The translations under genes and the position numbers were made by a program. Below the pieces are notes generated by a model. The model was not told the DNA's origin. It did not search any database and was given only the letters and a program-made list of their open reading frames with translations. A stretch of 64,000 nucleotides of DNA, taken from contig JAUZTB010000068.1 in the NCBI GenBank assembly GCA_034780895.1, positions 18,646,565 through 18,710,564 on the forward strand, given 5' to 3'. Below are positions 1 through 64,000 of the stretch, one piece after another (the stretch's first letter is position 1; each line of letters begins with the position of its first letter). The stretch is from Rhynchobatus australiae. Its lineage: Eukaryota.

Positions 1-270
1 GCATAAAAGATCCTATAACACTAATTTGAAGAAGAGTGGGTACAAAAGATACCAGGATGACTCAGTTTCAAAGAAGAGCAAGGAAATTATCTGCAATCTT
101 TTGGACAATATATATTCCTCAGCCAGCACCTAAAAACAGATTTTCCAGTTATCACATTGCTGATTATGTACTTCCCTGCAGATTCCCAACGTTACTAATA
201 TGACGACAATTTTCTGAAGTACTTCTTTTACTGTAAAATGATTTGGGATGTCTCGAGGACATGAGAGGTA
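1..270 (+). mobile_element. Deu-domain SINE remnant (SacSINE1/AmnSINE1-like)
   Basis: TAAAAGATCC...GAAGAGCAAGG...TATATTCCTCAGCCAGCACCTAAAAACAGATT...ATCACATTGCTG. Confidence 0.55.
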
Positions 271-379
271 ATTTACTCCCTACTTGATCCAGCATGTACA
301 AGGCCGGCATGTACTGTTGATCTCTGTTTACCCTTAAGCTAAGGTGGCACACTGATGGGCTTAGAGTTAGCAATAGACC

Positions 380-616
380 TGATGGGCAAGGATGGCAGAT
401 TTCTTTCCATGAAGGATATTAGTGAACTGGGTGGGTTATTACATCAATCCAGTAGTTCCTTAATTTCTGTAATGAATCTAACTTTAGAGCTCGTAAAAGA
501 ATTTGGTTTTAATTACTTGAATTTCTAATTCACAGATTCAATAGTGGAATTTGAACTTATTTCCCAGGATCAGTGGTCTAAGTCTCTGAATTACTTAACC
601 ACCATGGTACCATGCC
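380..616 (-). mobile_element. LF-SINE-like tRNA SINE remnant
   Basis: AAGGATGGCAGATTTCTTTCCATGAAGGATATTAGTGAACTGG...GTGGAATTTGAAC. Confidence 0.5.
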
Positions 617-1351
617 ATGAGAGAGGTAGAATAGTATTGCACTGCTATAAAAATGTAAGAGTTTCTTTCTCATCCAAAAGAAAGCACTCACAAAAGCATA
701 TTTTAAAGGACAACTTGGATTTGTAAAAATTGCTCTTTTTCCCAAATGCCTAAGTTGTAAGATCAAATTGTCGTTGGAATAAAGAAGCCTGCAATTTACG
801 AACAGGGAGTTGGCTTCCCTTGGCTGAAGCAGAGAAATGCCACATGTAAGGGCCCTGATAATCTTGTAATGCACAAGGACTTTCCAGCCCTCCACCACTG
901 TGTCTGCAATATAGCTGTGTAGTGCCTCTCAAGTGAATCAAAGGAAATGCTGCTCCAATGGTAAGCCAGTGTACAGTCATTTCCACAATTATGTAAATAA
1001 CTGTCTGCTTCTCTGGCAGCTTACACAATGCTTTTATCCTCAAGAAATGGCTTTTCCAGCAACCTTTGTAGAAGGACAAGGATCAAAGTACTGGTTGCCC
1101 ATACATTACCATGATGAATAAAACAGAATGACATAATGAAGCTCAGTAGAATTACCACTGAAAACACAATAGGCATCCTGAGGCAGAGGTTTCATTACAC
1201 TAAAATCATATTTGCACATTGAATGTCACATAGGATAGGGTGCCCATCTGGAGAAACAAGTGGAAAAAGCCAGAGGAGGAAAAGTAGGATTTACCAGGTA
1301 GGGATCCTGAAAGATTACGACAGTCAAAGCTCCATTTAGCTGTACTGTCTG

Positions 1352-1507
1352 GTCCAAAGACATGCGGGTTAGGAAGCCGTGGGCACACTCTGTTGGTGCC
1401 GGAAGCATGGCGATATTCATGGGCTGCCCCCACAGCACTCAACACAAAAGATGCATTTCACTGTGTGTTTCAATGTGCATGTGACTAATAAAGATATCTT
1501 ATCTTAC
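1352..1507 (+). mobile_element. 5'-truncated V-SINE, alternative-tail subfamily
   Basis: GCCGGAAGCATGGCGA...GATGCATTTCACTGTGTGTTTC...AATAAAGATATCTTATCTTA, similar to 28975-29104. Confidence 0.7.
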
Positions 1508-2542
1508 CTTAAATGTGATCCTGGAATTTTTCTCCTACATATCCCATCCAGTAGAAGAGCCAGGTCCCGTCCCTCCCTCTTGGCCATTTCTCCAGTAAAA
1601 TTATCCCTGAAAAATCTGCTCAGAATCCATTCACTCTCTCCAAGGTGCCACATTTGACTGAGATCTTAACAGCCAACGAGATCAAAGTATGCTGCAGTAT
1701 CCAATGCACTTACTGTATGCACATCCAAACTGTCAACTTAATTTTTTTCTGTCACAGGGATTCCCCTTTCTAACCGTGGGTGTCTTTTGTGCCTAGCTAA
1801 CCAGTCAGATGATTTGTGAAAGTATTCCCTCAGGCAGCAGGATGGCGGCTGTGTATTAGTGTCAGGATACAGAACCCCAGCATAGCTGTTAATATCTACC
1901 AGCCAAAACACCAGATGGGTCGGCATCAGGCTAGTACTCACTCACTGCTGTGGAACAGCTTGGCCTTGCCCATCTTCAGGCTGCTGTGCAATTGAAGAGG
2001 GAATCTGATAATTATGGAGGTGGAACTTTTCAGAGAGAAAATTTTCAACTGCACGTTCTCCTGATCTTTGTTGCCTTCTGATTTGAGGTTTATGAGACCC
2101 ACGACAGGGATAGCACTGAGAAGCCTGTCCTGTGAGGCTGCCTAGGAAATCAGCCACACAAGCTCAAAGCTTTCATTCCAGAAGTGGGAGAATTCATGAA
2201 AACACCAAAACTAGAGCAAGGCCTCCTTGCATGTGTTTCTATAGTTCTCTCCTCACTGGAGCTATTAACTAGGTAGTAGCCTTCATTCTTAGATGGTGCT
2301 GGGTTAGCTACCCATTCAAAGAGCATCCGTATACTTTGTTCACTATGATTAGGATCATACTCAGGCAGAATGAGGCCTCTACTTTGTCATCTTATTGCAA
2401 ATGTTTGATTGTCCTTCTACTTCACTGGTTCCTGTGACCACTCAAGATCCCCCCCCCTTATTCTATCTAAACTCCGTTAATCAATTTAATTGGGCGGCAA
2501 AATGCCTATTTTTGGAATCATGACAAGATATCAGGTTAGCTG

Positions 2543-2903
2543 GAGAAACAAAGGACTGCTGATGCTGGAATCTAGAAGNNNNNNNNNNNNNNNNNNNNNN
2601 NNNNNNNNNNNNNNNNNNNNNNNNNNNNNNNNNNNNNNNNNNNNNNNNNNNNNNNNNNNNNNNNNNNNNNNNNNNNNNNNNNNNNNNNNNNNNNNNNNNN
2701 NNNNNNNNNNNNNNNNNNNNNNNNNNNNNNNNNNNNNNNNNNNNNNNNNNNNNNNNNNNNNNNNNNNNNNNNNNNNNNNNNNNNNNNNNNNNNNNNNNNN
2801 NNNNNNNNNNNNNNNNNNNNNNNNNNNNNNNNNNNNNNNNNNNNNNNNNNNNNNNNNNNNTGGCCTACTGAGTTCCTCCAGCATCATCATGTTTTTTTTA
2901 AAC
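2543..2903. mobile_element. Penelope-type short element, inverted arms, centre in gap
   Basis: Arms GACTGCTGATGCTGGAATCT and CTGAGTTCCTCCAGC; TSD CAGGTTAGCTG at 2532-2542 and 2904-2914. Confidence 0.7.
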
Positions 2904-3641
2904 CAGGTTAGCTGTTGCCTGCAAATTCCATGACAGCTCTGGTAAAATAACCAGCAACTTTTGAAGCAAACACAAAATAAATTTAATGAGTGTTACTTAC
3001 ATTTAAAGAATTCTGCTCCTTTGGGATCAGATCAGTGGGCAGAATGTTAGAGACCAGAAGGTGGTGCAGGTTGGAAGAGCAGGTACTGATGCTTCTTATT
3101 TTCTGGTCAGTGTTGTTATTAGAAGTTGATTTAGATCATGACAATTATTGAGAATGGGAAAATGGAAAAAACAAAAAGATAACCCTTCATTTTCACTATT
3201 TCCTGTCTCACCTTTCATGTTCTGTGCACGTGCTTCCACAGTTCTTTCCTCACTGGAGCTATTCCCTAGATAGAGACGAGGCTTTCTTCACTACCTGTGT
3301 CAGGGCACTCTATGACATTGTTCAAGTCATCTCTCTTAATGTTCTTTCCTATATTTGGTACTTCCAACTTCTTTAGTGAAGTATGACCCTGAAGGTATTC
3401 CTACATGGAAGAGACATCCTGCAAACTTACATAACATGTGCTATGATAACACACCTCATTATCTTTTTCCACTGGAAACAGCTTTCCTCATACTCTCCTC
3501 CCCAGTTTTCTCCACCCTCACCTTCAACAAGAGGAAAGAACACATGACAACCTTTGACTCCTAAATTATGACCATCTGGCCAATTGCATTCCACATTTCT
3601 GCCATTCCCCAACGATCCAGGATGAAATTCTCATATTAATC

Positions 3642-3772
3642 CAGGTGAAGAGTCTTGACTCAAAACCTTGTCTGTCCATTTCCCTTCACAGATACTGCCT
3701 GACCCACTGGGATCTTCCTGCAGCTCATCTTTGCTCCAGGTTCCAGTATTTGCAGTCTCTTGTGTCTCCATC
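3642..3772 (+). mobile_element. Penelope-type ~130-bp monomer with degenerate hammerhead-like head
   Basis: CAGGTGAAGAGTCTTGACTCAAAAC...TGCAGTCTCTTGTGTCTCC; 12/14 TSD at 3628-3641 and 3773-3786. Confidence 0.65.
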
Positions 3773-6142
3773 TTCTCTTATTAACCTACTAGCACCAGGC
3801 CCAAAGTCACTCTTGGCCCTTCTTTCTCCCTCACTGTCCCCCCACCCCCGTCCTATCCAAGTCTATATAATCAATGAGACTCACTTTCTGCTCCTTTAAT
3901 CCCATTTGCATGAACTTGCTTTGTTTACAGTTCTGTCCGCAGTTACTGCTTTTTTTTCCCCTTATTCAAGTTAGGTGGGACCATTCCTGCCTGGTTCAAT
4001 TTTTACCCATTTAATGGATGAGGGACACCTATTTTCTAGCCTGAGAATCACCAGCAGTAGTTTCTCTTCCCACAGTACAATCATTACGTTCTGGATCACC
4101 CAGAGATGTGCCCTCAGCCATCTCATGTTTATATTTACACCCTGCACCTTGGTGACATCATTCAAATCAGAGTGATAATTTCCANNNNNNNNNNNNNNNN
4201 NNNNNNNNNNNNNNNNNNNNNNNNNNNNNNNNNNNNNNNNNNNNNNNNNNNNNNNNNNNNNNNNNNNNNNNNNNNNNNNNNNNNNNNNNNNNNNNNNNNN
4301 NNNNNNNNNNNNNNNNNNNNNNNNNNNNNNNNNNNNNNNNNNNNNNNNNNNNNNNNNNNNNNNNNNNNNNNNNNNNNNNNNNNNNNNNNNNNNNNNNNNN
4401 NNNNNNNNNNNNNNNNNNNNNNNNNNNNNNNNNNNNNNNNNNNNNNNNNNNNNNNNNNNNNNNNNNNNNNNNNNNNNNNNNNNNNNNNNNNNNNNNTCCT
4501 TTTAAGAAGATCCTTAAAATCTACCCTTAGACCAAGCTTTTGGTGATCTGCACCAATACCTCCTTACATGGGTCTGTGCAAATTTTTGTTTGATAATACT
4601 ATTTTTTAACTAAGTTGGAATGTTTAGCTATGCTAAAACTGTTAATATAAATATACTTTTTACTCTTATACACTCTTATATAATATAAATAAGAGGATTT
4701 TGTAGGATAAATAACATTTTTGTTAAGAGGTTCAGAAAACACATGCAAAGGTTTAATCTTAACCTTCACTCCTCTGGTTAGGTTAAACATTTTTGAATTG
4801 TATTCTTGCCACGTAAATGGCTTTTCTGGTTAGGTAGCCTCTTGCCTTGATGTGTGTGCCTCAGTCTTCTGTACCTTCCTTTTTTGGCATCAACTTCAAC
4901 AGTGGCTCAACTGCCTCCTGATCAAAGTAAAGTGCCCTCAGGCTGCCTCACACAGTGCTGGATTAAACACTTCTACTGTAGCTTTAAAATATCTCATTTT
5001 CACCAATTTTGTTTAAAAATTAAGCTGCGGAAGTATGGCAGAATAATTGTTGATAAATTACAGGGGTTCAAAGTATTAATCTTTGTTTAGACTGCTGTAT
5101 TTCCTCCGTGGTAATCCCAAACAACAAAGAGGGAACATCTACTGTCAACATCTATGGGCTTGCTGCCAAGAGTCTCTGATTGTATCCACTCAAATGTCTC
5201 AATGCACCCACAAAATGGGTTACTGAAATTTGACTTCAAGTTGTGATAATGTGTTGAGTTCCCCAGCACGGATCTGAGGACATCAGCCTCATAATGCCCA
5301 GCAGTGAGGCACACAGGCTACTATTTTTCAATGTCAATTCCAGTGTTATCTTATAATTCATACAACTGTTAGATTCCGTGCCAAGGCTGATAAATTGTGA
5401 AGTGGCCTTTCATTTAATGATGACTTTGTTTGATAGTAATTCTGTCAAAATCTAAGAAAAACTTTTCAATGCATTAAGTTTAAAGGCTCTAAGATCATTA
5501 AATCTAAAGTGGAGTCAGGTCTGGCAACAGTCAAAGCCACTGCACTTTTGTCTTCATAGCTGAAGTTCCTTATTTAAATTTGTCCACAAAACATTAAGAA
5601 GGATGAGTCACAGATTCAAAACATCATTCAGAATCTTTGAATTCCTTGTAAAATCACCACCAGAAAAAAAGATCAATGATAAACCTTTCCTCTTGATTTA
5701 AGATTTCTTTCTTCAGCGACTGGCCATATAGTTTAATTTCAAAACATAAACCTTTGTCTCAGAAAATAATGCAAGTCCTGCCTAAGGTCACTCCTGTCAC
5801 TTGTGCCTTGCAGGTGGCATCGGGTGGTTGATAAGTAAAATGCTAAATGCAGAATGCAGAATACACCCTCTCATGCTAATAGCCACAACATTTTTGCAGT
5901 TGCCCAAGTCGAGTTTCTGGCCAATGGTGATCCAGATATACAGCACGGAAACAGGTCCTCTAGCCCACCAGGTCAGCATTGACCATCAATCACCCATCTT
6001 CATTACATTGAGTGTTGGGACTCTCCAGTCAAAATGTTACTGACTATCAATGGTTGGTGGTTAACCTCTCTCATTTGAACCATCCTTAGCAGTTACATGG
6101 CAAAATGTTGCAAAATATTTATCAATCCAAGTTTGTATGTTG

Positions 6143-6293
6143 GAGACACAAGAGACTACAGATGCTGGAATCTGGTGCAACAAACAAAATGCTGGAGGAA
6201 CTCAGCAGGTCAGGCAGCATCTGTGGAAGAAAATGGACAGTCGATGTTTCAGGTCAAGACCCTTCATTATGTCCAGACATTTTGTTTGTTGCT
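6143..6293 (-). mobile_element. Penelope-type short element with short inverted arm
   Basis: GAGACACAAGAGACTACAGATGCTGGAATCTGG...TCGATGTTTCAGGTCAAGACCCTTCAT; 12/15 TSD at 6128-6142 and 6294-6308. Confidence 0.7.
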
Positions 6294-9159
6294 CAAGACT
6301 GTATGCTGTCCAGGTTATGTTATATGCAGACAGAGATTAATTCATTCTCTGAGGAATTACAAATGGAATTGATTCTGTAATCATCAGCAAACAGCTCCCA
6401 CTTTTCAACCAATAAGAATTAATAACTGAACCAAAAATGAGAACCAAAGATTCACTAAAATANNNNNNNNNNNNNNNNNNNNNNNNNNNNNNNNNNNNNN
6501 NNNNNNNNNNNNNNNNNNNNNNNNNNNNNNNNNNNNNNNNNNNNNNNNNNNNNNNNNNNNNNNNNNNNNNNNNNNNNNNNNNNNNNNNNNNNNNNNNNNN
6601 NNNNNNNNNNNNNNNNNNNNNNNNNNNNNNNNNNNNNNNNNNNNNNNNNNNNNNNNNNNNNNNNNNNNNNNNNNNNNNNNNNNNNNNNNNNNNNNNNNNN
6701 NNNNNNNNNNNNNNNNNNNNNNNNNNNNNNNNNNNNNNNNNNNNNNNNNNNNNNNNNNNNNNNNNNNNNNNNNNNNNNNNNNNNNNNNNNNNNNNNNNNN
6801 NNNNNNNNNNNNNNNNNNNNNNNNNNNNNNNNNNNNNNNNNNNNNNNNNNNNNNNNNNNNNNNNNNNNNNNNNNNNNNNNNNNNNNNNNTTAGATAGCCA
6901 ATAACTCAGGGGATTCAAAATTACATTGGTTCACAAAAATACAACTGCCAAGCAAATAGCCCCAGAGGATGTTTGATATTGAACAGTATTAATAGTCTCT
7001 TTTCTGCAGAACTAATTGATCCTTTTTGACTCTTTGATCAATATGTGATTGCAGGAAACTACATTTGTCCAAACAGAAATCATGTGCGCTGCAGAGCAGA
7101 TAACAGTAATTGCTTTGCACTCAACAGATATCAGAACATTAACTATTAGTTTACTCCCTGAGAATAACTTTCATAAGTAATGTATAGAAACTTGGTTAGT
7201 CTATTCCTCCTCATACATAGGAGGTGTCCATTCAATCCATCGAGTTTATGCTGGCTTGCAGAGCAACCCCATTCCCCTCACAAATTCTCCCTGCAATCCA
7301 TGTGGAGTATTAAGACAGTTCTGATCTCTGTACTCTAGAAGGGATATTGAAGCAATGAACAGACTCAAAAAGATTTATTCAAATGAAACACCAATTGAGA
7401 GAAAGGTTGAATTGAGTGCAATTTTTTTTCTGGCAAAATTACTGCAAGGGTCGGAGCAGAACTGGGAAGTTAGGATTATGGAACAACATATTCTATCCTC
7501 CAAATGAACAGCAGTGACAAGTATTCTCAGTTCAATGCTTGTACCTTATTAAATTTAATGGGGAATTCAGGAATAAATTCTTTGCCCAGAGGGAGATTAG
7601 AATGTGGAACTTGCTACCACAGAATAGTTTATGCAGATAACACAGATGCATTCAAGAGAGAGACAAGCAACCACGTAAAAAGGGAAATAAATGGATGGGT
7701 ATGTTGGTGGGAATAGAAGCTTTGTAATACCTGTAATAAATGTACGTTGATGCCTTTCAAAACCAGGTTGGGTGCGAATTCTCTGCCTTCTTCAAAAATT
7801 GCTAGTTGTAAACAATATTAGCATTAAACATGCCATAATAGAGGTAAAATAATAAAATAAATGATGTAACATATAGATAACACATGCAATTTTTCCTTGT
7901 AATAGATGTTCTTAACACAATGCAACTATGATGGTTTGATAATATTAAGAGACAATAAAATCCCCAAAGATAGACTCCACATTATTCCCCTTGCTGAAAG
8001 AAAAGGGCTTTAGAACAAATTTAAGGACTCCTTGAAGCAACATCCAATGCAAATGGCATCATCCTGAAGGATAACTACAACAAGCTCAACAGGCTTTTCA
8101 CCATACAAGTGTAATGTGGCAGGTTCCTATTTATGTCTCTGAACATAATTGGATGAGATAATAAAATTCCTAAGAGTTCTTTACCCAGTTCTCCTTACCC
8201 AAATGCAAATTGTCATTGAAGACAAAGAATGGCAACATACATTTTTTTTTCTCTTATTAATTTCTCACCATTCGGTCTAGATACTTAAATTCATGTTACT
8301 GAATGATTCATGCATTCAACATCAAGTGTCTACCCCAGAAAAGTCCCTGAGGTGGCTGATGCAGAGAAGCTGAATTAACGTCATTACATATGGTGATTAA
8401 CAACACCAATTAGGACAGTTTGATTATTGGCTAATTCAGCTCTCAGAACCAATAAATCCCCTGGTATTTTTTCCAACATTAATCAGAATGTTTCATAATG
8501 ATTTTTAAAAATAATTCTGAAAATGAGACCTCACCCTTATTCTTTGTTTTTATTTATCATAGTGGCATTTTTACTCCCACGAAAACAACTAAATTTTACT
8601 TTTATTATATATAACTTGCTGATTTGTTGTATATGTTAGAAATATGCTTGTATCTACTGCATGAATTTGTAAAGATATAGATTCAAGCTTCAAGTTAAGA
8701 TGTTGGCACTTAATTGAGGCTGGTAGATCAATGCGGTAGGATGCTGATTCATAAACAGTCTTTCAGATAGGTTGTTAATTCAACCCTTCTACTTACACAA
8801 GTGCAAATTACAACTAAAAATCCATTTTTAAAGAGCTCTCCCAAGTGAAAAAAACTTTTAACTGGTCACCATCTACAACAGCCTCACTAGTCATAGTTTC
8901 AGGAGGAACCAGTGTTACAAACCAGCAACAGAAGAAGCACACCGAGACATGTATAAGTGTTAAAATCTTCTTTATTGATAACTACTTATGATAATAAGTA
9001 AAATAAAAGTAAAAATATTAGAATGTTAGAAGTAAAAATGTTAAACCCCGAACANNNNNNNNNNNNNNNNNNNNNNNNNNNNNNNNNNNNNNNNNNNNNN
9101 NNNNNNNNNNNNNNNNNNNNNNNNNNNNNNNNNNNNNNNNNNNNNNNNNNNNNNAGTCA

Positions 9160-9430
9160 GGAAGACGTGGGTCCAAGTCCTATTCCATTGTTGAGTACAA
9201 GAATTTAGACTAATGCTTCCAGTGTAACACAGAGGAAGGGTGCATTATTTTTCAGATGAGATATTGCACTGAGACACCGTTTGGCCTCCCAGATGCAGAC
9301 CAAAGATCCATGCCATCATTTAGTAGAGGAATAGCAAGAGTTATCCCCAGTGTCCTAGCCTATATTTATTCCTCATTCAACATTCCTGAAAAGCAGATTT
9401 TTCAAGGCACCCTGAAAGAGAGTAGATAAA
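9160..9430 (+). mobile_element. Deu-domain SINE remnant
   Basis: TTCAGATGAGA...AAAGATCCATGCC...CCCCAGTGTCCTAGCCTATATTTATTCCTCA. Confidence 0.6.
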
Positions 9431-9479
9431 TGTTGTCAATTTTTTTTTTACTCCTTAACTGCACCTGCCTCTATTCTGC

Positions 9480-9995
9480 CTTATCTACACCTGCGGCATC
9501 TTCAGATTTGACCATGCTGTAGCTCTCCTACAACTCCATCCTGTTTCCTCAACAAACTTCAACTCATCCAAAAGTTACCATATCCTATAGTCACTCATCA
9601 TCCTATCAACTTACTTTGGCTCCCAGTATTCCAAATTCAATTTAATGTTCAGACTGCTTCACAGTCCTATTCCTCCGCATCTACAATGATCTCCTCTAGC
9701 CTTATTGCAACCTCACATTCCCACTGAGTTTTCCTGATTAGCTAGCAATTAATTCTTCCTATCTGTTGCCCCACCACTTGTAACCACATTTTGAGCCTTC
9801 CAATTCCCATGGTGTGGAATCTCTCCCCAACAAACTCCATCCCACTCTCCTCCTCTAAGAACACACCTTAAAGCCCTTATCACTGACAGACTCTTGGGTT
9901 ACCTGTCTATTTCTTCTACTTCGGTTTGTCTTTCATTTTATTTAATTAGTGTAAAGCATCTTGAGATGCTATTTCTGGTGCTGAATAAATGTAAG
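9480..9995 (+). mobile_element. L2 LINE 3' remnant
   Basis: CAGATTTGACCATGC...AAACTTCAACTCATCCAAAA...GTGGAATCTCTCCCC...GTGTAAAGCATCTTGAGATG. Confidence 0.5.
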
Positions 9996-10829
9996 CTGAT
10001 GTTGTTTTAATATAGTAAACACAGATGGCATATTTAATAACTAAAAGGCTTGAGCAGTCATTTGATCCCATATAAAGATCACAAAATGGTATCTGCATCT
10101 TGAAATTCATACAGTGCAGGCTTCCTGTAATATACTTATCCATGTGATCCAATTTGTTCCATTTAACCAAAGTTCATTTTGGCCACATGAATGCCAAATA
10201 GTTAATATATGTCTTTGAACTTCCTTTTAGATTTGACTGTTTGATCAGTCAGCTAAAAAAAAAAATTGGAAAATGTTTAGCCATTAATTTTGAACGTGAA
10301 CAGTAAATTAACAAATGGATTTGAATTGAGGGCTCTGGTTTCAGAAGTAATGCAAACTATTTAATTAAGTACCAGACAGCAAAATAACTGGTCACATATC
10401 AACATACATTTACTTACAAACCCTGCAACTCTGCATTTATATACTGAGGTCAAGAGGAGAACTTTTCTTTTAAAAATTCAAAACGCTGTTCTTAAAAAGT
10501 TTTTCTTTTAATTTACAAAAGGTACCTCGGAAAAGACCATTCTGATTGAAGAGTCAGCGACAAGGGATTTATTGAATAATTATGTTATTTCAGTTTTTCT
10601 CTTAATCTCCTTTGTAACATGTTTAGTGAGGCAGCTTTTTCTTTTATTCAGTTTACTGATTGTGGTAGTTCTTCAACGCAATTCATGTTGCTGGATGTAA
10701 CAGATTCCCTGGAACTGTTGGCCGATTGCAGCCAACATTGGAAAAGAAGAGACCACTAGATCTTGGTAGGCAGCTTTCTTCAACGTCAGCAATGAGCACT
10801 TTTTCCTTGACATTAACTAAAAAGTTATA

Positions 10830-11232
10830 AAGACTGGATAGGCTGGGTTTGTTTCCCCTGGGGCAGAGGAGGGAGGTGGGGGGCTGTGAACCTGATATGG
10901 GTATGTAAAATTATGAGAGGGATAGATTGGGTAGATATTGACAAACTTTTACCCTTTCTGTGGTTATCTAAGACATGTTTCACGTGGGGGGGGGGGAGTT
11001 TAGAGGGGATCTAAGGCAGAATTTTTCACATAGAGGGTGGTTGGTGTCTGGAATGCACTGCCTGGAGGCAGAAACTTTCCTGACATTTAGAAAGCATCTG
11101 GACAAGGAATCTAAATCACAGAGACATACAAGGCTACAGACCCATACCAGTAAATGGGATTAGTGTATAAAGATACAACTGACGGCATGGACATAGTGGG
11201 CTAAAAGGCCTGTTTCTGTGCTATGATTCTAT
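10830..11232 (+). mobile_element. CR1 LINE 3' end
   Basis: TATGAGAGGGATAGATTGGGTAGA...TTTTCACATAGAGGGTGG...GGCCTGTTTCTGTGCTATGATTCTATG. Confidence 0.75.
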
Positions 11233-11362
11233 GGAAGCAAGCAAAGAAGCAGGGATTTCGGAGGCAGCTGCTCAGAAAATCTCTTCACACGAGTGTTGCT
11301 AGGGCCTGGAATGTTTTGCTACAAGAAGGATCATTTCATCACTTGAAAGACANNNNNNNNNN

Positions 11363-11545
11363 ACAGCATCTTTGGGGGGGGAAAGAAATTGTTGATCTTT
11401 TGGGTCAAAAGCCTGAATCAATCCTGATCCAGGGTTTTGATCTGAAATAACATTAATTCCTTTCTCCCCACAGATACTGCTCAACCCACTGAATTCCTCC
11501 AGCAGACTATTTATTGCCCCAGATTCCAGCATCTGCAATCTCTTG
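11363..11545. mobile_element. Penelope-type fold-back element
   Basis: Inverted arms meet near 11421 (GGGTCAAAAGCCTGAATCA / TGATCCAGGGTTTTGATCTGAAA). Confidence 0.65.
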
Positions 11546-12174
11546 GGGCAAGAGAAGAGTCGGCTTCCTTCATGTTAAGAAGGGCAATGCCAGCACAAAG
11601 GCCCAAGTGACCTCTTCGAGTGCAACAAACCCATACTTTCAAATGCCTGGAGAAACCCACATTCCTGTTTATTTTGGTGAACATTCTGAAAAATGCAGGT
11701 ATTCACTTTGATAGGTGACATTTGGTAAAATCTTTTTACTTATTTATGTTAACAGTCCACATTCACCATGTGTGGAACCTGCCATTATCAGTCATTGCAC
11801 CATCTCATCTGTGCTGGTAAGAGAATACTCTTCACACAGTGTGTTTATCAAAACTTGGATTTTCAGTGTAGCAATACATTTTATACATCATGAACAAGTA
11901 CCCCAAGCCTTGTGATGCCTTAAGTTATAGAAAAAATTAACATGTTGTGTCTTAATGTTTAGATAATCTAATCACACAAATGTAGTTCCTAACATGAGAC
12001 AGGTGCCTTAAGATGCCTCACACATTACAGTGCATTTTGTGTAATCAGGCAAATCTTCAATTGTGTCAAAATTTTCAACCAAAAAAATCCCCCCTTCCTT
12101 TCATCTACATCAAATAGCTCCTTCAAATCCACTCTCAACATGTCCTCAGTCCACTTCCCTAATTTAAAATAAAA

Positions 12175-12310
12175 AAAAATGATGGAGACACTCAGCAGGT
12201 TAGGCAGCATCAATGGAAAGTGAAAAAAGAGTTAGTTTTAGGTTAAACCTTTGTCAGATCCTTTTAAGACTCTACGTTTTATGTCAGATTTCTGACATCT
12301 GTAATTTTCA
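12175..12310 (-). mobile_element. Degenerate Penelope-type short element
   Basis: CACTCAGCAGGTTAGGCAGCATC motif. Confidence 0.5.
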
Positions 12311-13049
12311 TTTATCCTTCTCTAATTTGTCTCAACTCCATGGGATCCACTTCTTGGTAAAAACCATTGGGTTGTTTATTATTGTGTATACTATGATTTT
12401 TTTTAGGTAGAAACCTAATTGGGTCATAGGGAAGAGAATCACCAAGATAGATTTAATGTGACATTTTTTGTTAGTTCTGAGAAACTTTCAAAATAAGAAA
12501 TAAATTCAGCAAGGAAATCGAAGTAATGACAAGGGCAAAGAATCAAGCTCAAAATATGACAGAGAATGAGAATATCATGTATTAGAAAAATCTTATCTGG
12601 TGTAGTACTGCCCTCTAATGGAAAAGTAGTATCAGTGGCTTTAGACATTGTGGAAGTGCAGAATTATTTAAACCTTTTTTGCTCTGCCCCATTTCAGTGA
12701 GGCTTTTCTCTTCTGGGCCCTACCCACCATTCTACATTGAAATTATAAATGCTGAATAATTCATTTTTATAATTGCTCCTGCTTCCAACTTTACCATATT
12801 CCATTCAGGAAGCCTGCTCCCTCACAGCTTCAGGCTTGGTATGCAGAGGCCCTGCATACACTCAAGTCAGTGTAAAAGATCACACTGCACTATTTAAAAG
12901 TAAAACACTAGATTTATTCACAGCTAGTATTTATCATCAATCAACTTTAATGAAAGACACATCACTGGTTATTATACATTGCTGCTTTTGAGAACATGCC
13001 ATGACCAAAATGGTTGGTGTGCTTCCCAGTACATTTCTCATATTTTCTC

Positions 13050-13505
13050 ATGATGGGCAGTCATCGGCCCATCCAGTTTGTACCAGCTCCCAGAACAATC
13101 CCATCAGTCTCATTGCCCCATTTGTTTCCCCATAAACTAGCCTCTCCCACATGCCCATCAACTTTGCCCCGATTCTCCTGCTACTCATCTTCACTACAGG
13201 TGACCTATTAACCTGTCAGCACATCTTTGGGATGTGGGATGAAATCAGAGCATCCGGGGGTTGGGGGGGGGGGGGAGGGGGGTGGAGAGACAACCCACAT
13301 GATCACAGAGANNNNNNNNNNNNNNNNNNNNNNNNNNNNNNNNNNNNNNNNNNNNNNNNNNNNNNNNNNNNNNNNNNNNNNNNNNNNNNNNNNNNNNNNN
13401 NNNNNNNNNNNTGATCACAGAGAGAATGGGGAATGAGCAACCTCCACAATGACAAGAGCCAAAATCTGGATCAAACCCAGCAGCACTAATTACTGCACCA
13501 CTGCG
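13050..13505 (-). mobile_element. V-SINE, reverse orientation, interrupted by a G-tract and a gap
   Basis: TTAACCTGTCAGCACATCTTTGGGATGTGGGATGAAATCAGAGCATCCGG. Confidence 0.6.
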
Positions 13506-13719
13506 AAGAGGCAACTTCTGAAGTTCGAGAAAGATCAAGATCAATAGAGTTTAAATGGCTGAATAAATAAATAGTAATTATTATTCGACTTTAGTCATCA
13601 CTTTTTATAAGCTCTTATTGTCACTAGAACAAGCTGCTCTTGTCCTAGTATTTAAATAGTACGTAGCTAGTTTTGAATTGACAGAACCTTATTTTAACAA
13701 TGAATAGCTTTAGAAATAG

Positions 13720-13815
13720 TTCTGGTAAAAGGTTATTAACCTGAAACATAACTCTTTTTTTCTTCTCACAGGTGCTGCCTGACCTACTGAGCATTTTCAA
13801 CATTTTCTGTTTTTG
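13720..13815 (+). mobile_element. Degenerate Penelope-type short element
   Basis: ACCTGAAACATAAC...GCTGCCTGACCTACTGAGCATTTTC. Confidence 0.55.
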
Positions 13816-14379
13816 GATTGGTGTTGAATTACCATTAAATCTTTCCTTCACCAAGCAGCATAAGACACTGACCCTCAAAACTGGATAGAACAGTAGAGGA
13901 CTCGCAGGTGTTATTAATGGAGCTATATATATATGATTTCTAACATGGCCCTTGAACTAGATTTTGCATTTACTAATTGGACTCAGGTGGTCTGTTCTGC
14001 TATCATCAGAATGGTTGGTGAATAGACGTTACAAATAAACTCAGTTAAGTAGCAACTGCTTGTGCTTAAAGAAAATTCATATGGTCCCCACTACATAATC
14101 AATATTGCCATGACTTGAATGAGATAAACTACAGGTTATATTTTCTACTAATTGCATTGAAAAACTAGCTTAATATATGATTCAATGGGAATGCAAAATA
14201 TACATGGTTGTGCAAAAGATGGAAATAATTATAGCTAAAACCAAAAAAAAGAAAAAAACCAAAAAAAAGAAAAAGGGAGATAATTGGAGAAACCATCCAT
14301 TTCCTGAAAGGTCCATTCACAAACATGGAAGCTAGCCTAAAGATTGCAAAACACACAAACTTGCAAGTGCTCTGCAACT

Positions 14380-14825
14380 TTGTGGTAACTTGCTCTGATT
14401 TGGTCCCTGCTTTTTGCCTTGCTTTATTATATTGTTCCCTTTCAAATTATACATCACATAATTCTATTTGGAACTTTTTTTAAAAAAAGCTGATTCAAGT
14501 TAATTGTTTTTAATCAGTTCTATATTGATTTGGCTATTGATGTTACAGGTTCCGTGTGAGGTTTCTGTGATATTTCTGATAAAAGTGTTTTTAAAGAAAT
14601 CAATAAAGCAGCAAAGCTAACATTTGAGGACTGTATAGTGAAAAGAACAGGGCACAAAGCTCAGAGCAAAATTCTGAGTCTGTAGAATATGCTGTAGATT
14701 ATGTATGGAATATTGTAAATAATTCCAATCTTGAGGTAACCTGCTCTGATTTGGTCCCTGCTTTTTGTCTTATCTCATTATGTATGTAATACTTTATTCC
14801 CTTTCAAATTATGTATCACATAATT
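14380..14825. repeat. ~85-95-bp diverged direct repeat pair (14380-14463, 14731-14825)
   Basis: GGTAAC.TGCTCTGATTTGGTCCCTGCTTTTTG...TTCCCTTTCAAATTAT...ATCACATAATT occurs twice. Confidence 0.85.
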
Positions 14826-16379
14826 AGAGTCACTGCAGCTTAGGGGTTAGGCTTTGAGGTACAAATAGAGACTGCAGAACCTAGGAGTATTTACATAGGT
14901 GAAGATGAGTCTGTAGTATATTCAAATCCCTAATCATGCAGACAAGTGTCAATATGGGTAGGAATTTCAAATTCTACAATGAGAACCACACTGAAAGTGA
15001 GTTGAAGTGACAGCTTAGCTCAGCAGATTTTCTCAATTTATAATGTTCTCAAACAAAGCAAGAGATATTCAGAAGTCTAACTGAATCAACAATAGATATC
15101 TGATGAAAAATTTGCCTAAAAGTAAGAATGGTTTTGTGGGATGTATTTCCTGACAAGGGTGGGTCACATTTGTCTATTCCAATCCGCTCCTCTGCAAAAC
15201 CCAGTGAAAATGATGTGATGGAACGTAACTGGGTTACAAAACTGCAGGTTTGATTCAGCCATTTAACTCGAGCTTGAAAAAAATCCAACTTAAATAAAAC
15301 TCTCAAACTGCATTATTGGCCACAGGAAATGAAAAACATTGGCAAACCTGGGTGGATTTAGTTTTCATTGCACCATGTGATGAAATTGAGCAGAATTTAT
15401 AAATGCATTTTATCTCAAAGTATATGAGCTGCTGTGCACTGGAAATGAAACCTTACCACTGCTCACTACTGTGTTAAATAGCTAAACTGCAAGCAGAAAA
15501 TGTATCCTTGAAAACACATATTTACTTGTGTACTGACAGCTCTTTTATCACATGGTCACTTTCTCAATCACAACAGATTTCCTACCTTCAGCTTGGCCTT
15601 TCACAGTCTTTCAGTACTGTATTGAACAGACATTGAGCCAATTTCATCAGCCTACAAGGAAAAAAACCAGAGAGGCTGAATACTTTGTTTTTAGAAGACT
15701 GCTTCCTGCAGTCATAATTTGCTCCAGTTTAAACAGCCATAGCCTCAGGCTGCCCACTGATATGTCTCATTGACAAAAGAATACATCTTCCAAATTGGAC
15801 AACATAGGTCTGATGCTTTCCATTCAGTTTACTAACCTGATGATCTTGCTCGATTTAAAGAGAAGTACTTGAGTCTCATTGTTGCCTCAAGTGTGAGAGA
15901 TGACATTATGTTTTCTGTGATCTTGATGCTTTGCTGCTTTCAATAAGACCTCTTGGCAGTGTGGATCGAAGGGCATTTCTGTAAGATATGCAATGGGAGA
16001 CACATGCACATATCGGTTGTGAGTCTCACTTGCTGGGTGGGGGGGGGGGAGGGGCGGGGTGTTGTGGAATAAAATGACATTTTGAACATGGGTATTAGCA
16101 CCAATTGAGGTCATTGGCAATGCAATGATTCTGCAACAGCAGTCGAGACACGCCATAACCAATTAATTGAAATCAAAGAGAACTTAGGTGGAAGCAGGTA
16201 GTAACAGAATTAAGATAGAGGTGGCTGACTTTCTGGGCAACTTTGGCACTATTTTTACTGAGGGCTGGATTTAGGCGTCCTGGCTTCCCACCAAATCAGA
16301 GCCTCAACAATCTCTGCAAACTTTCATTCTGTAATCTGGTTAAGGCCTTGATGCTATTAAACTCTTATGTCCTTATGAC

Positions 16380-16720
16380 AGAGGAGGCAGCCATTTTGGC
16401 CCATCGAGTCAATGGCAACTTGTGTAAGAATCCCATTCCCTGACTGGTTTTCCCTGTACCTTATTCTCTCCACAGTTCCATCAACTCCACCCTCCCCATT
16501 GTATCCACTACCACCCCCCTCCCCACCAAGTTAGATTTTATTTCTGACCTATATATTAGGGGCAAATTGCAAAGGCCAATTAACCCGCAATCCTTGGAAC
16601 ATGGGGGAAACTAGAGCACCCAGAGGAAACACATGCAGTCACAGGGAGAATGTATAAATTCTCCACGGACAGCACCGGACCCCAGGATTGAACCCGGGTG
16701 GCTGAAGTTGCGGCCATGTG
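16380..16720 (-). mobile_element. V-SINE, reverse orientation
   Basis: GGGGGAAACTAGAGCACCCAGAGGAAACACATGCAGTCACAGGGAGAA...GGATTGAACCCGGG is the reverse complement of head plus V domain. Confidence 0.7.
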
Positions 16721-17391
16721 CCATTTAATGGCTAGGGTTGCATGTGGTGCTGCAAAAGAAAGATTATTCTATTGGAGCCCAGAAGAATCAAGTATGCTTC
16801 CAGCATCCTGCACCCTCATCTCACCACAACCCTGTTGTCTCACCCAATAACCTGCACTGGGATGCAGGTAGGTAGTTCAAGGGATGACTACAATAAAGAG
16901 GTCACCCTTCAAGCCATATGGGGTGGTTGGCTGGTGCATACTGCTGTTTAGCTACCTGTTAGTTAAAATGAATTGCAAGGTAGTTAAAAAGTTCTAAAAC
17001 TGCTATACAAGTCTTTTTCAATAACTTTATGTAAAAACATAGCACTATTAGGATATTGCCTTAAAAAGAACATTAAATGGAGACCAGGATAAAAAGAAAA
17101 ATCCATCTATGGATCAGCTGATGCACATTTTTGATCCTGTAGATTAGATTAATTGTTCAGTTTCTTTATGAATCTAGAGATAATGGAATATTCAACAAGC
17201 AATTATTGGCAATCTATTTATATAATAGATCTTTATATTATTTATTCACAGCTATACTGCATATTGAAGGCTGACTGGCTGAAAGAATCCTAGATTATTA
17301 TGAACCAGAGTAGGGATTCTCTAAACTATGCACTGTGATCCCAAATATAGTTACAACATTTGTTAATGGGGTTGACAGCAACAGTTACATA

Positions 17392-18014
17392 CACACACCG
17401 CAATGCCTCAGAATCAAACCCCTGCACCCCCAACATCATGGTTAAACTACATTTCTCACACTCATTCCCTCAACAGTCCTCATGGCACACAAGTGAAGGC
17501 CACCTACCTACTGTGGCAACGTCCTACACCTACAGAAAACAGCACTTGCACCGAACTCTTGCTGTGATGCGAGCTTCTGGACAAGACTCCTTAGGGTGGA
17601 AGGGGGGAGATGGGAAGAGTGATGGCTGTGGGAGAGAGGTAATGGAAAGAGAAAAATAATCAGAATGAGAAAGAGGAAAGGAGACAGGTGGTAGCAGTGG
17701 TTAACTGTTGAAATAGCAAGAGACATTGGGAAAGACAGAAGGCAGGAAAGAGAAAAGGCTGTAGAGGAAGAGAAAAAAGTAGTGGGGTAGAGTTGGGGGA
17801 TGGGGAAGTGAAGGTGTATTTATCTTTATTGGACAGTAGGAGCCCCTGACAGAGAAAAGGGAAAAAAAAACAACCTTGAATTGCCCCCACCATCTTCCCA
17901 TTCACACACACCACAATGCCTCAGAATCAAACCCCCGCACCCCCAACATCATGGTTAAACTACACTTCTCACACTCATTACCTCAACAGTCCTCATGGCA
18001 CAAAAGCGAAAGCC
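17392..18014. repeat. ~110-bp direct repeat pair (17392-17501, 17903-18014) around a purine-rich core
   Basis: CAATGCCTCAGAATCAAACCCC...CATCATGGTTAAACTACA...CCTCAACAGTCCTCATGGCACA occurs twice with few differences. Confidence 0.9.
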
Positions 18015-18369
18015 TTTAATGGGCTGGGGTATCTTTTATCAAGAAAAATAAGGTACAAGCCTGTGGGAGTCTACATATGCAGATTGTGGAATCAGCCTAA
18101 TTCAGATGATACTATGCATATACTCAGTGGGTGCACACTCACTACTGAGTTAGTGGTAGTCAGTTTGGCACCCATTCCAATGACAAACACAAAAATCAAG
18201 GCTGAAACTCTAGTTCAGTACTGCTATAATGTCAGAGGTCTCAAGTGTTTTTCAAAAAAATTACTGCTAGGAGTTTGCTTAATATCTGCTCATTGGCAGA
18301 TTGGTATGCGTGTACCTTGCTCTGCACCAGTTATTATATTGCTGGATTGTGGAAATGAGAAAAGAACTA

Positions 18370-18470
18370 ACAAAAGTTCTTGGACCTGAAACGCTAAGAT
18401 GCTACCTGACATTCTGAGAATTTCCAGCATTTTCTGCTTTTATTTGGATTTCCAGCATCTGCAGTTTTTT
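18370..18470 (+). mobile_element. Degenerate Penelope-type short element
   Basis: GGACCTGAAACGCTAA...TTTCCAGCATCTGCAG. Confidence 0.55.
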
Positions 18471-18989
18471 TTTCTCATTTTCATTTGCTGGTGTGCTGTT
18501 TTGATATGCGTACCTTCTGGGGTATTGTGAAAGTATTTTGGAAAATTGTTTGGGAAGCCCTGGAGTGAGAAACCACATGGGAATCCAGTCTACCAACATG
18601 CAAGATTTACTCCCCCAAACTGTGCATGAACCCATTTCTAACCACATTAAACAAAAGGCCCTGAAGCAACAGGATTATGAATTCCTCGACAGGAAATTAT
18701 GCTCAAAATCATGAAGGACAACTTTACTTGACTATCACAGAGGTAGCACTAACAGAATATTGCATGACAACTCAATAGGGCAAGAGCAACATTCATTTTC
18801 TTTCCATTCCTCTCTTCAGATTGAAGTAGCCCTATCATAGCAAAGTGACTGAGAAAGCCATACTTAAGATGTAGAGCTGGGGGTAGTTTGATGAGGCAAC
18901 AATCCACTTTTGGTGAGATGCACAATGCAACAATGGTGGCATTTGGTACTGATATTATTGTCACTTGTACCTGGATACAAGGCTCCCTG

Positions 18990-19082
18990 TAATAAAAGCA
19001 GAAAATGCTGGAAAGCACTCAGGTCAGATTGCATCTTACAGGAAAAGATAACATTATAGGTCAAGGACTTTACAACAGAACG
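18990..19082 (-). mobile_element. Degenerate Penelope-type short element
   Basis: AAAAGCAGAAAATGCTGGAAAGCACTCAGGTCAG. Confidence 0.5.
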
Positions 19083-19399
19083 GAATGATGTTTGGCAAAG
19101 GGACAAGTGCTAGGATTAAACATTTTGAGGCGAGAAACAAACACAGTAAACCGAGAGGCACACATATAGTCCCAACGCAAGGAATAGCTGAAGTAAAAAT
19201 CAGAATCGGACAAGGTACAAAGATTATCCATTGATGCACATACTGTGGTAAATAAAGTTGGTGAACCACAGGTATGTTATNNNNNNNNNNNNNNNNNNNN
19301 NNNNNNNNNNNNNNNNNNNNNNNNNNNNNNNNNNNNNNNNNNNNNNNNNNNNNNNNNNNNNNNNNNNNNNNNNNNNNNNNCACAGGTATGTTATGTGGT

Positions 19400-20270
19400 G
19401 TAATGATTTGGGGTAATATTAGAATTCTGGCTCAAAGAAAGGAAATTTGAGAGAAAATATTCCTACCATCGAATTATTCAGTAAAGACAAGGACTATGCA
19501 TTTCTGAATAGGATTTTAGGTGGTGCCAGCATTGGTCAAAGAAGTGATCACACACTGAAACTGGTTACTGCAGTAGTGTGGCTTTATGAAGTTTCCTGTC
19601 CTAAATAAGTCAAATAAACAGGATATCATGATGGTTAAGTTACTGGATGACTAACTATACAGTCCAAGTCTCTGGTTCAGTCCAACCACAATTCAATTAA
19701 ATAAATTGGAAGGGACAAAAATCACAATTTAAAGCCGGAATAATGATCAGAAACTTGCTGTTTGACATAAAAACCTATCTGGTTCACCTGAGCCTTCGCA
19801 AGTAGGGATGGCCAATAAATACATTGATTGCCATTGACGTCGGCATCCCACAAACAAAGAAAAAAATTAGGTCAAGGATGCAGAATTGATTTTCAAACAA
19901 TGACAGCACAATCCTCCCGGAGTTGAATTAGCTCTTGCAAAATAAGGTCACTGCAACAGAATCTGATACTTAATTATAATTAGGAATAACCGTGTAGATA
20001 CCGTAGGTCAACAACTAATGGCAAAGAGAAAAGGGATCAACTTTGCAGCTAAGTTGCAGAAATATGCAAACAGAGTATAAATAATGGAGAACTTCAATTA
20101 CCTAATGTAGACAGGGCTGGCACAATGTTAAAAAAAGGGGGTAGGAATTCCTAAAATTTGAACAGAAGAAATGTCCTGGATCAACATCATCCCAGCATAA
20201 TAAAAATGGTTCTAATTCTGGGTAAGTGAACAGAGGCAAATACTTACCACTGGGTGAGATTTGGGGTATA
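19400..20270 (+). mobile_element. Degenerate CR1 ORF2 endonuclease remnant
   Basis: ATAATGGAGAACTTCAATTACCTAAT resembles the MGDFNYPN motif; stops and frameshifts throughout. Confidence 0.45.
19625..19866 (+). mobile_element. LF-SINE-like element, internally deleted, inside a CR1 remnant
   Basis: TAAAAACCTATCTGGTTCAC...AGGGATGGCCAATAAAT...CATCCCACAAACAAAGAAAAAAA. Confidence 0.5.
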
Positions 20271-21429
20271 GGAGTCAGGGCAGATCTTCTGTTACCCCAT
20301 ATTTGCTGTTTGCCTGCCCCTGTGCTTTGTTACTTGTTCCAGTGTGGCCCCTGGCAAAGTCTTGTCAAAGTTGGGAGCCTGGCTCACAGCACTCTGGCAT
20401 GGCTGAGCGGAGTAAGGGAAATGGCTCAGCATTGTCAGCCTCATTGAAGCACTTTAACAACCGTGCTCCCAAACCGTCAAAACGGTCTGTGCAGTCAGGC
20501 TATTGGGTGATTGTAAATTTCTGACATTAAAGATTTCAATTTAAAAGAACTAAACAAAAATATTCTTAGACTCAAAATCAATTTAAATAAAAGTAGCTTT
20601 GATTAGTTGATGTCTCCCATTTATATGATCATGGACTGTTGAATTTACACCAGGTTTAACCCAGTAAAGGCTCAGCGTAGTTCCAGGAAGCCTCTGGAAT
20701 ATTGCTCTGCCCACTGCAGCAGCTGCAAGCTGGTGGTAGCAGCAGGGTGGACATTGCCCCTGCTGCCTTATGCAAATGTCAGCAAAGTTAACTAGGACCT
20801 GGTGGAATACCTGGGCATCAATAATTGGCAGGGAAAATAATATTAGGAAACCTTCAAAGGGATGGTTCAAAGCACAGGACAGTTACATTTGCATGGCCAA
20901 GATGGAAAGAGAATTTCAAGTTAGAGTTCCCACTAAAAAAAAGGAATGTTTCTGTTTACTTTTAATCTAACTTTGTTCATTAATTTACGACAACCATGCA
21001 GGACAGACATTACCTAGCAGATCTGAAAAGAGAAAGGGGTAGAGAGAATACAATAGAATTGTAACTAACGTATGTGTGAATTCAACTTTTACAAAATGTA
21101 AAAGGTACAGAAAGACTTAGTGACCAAAAAAAAGACATTTCATGGAGTCAGAGGGCATTAGTCTTTTCATTTATCTCCAGTGAAGACTCATGTCACAGTA
21201 AAAGGAGGCAGATATTGGTAGCATAAGAAAGGGGCTATATCTAAAAAGCCACCAGCCCCAAGTACTGAGAGTCGGGAAAAAAATTATATAGATTTTGGCC
21301 ACAATCTTTCAGTCCTTAGTTTGTAATTACATTTACTTTTAAATTACAAAGCAAAAGGAGTGGAAAACTTTTAATGTTATACGATAGCTCAAAAAATTGT
21401 TCTGATCTTCAATAGAAGAGTGTAAGAAA

Positions 21430-22800
21430 TACAGACCATAAAAAAATAAGCCACTTAGCCCATCAAGCTGGCACCATCATTCAATGTGATCATGACTGAT
21501 CTGTCCCAGGCCTCATTTCCCTCAGTGCCAGTTCCCCATAACCCTCAATTCCCTGATCTTTCAGAAATGTATCTACTTCCTCTTTAAAAACCCTCCACAA
21601 CCCTCTGAAATAGAGAATTCCAGAGATTGACTGCCCTTTGTGAGAAGTTGCAAAGCACCTCAATTTTAAATGATCACCCCTTGTAACTATGTCTCCTTTT
21701 TCAAGATTCTTTCACTCATGGAAACATCTTGAACATCTACCCTCTCTTACTCCCCACCCCCCACCAAGGACCTCCTGTTTCAGTAAGATCACCCCTTATT
21801 CTTCTAAACTCCACAACAAAGATCTAATTTTTTTAGTCCCTCATGGTAACACAACCCTCTCATCACAGGAATTAGCCAAGTGAATCTCTTTTGGACTGCC
21901 TCCAATACCAGTATATCCTTTCTTAAATAAGGGGACCAAAGCTGTACACAGAGCTTCAGGTGCGGCCTCACCAGTCTGGGGGCGGCACAGCGGCTTAGCG
22001 GTTAGCGTAATGCTATTACAGCACCAGTGATCAGGTTTCAATTCCTGCCACTGTGTGCAAGAAGTTTGTACGCTCTCCCCGTAACTGCATGAGTTTCCTC
22101 AGGGTGCTCTGGTTTCCTCCCGCATTCTGAAGATGTACAGGTTAGTAGATTGACATGGGTGTAATCGGGCAGTGCGGGCTCGTTGGGCCGCAAGGGTCTG
22201 TTACCATGCTATATAAATAATGTTTAAAAAAGGTACATTGTACGTTTGTGATAATACTGCTCCATTTCTAAATTCCAACCCTCTTACAACATAGACCAAT
22301 CTGCAATTTGCCTTCCTAATCACCTGCTGCACCTGGCTAACATTTTGCAATTCCTGCACAAGAACACCTAGATCCCCCTCTGTACCTCACACATCTGCAG
22401 TCTACCTCCATTTAGATAATGGTCTGTCTTTAAGTTCCTCATACCAAAGTACCTGACCTCAATGTTCCCACGAGACTCCATTTGCTAATATTTCCTCCAC
22501 TCACTCAACCCGTGTCCTGTTCCAAATATCCTCATCGTACAGTGCCCTCTCACCTATTTTCATGCGACCACCAAACTTGGATACCTTACATCTGGCCTCT
22601 CCTCCAGGTAATTAATATAAAGCTTAGAGAGCCCAGAACTGATCCTTGGGGTACTTTTCTAACTACATCCAGCCAGCCAGAAAGAGACCCGCTTATTCTG
22701 ACATTCTGTCTCCTATGCGATAGCCAATATTCAATACTAACACACTTTCCTTAACACCATGAGCTCTGATCTTGAGAACCATCTTTTATGTAGCACCTTG
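21430..22800 (-). mobile_element. Old CR1 LINE remnant, interrupted by a V-SINE
   Basis: Reverse CR1 tail at ~21435 and degenerate RT-region sequence (CCCAGAACTGATCCTTGGGGTAC, VPQGSVLG-like). Confidence 0.65.
21978..22231 (+). mobile_element. tRNA-derived V-SINE (HE1-like) with CR1-type tail, nested in a CR1 remnant
   Basis: tRNA-like head with B box GTTTCAATTCC, V domain GGTGCTCTGGTTTCCTCCC, tail GTTGGGCCGCAAGGGTCTGTTACCATGCTATA. Confidence 0.8.
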
Positions 22801-23824
22801 TCAAATGGAGACCAGGATATGACCTGTTCATAAAACAGCAGGAAAATAACTGATAGGTGCCTCAGCCATAGCCCTTTGCCATCAAGAGAATGTTTCTGAC
22901 ATTCAAAAACATTTATAGTTTGAAACTTTTTAAACATTTTTAAAAGTTAGGAAAATTAGAAATAATTTAATCAGTTAATTAAAAAAAAATTACATTGAGC
23001 TTTGAAGCTTTTTATCCTCTATTGAAAGAAATGTAAAAACTGTCCATGTGCCAGGTCCAAACTGGCAGATTATCTGGATTCCCCCAGCATGATGCAGATT
23101 TGCTACAAGTTCGTTCTCATTTGGAGAAACTCTACAGAGCACTACTTCAGTCAGCTAACAAGAGTTGGGACTTCCACATTCAAGTGGAAATCCTTCAGTT
23201 CTTGAGAGTTACGCAGGAAACTGCCAAAATTTCACCACAAAATCTGGGCCAATGTGGAAAATAAGGTCAGGATCAAGGTTCTTGAGTGCAGCAAAGTGTT
23301 TGCCTCATCTGAGTTTCTCTAATGCACAGGGGTCTTTCCGCAATGTGGTCAGCTTAACAATATTTGACAGCAAGGAATAATGTAAGAGTGGATGGTCCGA
23401 CACTACTTTCTTTTACAAAATATTTAATAAAATTAATACTCCACTTTTTCAGAGAAATGACTGTATTATCCTAATCTTAATTGCCAGCCACTGCTCTGTT
23501 ACAGCAATTTCACCTCGAGTTTGAAGCAATGGGGTTCATTTCCCATTCTTAAAATATGAACACAATCAAAAATAGTATTTACACTGTAGCATCATCAAAA
23601 GGAGCTACTTTTAAACTAGCACATATCTAACCGACCTACTTAAATGGATGTGAATGTTTTTGACACAAGGAAAGAACATTAGGGCACAAAGACGATCATT
23701 TCTCCCTTTATCCACAAGATAAAAACAAATTCATTCATCTCAGTGCCATTTGTGGGACTTCACTGTGGACAAACTACCAGCTACCCTAGGCTGCATTACA
23801 AGCATTGATATATGGAAACAATTT

Positions 23825-24358
23825 AGAACATAGAAAAACTACGGCACAATTCAGGCCCTTTGGCCCACAAAGCTGTGCCGAACACGTCCCTACCCTAGAA
23901 ATTACTNNNNNNNNNNNNNNNNNNNNNNNNNNNNNNNNNNNNNNNNNNNNNNNNNNNNNNNNNNNNNNNNNNNNNNNNNNNNNNNNNNNNNNNNNNNNNN
24001 NNNNNNTAGAATGCCTTAGGGTTCTCCTTAATCCTACTCGCCAAGGCCTTCTCATGTCCCCTTCTGGCTCTCCTAATCTCTTTGTTAAGTTTCTTCCTTT
24101 TAGCCTTATAGTCTTCCAGATCGCTTACCTTACGTAGCTTTCTGTATCTTTTGCGTGCTTTTCTTTTCCTTTTGACTAGATTTATATCCTTCGTACACCA
24201 CCGTTCCTGTATCCTCCCGTGACTCCCCTGCCTCAACGGAACATGTCTATGCAGAGCTCTACATAAATACACCCTGAATATTCGCAACATATCTTCCGTA
24301 CTTTTCCCAGAGAACATCTGCTCCCAACTTAATCTTCCAATTTCCTGCCTGAGAGCCT
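23825..24358 (-). mobile_element. Relatively young CR1 LINE (3' end plus ORF2 fragment across a 100-N gap), inserted in a Deu-SINE
   Basis: ORF 23895..24317 contains the CR1 ORF2 segment KEIRRARRGHEKALASRIKENPKAF; 3' tail AGAACATAGAAAAACTACGGCACA. The host SINE (~23470-23820) resumes at ~24360. Confidence 0.85.
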
Positions 24359-24769
24359 CATTTGTTGGCTATTAAGCACATTGGGACACCATAAGGATAT
24401 AGATGTTAAAACATCTATAGAAATATTCTCTTACCTGGATTGTTTAGTGTTTGAATGCAGTAACAAATTTAACTCTTAGCCTGCACAATGTTTTTACTCA
24501 CAGTATGAGGAACTGGTAAACTCTGATCATAAAGCTGCTTTGCAAATTTGGGAATAAACCACATGGTGCTCTTTATATGTTAATAGGGCAGCAGGTTAGT
24601 ATGGTATGCAAAACCATAGAGTGCCAGCAATGCTTTGGGTAGCACACAAATCTCATTATATGGATAATAAGACAAAAAGATATTTTTAAACTTATTTATA
24701 AGGGTCCAAGACTAATTTACAAATTAACTCGGCGAATCACTATTAGCCAATGACAGGCAATTTCAGTAT

Positions 24770-25310
24770 CTTCTTTGTAAAACTGTTGCTAATAATTCAC
24801 ACACAGCAAGCTCCCAATAACAACTTGATAATGACCTAGCCAATTCAATTCAATTGACTGAGGGACTGGTAACAGCCAGCATAACTCCCTTGCTGATTCC
24901 TGATAAAGGGTCTCGGCTCGAAATGTCAGCTGTTAATTTTCCTCCATGGATGCTGCCTGATCTGCTGAGTTCCTCCAGCACTTTTTGTGTTTTGCTCCAG
25001 ATTCCAGAATCTGCAGAATTTCTTGTAATTCCCTCGCTGTTCTCCTCTGTGATCCACTGACAAAGCCGTAGTTTAATGTCTCACCCGAGAGATGACGCCT
25101 CTGGAAAAGAGTNNNNNNNNNNNNNNNNNNNNNNNNNNNNNNNNNNNNNNNNNNNNNNNNNNNNNNNNNNNNNNNNNNNNNNNNNNNNNNNNNNNNNNNN
25201 NNNNNNNNNNNNAGATGACGCCTCTGGAAAAGAGTGCTCCCTCAGTATGGTAATGCCCAGATTTTTAGGCAGGTTTCTGGAAAAGGGCTTGAACCTATAC
25301 CTCTGACTTA
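24770..25310 (-). mobile_element. Deu-domain SINE, reverse orientation, split by a Penelope-type insertion
   Basis: CACACAGCAAGCTCCCAATAACA...GTTTAATGTCTCACCCGAGAGATGACGCCTC...GTGCTCCCTCAGTA. Confidence 0.55.
24896..25025 (+). mobile_element. Penelope-type ~130-bp monomer inserted in a Deu-SINE
   Basis: CTGATAAAGGGTCTCGGCTCGAAATGTC head; 12/14 TSD at 24882-24895 and 25026-25039. Confidence 0.72.
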
Positions 25311-25644
25311 ACCCTTTACTGTAGCAAACCCATAAAGGAAAAGCCCTTTGCTGTAACCAATAAACTACACCAAAATATATTTTAACTAATTTTAGTAATT
25401 TAGTATTTACATTTCAATTTTTTGCCCCATTTTCTTTAAGCGTAAAGGGTCTATCCTAACATACAGGGGGAGCAAACTCATACAGATATTAAGGTTTTTA
25501 CATACTCGGGTTCCACTTCCTATGCAGCAACCAATTTTGGCCAAAATAGTAATCGTACATTTTAGAACAAAAGGCGTGCACATCATTTGTTGAAAACTAC
25601 AACTCTGCAAGAAAACAAAAAGCCTGTCAAAGGGAAGAAAATTG

Positions 25645-26881
25645 AATTTAGAAATTTAATTTCCATTTATTACTTCAGCTTTTTACAGCTTTATAATTCA
25701 ACGTTTATAAAAAAAAACAAAACCCTTTAAGTCAAAAGATGACAAATTCAAAATAGTCATTACAGATCTGTTAAGCTCCCACAAAAGAACAGCATCTAAA
25801 CAAGTTTTTACTCTCAGAACAACCGTAACAGTAGAAGACACTAACAGTTTGGATAAAACCAACCTGTTACACAAAGCAAAGTACAATCCAAAGCTACTGT
25901 CAACCAGGAAATCTTTATCCTTCAGATCCTGGTAGTACCATCCTCTTCCTATAACAATTTTCATTTTTTTTAAAAAAAAGAGACTTCCAGTGTTCTAGAT
26001 ACAGCACATTTTCACGTGAAGCTCTTTGTAAAGAATGTTGTGGACAATCAAACGGCTCAAATAAAATTCAAACTCTGCAGAAACTACACAACAGATCGTA
26101 TTAGTGGATTAAACACAAAGGATTTGTACACTTACATAAACAATGTCACAAAATACCATTACATAATGGATAGCCAAGACAAAAACTGCAAACAGATTAA
26201 AAAAAACTTTTTCAGTGTTTAGTCACAAAGCATAAATTTAGTCAATTCAGTGTAAATCTAGCATAGCTTGTGGCTGCAATCATAAGACTGATTCACCCTA
26301 AATTCACTTAATTTATTCTATTTAAAGTGATTTTATCAAATCAGATGCACATTATGGACATCATTCTTAAGCAGACCACTTAGAAAGGAGTCGGAATATT
26401 TTGGGTCAAAGATCTCTGCTCCTAAGATCAGTCTGTTCCATGGTCAGCTGGCAGAAACCATGATTTAAGTTGGTTATTTATGGTGGAAATAAAACACCTC
26501 ACTTCTTCAAAGAGCTGTCTTAATTCCAGATGCTCAAGAATGAATCTCACCAAGAAGAGGAGCAATTTATAGCTCTTGGATTAAAACTACCAAATTGAGA
26601 CCAAAGACTTCCCGAATAATATTACATTTAAAGAAAGATGCAGCTATGAAAAAAGAATCAAAGCTGAAGAATTTTGTTCTGTGATAAAACAAAATCATAT
26701 TATGATTTACCTTTTTGAAAAATAATTCTAGTATTGGTAAGTGGCAGTGTCAGTGTTCATGAGTAGCATGGCAGCCATCTTAATGTACTGGTGTCATTAT
26801 AGCAGCCAATTTTAAAATGTACAAAGCCCTTGTGCCTAATCCATTCAGTCTCCTTAAGTTAGTTTACTTCAGTTCTCTCCC
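25645..26881 (-). other. SRRM1: Probable SRRM1 3' UTR (~1.2 kb)
   Basis: U-rich stretch after the stop with no repeat I recognise, ending at paired poly(A) signals. Confidence 0.6.
25655..25671 (-). terminator. Polyadenylation signals AATAAA (25666-25671) and ATTAAA (25655-25660)
   Basis: Followed on the minus strand by a U/GU-rich element (TTTTCTTCCCTTTGACAGGCTTTTTGTTTT). Confidence 0.6.
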
Positions 26882-26983
26882 TCATGATGGTGGTGAAGCT
26901 TGAGCTTTTCTCATTGACCGCAGAGCCTTCTCTCGGAGATGCTTTTCTAGATCATCTAGGTTTTCTTCTTCGCTTTCTGATTC
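26882..26983 (-). CDS. SRRM1: SRRM1 last coding exon (ESESEEENLDDLEKHLREKALRSMRKAQASPPS*)
   Basis: TGCAG|GAA...TCA TGA, 102 nt including stop. Confidence 0.96.
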   Translation of the reverse strand, partial: ESESEEENLDDLEKHLREKALRSMRKAQASPPS

Positions 26984-29900
26984 CTGCAATAAATCAGATT
27001 AATCACAAGAATTTACTTTACAAAGTCATTTTTGACAAAAAGATTTTCAGCTTTGGGACTCAAAGATTTAACTTGAATGTCAAACTCCATAATATCCAAA
27101 TTTAATTTGGCAGATAGAGCTGAAGTTATTTTGAATAGCAATTTTTAGAGACAATTGTACAACAAGGAACCAGGATTTTTAGCTCCATGAGTTTGTACCG
27201 ACCCTCAAGCATCCATCTATATTAATTCAATTTTATTCTTCCCACACTCCCATAAACTCCTCTTGAATTCTACCATCTATACTCGAGGCCAATTAATGTA
27301 CCAACTGGCATGTCGTTGGGATGCGGAAGGAAATGGGGCACTTGGGGAAATCCCATGCAGTCACAGCAAGAATGTGCAAGCTCCACCCAACAGCATCAGA
27401 GGGGAGGATTGAAGTTGTGAGGCAGCAGATCTACTGGCTGTGTCACTCCAAAGAGATGTAAGTCTTATAAATATACTTCCCAGATAAATATGACTACCCC
27501 TACTTAACAAAATGAAGTTCTAATAAGTCATTCACACTTAACAAAATTAATCAGATTCTCACTTCTTACCAAGTGCCCAAAGCTCCTCTTGTCCCAATTA
27601 TTTGCAAATTCAGTTTCGCAATTTCACAAATCTTAAATAGCCATTACTACTACGCTTAATCTGCATTAAAAGCATCAATCAATCCTCTTCAACCCACTGG
27701 TCACCACAGAACAGTAATCAGACAAGCAGTAAAGCTAAAAATTAGCAAAACCCACAAAAGATAACAATTTCTAAAGTGTACACCACAGCTGTAAATAATG
27801 AAGTGCATCATGATTATAGACAGAAAACCTACAATTCTATTTTTTCCACCAATAGTTTTAACTAACCTTGACACACAAACTCACCTTTGTGGGTTCTGAA
27901 GCTTCTGGCTGAGGTGATTTTACTGGAGCTTCAACTGGTTCAACTTTTTCTTCTACAACTGCAGCTGGTGCCACAGCAGCCTTCTCTTTCTTATGCTTCT
28001 TGTGTTTCTTGTGTTTTTTGTCCTTCTTGTGTTTCTTGTCCTTCTTCTTTTTCTTCTTCTTTCCTCCAGCTTCTTGGTCAGAGATCTTCAAGACAAAAGC
28101 CAACATTACCTCAAGAAACTAGGTGCGAAACTTCTGCACTTACAAATTTTAAATGGCTGCCAACAAAGTTACAAGGTGTAATTTATTTTACCAATAACAA
28201 ATATTGAAAACAAAGAATTTCTGAACGGTACCTATTAGAATACATTAACTTTTTCAACATCTTGATATTTTAGAAGCAGGCAGAAATTAACTTGACACAA
28301 AATGAAGCACTGACATGTCTAAATCTTCATACATATGCATAACATAGTGGGACAAAGTCCAATCACCCCACTTAAGAGCTTTACAACACCAATACTGGTA
28401 TAGTTCTGACAACTAATTGCTCAGCCAAAGACAATCAGTGGCAAACAGAAATTTAAGATGGCCACTAAAGAAATTTCAGTGAGGGAGGGTTACAATGACA
28501 AAATATTAGTGTCATTCAAATGAACATGGACAACTCCTACATCACTGTCTAAAAAAGTCATGACTGTTTAACAAAAAATACAGATAATTTCTAAACCAAA
28601 ATTATCACTTCTCTTTTTATAAAGAAAAGGTGTGGAACTTGTTTCATTAATGAGAATCAATTTTTCCATTTCTGGGTCACTGTTCAAAAAACCATACAAA
28701 AGCAGAAGATAGTACATTAAGTATTACCATTGTCAACCACAATGGTCATTGTATGTAAGCGCAGATTTGCTGCACAGTTATTTACTTTGGTTTGATCACT
28801 GTAGAATCTATGAAGCCAAATTGGGAAATAAAAAAATGACAGAACACTGAATGGGCAAGCACGCGGGTTCAATTCCGGCCACTGTCTGTTAGGAGTTGGT
28901 GCGTTCTCCCCATGTCTGTGTAGGTTTCCTCCAGGTGCTCCAGTTTCCTCCCACATTCCGAAAAAAATCTATAGATTAGGAAGTTGTGGGCATGCTATGT
29001 TGGCACCGGAAGCATGGCGACACTTGCGGGCTACCCCCAGAACTACGCAAAAGATGCATTTCACTGAGTTTCGATGTACATCTGACTAAGATATCTTATC
29101 TTATATAACAGTATTATTACCTTGACAGGGGATGGACTAACTGAAGCACTCTTTGGCTTTTTAACTGGTGGTGGTGGAAGAACTGGTGTTGGTGACCTAC
29201 TAGCAGACTGCGATCTGGAGACCGAAGCCACTGGCCGTTTCTTGGGAGCAGGCTCAGGGGATCGAGATATGGATCTGGATGATGTAGCCCTTCGCACAAC
29301 TTGTACATTTGGTGAGATCCTGAGAAATTCACAAATTTAATCACAGAATCTATTAAACTTATCCTCCACAACAATTACTCTGCCAATGAACTAGCATCTA
29401 ACTGAAATTCAAAGGATATTAAGAGGCTACATTTGCTAAATGCTCTAATTATTAGAATCAACAGCAAATTAGATAATTAAACAAATGGAATCAATGAGCA
29501 GATGAAGTAACAACCCATTAAGAGAGCAAATGCTGAGGTTGCCACTGCAGTTGAAGAACACCAGCAACCAAAATACATACGAGTAAGCTCATTTTTGTTC
29601 ACTTTACATTATGAGGAAAATACTACAAAGAAAGTTTCAAATTAAACTTTTGAACTCAGTGAAAATTAAACTAGAAAAATTACCAACTATCAAAGTGAGA
29701 ATGTACGTGACCTTTAAAAATTTAATGAAAATTAGAATGACAATCAGATAAAATTCAAATACTTCCATAATGTAAACACTGTGCATAGCATCCTTACTTT
29801 TTAGGTTTCTTCGGTTCTGGAGTTCGTGAAACTCGCCGAATTGGCCTATTACTAGGGGATGGGGACATATGACGTCGCTGTGGTGGTGGTGGTGACATTG

Positions 29901-32900
29901 ATACTCTTCGTGCTGGTGGTGGACTAATAGATCCACGCATTGGCCTCGGTCGTGGAGATGGTGAATGGCGTTTGTGTGGTGGTGAGCGAACATCTCTGTT
30001 GGATCTGCTAGGTGGTGACCCTCTCCTACGTCGAGAAGAGGGAGAGGGAGAACTACGGCGCTTTGGTGCTGGTGACGGAGATGCCCGCCTCCTAGGTGGT
30101 GGTGAAGGAGTATACCTCCTCTGAATTGGAGGGGAATAGCGCCTAGGCGAGGCTGAGCGTCTACGTGGTGGTGGTGAGGGTGATCTAAAAGCAAATCAAA
30201 GATAAAATCAAATTAGTAATTGTTCATAAAGTTATCATGGTTGCAGCATGCTAAATTCATCTGGTTCTGATTATTCTTTCATTTTGATCAGTCTGTTAAA
30301 TGCAAACCTCATTTTCATGCACTTTTAATAAAATTGAAACTAAGAATTACATGGCCATAGAAATAAAAAAAATTCCATGGCCATAGAAATAAAAAAAATT
30401 CAAGTCATATGAACAATGTATTAGGAGGTATATTGGACTGAAATCTTAGCAGCTGAGGTATCAAGGAGCTAGAGTTCAAATTAGAAAGGTAACAGCTCCA
30501 ATCCTTGATTAACAGATCTCAGACAAGATGACAACAGACATACAAATTGTGTCAGACTGCACAAGCCATGGCAAAAAAGGTTGAAATTCTGATTACAATA
30601 ATCCTGTAGCATAGAATGTATATTTGAATCAAATCAGATTTCCTACCCAAGTTAAATAAAACCCCAAACCGAACTTTGTGACCTCTTAGTGGAGAGCAGT
30701 CAATGACTACATAACATGTGGGAAAGGAAGAAAAATAGAGAAAGGTAAATACATTGGGTGAAGGGAAGCTGAAGGAGCAGAGGATACTATTAGAACAAAG
30801 GCACCACTAAAACATATAGTAATGTACCCTTACAAAGATTTACTCTGAAATCAAAACAATTAGTTCTCCAACAGATAGTTCTCCAATATACTTCAAACTT
30901 TTAAAAACTAGTTCTGTACAATTAAACTTAAAAGGTCCCAAGATCCCTTTATTTTTTTCAGTGTTGTATAATAATGTGCTTATATAGCAAGGTATTTTCC
31001 AAGTTCAAAGGAATTGAAAAAGAAAACTCAAAGTTGGATTGCAAATTTCAGATAACCTAATAGAGCAAGATCCAGTTACAAACATTCCCATCCATTGTCA
31101 AAGCCAAAGGAAATGGTGCATTAATTAGGGACTTCTACTGTACTGCAAAATTGCCATCTAACATCAGTCAATGTAGCTTTGGACTGGAAATTCAAATATT
31201 ACAAATGATGTAATCTAATGGTTATAGCAAAAGTTCCATTTATACAGGACATATTGTTTACAGGGAAAATGGTGAGCTCAAGGCTCAATGAAATTACAGT
31301 ATGTACTGTTCCAATACCTTGCAAAAACAAATTACAACAGCTTAATTTCAACCATTCATTTGAAAAGGACAGCATGAGCTAACAAGATAGAACATTCCCA
31401 CACTACAAGAAAATTTTTGGAGACATTTATAAAAAGGGGGTGTTTCACAGTCATATAAATTTTGCTCTATTTTTCATGTCTAAGTAAATATAAATTTGAT
31501 CTCTGTCAACAGCATTGCAAGATACTTGCAGAATTAATATCCACACATGTAGGAACGTCAAAGAATAAAAATCCATGCACGATAAACAAATTTCACTCCT
31601 TTTATCACCTCCTTCACCTTTGACATCTTCATGCTCCCCAGATAATGCAACAACATTTACTAACCTGCGTCTTAGTGGAGACGGTGATCTACGCCTTCTA
31701 GGGGGAGATGGAGTACGCCGGCGCCTTGGCGGTGGTGATGGGCTTCTCCTCCTCCTATATACCATACATTAGTACATCAACATTTACAAAGGAAGCATCG
31801 TAAACTAAACAGCTGCTGATCCCTCACTGTCCATTAAAACCCAACCAAAAAAATAAAACTGTGTTTAGGCTAAAGCAAATGAATTAATTGGTGCAAGTTC
31901 CTTTAGAAATAAATTCTGACAAGAATGACTTTTTGAAAATGATATCTGTTTCCTATTAAACAGTTGCCACTAAATGATTTTCTGTATACTTCAATTATCA
32001 AATACAATCCAAGTTCCAGCATACTTTTTCAGGTATTTTGAAATAAGAAAATGAGTAATAAATTTAATTTTTTCATTTGCTGTTAATGTGTATAAAATAT
32101 ATAAAAAGATTTAGGTGTGATTCATATTTGGATACAACAAAAGCCCTGGCATGTACAATTTACAACCAGAGGTAGACCATTTGACACAGTAGTTAGGTAA
32201 TTAATAATCATAATTTGGTTAAGTTGAATTCTTGGTCTGCCCCATATTCACTGACCAGCCATTTGAGATGCTCCAATTAGCCTCAATGCATTTAGGCAAG
32301 GAAGCCCTTTGAAGGATTATCTGTTTATTAGTAACTTATACAATTAGACTTTATATGTCAATCAGTTCAAGTGACTGTTTCTACTCAAGGAATCTTATTC
32401 CAAAAACCCAAAGCCTTCATGAATGGAAATAATATAAAGAACATTGCCTTTAAAAGTTATAAATTAAGTGCAAATATTTTCAAAGGTAATTGCACAGTTA
32501 TAAGCATAAAACATGATTAGAATTCCTATCATTTAAAGAACATTCAATTATGTTCTGCAAATTTCTCTAACACAAATAACAAGATTCATTCGCATTTCTT
32601 TTAAAAGCTCTGGATTGAGTGTTTTGCATACTCAAGAAATTTAACAAATCACAGATTTTTGTAATGACACAAAATTGAGATGAATTGTGTTTTAAATTAA
32701 GTCATCTAATAAAATAATGCAATTTCCTCAGCTGATCCTTAAATTTTTGAAATTCATGTTGAAACTCAGCAAAGGCCGTAGAATATCACTACTGACAGTG
32801 TTATTTTACTCATTAGATTATAATTCATGGGTTATACACAAGTTCACACCAAATAAGACTGTCTGTCACCACTATGAGATCCCAAATACAGTGAAAACCA

Positions 32901-35900
32901 CATGTTTTGTGTTGAATTTGATGACTAAACCACCTTCTCATGCAAAGAACAGAAAATGCCAAAATCACACCACAGGTCAAGCCGCATCCATCCCTGCTTG
33001 TTCTGCTGAATGCTTCGAGCATTTTCCATTTTTGTTTCGGATTTCCAGCATCTACTGTTATTTTTATTCCACCGTTTCCTTCAGAATGCTTCCCATTGCA
33101 TCCTAAACTATTTCAATATGCCAAAAGTGAAAGCAGTCTGCTCTGAACTGAACATTCACAGTAACAATTCTATTCTGCTGAATGAAACTGCTCATATTCA
33201 ATGAAAAACATTCTCACTGGTGACAGATACACTCTAGCTTGGCTTATACAGTGCTCAACAGAATGAACTTGTCTAACTAATGACAACTTGTCTAAAAAAA
33301 ATACATGCAGGAATATTATTATAACATTACTGCTTTTATAACTTGAGATCCTTGACAAGGAGATTTGAAAATATCGTTGCTTTCGTTGGTGTTACAATCT
33401 TAATAATGCACATCTGATCCTACCTAGCTAAATTAACTCCTTTACACCATGCTTGCTATAGACTTCTGGAGTTCCAGAGTACAGTTTCCAATCCTGAACA
33501 ATGAATTTTTGTATTGTTATTTTTCTAACCCTAAATGTTAAACTTGACAAACTTGGTACAAGTGGGTTCCACTGTATTTATACTTTCCCAAGTATTTGTA
33601 GAATTAATCAAAAACAGATAATTCGCATCAAATTAGTACTTAAAAATTTGGTTTAAAGTTCCTATATGCAAAATTTTAATGAGAATCAATTTCAAGCATT
33701 GATCGAGAAAATTGAGTACTCTTAATTTCCTGCTCAATTAAAGTTTGGTGCAAGAATTACTTTAGCATTCCAGAGAAGCTGGACTTAATACAACCTTCTT
33801 GTTTAGTCTCATATGCAATGCAATCATTTGACTAATTAGTTGGGTTGGGGTTACTAATTAAAGGAACCTTAAACAAGCTAATGTTTTCAGTGATCAGACA
33901 GCAACTCATTTTCAAACCAACCTTTTCGCCACTGGGAAGTGCCACCTCTTTCCAAGCGGNNNNNNNNNNNNNNNNNNNNNNNNNNNNNNNNNNNNNNNNN
34001 NNNNNNNNNNNNNNNNNNNNNNNNNNNNNNNNNNNNNNNNNNNNNNNNNNNNNNNNNNNNNNNNNNNNNNNNNNNNNNNNNNNNNNNNNNNNNNNNNNNN
34101 NNNNNNNNNNNNNNNNNNNNNNNNNNNNNNNNNNNNNNNNNNNNNNNNNNNNNNNNNNNNNNNNNNNNNNNNNNNNNNNNNNNNNNNNNNNNNNNNNNNN
34201 NNNNNNNNNNNNNNNNNATTTTATACAGACAGTACCGCTCTGGTGGATTTAGATTTTAAATTTACAACTACAATGCAATTTTTACAATAATATCTCACAC
34301 TTGCATTTTCTAGATTATAGACTCTGATGAGTAACCAGGAAGAGCAACAGCACTGATTTATCTCCCCCATTGCCCCAGAAGGGAACTGCGCTAAATTTGG
34401 GAACTCTCAATCTAGCCTATAATACTCATTAAGAACAGCATGACCAATAAAAAAAATATTTTAAATTGCTGCACTCTTGGCTTTTAAACAACATTTAGTG
34501 ACTATTCAGTTCTTCTAATGAATTAACAACCTACAGGATAACAGAACTTGTAAAAAGGATCTTTTCATTCACAATGACATATTTTTCATTTTATCACCAT
34601 CTTTGAGTTTTGGAAAGGAACAAATCCAATTTATAGAACTCATCTAATGCAATTTCTCTTGGTGCTTTAAATTTTAAATCGCCAATGTACTGCTTGGAGC
34701 AAGACCACCTTTCAAAGTAAATTTGTCCACTTATCCAAAAGTGGCTGACTTCTATCATTTAAATTTTAGAAAATCTTCTAGTAGATAAATAAAAGGAGTT
34801 TGTGAGATACTTGAGATACTGCTGGAACAGCCAGGATAAGTTTCTCCAGTGATTCTTGTGGATGATACACACTCCAGTGGGTGGNNNNNNNNNNNNNNNN
34901 NNNNNNNNNNNNNNNNNNNNNNNNNNNNNNNNNNNNNNNNNNNNNNNNNNNNNNNNNNNNNNNNNNNNNNNNNNNNNNNNNNNNGTGTGTGTATGTGTGT
35001 GTGTGTGTGTGGGGGGGAGGGGGGGGGGGTGAGAAGAGAATAATTATGTTGGTGCATGGGGTACTGATAGAGCCATTTGCTTTCTCCTAGGTGATGCTAA
35101 GCTTATTTAGCATTGTTGAATTTGTACTCATCCAATCAGCCTTTTCGTTCCAAACTTGTGCTGAGGAATTCCTGAAGCAATGCTCTTGGATTTAGATAAT
35201 TGATCTCCAATAACCACAATCATCCATGCTAGATACAGCTCTGCCCAGCAGACAGCTTTCCTTTGATTACCACTGGCTTCAATTTTATATGGCTCCTCAA
35301 TGTCATATACATTAATATTCTGCATCAGTATCAAGGCAGTTACTCTCACTTCATTCCTGGAATCCAACACGTTTGTATGTGTTTGGACCAAGGCTTTATT
35401 GAACAAAATTGAGTATCAGCAGGCAAATCAATGGTGAACGGAACTTAATAAAACTGTTGAAAACAATGCTTATCACTTTGCTGATGAGAGTAGACTGAAG
35501 TAAATCAGACTATATTTGTCTATCTTGTGGAAAGAAAACATGCATTTTTTTTAAATTAAGGTTTGTTGGGCTGACACCGCTTGATGTTATCCTGGCACAT
35601 CTGAGATCTTCATTGAACTAGGGTTGGTGTCTTGGCTTTATGGCAGTAGGAGGGTGAGGGATGCAACATGTTACAGACTTTATAGCTAATGGCCCAAAGT
35701 GCCTCACAAATGCTTAGTTTTGAGCTGCTAGGTTGTTTTTGAATCGATCCCACATAGAACAGGATAGCAATGCCACATAACATGGAAATGGAGAATATCC
35801 TTAGTGTGANNNNNNNNNNNNNNTCACTATTGTCAGTACATTGCTACTTGGTCACTAATTAAGTCACTATTCATGATGGTTACTTCAGTCTCTCAGCCAG

Positions 35901-38900
35901 AATACATTTTGTGCTACTTCAGTGTTGTACAACATAACGGATGATTAATCTATGTATTTTTCAGGATGCTGTCACACTGTCAAAGCCAGGATGGTTGCTC
36001 TGAAAACGTTAACTCTGAGCCACCTTCTTGAATCACTGCAATCCTTCTAGTGAAAGTGCTGCCACAATATAGCTACATAGTGGAGTCCAGAATTTGGATG
36101 CAGTGACAATGAAGGAAAGGCAATACATTTAGAGAACAGGATGGCCTGTTACTTGACAGGAACTTGTTCCTATATGCCTGCCACTCGTACTTTTTGATGA
36201 TACAGATCACAGGTTTGGGTGTGCAACTGCAGTACATTTTCTATATGGTACACAAAGCAACCACCACGCGTTGGTGGTACAAAGAGCGAATGTATAGACT
36301 GGTGGATGGGTTTGAAACAGGCTGCTCTACCCTGGATACTGAGCTTCTTCAGTAGTTTTGCAGCTGAACTCTTCTAGGCAAATGGAGGTATTCCATCATG
36401 CTCCTGACTTATGCCCTACAGATAGTGAAAAGGTAGGCCAGAAGGTCACTTGTCACAGGTTACCCAATATATCTCACTTGCTCTTGTAGTTACTGTATTT
36501 AAGTGGTTGGTCTAATCCAAAGTTTCTAATCAAAGGTGACTGAGTAGGTTGTCATGCACTCTCTTGTTAGAGGTGGTCATTATCTGGCAAAAATACAAAG
36601 TTCCACTTGCTGTGCCCAGGCACAGACTGCTTCTTTTTCTGAAGAGTTACAAATAGAGTTGAACACTGTACAATCATCATTTTTGACCCTATTTTGGAAG
36701 GAAGGACTGCCCTAAGCAATTCACGTAGCAATATACTGGACCGGGATCACCAACCTCCAACAAATAACCATCTTCATTCTCAAGGTATGATTCCAATTGC
36801 TGCAGTATTTTCTTTTGATGTCAATTGACTTCAGTTTTAACAGGGTTCTTTAATGCCACCTTTGATCAAATGCTGTTTTAATGTCAATGGCAACCACTCT
36901 CACCTCACCAAGTATGGAATGAGATCCAGAGCCCAGTAACCCCAGTGAAGCTCAAACTGATAATCGACAAGCAGGTTACTGATGAGCAAGTACCTCTTGA
37001 TAACATTGTCGATTACACCATCCATCACTTTGGTTATGATGATTAGGCTATAGGCCCAAGAAAACAGCCACACTTCAATGTCAAGGTAAGCACTCCATTC
37101 AGCAACTCCAGGTGAGGTAATATGAATGGTTGTGACCCTACCACAAAAAATTCTTGGGTTAAGCGTTCAGTGTGTGGGTCTACTTCTCAATTTTGTTACC
37201 CCTGAATGAGACATCTAATGCTAATACTACAAACTAATGCTTTCTATATCATGGCTCGTACATGGCTAGTACGAGCAGAAACCTCCTGGAAAGTGGATTA
37301 AGCGGTAATTATCAAGGTTGAGTTTTCTCTGCTTTCATGGGCAAAGCATGCCTGGACAATCTTCCATTGTTGTAACTGGACATGAACAAATCAACTCGAG
37401 CTCGCTCTGGAGCATGTCTTCAGCACTATAGTTAGGGTGGTGTCTTGTTCCAAAGCTTTTTCTGTATCAATCATCATCAGATTTCATTGCCCATACTTAA
37501 CTTGATGCCTTGAGGTCTGAACTACATGTTAAGAAAAGTGTCTTCTGACTGCTTCTTGCTGCCATCCTTGGTAGGTCACTGCTACTTGAGGAACATAGAC
37601 TCACCCAGCAATGTGATGGAGGTGTTTGGGACATTTGCTGAAAGGTATGATTCTTTGATTATGAATGTCAGGTTGTTGCTTTAATTATTTTTAAGATTAC
37701 TAAACCTCTTTTCTGTGTGATACAACTGATCAACTTGCTATTGTAGATCTGGAGTTAACACAGACCAGAGGAGATAAAAAAGACTGTTTCCTTCTCTGAT
37801 GGCCATTAATTAGAGGCAAACACCCTTCGATGATGCTAGCTTTTTTTTAATTACACACTTATTGAATTTAAATTTGCTGCCTGCCCTGGCAAGAGCTGAA
37901 CTCTTATCATCTTTAGTCAAGGCTACTGGGATCACTAATCCCAGTTCATTAACATAGCTGATGCACTTCCCTGTCACATAATATACAGTGATACTGTGAG
38001 GATATGCAGGATGTAATATTGACAGAATCAAGTAAGGGCTGTCCATCCTGGAATATACAAAAGCATCCTTCCTCTCCATTAGACTTTTACCTTTACTTGG
38101 GGTAAAAAAAAATCCAGTCTTGTAGCTATAGTATAGGAGGTCGATATTCAAATGAGTCTTTGGCCTCTTTCAATATAAAAAAAGACAGATCTTAGTAGAT
38201 ATGCATTTGTTTAAGCTGGTTAAAACGGCCAGAGAAAAACCAATATACACTCTATATTGCAGCATACGTCATGTCACCAGACTCACACTTAAGGACCATA
38301 TATTACACAAGGCATGGTGTTGAGACAGACACCTTAAAGAGAGAGCAGGTGAGGAAGGAGTCTTTAAAATTTAATGACATTTTTTCAGAATACTGAATCT
38401 AAAAGTTATGTAATAAAAATTCTGCACAACAGTAGAGTTATTTGCATCTTACCTTGGTGAAAAGTCCTTGTGCCTCTTTCGCATTGCAGGGAAAGGAGAC
38501 ATACTCCGTGACAATGAGCGATGGCGCCTTCTTCGAACTTCCCCGTTCTTTGCACTTGAACGTTTTGGTGCTTCATCTTCAGAGGAGGAGGAAGATCCAG
38601 ACTCTGTGTAAGGCAATATTCACCTAATTAAGCTAATCAGCACTGCAGAGATCAGATGATTTATACCAATCAAGCAAAACCACTGAATGCACAAGACTGC
38701 AAAGTGAGTTAACCATTTTTTTTAGAAAAAATCCTCCACCAGAAAAACAATACACCTTCATCATTTCAACAATTGTTCAGCACTTCAATTTCATTTCAAA
38801 TTACCTCCATTAGAAATAATCACGAAGTCACTAAATGTCAATGATATACATTTCATTGAAAACAGGCTAGATGGTACGGATTAGCCTCAAATGTGAGTAA

Positions 38901-41900
38901 TACCATTTTACAATATAAAGCACAGGTTTCAAAACCATTCACAGAAACATTTTTCTTATGAGCTAGGCAAACACGTCAGAGTTTTGTTGCTCATATCCAA
39001 TACATGAGATTGAAGAACAATGTATACTTTTAAGAGTTTGATGTTTCTGTCCCCCACTTTCAGCTGATTAAAAAGCAACAAAAGCCAAAGCAGAAGTGTA
39101 TTTTTTGGTCAGTAATAATAGTCAGCAATATACTGGTGGTGACAAAAGCTAGAACTTCAAATATTTCCCATAACGAAGAGAACCATAAGTAATCAATGTA
39201 AATTGGCAATCCATTTTGAATAAATTTTGTAAATATTCTTATGGACCTGCATTCCACAACGATTCCAATGGAATGACTAAAAAGTACTGATGACAAATTT
39301 AAGTGCTAAACCTTTAACAATNNNNNNNNNNNNNNNNNNNNNNNNNNNNNNNNNNNNNNNNNNNNNNNNNNNNNNNNNNNNNNNNNNNNNNNNNNNNNNN
39401 NNNNNNNNNNNNNNNNNNNNNNNNNNNNNNNNNNNNNNNNNNNNNNNNNNNNNNNNNNNNNNNNNNNNNNNNNNNNNNNNNNNNNNNNNNNNNNNNNNNN
39501 NNNNNNNNNNNNNNNNNNNNNNNNNNNNNNNNNNNNNNNNNNNNNNNNNNNNNNNNNNNNNNNNNNNNNNNNNNNNNNNNNNNNNNNNNNNNNNNNNNNN
39601 NNNNNNNNNNNNNNNNNNNNNNNNNNNNNNNNNNNNNNNNNNNNNNNNNNNNNNNNNNNNNNNNNNNNNNNNNNNNNNNNNNNNNNNNNNNNNNNNNNNN
39701 NNNNNNNNNNNNNNNNNNNNNNNNNNNNNNNNNNNNNNNNNNNNNNNNNNNNNNNNNNNNNNNNNNNNNNNNNNNNNNNNNNNNNNNNNNNNNNNNNNNN
39801 NNNNNNNNNNNNNNNNNNCAGGTTCTCAGAAGTTTTCTGTCCCAGCTATTTCATTTACCACTGTTTCCCAAAGTTGCCATTTAGAAAGTGATAGGAGGCC
39901 TTCAGGACTGTCCATAGATCCTGTATAACAGCCTCTCAAATGGTTCATGGGTGCATTGTTAAAGGAAAAAACATGAGTGTCACTGATGCATGGTCAGAAA
40001 ATGTATTGAACTGATGATGATGCGTTTTTGCTTCTGGAAAAACCCAGGAACCACACAAGCACTTTATGTTCTAACGATCAATAATGTGTGTATTTTCTTT
40101 CATTACATCCCATGGTGCATGACTCTAATTATTGCTCTAATTTCCAGAGGTGTGACTGGTTTGTGCTGCTGGTTCCAGGAGTAGATGGATCTGACATCTG
40201 AGATTGAGTAGAAAGATTGTGAACCACAGGAGTGGCTGAGATGAAGTTAAATGATCCCAGAAGTATGTGAGAGTGAGGCCCAGGAGTGGGAACGCTGATG
40301 ATATTCTGAACTGTAGGATGGGCAGGAGAGGCGATTCAATACATGGAGATCGAAGCCTGATAATTTGGGATCTGCCATCTCTGACTTGACCTCTCCCCAA
40401 CCTAATGGTGTGAATGCTACTCCCTCAAGGTTTAATGCAGTCTACAGCCAGAATTGTCTAAGTCATCAAATTTATCCCATTGTTTCCTATAAAAACAAAA
40501 CAATCCATCAAAAGCTACTTGCAAATTTGCATGTTCAGCGAAGCTGACCCGATTCCTGTATCTGGCAGATTCCTCAGGTGACCTTCTGCAACAATAAAAA
40601 AATTAATAACTGCTTTCCAAACCCAGTCATTAATGCTCCTAACTATTACATACACTTTCAACTGGACACCATGGAAAAGAGACTATGGTTATTTTAGCAC
40701 TTGAGCCACAAGGATTCTCTTACTGATTTCCAGAACCAAAGAACCGGGACATAAAGAGCATCTCATACAGCTGTCAGAAAAAAAAGCAGCTTCACTGATA
40801 TTCTCTAAGAAAGGAAGCATGTCTTTCTTACTTATCCAGTCTGATTTGGGTGCAACTCCAGTCCTGTAATAATGTGGTTGGCTTTAACTGCCATCTAAGG
40901 TGGCCTATTAAGCTGGTCAATTGTACCAAGCCTCTAGAAAGGAACAGAACAATAAAACCGATTGGAAATGAGCAAAAAAAAATCTGCCTCCATAGATACT
41001 GCTTGACCCACCACGTTCCTCCAGCAAAGTCAGAGATAGTCAGCATTTCAGTTCAAGACCCTGCATCAGGGCTGAGAATGCAAAGGGAATATAGGCAATA
41101 TAAAGAGGTGACAGGGAGGGGTGAGACGGTCACCAGTAGGTGATGTTGAATGAGGTGAGGTGGGGGATGAAAGGGGAAAGTATTACGACAGAGGCTTGTT
41201 GGTAGAAACATACAAATAAAATTGGGCAGATGGTTTCCACCTATCACCCATCAGCCTCTATCTCAATACCCCCTCCCCCACCTAGCTCCATCTGCCTATC
41301 ATCCCCCACCTCACCAGATTCCAACTATAACCTACCCAGTCCCTGTCTCACCCCTCCCTCTCACCTCTTTACACTGCCTATCTGCCTTCTACACCGTCAG
41401 TCCCGATTGCTGGGTCTTGACCTGAAACCTTAACCATCCCTTTGCCTCCACAGATGCTTGGCCCACTGAGTTCCTCCAGTAGTTTGCTTCTTGCTCCCGA
41501 TTCCAGAATCTGCAGTCTCTGCGTCCCCAAATGAATGGTAACTAGGTCCACCTTGACATCTAATCAAGATATGGCACTCAGTTGCTGCAAAGCCCTCATA
41601 ATCATTTGAGAAATGCTATCAAGTTGGCAGAACTGTGGCAGAGACAAATTATCCAGAGCTGTGGATACCATGAGCTATCAGCAGCAATAATACGAATATT
41701 AATGAACCAGCATCTCCCTCATTTTACCATAACTGCTATTCTGGGGGATAATACTGGTCCAATGAAAGGTGTCAATCTGGTGAAGCTACAACACAGGACC
41801 ACATACAGACCAAAGAACAAAAGCTGCATGCAAAGGTCAGCTTAAGCAATTCCACCAACAATCAGATCAAAACTCCACTGTGCTGCTACACTCAGTTTCG

Positions 41901-44900
41901 AATGGTGACGGAAAGAAGCTTGCTCTATAAATAGACTGNNNNNNNNNNNNNNNNNNNNNTATCAAGGGAGTCTGAGAGACAAGGTTAAAGCATTTGCAAT
42001 CATCTTCAGCTGCAAGTGCAAAGTGAAAGATCTATCTATGCTTCCTCCCAAGGTCTCCACCAAAACAGCCAGTCTTCAGCCATTTAGATTCTCACCTTGT
42101 GATATCAAAAAACTGTTAAGAACTCAGGGTTCACTAAAAGATTGTAGAGTTATCATCATACAGCAGAGAAACAGGCCACTTGGCCCACCATGCCAACCAG
42201 TGGGGATGCACCCATTATTAATCCCATCTTCCAACACTTGGTCCATAGCTTTCCAGACCAGACAACATTCAAGCTGCAGTGAAGACCTGAGCACAAGAAA
42301 TAGCTGTGTCTCAAACAAGCTGTTCTAGTACAGCTGCAACACCCAACAATATAAAACTGCTCAAGCATGCTCCCTCAACAAAAAAGAGAATCCAATCCTA
42401 ATAATTATTATCCCATCAGTCTCGGCTTAATCAGCTGCAAATTGATGAAAGGTGACTGGAAGCAGCAATTACTCATCAGAAAACAGCTCAGTTTCACTTT
42501 CACGAGGACCTCTGAGGTGCATACCTCAATAAACATGAACAAAAGAATTGTATTCCAGCTACGAGAAATGAGTGCCTGCCCTTAACATGAATAAATTAAG
42601 AATGCTGTTAGACACTGCGGNNNNNNNNNNNNNNNNNNNTGGAGTCTAGATTAGGAGGGGCAGAGCCAGGAGGGGACTTAAATATGGGGATGAGTAATTT
42701 AAAATTAAGACCTAATGAGAACAGAACTCATGGCAAGAACAATAGGATGTAAACTATCTGATTCATCTTAAATGCATGGGAATAGGATAAAATTGTAGCA
42801 ATATAGTATTTTTTGAACAAGCATTAAAACAATTCTATGTTCTCCAACACCAAGCAGCCAGTAGTTGGCATTAATATCAGAATTCTAATAACCAGAGGAA
42901 ATAGAAAACCTTAAAAATACATTTCATAGTGTAATGTTCCTAGACAGATGTTAACAGATGACATTTTGGATCTCTGCTCTTTCACTTTTAAAGATCATGG
43001 GAGTTATACAAAGTATGGCAAAACTGACCTGAATCTGATGGTTCTGATCTTCTTGGTTTAGGAGGAGAAACAGATTCGTGCTTCACACTACCTTTCCGTT
43101 TCGGTGCTATCAGTAAATAATTTAAATAGTCTAGTTAACATATGCATTTAACTGAGCATCAATTAATCCATTTACTTTTTTCCTAACCATTCATTAACCT
43201 GTGCTACACAGCATTTCNNNNNNNNNNNNNNNNNNNNNNNNNNNNNNNNNNNNNNNNNNNNNNNNNGCTAGGGGTGATTACACAGAACCCCCATGGGGCT
43301 ATATCTAATTTCCTTATGCTATTAAAAGAACCAACAATAGAAAATGTCAATATGATCATGATTCCTATCTCTTAAGAACAGTACTGCTGAAAGTTTTGTG
43401 TGAGAGTGCACAAATAGCAACAGTGAACACATTAGCTACAAGAAAACAATTTGACCCATTAAGAAGTTAGGTTACAGCACTTCAAAAGAACGAGTCTATC
43501 CAATCAGATTAAGTAAACTCCCAAAGAGGTAGGTTTCACTGAAGCATAGATATAGAAGTATTCTAATCTTCTCAAACTACATCATGTCTAAACTTGGAAA
43601 AAATTAGGAGTGATACTGTTGATCCTTTACTTAAATTTTAAGACATTTGGAGTCCATTTATTCAATACTTTCATATAATATAGATCCCTTTTCAATTTAA
43701 AGGAATGGAGTTGACAACGTAATATTGCTGTTTTTATTGAGAAATTACAATCCAGTTTTTTCTTTCTTTTTAATTTCTTTTTTTCGAAATGTTCTTTATA
43801 GTTTAATTTGTTATTGATTTGGGGATTTTTTTTATATATACAATAAATCTTTTTCTTTCNNNNNNNNNNNNNNNNNNNNNNNNNNNNNNNNNNNNNNNNN
43901 NNNNNNNNNNNNNNNNNNNNNNNNNNNNNNNNNNNNNNNNNNNNNNNNNNNNNNNNNNNTATACAATAAATCTTTTTCTTTCTTCTCTTTCATATTATAT
44001 TCATCTACTAAGAGATCATGAGATCTAGATTTTTTTTAATATTATTACGTTTTATGATTATCTATGTCATGATTGCTCTCTTGGTCTCTTTGTATTACAT
44101 GAACAATCATTGATGTTAAATATTAATCTGTATTAATTTGGAAACTAATAAAAAGATTGAAAAAGAAAGAAGTATTCTAATCAAAATTATCTGTATATTT
44201 ATTCGAATAAAACTTACCTGGCCTAGCAGGAGAAACAGAGGTATAACCTTTCCTTGAACGATTCACATGTGGAGGAGAAGACAATCGTGGCCCTTTATGA
44301 GCTGGACTTGTCGCAGTCACAGGTGATCGATGTCGTCTCCTGGGAGGGGTAGCAGGACTTGGGGAAGATCGGCGAGGTTTGCGGGGAGGACTAATTGATA
44401 TACGTTTTGTCTTCTTTGGAGGTGACCTTGATCTGGAAGAGGAAGAGGAACTACTGCCCGAGGAAGAAACTGAGGGAGATCGACGCCTATGGGAATCAAG
44501 TTGAAATATACTGTAAAATTGCATTTTAAATGCTTTGCCACTCTCTCCCCACTCCATTACTGAAAAGCAGCAAGATATCAAGTTAATTCCCATAGCTGTT
44601 TAGAAGTAAAGGTGGATCAATGAAATCATAATAAAACTTTACACAAAATTTCATTGAATAAAATGAATAGTTATTAGCTAAAACAAATGGAAGTGGCCTG
44701 CTCAGGAACATGAACTTCAAAACCTCCCTAAAGGAGAAAAATTTACTGTCAAGATTTCCCTTCCTTCAGAAGTTCAAGACAGATTCCAGCTCCCACAGTT
44801 ACACTTCTTCAAACAAGTTGAAGAAACTTCAGACTTGAAGGTATTCTTGCCCTACACAGAGCTTCCTTGGCATTATTACTCTTGCTCAGGCAGAAAAATC

Positions 44901-47900
44901 CAAAGCTTTCAGATTTCTTAAGGATATGCTATTTTTATGCTATTCTCCTGACAGTTATTGGTTGCAAACTTCAAAACCTCAGCAAATTAGGTATACTTCA
45001 ACTATAGATTTTTTTTTCTACAAAGGAATGCTGCAGAAATCCCATATTTTACATACATTTAATTGGAAGATGAGGAGTTTTTTGAAGTTCTTTCAATCAC
45101 TGGTCACTGGGAAATTATATACTTAAGTAGGAGAAAGAATATGCCTATTTTGGCATAAGTTAGAACTGGTTTGCAGAATGTAAACTCTGCCAAGTGCATG
45201 CGCATTCAGCTTGGGTTATTTTTTTTGGATAAATTATATGGGTATTTTAGAATCATTAGGATAATGAAAACCAAGAAATTAAGGTTGGTTTAGTTTTAAA
45301 ATTAAAATAAACATCTTCAGTTGCACTGTATATACAATTAGTGCAATTTGTTTAATGAAACGTTGATCTAATAAAGCAGCTGAAATAAATATTGGGAAAA
45401 ATCTTTTTTTTTGCCCCCAAAGGCATTAAATATATAACCTGACAATCATCTTCAATAGCATAAAAAGAAGCTGCTGGAGGAATTCAGTGTGTCAGGCAGC
45501 ATCTGTAGAGGCAAAGGGATATCCTTTTGCCTCCACAGCTGCTGTCTGACCTGCTGAGTTTTTGCTCCAGATCACAGNNNNNNNNNNNNNNNNNNNNNNN
45601 NNNNNNNNNNNNNNNNNNNNNNNNNNNNNNNNNNNNNNNNNNNNNNNNNNNNNNNNNNNNNNNNNNNNNNNNNNNNNCCCAAAATGTCGACTATCCCTTT
45701 GCCTCCACAGCTGCTGTCTGACCTGCTGAGTTTTTGCTCCAGATCACAGCATCTGCAGTCTCGTGTCTCGAATCATCTTCAATACATGAATTTAATAGGC
45801 AAATGAACACTCTGAGCTATCTTCTCTGAACTAGGAATAAATATAGGTAAAATTTTGCCAATGCTGAAGCTGTTCAAATTTGAACTGCTAGTGTTCAGTC
45901 CTTTAAACATCAGACTTAGACACACACACACACAAACACAAAAGTCTGAAACGTACTGAGGAATAAATTACACCGTTATTTGCAATTCCCACCATCGTTT
46001 GGAAATTGCCACTCAAATCCTACACAAGGTTAGACCAGACATAGAATCTCAATAAAGTTTCTAGGGCTGAACATTAGGCAGCCATGGAGAAGGGATATTT
46101 CCCTTTTTAAATTGCTTTATTTTAGTTTATTATTTCCAAGTTTCTTTTTAATGATTTTTAATCATTTTGAAATGCTTCTGCATATCAGATAATTATAAAT
46201 TTCAAATCCTTAACAGCTTTAATTGAATGCCAAGCTAAGCCCACAATTTTACATTTTGCACAAATACAAAAACTAATGAGGTATTGCTATCTATCACAAN
46301 NNNNNNNNNNNNNNNNNNNNNNNNNNNNNNNNNNNNNNNNNNNNNNNNNNNNNNNNNNNNNNNNNNNNNNNNNNNNNNNNNNNNNNNNNNNNNNNNNNNA
46401 ACAACGAATGAGGTATTGCTATCTATCACAAGGGAGCAGAAGGCCAGCAAGTTCTGCCCTTCCATCCAACCACGTGAGCACAGATATCTAGGGATTCCCA
46501 GCAGTGGAGCCAGATCCTGCACTGTACAGTCTATTATTATTAATTCTTCAGAAAAGCTAAAGGTATACCTTCTAATAGGTGATCTACTCCTTCTGTGTCT
46601 GGAAGGAGGTGGAAGTGGTGGCAAACGTCTTGGTGGGCTCCTCCTTCGAGGTGGAGACCTCCGCCTTGGACTTGACCGTCTTCGAGGTGAATAGGACCTG
46701 AAATTGCAAAATTTGGAATAGCAACTAGAAAAGACAGAAAGTAGATTTAAAGATTAACAACAAGGAAATAAAACAAAATATTTTACCTTGACCGGGACCT
46801 AGGACGCCTCCTCGGCCGTGAATGAGAACGTGAACGGGACCTAGACTTTGACTTTGACCGCGAACGTGAGCGATGGCGATTTTTTTCCTTCCTTTCCTTC
46901 TCCTTTTTAATTGGTTGTTCTAATAAAGTTTCTTTAACATCAGGTGTTGAGGGTTTGATTTCCTTCAGAATGTCACTATAGATAAGGAGAAAATTGTTTT
47001 AGATTTTTCTCAGAACTTAGGGATTGCAAATGATGGCTGAATGTGTCCCAATAATTTTTACTCCATTCGATAGGAAAGGCAGTGCAACTGAAGAGCCACA
47101 ATTCATTGTAAAGCAATCCAATGCAAATACATCCACCTGAAATGTCTGCATGTCAAGAGACCTTCAAATCAGAATAAAAGAAAACAAATCAGACAGCAAC
47201 TAGAAAATGTTTATGTTTCAGATCAGTGTACTTTTATCATAAGATTTCAAGTTCAATTCAGCTGTTCTGATTCAGGCACAACCTGTTATCAGGGAAGGGA
47301 GAAATAAGAATGTCCAGGATCCTTTAAGCCTCTTGAATTTGATGGTTGTGCAGACTTGGTGACCAAAGTATGACAGGTCATCAAATGGGTAATGTGGCCC
47401 CTTGTGCCGTGATGGCGGAGACCCAGCCTTTGCTCTTATTGATAAGGTGCTTGTTGCCCTCTGAATGAGGGCAATCTGCATGTTAGATGAACAAAGTGAC
47501 CATAGGATAAAGGTAAAGGAAGCTGTTCATGGGAGAAGTGATGAGGAACAAGGTGGTAATCAAGGATAGTAATGTCAAAGGGATAAACTCTTTCTGTCAT
47601 CATAACCAGGAGAACAAACATAATGTTGCCTGCCTGAAAGCCAGGGTCAAAAACATTCCTTCATAGCTGCAAAAGAACATGGAAGAAAATGATTTAATCC
47701 AGCTGTCGTGGCCAATGATAAAATTTAAATAAGGAACAGCACTTTGCTAAGATAGTTTGAAGTCCTGAGTCCAAATTAAATGCAGAACTTCACAAATAAT
47801 CTCTCTATTATTAGCTGACCCAGATACAAACTGGCATAGGAACTAAGATATTAAATTTATGGTTGAGAGTTGAGTGGGAAGTAGGGATTCTAATTTACAG

Positions 47901-50900
47901 GACACAAGCACAAGTACTGCTAAGAACAGCAACAGTGTTAGGATATGCTCTATTAATCTTGAATGGGATCAACCTGTGGTGAATTAAGTAACAAAGATAG
48001 GGGTTTAAACTAACTGAAGGATTAAGAAAAGAATAAATTTAAAAACAAAAGTCAACTCTGCTCTGCAACCTCATGTGAGTTAAAGTAACCTGANNNNNNN
48101 NNNNNNNNNNNNNNNNNNNNATGGTTAACCCTCAGATTTAATCCTTTGCGCAAGGTGACATGAAGGAACAATAAAAGTTAAACTGGAAGTATTTCATCTA
48201 AATATGCAAATGTACTCAATAAAACAGATGAGTTAAGACCACAGGTTTTGACCTAAACAGAGAACTGGTTGCAGAGTGGCTAGGGCTAGACTGAACTTTA
48301 AGAAGTTATCAAGGAGGGCTAATGGGGGTTAATATGGAAGTTTACATGAAATTTAGCAGAGTGCCAGATGGCTAACTGATCGGAAAAGTTTAGGATCATG
48401 GAATCCAAGGGAAAAAGGCAAACTGGATAAAAAAATGGCTCCATGGCAAAAAGTAATGATCAATATGTCTTTCAGTATCCAAAAGGTTGTTTGCAGTGAT
48501 GTTCCATGAGCTCAAGAGCTACATCACATAATGGATGGTTGAAGACTTGAATGTATGGTTCATGATTAAGAAGTTTGAGTTCAATGACTAGTTCTGAACT
48601 CTTCACTTATATCAGATCTCAATGCAGACAGGGTATTGTATCCCCTTCAATAAAGGAAGCTTAAATAAAAAACAAGGTAAACCTTGTTGAAGTTGCTTCT
48701 GGCGCAGGTGATTCTTTTTTTTCTTTAAGTGAGAGATCTGGCTCAGGTGAGAGTTGCTCTGGCTTCTTGACTGTAGATACTGGTGAAGCACTTCTACTCC
48801 CACTTCTGGTCCTGCGACGAGGAGACCTAGACGGAGAACGCTTTCTCTCCCTTCTTGCTGGTGATCGCCTCCTAGGTGATGGAGATCTTGACTTCCGTCT
48901 GTAAGAATTAACACACTCTTAAAATCCAGCAATATTTGCCACAAAAACAACTGGTAAAATGCTTCTGGTAATGAAAACTCAGTAATTGTTGTTCCTGACT
49001 AGGTTAAAAAAAAAGATGCTACACCATCTTAAAAGCCAATGTTTAAAAGACTTTCAATTCACTAGTTAATGATTCAATAATTTTCATGATTCTTTTAAAG
49101 GGATCAACAAGTCTGAACATTCACTAAACCTGTTGGCAATAACTTAAGATCCCTTGTGATACAACTTTCGTAAAGAAAGTTCAGAGTCCAGATACTACAA
49201 TACTGAAGCAATTTGGTACTAACCGTGGCATTTCATAAATGAACCTTTGAAATGGCGCTGAATAGCATTTTACATGCCCAGTATGGAAACACATAACTAC
49301 ATATAAATAAAAAGTTGCTGCAAACCTGTAATTTTTTTTTAAAAAGAGAGCATGCTGGAAACACTCAATATAACAGGATGCATCCATACTGGAAACAGAA
49401 AAGATAACTGTCAAAAATTACAGGAATTACTGGAAACATTCAGCATCTGTGGGAAGAGAAATAGAGGACTGAGACCCTTCATTGGTTCTGCTAAAGGGTC
49501 TCAGACCTGAAACACTAACTTTGTTTCTCTTTCCACAGATACTGCCTGGCCTGCTACGTGTTCTAACATTTCCTGGTTTTATTTCAGATTTCTGGCATCT
49601 GATTTTTTTTACATTTAAGGTGACAGCTCAGGTTTGGGCTCTGTCAAAACTAGGAGATTTACTGCTGAGCAGCATTTAAAACAGAATTGAAAAAGAACTG
49701 GGAATGAAAAGGGAAATAAACACTCAATCCTTGCTATATCTGCTGACTTGTTGTCCATGGACCTGCATACTTATAAGGTCAGCCCCAGTTCCCATCTCAA
49801 TTTTTTTTCAAATGAATCTGTAAACATGTAAACATTTTCTGTACAATAGGGAGTTCAGTTTTCTAGCCACTTGTGTCAAGTGACTCACTGCAAGAATAGA
49901 GAACAGTCTCAGTTTACACAGCTGCACCTTATGATTTCAAGGCCAATTATGTTTCAAAGCACCTATACGTTCAATTAAATTAGTATTGCTAGCTAATATT
50001 TCCTTTTAGTACTGAAGTGTTTTAAAGTGTTTATTAATGCATGTTGATGCTTTCAGAACATTATGTGGCACATTTATATTTATTATACATATTACTATAT
50101 TATGTACAGGATACAAATGAAAGGGCCTTAATGGCATCCACAAATTTTGTCATCTGTGAGAACTTTGTGCCCTTATCCCATGTGGATAACAAGAATTTAA
50201 ATTTTTTTTCAAAATTTTATCTACAGCATGGTAACAGGCCCTTCCGGCCCAACGAGTCCACATCGCCCATTTTTTAAACCCCAAATTAACCTACCCGTAC
50301 ATCTTTGTAATTTAGTGTAGATACATGAGTAAAGAAAGAGCATGACTTACAAAATATTAAAGCACAAGACAGGAATGATTAAATCACAAGAGAGGATAGC
50401 ATTAGGTAAAGGAAATACCATGAGATAAATAAAATATCTTTTCAAAACTATTAAAATTTTACCATTTTAAAAAGATTAAGCTATTTCCCAAAAAAATGCT
50501 AAAAACTTCATGACTGTTGCAAAATTTTCAGGAATAAAAATGCATAATATTTATAGCAAGTGGCAGCAACATACATTTACAGATCAAATTTGGAGTTTTT
50601 TTTAATATACACAACACTGTCCAGTACTTAAATTAACCAAAATTTGGTTACATAAACAATATCAACTTTGAGGTGGTGAGAAGATGGGGAGAATTCATCA
50701 TCACATCATAGTAAATGCAATTAAGTAGCACAGTATAAACTTGATAAAAACTGAAGGCTGCAGCTGACACTATGTGCAAAACTGCCTACACATCACGCCT
50801 TTGGGAAAACACGAACTTAACAAAGAAGGAACAGCGGTGAAAACATTATAGAAATTATAAACTGTCGCCACTATAGCCACTACATTGAACTGTAACCTAA

Positions 50901-53900
50901 CATGCACTGATTCTTAATCACCTCTTTGGACTTCTGGAACGGTCCCTCTTTTCTCTGTTTTCTTTGTCTTCTTTATCCTTTTTTTCCTTCTCTTCATCTT
51001 GCTTCTTCATGGTAGCCAACTTTTCCTGTTCAATCTGTAATAACAAATTTGTAAAGTTGTGAAAAACCAACAACATGTTCCATAATAAAAATTTCATAAT
51101 GTTATTTCATCTATGCCCAAGAATTCCTAAAATTAAAGAAGAAATACTACCTATTTACTAAACATTTAAAACTGAAATGATTCCGAACATTCTGGATCAA
51201 TCTTGCAGTTAAGACTGCAATCCACTGCACGTGAAAGTGTGATCCGAAATCAAGGGCTTAAAGGAACCAAATTCTTTACTCATTCTCCCCCCACCATACA
51301 AAATCAAAAGTGCAATTCACATATGAACGATGTACTACAATAGCTCCAATTGTTGCTTTAGCTTGTGATCCAACCATAAAATTTGATTTAGTCAAATGCC
51401 AACCTGCCATATATTTCAGAAATTTAAGCAGAGCACCGTCATAAAAATTAAAGTAGCACAGAAGATTGCCGAGATGGAAAATTAAAACCCAACCCAAATT
51501 TGTCCTAATTACAGCCATCCAAACCCATCTCCAGCCTGAGGACTTGTAAATTGTTTGCCACCCAATCCATGTTGGACTGCCAAACTCCACCTACAATTAC
51601 TGGGTCCGTAAGAAACCCATGGATGTTGTTTGTACTAGAACTATTGCACCAAGCACCCAACCAACTATTGTTCATTCCAACAGATTTATCGGCATGTACC
51701 ATTTTGGCCAAGGGGCCAGTTTCCATGCTACGATTATACAACCAAAGCTTTGTACGTGGTTTTAATGCATCAAGCCAAGCTTACACCAGGTGCCTATTCA
51801 ACGTGGCACATGTCTAATTTTTGCAATTGAAGCCAAGAGGTCACTGCCCAGGTGATAGGAGAGAGGAGGGTTGCTGCTCCAGACTCCAGCAGTTTATATC
51901 GAGGCAGCCCCAGCTATTCATGTCCCCTGTCCTCCCAGCTCAGGACCACTTCCCTGTCCTCTCCTAGCCTAGCAACACATTGAGCTCGCTGGCCTGTATA
52001 CACACCACCAGCTAGCAATCTGTTTACACTAACATTCCACATTGATTAATGTTTGAAGATGGCTTATCACCACTAGGACACAAGCCTCTGAATGTGCAAG
52101 GTTGATATTCACCCCAAGTCCACGTCAATCTGCGCCACAGCTTCTGACTGCTGCTCATTGCTTGTAAACTCTAACAAATTGCCACTTCCAGCCCCACAGT
52201 GCACGGTTTACCCTAACAATCTAGTGATAGACATGTCAGTGCCATACCAAGTTGAGATATATGAAACTTCTTGATCCAATGGGAGAAACCAGGGGTGGAT
52301 GGTCAATGAGAATGCTGATTCAATTTGAATTTTGTTTTTTTAAAACCCATTTACTTTTTTTAAATATACAGAAAGAATCAAGATCTTACAATTAACTCAA
52401 ATAGCAGGATTTTGTTTTTTTTTAGATAATCTGCTTATCCCAATTCAATCCCAAACCAAGGACTTGAAATGATATTGAAAGCCAATACAAATAGTCACAT
52501 CCCATTAGACTCCAGTCAGGTGGCCGTGTTCTAAAGCAGCAGATGTTCTCTCATGACAAGAATGATACACAAACATCAACAAAACAAGATACACCAAGAA
52601 ACAAGAAATGGAAAGGGCCTCATCACTACTCATGTTAAACTATACCCAAATCAAGTACATTTAGAGTTGTATTTTATCACAAAAGCCACATAGTACTGCT
52701 TTTATCCACAAGTGCGAAGGATAAATCCTGTCACAAAGGTTCTAAGCAAATGATCTCAACCTAGAATATCAATTCTATCAAATTCACAGAAGCATACAAA
52801 TACGTTACCTGTCGCTGTTTAATCTCTTCTTTCTTCTGTTCCAGAAAAGCAGAAGGGATTCCTGCAATGTTTTCTTGTGCACTCAACAGCAATGGCCACA
52901 ACTCGCCCATGAACATTCTTGCATTCTTTCCATTCAAGAACCCGGTCAAGTTAATCTGCATCAGCTTTGCATCTGGATTCTGCAACAGACACAAGATGAA
53001 GGCAGGAAGGTTATATGGAAAAATCCAAAAGCATTTTACCCTAATACTTCCAATCTACCTCAATATTCTAAAGACAAAATTGACAGTGGCAATACTTTAG
53101 ATGATGGTAAATTACATTAATAGCTTTTCTATCTATGCTGTGCATCATCAATGCGAATGCCCTGAACTAACAGCCTATATAAACTGGCTGAATATCAGCT
53201 TCGTCTTAAGATTTCTTTCAATATGAACAATACATTTAAATCCCATTTACGAGGCCAGACTGCCTCTCACTATTTCTGACAATAGCCAATGGGCATTCTG
53301 GAGTTTTATGAATGGATACTGCACATAGGTTGCCAGAGCAACGAGGTCCAGTAAAAAAAACACACAAACGTGTCAGAACACCACAAAGCATGTACAGAGT
53401 CCTGAGGTCTTCAATTTCTTCTGGTCGACTCCTGAACCCAAAGTTCCAAGTCCCCTGTAGAGAAAGATGTTCCCTTGGGTTGCTTCCGACTCCCTACTGC
53501 AACTCAATCACCTTGAGTATAATGTTATATCATTTATCTAAATTGTAAGAGACGAACAAGCAATAATGAGTAAACAGCCACATAAAAGAAAAATGAACAG
53601 TTTATATTCAACTTTGGCTTAATCTGCTTAAATAAACTTGCCTTCATGCTCCGTGAAAGAGCTGTCCCTACCTCTCCAGATCTGAGTTTTATATTAAATA
53701 TCTAATAACATGCAAATTCCTAAACTAGTTACAATGTACTAATTTAATGAACTATATAAAATATACACACTAGCATTCCACTGATTGTAATCCAAAATCT
53801 TGGCTAGTGCATACCTAAACCATTGTCTAGTATATAGCTACCAATGGTACTATATAATAAGATTCAAATTATGATTTTTAATCTACTCTAGATAGCACAT

Positions 53901-56900
53901 TTAGTTTATTTGACCATGGTTATAGCAATAAAGATAACTAAATCCATCGAACTACTTAGTAGGTACTGGGATACAAAGGCAGCCAGATCTGCTAATTTGG
54001 GTCTATTCCGGATTAAAGATTTTTTATATTTTAGAAATATTCCAACATTAATATTGGTTATTTGTTCAAAACTTAGCACTGGTATACAGAATGCTGGTAT
54101 ACAACATTCTTTAAAATATTGTCAAAGAATCTTTAAATTAGAGATAAGATCCATGTTTATTTGGTTGCAATCAAATATGAACCTACTGGAAGTTTGGGAA
54201 GGCTCTCAGAGTTGCAAGTAATATCATACACACTGTTACTACCAAGATTACAGACTAAAACCAACATCTAAACTATTTCTTATTTCCTTGCTTGCAAACT
54301 GCTTTCATCCTACTGCAATTATGGGTATGTGGGGACAGGAAAATGGGGCAGGGCACAGGCAGAATGGTGTGGGGCTGCAAACTTTCCACATACACCATTA
54401 TTGCCACTCGTTATTAAGATGTACACTTCAAGCACAGCGAAAAGGACAATTTTACTTTAGTTTCCCCCAAGATGAACATCTTGCTTCCATGTAACATTCT
54501 ACCTAGCAATATAGATGCTCTTTTGTTGTACATTTATCAAATGAAGAAGCCTGAACATTTCTACTTGGACAAACTAGATCAGACACATTTAAATGCTGAG
54601 GATACATTTCAGTCACGTGAAAATAGAATCTCAGGGCTACACAAATTCCATATATACCACTTGTAGTTCGACATCAAACATGGCTTTCCTTCTATGTAAT
54701 TTCTAAGCATTTTTCCCCAAAATGAAAGACATTCTCATTATCCCTTGNNNNNNNNNNNNNNNNNNNNNNNNNNNNNNNNNNNNNNNNNNNNNNNNNNNNN
54801 NNNNNNNNNNNNNNNNNNNNNNNNNNNNNNNNNNNNNNNNNNNNNNNNNNNNNNNNNNNNNNNNNNNNNNNNNNNNNNNNNNNNNNNNNNNNNNNNNNNN
54901 NNNNNNNNNNNNNNNNNNNNNNNNNNNNNNNNNNNNNNNNNNNNNNNNNNNNNNNNNNNNNCTCATCTAATCTGGCTACTGTTTTGCTTTCCACTTGTTA
55001 CTTCTGAGCAGTGTAAAGTTTTGTCCGAGTGCTCTTCATTGAATGGCATGAGGATTTTCGTCTGGTCACTTTACACAACTCACCTCCAAACACACACTGC
55101 ATCATCAAGGGAGGAGGGTCAGAGCGACATTGGAATTCACTTTGCTGTGACCTAACAAGGTGATGGTGCTATACTTCAGACGGAATAACATCCATTTTGG
55201 TTCAGGCCTTTTAAATCATAAATCACACGATCATTAGAAAAATGCTGTCAAAGGCTCTTATTATACAATAAAACAAGTAAGAACACATACAAGATGGATT
55301 TTCTTTTTGTTACCTGAGGGCTAACTGATGGGCCATTCAATATCTTCAACTGTTTCACAAAAGTATATTAAGCACTCATAAGCGTGAGCACTAAACTTTG
55401 TATATACAAATTCATTCAGCGTTCAAAAATATAATTCAACATTCAATTTTTAGCTTCAATTCAGAGAAAAACAAAAGTCAGATAATAATATCAATCTAAA
55501 CTAGCTGAATATATCTTCTAATATCTGGAAACTACAGACCAGTTAACCTGGCAATCAAATTCCATTTTAGAATCCAAATTGATTTCCAAGTATAATTAAA
55601 ATACAGAGTATAGAATAAAAATCTCAATGTACCCTTGTGAAAATAGCTAAAAGTGCTGAATGGCCCACAAAGAATCCTACCATATTTAAAGCTATCCTTG
55701 CAGCTTTTTAAACCATGTTTTTACTGTCAACATTAACTGTGTAGAAAACAAGCAGACCTGACACTTTACAAAATTTTCTTTCACCAAAAGTCCAGGTGAA
55801 AAACCACATCACAATAACTTTTTAAATACTCTTTCGTGTTTCCAATTATTACCTTCTCTTCAAGATGGTTGAAGATGAACTCAATAACAACATCATCTTC
55901 GAACCCAAGCATTTCGGTCACTCTCTGTGTAATCCATGGCTTGATCACCTCCAGGTTCACTTTATTCATATCCACCTGAAATAATTTTTTTTAAGAAAGA
56001 TTAACATTACAACTGAATTATTAGTCTAATGCCAATAAGTGATTAGAATCTATTATTGGCAACAGAACTGTTGATCACTTGTACAAAATGATAAAGCCAG
56101 TGTGGGTTGTAAAGGATAAGTACATGACTTGTTTATGGGCTTTCAGAAGGTATGCAGATTGATGGAATATAAATGACTTAAAAGAGAGGATATGGAATTG
56201 GAGAGACAATCTGCTTCTAGAAATAAGGAACTTGCTAGGAGGTAGCAGATAGTAAAGATAATTAGCAGGATGTGATCACCCTGAAATTGGTATTATGATC
56301 ACTGATTTTCATTCCACTTGGATAAATTGCTTTCTCTTCCTTTGCCCAAGTTTGACAATGTCATGAAGTGGTACAGCAAACATCTCANNNNNNNNNNNNN
56401 NNNNNNNNNNNNNNNNNNNNNNNNNNNNNNNNNNNNNNNNNNNNNNNNNNNNNNNNNNNNNNNNNNNNNNNNNNNNNNNNNNNNNNNAGGCAGCATCCTG
56501 GTAAATCTCCTCTGCACCCTCTCTGAAGCTTCCACATCCTTCCTATAATGAGGCGACCAGAACTGAACACAATACTTCAAGTGTGGTCTGACCAGAGTTC
56601 TATAGAGCTGCAACATCATCTCGCGACTCTTGAACTCTGTTGTTGCTTTACCTTATACTACCTCAATGCACTGTTGTAATTAATTGATCTGTATGCACAA
56701 GGCAAGTTTTTCACTGTAGCTCGGTATATATGACAATAATAAACCAATTAACTGAGCAATGGATTGGGGTGGAGAAGAGAGAATCCATTTGAATGGTTTA
56801 GAGGTGGAGATGAACAGTGGATCAGGCGAAATATCAGGGAAAATGGAGACACTAGCGACTGCGGATGCTGGAATCTGGAGCAACAAACATTTCCGGTCGA

Positions 56901-59900
56901 AACCCTGCATCAGAGGTGGAAAACTGATGCAGGGTTTTGACCCGAAATGTCGACAATTCCTCTCCTCCCACGGATGCTGCTCGACCCGCTGAGTTCCTCC
57001 AGCAGACTGTTGCTCTGAATGTCAGGGGAAACGTCAACTCTTCATCTATCCCATCAATTCCTTTAAAGTAAGAGGAGCTGCTAATTTATGCAGTCACGGA
57101 CAGAATCACTTATGTTTCTTGAATGCAAAGTGTCAAATGCATCTTGGCTGGGGATGTGACATGGGAGAGCGGGAGTGGGGAAGTGAATTCTTCCACAGAG
57201 CTGAATCACAAATCCAATGCTGTTCATTGAGACAGATCTCATCTCTAACAAGGGAGCCCCTGAGGCAGGGGACGTGGAGCCTGGTGATTTAGAGCAAATC
57301 TTACCCCAATAAAATCCCCATTCACAATTCAATAACATTGAGCTCTTGCTTCATTCACAGAGCCTTCGGGGAAAAGGTACCTCGTGAAAAGTATGAAATG
57401 CACCACAGCCAAAAGGAACAAAACATTCAGTCTTACAAAGGGGAAAACAACCAGCCAGATAACACGAGAGCAGTTCTATTGCACTGAAGTCCTCCGCTGA
57501 ATCTGGTTCAGTAACACAGCAAAACACAGTCGCACATCAATGGACTCAGGACACTCGAGGATGTGGAGGCTTTGGAGAGGGTGCCGAAGAGGGTACAGGA
57601 TGCTGCCTGGATTAGAGGGCATGAGCTATCACAAGAGGTTGGACAAACATGGGTGGTTTTCTCTGGAGTGGCGGAGGCTGGGGTGAGACCCATTAGAAGT
57701 ATGAGGGGCATAGACAGAGTAGACAGCCGGTATCTTTTTCCCAGGGTCAAAATGCCTAATACTACAGGGCATGCATCTATGGTGAAAGGGGATAAGTTCA
57801 AAGGAGATGCATGGGTAAGTTTTTTTCACACGGAGAGTGGTGGGTGCCTGGAATGCGTTGCCAGGGGTGGTGGTGGAGGCAAATATGATAGAGGTATTCA
57901 AGAGGCTCTTAGACAGGCACATGAATGTACAAGGAATGGAGGGATATGGACGTTGTGTAGGCAGAAGGGATTAGTTTGGGCAGGCGTTTAATTAGTTCGG
58001 CACAACATTGTGGGCCGAAGGGCCTGTTCCTCTGCTTTATGTTCTATGTTCTACATCAGAGGTGAATGAAACTGGAGGACGTAGGTTTAGGGTGAGGAGA
58101 AAGAGATTCAGAGAGGGAATGAGGGAGACCTTCTTTACCCAGAGAGTGGTGAGTACCTGGAATGTGCTGCCTGAGACAGTGGTTGAAGCTGGGCCATTAA
58201 TAGCACTTAAGAAGTGTTGAATGAGAACTTGAATCACTTAGGCACAGAGGGCTATGGACCAAGTGCTGGGTTACAGGGTTAATATGGAAGGTGCCCACTG
58301 GTCGGCATGAATGAGTTGGGCTGAATGGCCTGTCTCCAAGCTGTATGATTCTATTGACTCCATGAAGAGATTACAGGAAGGAAAGTAACAAATGGAATTT
58401 TTTACAAAATCTTTTTTGTTCAATTATTTATACGGAATCACAATCAACATTTACAAACATTCATATTTTCATTTCCCTTATCACAATAGGAGGCAGGCAC
58501 GGTAGTGTAGCGGTTAGTGTAATGCTATTACTGTGCCAGAGACCCAGGTTCAATTCCAGCCGCTGTCTGTGAGGAGTTTGTACGTTCTCCCTGTGTCTGC
58601 GTGGGTTTCCTCCGGGTGCTCTGGTTTCCTCCCACATTCCAAAGATGTATGGGTTAGTAAGTTAACATCGGTGTAATTGGGTGGCGCAGGCTCGTTGGGC
58701 CTGTTACCTGCTGTATAATTAAAGTTTTAAAGTTTCTTTATTTGGACATTCAGAGGTTGTAAAAACATGCAAAATATCGCACAAGCTCTTTTTTCACTAT
58801 GAGTCTTTCACCCATTGTCTGCCTTCCCTGCCTCTTAATCCAGGTTACCTCTGCTAAGTGCTTTGGAGCTATATATAGAAAAGTTGGAATGCATGATTAA
58901 TGTTACGTGCACTCCATCAACTGAGGTAATGATGCATGTGTGGCTAGGCTTCACATCAGCCATTAATATGCTGTTATCCTGTAAATATCTTTGGACAAGC
59001 CTTTCATCTTGGCTGATTTATACAGTACTAACATCAATAACTTTTGCCTGCTTTCTACTGAGGCAAGTTTCTGGACAGTTTCTAATTAGTTGGGTTCATT
59101 GCACAAATAGAGACATTTCTTCATTTTCCTTTTTTACCAGTAGACTGATAACTGACCATCTATCAAAATTCTGATAATGTGTGCCATCAAAACAGAGGTA
59201 AAGACCAGCTTCAATCAGTCACAAGGTTTTTGCATATGCTCCAGTCTCAAGCAGTCATTCACCTCGGTCTCTGTTCCACATGGTGGGACAGATAGGTTGT
59301 TGCCCAATGGGAGGAAATTGTCAGAGTGCATCAGCTACCTTTTCCTCTGCGTTCAATGTGCAATTAATATTTAAGAGACTGTAGTGAGATGAAAATTAAT
59401 CTGGGGTCAAGTGTGTGATTCTAATCCAATTTGTGCTACTTGTCTGCAGACAGGACAAAAAGGATTAATGGATGAGCAGAAATGAGTTAGCTATAGACAT
59501 ACATGAGATGCCCAGCATAGAATGAAGGGATGCCAACTGCCATGGTATAGTACACTGCAAATTCCTGACATGTAGGAAGCATTCATTCACCTGTGTTGAA
59601 GTGAAATTCTGGATTTGTAAAAGTCTGTTCCAAACTTCTACTATTCTTTGCAACAGAAGTTTCCCAGCTTCACTCCCTAAAGATGATTCCAATATTTAAA
59701 CTGTGCCCAGTAATCTCAGATTCCTGAATCAGTGAAATGGTTTCTATCAACCTTTATCAGCTCCCTTCAAATAAAATCCATAGACATTCCCTCACCAATA
59801 TTTCAGTCACCTTTTCAAAAAATTAAAATTAGGTTCTTGAAAAATGACAGACAATGCAAAGCCTTGCTGGCTCTTTCTGAAAAGCTTAACTTAATTTTGA

Positions 59901-61634
59901 AGAGTGCCACCCTTGATTCAACAGGATGCACCTTTGTATCCAACATGCTATCCTCTGCCTTTACTACGAGTGGAGTCCTGTAATCATTTAATGTGTCTGT
60001 TTCCTTATTTTCAGTATTACATCAGTTTCCAAGGGCACACAATTTCTAACGATTCTCCTCATTGCACAATTGAAAAAAATTGTGTTCATTAAAAATTATT
60101 TCTTTTTCTTCAACACCTTTTACTGCAGCTTGTGCATCTCCCACTAGTTCTCTGCTTTTACTTTGCAATCCAGTGCACACTTTCTATTACTTTAATGTTG
60201 TCCATTACCTCTTGTGTCTTCTTTGGCAATTTTTTAAAAATCTGGCAAGTAGAACTATTATCCCTTTGAGTCATCATTCTTTTCCAAACATCTCCCTGCT
60301 GCTTTATTCATTATGGATTTTCATAATTTACCATGGGTATTCTGTTTCATCCTACTGAAGTCACAATCTCCCTCTCAAAACAAGGAAACCATCATATAAT
60401 ATTCATTGTCAGATAAGCATTCATACATCATTCCATTGTTAATTAGATCAAGTTCATTGTTCTGTATTAAATCTTTTTACTGAGACAATATGTCGCAGAA
60501 GCAAACTATCCTGAACACAAGAAATTTACTGCCATTCTGACATTATTCTATTTGTTCCACTCTTTTAGGGAAGTTAACCTTAATCCCATCACCTCCAACA
60601 TTAAAGACATTCGACTATTATGCAAGTCTAACTTCTTTCTGTATTTTCTGTCATTTTGTATATGGCTACCAGGAGACCCAAGCAGAACACTAACACTAAA
60701 TCTTCTTCTGTTTCATACAAGAATTTATGATCTTCATTACCGGCTTATCTTTGCTACATCATTTCAAACAGAAATGCAGCATTACATATTGATAAATGTA
60801 AATATTTAATTCTATGCACAATGTTCCACATGTAAATTGAAAATTCTGTCTACCTTATCACCATCTTCTCTATCAATGGTTTATCGTGTTGTTCACCCAA
60901 TATCCAGTTCCACATGAACACATATCGCCTCCAGGCAAATATGAGAAATAACATGATCATCACCTTCAAAGCCCGGTATCACTGTTATTCCTTAGCCACA
61001 AGGAAACTACTTCAGCACCTGCTTCATCAATATCACCCAATTCTGCCACTGCCTCAAGTATAGCTTTCATCCATGCCTACATCATCTTCAGACATAATTA
61101 TCCCAATGTTAACTCAACCAGACTCCTACTCCACATAAACTTAAGCTCACCCAAAACACTGCTGCCTGTATTTTAACTCGTGTCATCCATTTATTCTTTA
61201 AACCAGTGCTTGATGACCTACATTGACTCCCAGTTTTAAAATTCTTGCCCTTGTTTTCTGATCCTTCTGCTTTGCCAAACTCAGTCTTTGGGTTCTTGGT
61301 ACTGTTTCAATTCTGGCACCTTGTGCATTCCTGATATTAATCATCTCACCTCTTGAGGTCATCATCACATATCACACTCATCTCAAAACTTACCTTCATC
61401 CAAGCTTTGTCATCTGTCCTAATAGTGCCACATAAAGAGATAATTTGTGTGATATTGATCCATTGAAGTGTTTTGGAATGTTTTACCATGTTAAAGATAC
61501 TCCATTAATAAACACTGTTACTGAATAAACTTGGAACACAATACCTTTTTCTCAAGACATTCTGCAAATTTCAACTGTTTTAGAAGTTTCTTCTGCTTGT
61601 TGCTGAAACGGTTGTCTTGTTCTGCACTGGTTCC
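26882..61634 (-). CDS. SRRM1: Serine/arginine repetitive matrix protein 1 (SRm160), multi-exon, 5'-partial (coding exon 1 outside window)
   Basis: complement(join(26882..26983,27885..28085,29121..29319,29798..30184,31665..31754,38453..38603,43029..43106,44218..44486,46569..46697,46787..46975,48683..48898,50922..51034,52809..52979,55853..55975,61545..61634)) = 2508 nt, in frame, all GT-AG. Encodes the PWI domain (NLEVIKPWIT...MQINLTGFL), RS/SP repeats, the KKDKKHKK tract and C-terminal LDDLEKHLREKALRSMRK. Confidence 0.97.
27160..27450 (-). mobile_element. V-SINE, reverse orientation, in last SRRM1 intron
   Basis: GGGATGCGGAAGGAAATGGGGCACTTGGGGAAATCCCATGCAGTCACAGCAAGAATGTGCAAGCTCCAC. Confidence 0.65.
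27885..28085 (-). CDS. SRRM1: SRRM1 exon 16 (ISDQEAGGKKKKKKKDKKHKKDKKHKKHKKHKKEK...EPTK)
   Basis: TGAAG|ATC...AAG|GTGAG, 201 nt; inside ORF 27858..28106. Confidence 0.95.
28863..29104 (+). mobile_element. V-SINE with alternative tail ending ATATCTTATCTTAT
   Basis: B box GGTTCAATTCC and V domain; tail shared with 1352-1507. Confidence 0.8.
29121..29319 (-). CDS. SRRM1: SRRM1 exon 15 (ISPNVQVVRRATSSRSISRSPEPAPKK...SPSPVK)
   Basis: CTCAG|GATC...AAG|GTAAT, 199 nt; overlaps ORF 29061..29297. Confidence 0.94.
29798..30184 (-). CDS. SRRM1: SRRM1 exon 14 (SPSPPPRRRSASPRRYSPPIQRRYTPSP...RPIRRVSRTPEPKKPK)
   Basis: TTTAG|ATCA...AAAAA|GTAAG, 387 nt. The true frame differs from the ORF-track frame. Confidence 0.95.
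30350..30401. repeat. Perfect 26-bp tandem duplication
   Basis: CATGGCCATAGAAATAAAAAAAATTC x2. Confidence 0.9.
31665..31754 (-). CDS. SRRM1: SRRM1 exon 13 (RRRSPSPPPRRRRTPSPPRRRRSPSPLRR)
   Basis: TATAG|GAGG...GCAG|GTTAG, 90 nt; inside ORF 31451..31765. Confidence 0.93.
32944..33060. mobile_element. Degenerate Penelope-type fold-back remnant
   Basis: AACAGAAAATGCC...CAGGTCAAGCCGCATC followed by CTGCTGAATG...GATTTCCAGCATCT. Confidence 0.45.
33922..33959 (-). CDS. SRRM1: SRRM1 alternative cassette exon, 5' end in N-gap (..PLGKRWHFPVAK)
   Basis: Minus strand reads CCG CTT GGA AAG AGG TGG CAC TTC CCA GTG GCG AAA AG|GTTGGT, a phase-2 end. Resembles the recalled mammalian alternative peptide MQMGKRWQSPVTKS at the same position. 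Acceptor is hidden by Ns from 33960. Confidence 0.75.
34984..35029. repeat. (GT)n microsatellite plus poly-G tract
   Basis: Seen directly beside a gap. Confidence 0.85.
35130..37700 (-). mobile_element. Cluster of degenerate CR1/L2-group LINE fragments
   Basis: Repeated CCATCACTTTG..GATGA..AGTAGACTG-type segments, the reverse of a PISLLSIISKVME-like RT motif. Confidence 0.5.
38453..38603 (-). CDS. SRRM1: SRRM1 exon 12 (ESGSSSSSEDEAPKRSSAKNGEVRRRRHRS...KDFSP)
   Basis: CACAG|AGTCT...CCAAG|GTAAG, 151 nt, phase 1 to 2. Confidence 0.94.
40980..41528. mobile_element. Penelope-type element with long inverted arms
   Basis: 41046-41210 is the approximate reverse complement of 41233-41427, followed by the family 3' end. 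Confidence 0.7.
41640..42600 (+). mobile_element. Degenerate LINE fragment of the same family as 35130-37700
   Basis: ORF 42367..42585 contains SNPNNYYPISLGLISCKLMKG (NYRPISL-like motif). Confidence 0.55.
43029..43106 (-). CDS. SRRM1: SRRM1 exon 10 (APKRKGSVKHESVSPPKPRRSEPSDS)
   Basis: GATAG|CACC...TCAG|GTCAGT, 78 nt, phase 1 to 1; resembles the recalled mammalian ...ESPSPAPKPRKVELSES exon. Confidence 0.88.
43569..44167 (+). mobile_element. 5'-truncated L1-type LINE (ORF2 C-terminus plus 3' UTR)
   Basis: Translates CLNLEKIRSDTVDPLLKF*DIWSPFIQYFHII*, then a T-rich UTR, AATAAA and A-rich tail. Perfect 15-bp TSD AGAAGTATTCTAATC at 43554-43568 and 44168-44182. Confidence 0.85.
44218..44486 (-). 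CDS. SRRM1: SRRM1 exon 9 (RRSPSVSSSGSSSSSSSRSRSPPKK...SVSPARP)
   Basis: CATAG|GCGT...CCAG|GTAAG, 269 nt; inside ORF 44177..44593. Confidence 0.95.
45458..45770. mobile_element. Penelope-type fold-back element with perfect 14-bp TSD
   Basis: TSD AATCATCTTCAATA at 45444-45457 and 45771-45784; contains a 100-N gap. Confidence 0.75.
46569..46697 (-). CDS. SRRM1: SRRM1 exon 8 (SYSPRRRSSPRRRSPPRRRSPPRRLPPLPPPSRHRRSRSPIR)
   Basis: TTCAG|GTCC...AAG|GTATAC, 129 nt; follows an 89-nt intron. Confidence 0.94.
46787..46975 (-). CDS. SRRM1: SRRM1 exon 7 (DILKEIKPST...RSRSRSKSKSRSRSRSHSRPRRRPRSRS)
   Basis: TATAG|TGAC...AAG|GTAAA, 189 nt. Confidence 0.94.
47550..48560 (+). mobile_element. Degenerate CR1 remnant (ORF1 esterase-like and RT pieces)
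   Basis: GTGGTAATCAAGGATAGTAATGTCAAAGGGATA and TGTTGCCTGCCTGAAAGCCAGGGT resemble the GDSIVRG and CLPGARV motifs; later GGAATCCAAGGG...TGGATAAAAAAATGGCT. Confidence 0.5.
48683..48898 (-). CDS. SRRM1: SRRM1 exon 6 (RKSRSPSPRRRSPARRERKRSPSRSPRRR...PEATST)
   Basis: TACAG|ACGG...ACAAG|GTTTAC, 216 nt, phase 2 to 2; joins exon 7 to give EATSTSDILK. Confidence 0.93.
49345..49610. mobile_element. Penelope-type fold-back element (older subfamily)
   Basis: CTGAGACCCTTC (49469-49480) and AAAGGGTCTCAG (49493-49504) form the palindrome centre; family arms on both sides. Confidence 0.6.
50205..50308 (-). mobile_element. V-SINE 3' fragment (CR1-type tail)
   Basis: TACAGCATGGTAACAGGCCCTTCCGGCCCAACGAG is the reverse complement of the tail at ~22180-22212. 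Confidence 0.65.
50922..51034 (-). CDS. SRRM1: SRRM1 exon 5 (IEQEKLATMKKQDEEKEKKDKEDKENREKRDRSRSPK)
   Basis: TACAG|ATT...AG|GTGAT, 113 nt, phase 0 to 2. Confidence 0.95.
52809..52979 (-). CDS. SRRM1: SRRM1 exon 4, PWI domain (NPDAKLMQINLTGFLNGKNAR...EEIKQRQ)
   Basis: TGCAG|AAT...CAG|GTAAC, 171 nt; inside ORF 52761..52994. Confidence 0.97.
55853..55975 (-). CDS. SRRM1: SRRM1 exon 3, PWI domain (VDMNKVNLEVIKPWITQRVTEMLGFEDDVVIEFIFNHLEEK)
   Basis: TTCAG|GTG...AAG|GTAAT, 123 nt; overlaps ORF 55781..55975; contains the PWI signature. Confidence 0.97.
56488..56637 (-). mobile_element. CR1 LINE ORF2 C-terminal fragment
   Basis: MMLQLYRTLVRPHLKYCVQFWSPHYRKDVEASERVQRRFTRMLP. Confidence 0.9.
56844..57017. 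mobile_element. Penelope-type fold-back element with two inverted hammerhead-like motifs
   Basis: 56888-56913 and 56924-56949 are inverted copies (24/26); 12/14 TSD at 56830-56843 and 57018-57031. Confidence 0.75.
57558..58053 (+). mobile_element. CR1 LINE 3' end
   Basis: DVEALERV...MRGIDRVDSRYLFPRV; 3' UTR ends TATGTTCTATGTTCTA. Confidence 0.9.
58054..58356 (+). mobile_element. Second, older CR1 3' end
   Basis: RETFFTQRVVSTWNVLPETVVEAG motif; tail GGGCTGAATGGCCTG...TATGATTCTAT. Confidence 0.8.
58489..58734 (+). mobile_element. tRNA-derived V-SINE with CR1-type tail
   Basis: GGCACGGTAGTGTAGCGGTTAG...GGTTCAATTCC...GGGTTTCCTCCGGGTGCTCTGGTTTCCTCCCACATTCCAAAGA. Confidence 0.85.
60840..61522 (+). 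mobile_element. L2 LINE 3' remnant
   Basis: Degenerate IHA...KLKLTQNTAACILT...VLDDLH*LPV motifs followed by an L2-type tail. Confidence 0.6.
61545..61634 (-). CDS. SRRM1: SRRM1 exon 2 (GTSAEQDNRFSNKQKKLLKQLKFAECLEKK)
   Basis: TATAG|GGA...AAG|GTATT, 90 nt. Not in the ORF track; read by hand. Matches the recalled SRRM1 N-terminus. Confidence 0.96.
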
Positions 61635-61884
61635 CTATAAAATAGAAAATACTAAGTAAAGTGCCTTGTGCCATGACAATTAAGCTTTAATTTGTTTTTG
61701 AAGATGAATTGCAACTCAATTCCCCTTTTTGTTGTTTCACCAATTACAGATTTGCCCAGAAATCGTAATATCAATCTTGTAGAAAAATCACATCTCTGGA
61801 GTAACAGAGGTCATATAGTACCTTTCATGTCACTTTCAGGAAAACTCAAACCATGTCACAGCCAATTAAATACAAGTGCTGTCA

Positions 61885-62200
61885 TTGTTAAAATACAGTA
61901 ATCACAACAGTTAATTTGCACACAAGACACCACAACCAGCATTTAGATAATGATCAAGTAACTAATAAATGTTAAGTGAGGGAAAAGCATTGGCCAGTAT
62001 ACTGGTGATATCTCCCTTGTTTTTCAAAACAGCACCCCAGGATCATCACATCCAGCTAAGAACACAGACAAAACTTTAGCTTCATGTTTAATCCAAAAGA
62101 TAGCATCTTCAATAGCGCAGCACTTCCTCAGCGCAGCACTGCAATGAAATGTTGGCCGACATTTTTTATACGCTCATCTTTAGAAAGGGATTTAGATCAA
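61885..62200 (-). mobile_element. Deu-domain SINE remnant in SRRM1 intron 1
   Basis: TGAGGGAAAAGCATTGGCCAG...CCAAAAGATAGCATCTTCAATAGCGCAGCACTTCCTCAG. Confidence 0.5.
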
Positions 62201-63539
62201 CAAACATAACCCAGGGCAAGAATCTAACAACAAATCAACTTCTAATACATGAAGTGAAGGTCCTCTAAGATTTGGATTGAGAGTACAGAATGCCAACAAC
62301 GTGTAAATTCGCCAACAAATGAAAATAAGAAAATCTCAAAAATGTGTTACATAATTTATACCACTCCAATGCTTGCTTCACACAGAGTACATCTTGTCCT
62401 TTTCGTGATGTTCAAAAGCTTGCCATTTGCCTGCTAATTACCTGTGGAAAGCCCCAATGAAAGCTCCAGAGTAAAAGCACAAATGCCCTGTCAATGCAAC
62501 ACTAACTGTTCAGTAACATCAATATAATTTAAGCTATTAAAAGAAATAAATTGCTTCAATTTCAAGAGGTGCAACAATTCCAGTTTATCTCCTTCTCTAC
62601 CCTCCTTTTCTCAATCATCAAATCTGATTGGTTAACCATTGGTCCAGACATTCTCTTGAGCCTCAGATCCCCATAACATATATTAGTTTTCAGTTGCAGC
62701 ATGCACAAGTTGCCCCAGGAAGATCCTGTCCAAAATGTATACCTAATCTGCTACTGAATCATAAAATAAGAAACAGGTTGTCACTAATTAAATAAATCAT
62801 TAATGTGGCTGCCTAAATGTTACCTCTCTATTCTAAAACTGAAATAGATAATACACAAATGGCAACAGCCAATGAAAGCTTGAATATGCCATGGCATTCT
62901 CAATTGAAGAAAAATGACTGTGATGTAATCACTGTCAATGTGCTCATTTTTTAAATTTACAATTAATGGCTGGAATACCTAGTCATACACTAAATTCCAA
63001 AATATTGATATAAATTCTTCCACTAATGCCACGCAGTAAACTCAGTCTGTGATTTATTTTCGTTAGAAATATTTTAATAACCTAAACTATCAGGTTAACA
63101 ATCTAATAATAAACCCTTCTTGTATGTCAATACAAAGTAAATTAGAAGCAACATTTAACAAAATGTCCAGATTTAGTGTGGTTAAATGTTTAATTACATT
63201 AACACCAGTAGAAGAATCCAAATTTAAAGTATTACTTTAACAGTACTATGCTGTGGGGAATTTCTTACTCTAGAGATCAAATCAGATTGTCAAGGAACAC
63301 CAAACAATAAACAGAACAGGTTAAAAGAAATGAAAATGTATATAATAGATAGATGTGCATTGATTTGACATTAAACTCAGTTCAAGGAGTTTGATACTTG
63401 TCCTATCAGTTTAAAATTTATAAACACCTGCTTGTTAAAAGGATAGAAAACTGTCAACCAGACAGGCCGAATACATAATTTATGGAGCAAAAGATTCTGA
63501 CCACCTACCTGCACTATACCAAGACTATATTTGTCCTCC

Positions 63540-64000
63540 TCTGTAACAAAAATCAAATTCCATTTCTGCCAATGCCCCCATCAATGTCTCTTATCACTGC
63601 CCTTAACTTTCTTTGCATACAGCTGACCAGGGTCCTTCATTCTGATCTCAGTAAACTTCAGGTCATCCAAAACTCTTCTGCCCACACCCTGACTCACCTG
63701 TTACATTCACCCAATCTTTCATCTTGGTTTTCAAAATCCCCTACTATACTATCTCTCTCCACTCCTGTGATTGCTTTCAGACCTATAAACCTCCAACATA
63801 TGACCCTTCCAATCTGGGCCTCTCAATCATCCCCAGTTTTAACTGCTCCAACAGTGACTGTGCTTCTAGCTGCCATAAATTCTGGAATTTTCAACTTAAA
63901 ACTTCTTCACCTCGTTTCTCCTTTAAAAAGTTTCTCAAAACCCCTCTCCGTCTGATCTTAAAGTCCATTACTTCCTTATTTGGTTTGGTGTTATGTACTG
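63540..64000 (+). mobile_element. L2 LINE 3' remnant
   Basis: ORF 63482..63955 contains KLQVIQNSSAHTLT (LQxIQNSAARIL-like motif). Confidence 0.6.

Follow-up and report, generated by a model that had tools for sequence, protein, structure and literature searches.

The window, by which we mean the whole stretch of 64,000 nucleotides from Rhynchobatus australiae analyzed here, carries the gene SRRM1 and a dispersed repeat of ~130 bp. A protein search with the PWI exon as query returned SRRM1 as the name, and one with an RS-rich exon gave no match. Five of the 14 repeat sites are intronic to SRRM1 and nine lie downstream of the gene. The features are as follows, C3 denoting the first core position of a head.

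26900..61634, minus strand: host gene SRRM1, with the PWI exon at ~52.8-53.0 kb, RS/P-rich exons and the last coding exon at ~26.9 kb.
2532..2914: inverted locus with tail arm 2542-2576 (minus) and body arm 2861-2909 (plus), the head not visible because an N run interrupts the locus; target duplication 11/11 (2532-2542 and 2904-2914).
3628..3784, plus strand: solo copy with head, body and tail at 3640-3772, C3 at 3642, A9 type, three core changes; duplication 11/12 (3628-3639 and 3773-3784).
6141..6302, minus strand: full copy, C3 at 6270, A9 type, 90% identity to the subfamily majority, with a short piece in inverted orientation behind its head; the duplication is weak, 12/15 (null fraction 0.17).
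11364..11549: head-to-head inverted pair, C3 at 11421 (minus) and 11424 (plus), both C9, tail on the plus arm; an N run cuts the left arm.
12154..12328: older-type arm without tail (minus, C3 at 12257) and tail piece 12278-12312 (plus); duplication 11/12 (12154-12165 and 12317-12328).
13720..13825, plus strand: older-type solo copy, C3 at 13722, without tail and without clear duplication.
18365..18474, plus strand: older-type copy that keeps its tail, with C3 at 18367 and a deletion behind the head.
18986..19078, minus strand: older-type copy, C3 at 19078, four core changes.
24882..25039, plus strand: solo copy at 24896-25026, C3 at 24900, A9 type, single core change G8 to A; duplication 12/14 (24882-24895 and 25026-25039).
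32937..33071: headless inverted pair of the older type in an SRRM1 intron, tail on the plus arm only.
40983..41526: headless fragment 40983-41031 (plus) abutting a long inverted locus with heads on the minus (C3 at 41069) and plus strand (C3 at 41404, then body and tail), both C9; the 325-bp spacer consists of upstream parent sequence and itself forms an inverted repeat (64.6%, E 9e-24).
45444..45784: inverted locus, the junction of its arms lying ~4 nt beyond the predicted cleavage site, with a tail only on the right arm, internal N run with duplicated overlap; duplication 14/14 (45444-45457 and 45771-45784).
49317..49611: older-type headless arm 49317-49412 (minus) beside a head-to-head pair, 49407-49487 (minus) and 49486-49611 (plus, C3 at 49488), tail on the plus arm only.
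56830..57031: best-preserved C9 locus, tail 56844-56889 (minus), heads with C3 at 56913 (minus) and 56924 (plus) separated by a 10-nt spacer, plus-strand body reaching 57020; duplication 12/14 (56830-56843 and 57018-57031).

The original prediction had listed at least 14 copies of a shared ~130-bp unit, and all 14 coordinates were recovered by nhmmer. The first pass gave 23 matches, and iteration of the model raised this to 25 fragments (E<=0.05), amounting to 2,068 of 60,870 non-N bases or 3.4% of the window, while the reversed window, used as a control, gave no repeat match with the same model. Copy 18990, which was held out of the model, was still recovered at 8e-8; most other matches are members of the training set, and the E-values of most matches are not independent because these copies served in model training. 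The unit is ordered as a hammerhead-like head, a body and an optional ~40-bp tail. Repeat sequence was found at each listed start, but 2543, 32944, 40980, 45458 and 49345 proved to be fragments showing no head, and at 40980 and 49345 the heads sit in adjacent arms. Many of the loci are inverted pairs, of which no mention had been made. Rfam miRNA and lncRNA matches on the repeat hairpins were rejected as chance. Hammerhead pattern scans gave 0 matches in viral contigs and 0 in prokaryote genomes; the metagenome scans gave 0 and then 17 matches, all of them chance 19-mers, since the profile match was limited to ~20-35 nt around the pattern.

The 14 heads share one layout, namely CUGANGA-H, stem II, GAAA, two palindromic bases, UH and stem I, which confirms the head layout originally claimed and agrees position by position with the minimal Penelope hammerhead consensus of PMC4209133, given there as CUGANGAH-G..C-GAAA-N-N-U-H with an extra base after A9 and palindromic positions 15.2/16.2. 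The core base was matched at C3 in 12 of the 14 heads, U4 in 12, G5 in 11, A6 in 9, G8 in 7, A9 in 7, G12 in 10, A13 in 13, A14 in 14, A15.1 in 14 and U16.1 in 10. The majority of all 14 carries the CUGANGA box, followed by the extra A in 13/14 heads. Positions 15.2/16.2 mostly read TG, CA or CG, as expected of a CG in decay, with C at 15.2 making up 36-40% of depth in four sequencing runs, and no head has G at 17. As had been stated, every copy bears core substitutions: no head is intact (0/14), there were no strict descriptor matches, and a window scan allowing one core mismatch plus stems returned none. Judged by their sequences, today's ribozyme copies are predicted to be catalytically dead. 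The younger-subfamily majority passes the descriptor at one mismatch, and 0/40,000 dinucleotide shuffles do so. Stem II is paired in 89% of cells across the 14 heads and stem I in 45%; stem I is 4 bp long in the subfamily majority, where pair probabilities are 0.86-0.95, and its upstream strand is also present in runs of other genomes. The computed fold of the head forms both stems with pair probabilities of 0.82-0.96. The pairing predicted for stem II was upheld, but GGGUC/GACCC is better drawn as 4 bp and a 4-nt loop. With only 14 decayed heads, the covariation values observed for the stems were reached by 113-446 of 500 shuffles (115 of 500 for the covariation score) and so do not exceed the shuffled background, and RNAalifold predicted no consensus pairs on the heads; the lone subfamily-level swap concerns the pair closing stem I, which is U-A in four and C-G in three.

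This lack of a covariation signal would suit a SINE, either tRNA-derived or LINE-tailed, or the 3' end of a LINE, with a chance resemblance to a hammerhead, as would the short, abundant copies with long and variable target site duplications (TSDs) and what we take to be CR1-like LINE remnants in the same window. We nevertheless consider such an origin very improbable. ARAGORN found no tRNA gene, the majority string has no A-box match on either strand and B-box-like words only at a single mismatch, and none of the 40,000 shuffles matched the hammerhead descriptor. Inverted arms and a one-sided tail, described below, are not known to be features of SINEs.

Opposite-strand arms were noticed at at least eight loci, including head-to-head pairs, and they are 5'-truncated; head-to-head arms form computed hairpins of -30 to -45 kcal/mol. 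At all six inverted loci where both 3' ends can be seen, the tail is on one arm only. Target duplications of 11-14 bp were accepted at 6 of 16 boundary pairs (six loci, null fraction <=0.02), and of the ten pairs left nine were not significant and one, a seventh candidate, was dropped as a T-run. Inverted arms, one-sided tail and long duplications provide three independent supports for the Penelope type, all of them overlooked in the original prediction. PMC3846280 describes head-to-head inverted pseudo-LTRs (pLTRs) with 8-10-bp TSDs and an optional 31-bp tail, PMC8557442 a 30-40-bp tail at one end, and PMC11167929 identifies the tail as the stretch between two internal reverse transcriptase (RT) starts, the dominant template being uncleaved RNA. 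Thus, layout and insertion marks combined together support the minimal type I hammerhead of Penelope pLTR type that had been proposed. A MITE-like DNA transposon, its palindromes stemming from terminal inverted repeats and its hammerhead look being incidental, would also place inverted pairs inside one duplication, as found at many loci. This is the least probable of the origins weighed here: one-armed solo copies own duplications (3628-3784, 24882-25039), which largely refutes it, duplication length varies from 11 to 14 bp, the arms are unequal with a tail on one side only, and the hammerhead match goes beyond chance, as the shuffles indicate.

Upstream of two heads (40983..41526) we found longer parent sequence, whereas 12 of the 14 heads have sharp 5' ends with no parent sequence beyond ~6 nt upstream of the box. 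An upstream consensus that is rich in pyrimidines and closes with the stem I strand is shared by 723-1060 contigs in three of four other runs; run depth at the repeat is not copy number, and the stretch measured includes a second repeat. No RT or GIY-YIG domain was detected in the 148 open stretches of the window of at least 70 aa, nor in 26 database peptides containing the repeat; repeat translations used as protein queries gave 0 matches in one search and 26 in another, all 26 of them unnamed, and all ten that were looked up were Logan-only. No linked RT/GIY-YIG ORF was thus found, which counts against a Penelope origin and makes membership an inference; the inserts themselves would have no room for such an ORF. 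The repeat had been called a non-autonomous Penelope derivative; the Penelope type is supported, but non-autonomy has a rival reading. A longer parent exists, and from it the copies may derive as pLTR-only products.

The latter reading is the one we favor: on the evidence of sequence, the repeats are probably pLTR-only insertions of a longer Penelope-like retrotransposon, with predicted-dead ribozymes. The RT of the parent would begin at the tail end or ~40 nt inside, which would make the tail optional, and would then copy body and head off uncleaved RNA, usually halting on reaching the hammerhead's 5' edge. An inverted second arm would often be added, and the duplication of 11-14 bp would result from a staggered endonuclease cut. 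Cleavage after GUC/GUU would have been open to the parental motif only as a same-sense dimer or with the help of a protein. In a transcript of an inverted locus the sense and antisense heads would pair into a long predicted hairpin, so that no hammerhead would form. This explanation is weakened by G8 and A9, each present in only 7/14 heads, by covariation no higher than in shuffles and by the ten of 16 boundary pairs at which no duplication was accepted.

Within the same Penelope origin, the ~130-bp unit could instead be a self-standing non-autonomous master, SINE- or retrozyme-like and copied in trans by Penelope enzymes, which we regard as possible though rather unlikely. The sharp 5' ends of 12/14 heads fit such a dedicated short master equally well, the inserts between TSDs leave no space for an ORF, and there are distinct subfamilies, one without core A9. 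In rotifers pLTR sequences suffice for mobilization in trans according to PMC3846280, and for vertebrates non-autonomous retrozymes derived from pLTRs have been proposed. On the other hand, the C9 type occurs with more than 160 bp of upstream parent (41027-41526), the upstream end is common to hundreds of contigs, the window lacks the head-to-tail tandems that define animal retrozymes, and an autonomous parent is already expected to give variable inverted structures.

The site written as A or C in the original prediction is core A9, which reads A in seven, C in six and T in one of the 14 heads; the C9 heads come from three loci, and their subfamily was also found in other genomes. At least three source lineages probably contributed, an older one with U-A closing stem I, a younger A9 lineage and a younger C9 lineage without core A9; linkage of C9 to the body was 3/3 versus 0/3 (Fisher p 0.10, not significant alone). 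Because two subfamilies are mixed, the pair that closes stem I comes out as a C-A mismatch in the majority of all copies. The younger-subfamily majority has C9 and hence fails the strict descriptor, and with C in place of core A9 a C9-bearing consensus is not a canonical ribozyme. The expectation of an active ancestral consensus may therefore hold at best for the A9 lineages, and not for the C9 subfamily, which is without the core base. In PMC4209133 even intact minimal hammerheads showed no activity as monomers and only weak activity as dimers. One abundant branch had probably already lost a key catalytic base when it spread. More tentatively, and with the balance somewhat against it, a Penelope source already reading CUGAUGCA, in which core position 9 is C or, read another way, the extra base lies between G8 and A9, may have spread widely in several related genomes, which would be natural proof that catalysis is dispensable for mobility in vivo, or would point to an undescribed active core. 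If so, 5' ends at the ribozyme edge and not at the cut site would mark run-off cDNAs whose priming took place within the 5' pLTR of an uncleaved RNA. Shark sequences or variants at position 9 may already figure among the dimer-cleaving variants of Lunse et al.

Penelope ends are already known to carry minimal hammerheads, and commonly do, which makes the basic finding a matter of routine annotation; the repeat kind has been known since 2014 and is probably new for this lineage. About 3% of the region likely consists of Penelope end-pieces that ORF-based annotation would miss. In one in vitro study catalytic mutants still insert, and a dense family with sister subfamilies keeping or lacking core A9 and with sharp 5' ends offers a natural comparison for the role of the ribozyme. 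What goes beyond the known kind and can be tested is the C9 subfamily, together with the sharpness of the 5' ends at the edge of the ribozyme.

Among known systems, the Rfam hammerhead families share their catalytic boxes with the repeat, but a scan of the window at E<=5 gave no match to any of them. Animal non-LTR retrozymes, reported in the single chondrichthyan sampled, are similarly non-coding, pLTR-related and of type I hammerhead (bioRxiv 10.64898/2026.07.22.740005); they are head-to-tail tandems with complete ribozymes, whereas the repeat is solo or inverted, with no head-to-tail tandem units or intact core in the window. EN+ Penelope-like elements carry an ORF, none of which was found with the repeat, and TSDs are 8-10 bp in those of Adineta (PMC3846280) versus 11-14 bp here; the elements described in PMC3846280, PMC8557442 and PMC11167929 share with it head-to-head inverted pLTRs, palindromic junctions, an optional 30-40-bp tail at one end, TSDs and strong 5' truncation. 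Compared with the minimal hammerheads in the available part of PMC4209133, stem II is short (4 bp) and C9, an abundant subfamily here, is absent from the variants given; the 56 aligned motifs of its Fig. S3 include no shark or ray and not the exact stems of the window repeat. Thousands of solo minimal hammerheads per genome were described in 2014, opposite-strand pairs included, and the likeness extends to CUGANGA with an extra base, GAAA, palindromic 15.2/16.2, no loop 3, a short stem I, the G10.1-C11.1 closing pair (here in the younger type), mostly solo dispersed copies, close opposite-strand pairs and several families per genome.

We recovered the repeat at all 14 sites named in the original prediction by means of an iterated profile. 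The first profile search of the window yielded 23 fragments and the iterated one 25 at E<=0.05, amounting to 2,068 of 60,870 non-N bases (3.4%), and the iterated profile gave 0 matches in the reversed window, which was searched as a control. Most matches are sequences used in training; the copy at 18990, which was kept out of the model, was recovered at 8e-8. The unit consists of a head (~38 nt), a body (~55 nt) and a tail (~41 nt). Six younger copies match their own majority at 80-90% identity and two older copies at 68%, while a third older copy reaches 81% over just 47 aligned bases. At the 56844 locus, contigs from four other sequencing runs stack on head, body and tail alike; summed depth was 0.4-3.4 million in the best body bin vs 0-13 over most of the unique flank (four runs), a measure which does not equal copy number, with 35,212-98,358 contigs aligned and a second repeat at 56500-56750 included. 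From depth we claim only that the repeat is highly abundant in four other organisms. The separate repeat fragment at 56500-56750, which has very high depth in all four runs, is likely a LINE 3' region.

The window is vertebrate genomic DNA of ~36% G+C with 22 N runs, in which the look of the repeat suggests a cartilaginous fish host, and carries a gene whose PWI exon (Pfam PF01480, E 4.5e-13) was named SRRM1 by vertebrate matches.

~61.6 kb down to 26.9 kb, minus strand, SRRM1 coding exons

Decayed LINE ORF2-like fragments, presumably resembling CR1, lie at 24009-24368 (minus), 57515-57988 (plus) and ~48.1-48.4 kb (plus), and have no Pfam RT match. Dispersed repeats of a second and third family (D5, D6, D16) at 21984-22189, 28861-29039, 58496-58701, 16603-16673, 50204-50268 and 1369-1432 are ~80% alike and possibly SINEs. 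Direct local duplications unrelated to the hammerhead repeat were noticed at 17391-17501/17904-18014 (111 nt, 94%), 14375-14430/14726-14781 (56 nt, 84%) and 2228-2276/3225-3273 (49 nt, 84%).

The heads share the layout of the metazoan Penelope minimal hammerhead consensus, CUGANGAH-G...C-GAAA-N-palindrome-NU-H (PMC4209133 supplement, in part). Among 14 registered heads the core is matched at C3 in 12, U4 in 12, G5 in 11, A6 in 9, G8 in 7, A9 in 7, G12 in 10, A13 in 13, A14 in 14, A15.1 in 14 and U16.1 in 10, and 13 of the 14 carry an extra A directly after position 9. As predicted, every copy has core substitutions (0/14 intact), and an Rfam scan of the window gave no hammerhead family match. 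We used a descriptor that requires both boxes, U16.1 and 4-bp stems I and II. The majority sequence of ten younger copies matched it with one core mismatch, as did 0 of 40,000 dinucleotide shuffles; it failed the strict descriptor, as did 100,000 of 100,000 shuffles. In the computed fold of the head stems I and II have pair probabilities of 0.82-0.96. The stem I 5' strand is also confirmed from outside: at 56924, 723-1060 contigs start in three of the four runs, and their loose-end consensus terminates in that strand. The expected stem covariation did not emerge in the 14 heads: observed scores were reached by 113-446 of 500 shuffles, and RNAalifold predicted no pair on the head alignment. Such a lack of signal is expected from only 14 neutrally decayed copies, and covariation stays unproven. 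Only one stem swap is visible, affecting the closing pair of stem I, which reads U-A in four heads and C-G in three. G8 is replaced by A in five heads (12257, 13722, 18367, 49488, 24900). With position 7 being C or T, this is consistent with an ancestral CG at positions 7-8 that decayed in the older type and not with a U3-A8 swap, the latter being disfavoured because C3 is retained.

The A/C variation described in the box was real, and we identified its site as core A9. C was found in six of nine younger heads, on both arms of three loci (11364, 41027, 56844), and A in the remaining three younger loci; the chance of an identical change at three of six loci is 0.0005-0.006, assuming per-site rates of 3-7%. 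C9 co-occurs with a body variant (3/3 vs 0/3, p 0.10). At 56930, A stays below 10% among contigs aligned there in four runs, since per-run C>A counts of 1, 2, 2 and 1 are all accounted for by rows 56696 and 57318, a test biased by a reference carrying C and a site only 7 nt from the homology start. Scored by eye, the 26 database peptides include five that run through the head in its C form and at least three in its A form. Judged from sequence, a C9 source lineage has spread, in which either catalysis would have been lost or the extra base would have shifted between G8 and A9. Neither PMC4209133 nor PMC3088659, in the portions examined, contains such a variant.

The original prediction described the unit and omitted its insertion structure. 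Opposite-strand arms form at least eight loci, and three head-to-head pairs are predicted to fold as hairpins on both strands, at -30 to -45 kcal/mol. Six inverted loci show both 3' ends (2539, 12172, 32944, 45458, 49407, 56844), and in all six the tail is present on one arm only; the count omits 6141, 11364 and 41027, which are truncated or interrupted. Older tails scored low in the tail comparison owing to a one-base insertion, and were read from other alignments instead. Testing 16 boundary pairs revealed target duplications of 11-14 bp at six (null fraction 0.0025-0.02); nine pairs had no significant duplication, and a seventh candidate was discarded as a T-run. Adineta Penelope elements likewise have head-to-head inverted pLTRs and an optional 31-bp tail, but their target duplications are 8-10 bp (PMC3846280, in part). 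PLEs generally carry a 30-40-bp tail on one side (PMC8557442, in part), which has been attributed to the RT starting at two internal sites (PMC11167929, in part). At 45458, stretches of 58 nt at 98% identity (45520-45577 and 45692-45749) flank an N run and probably represent overlapping assembly sequence; the true number of right arms here may therefore be one rather than two.

In twelve of 14 heads shared sequence extends no more than ~6 nt ahead of the box; beyond that point identity with the two long arms is 0.09-0.32. Heads 41069 and 41404 run on into a 325-bp spacer in which upstream sequence of the parent forms an inverted repeat (64.6%, E 9e-24); the spacer agrees with the upstream consensus from other-run contigs at 56924. 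Most copies hold the whole ribozyme and start elsewhere than the cut site, the exception being 45458, whose arms meet just past the predicted cut site. This fits uncleaved templates, which have been found in vitro (PMC11167929, in part). The sharp 5' edge is either the 5' end of a short master or the run-off end of parent RNA. We favour the copies being pLTR-only products of a longer Penelope parent; that the repeat is a dedicated non-autonomous master of Penelope origin seems less likely.

Two bases upstream of the CUGAUG box, the pyrimidine tract of the parent terminates in CAG (56924 upstream consensus; 41060-41100; 41380-41404), resembling a 3' splice site at the helix I 5' strand, where the D. 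virilis Penelope intron also ends (PMC4209133, in part); the 3640 copy begins exactly after the CAG position. Two further sense-strand motifs of this kind lie in the body of each copy (for example 6216-6240 minus, 41430-41456 plus) and at the body-tail junction; in several copies the first precedes an ATG with an open frame of ~25-30 codons. These motifs could mark where the parent's ORF starts, or act as cryptic splice acceptors within host introns.

A linked RT plus GIY-YIG ORF had been proposed as a check, but neither domain occurs among the window's 148 open stretches (70 aa or longer). A profile of seven repeat translations matched 26 peptides among 1.84 billion, all without an RT or GIY-YIG domain, and searching viral, prokaryote and metagenome collections by pattern yielded no genuine match. 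Penelope membership thus rests on ribozyme layout and insertion marks, and a Penelope origin is very probable. The copies would have been made by Penelope RT and endonuclease, and cleavage by the parent motif may have needed a dimer or the help of protein: by analogy, minimal hammerheads are inactive as monomers and weak as dimers (PMC4209133, in part), and protein-assisted cleavage is reported (PMC11167929, in part). Present copies are presumably inactive, with heads that may be sequestered within inverted loci.

In the openly accessible literature we found no account of this family as a hammerhead. What deserves testing is the C9 lineage together with the pile-up of 5' ends, our reading of which is tentative. 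A whale shark preprint describes an intronic Penelope-like expansion (10.1101/443036, in part), and a 2026 preprint tandem retrozymes in one chondrichthyan, linking retrozymes to pLTRs (10.64898/2026.07.22.740005, in part). The 56-motif alignment of PMC4209133, as far as available, holds no shark or ray; the same source reports thousands of minimal hammerhead motifs per genome, mainly solo with some opposite-strand pairs, and the repeat family very probably belongs to this already known kind of element, the Penelope minimal hammerhead.
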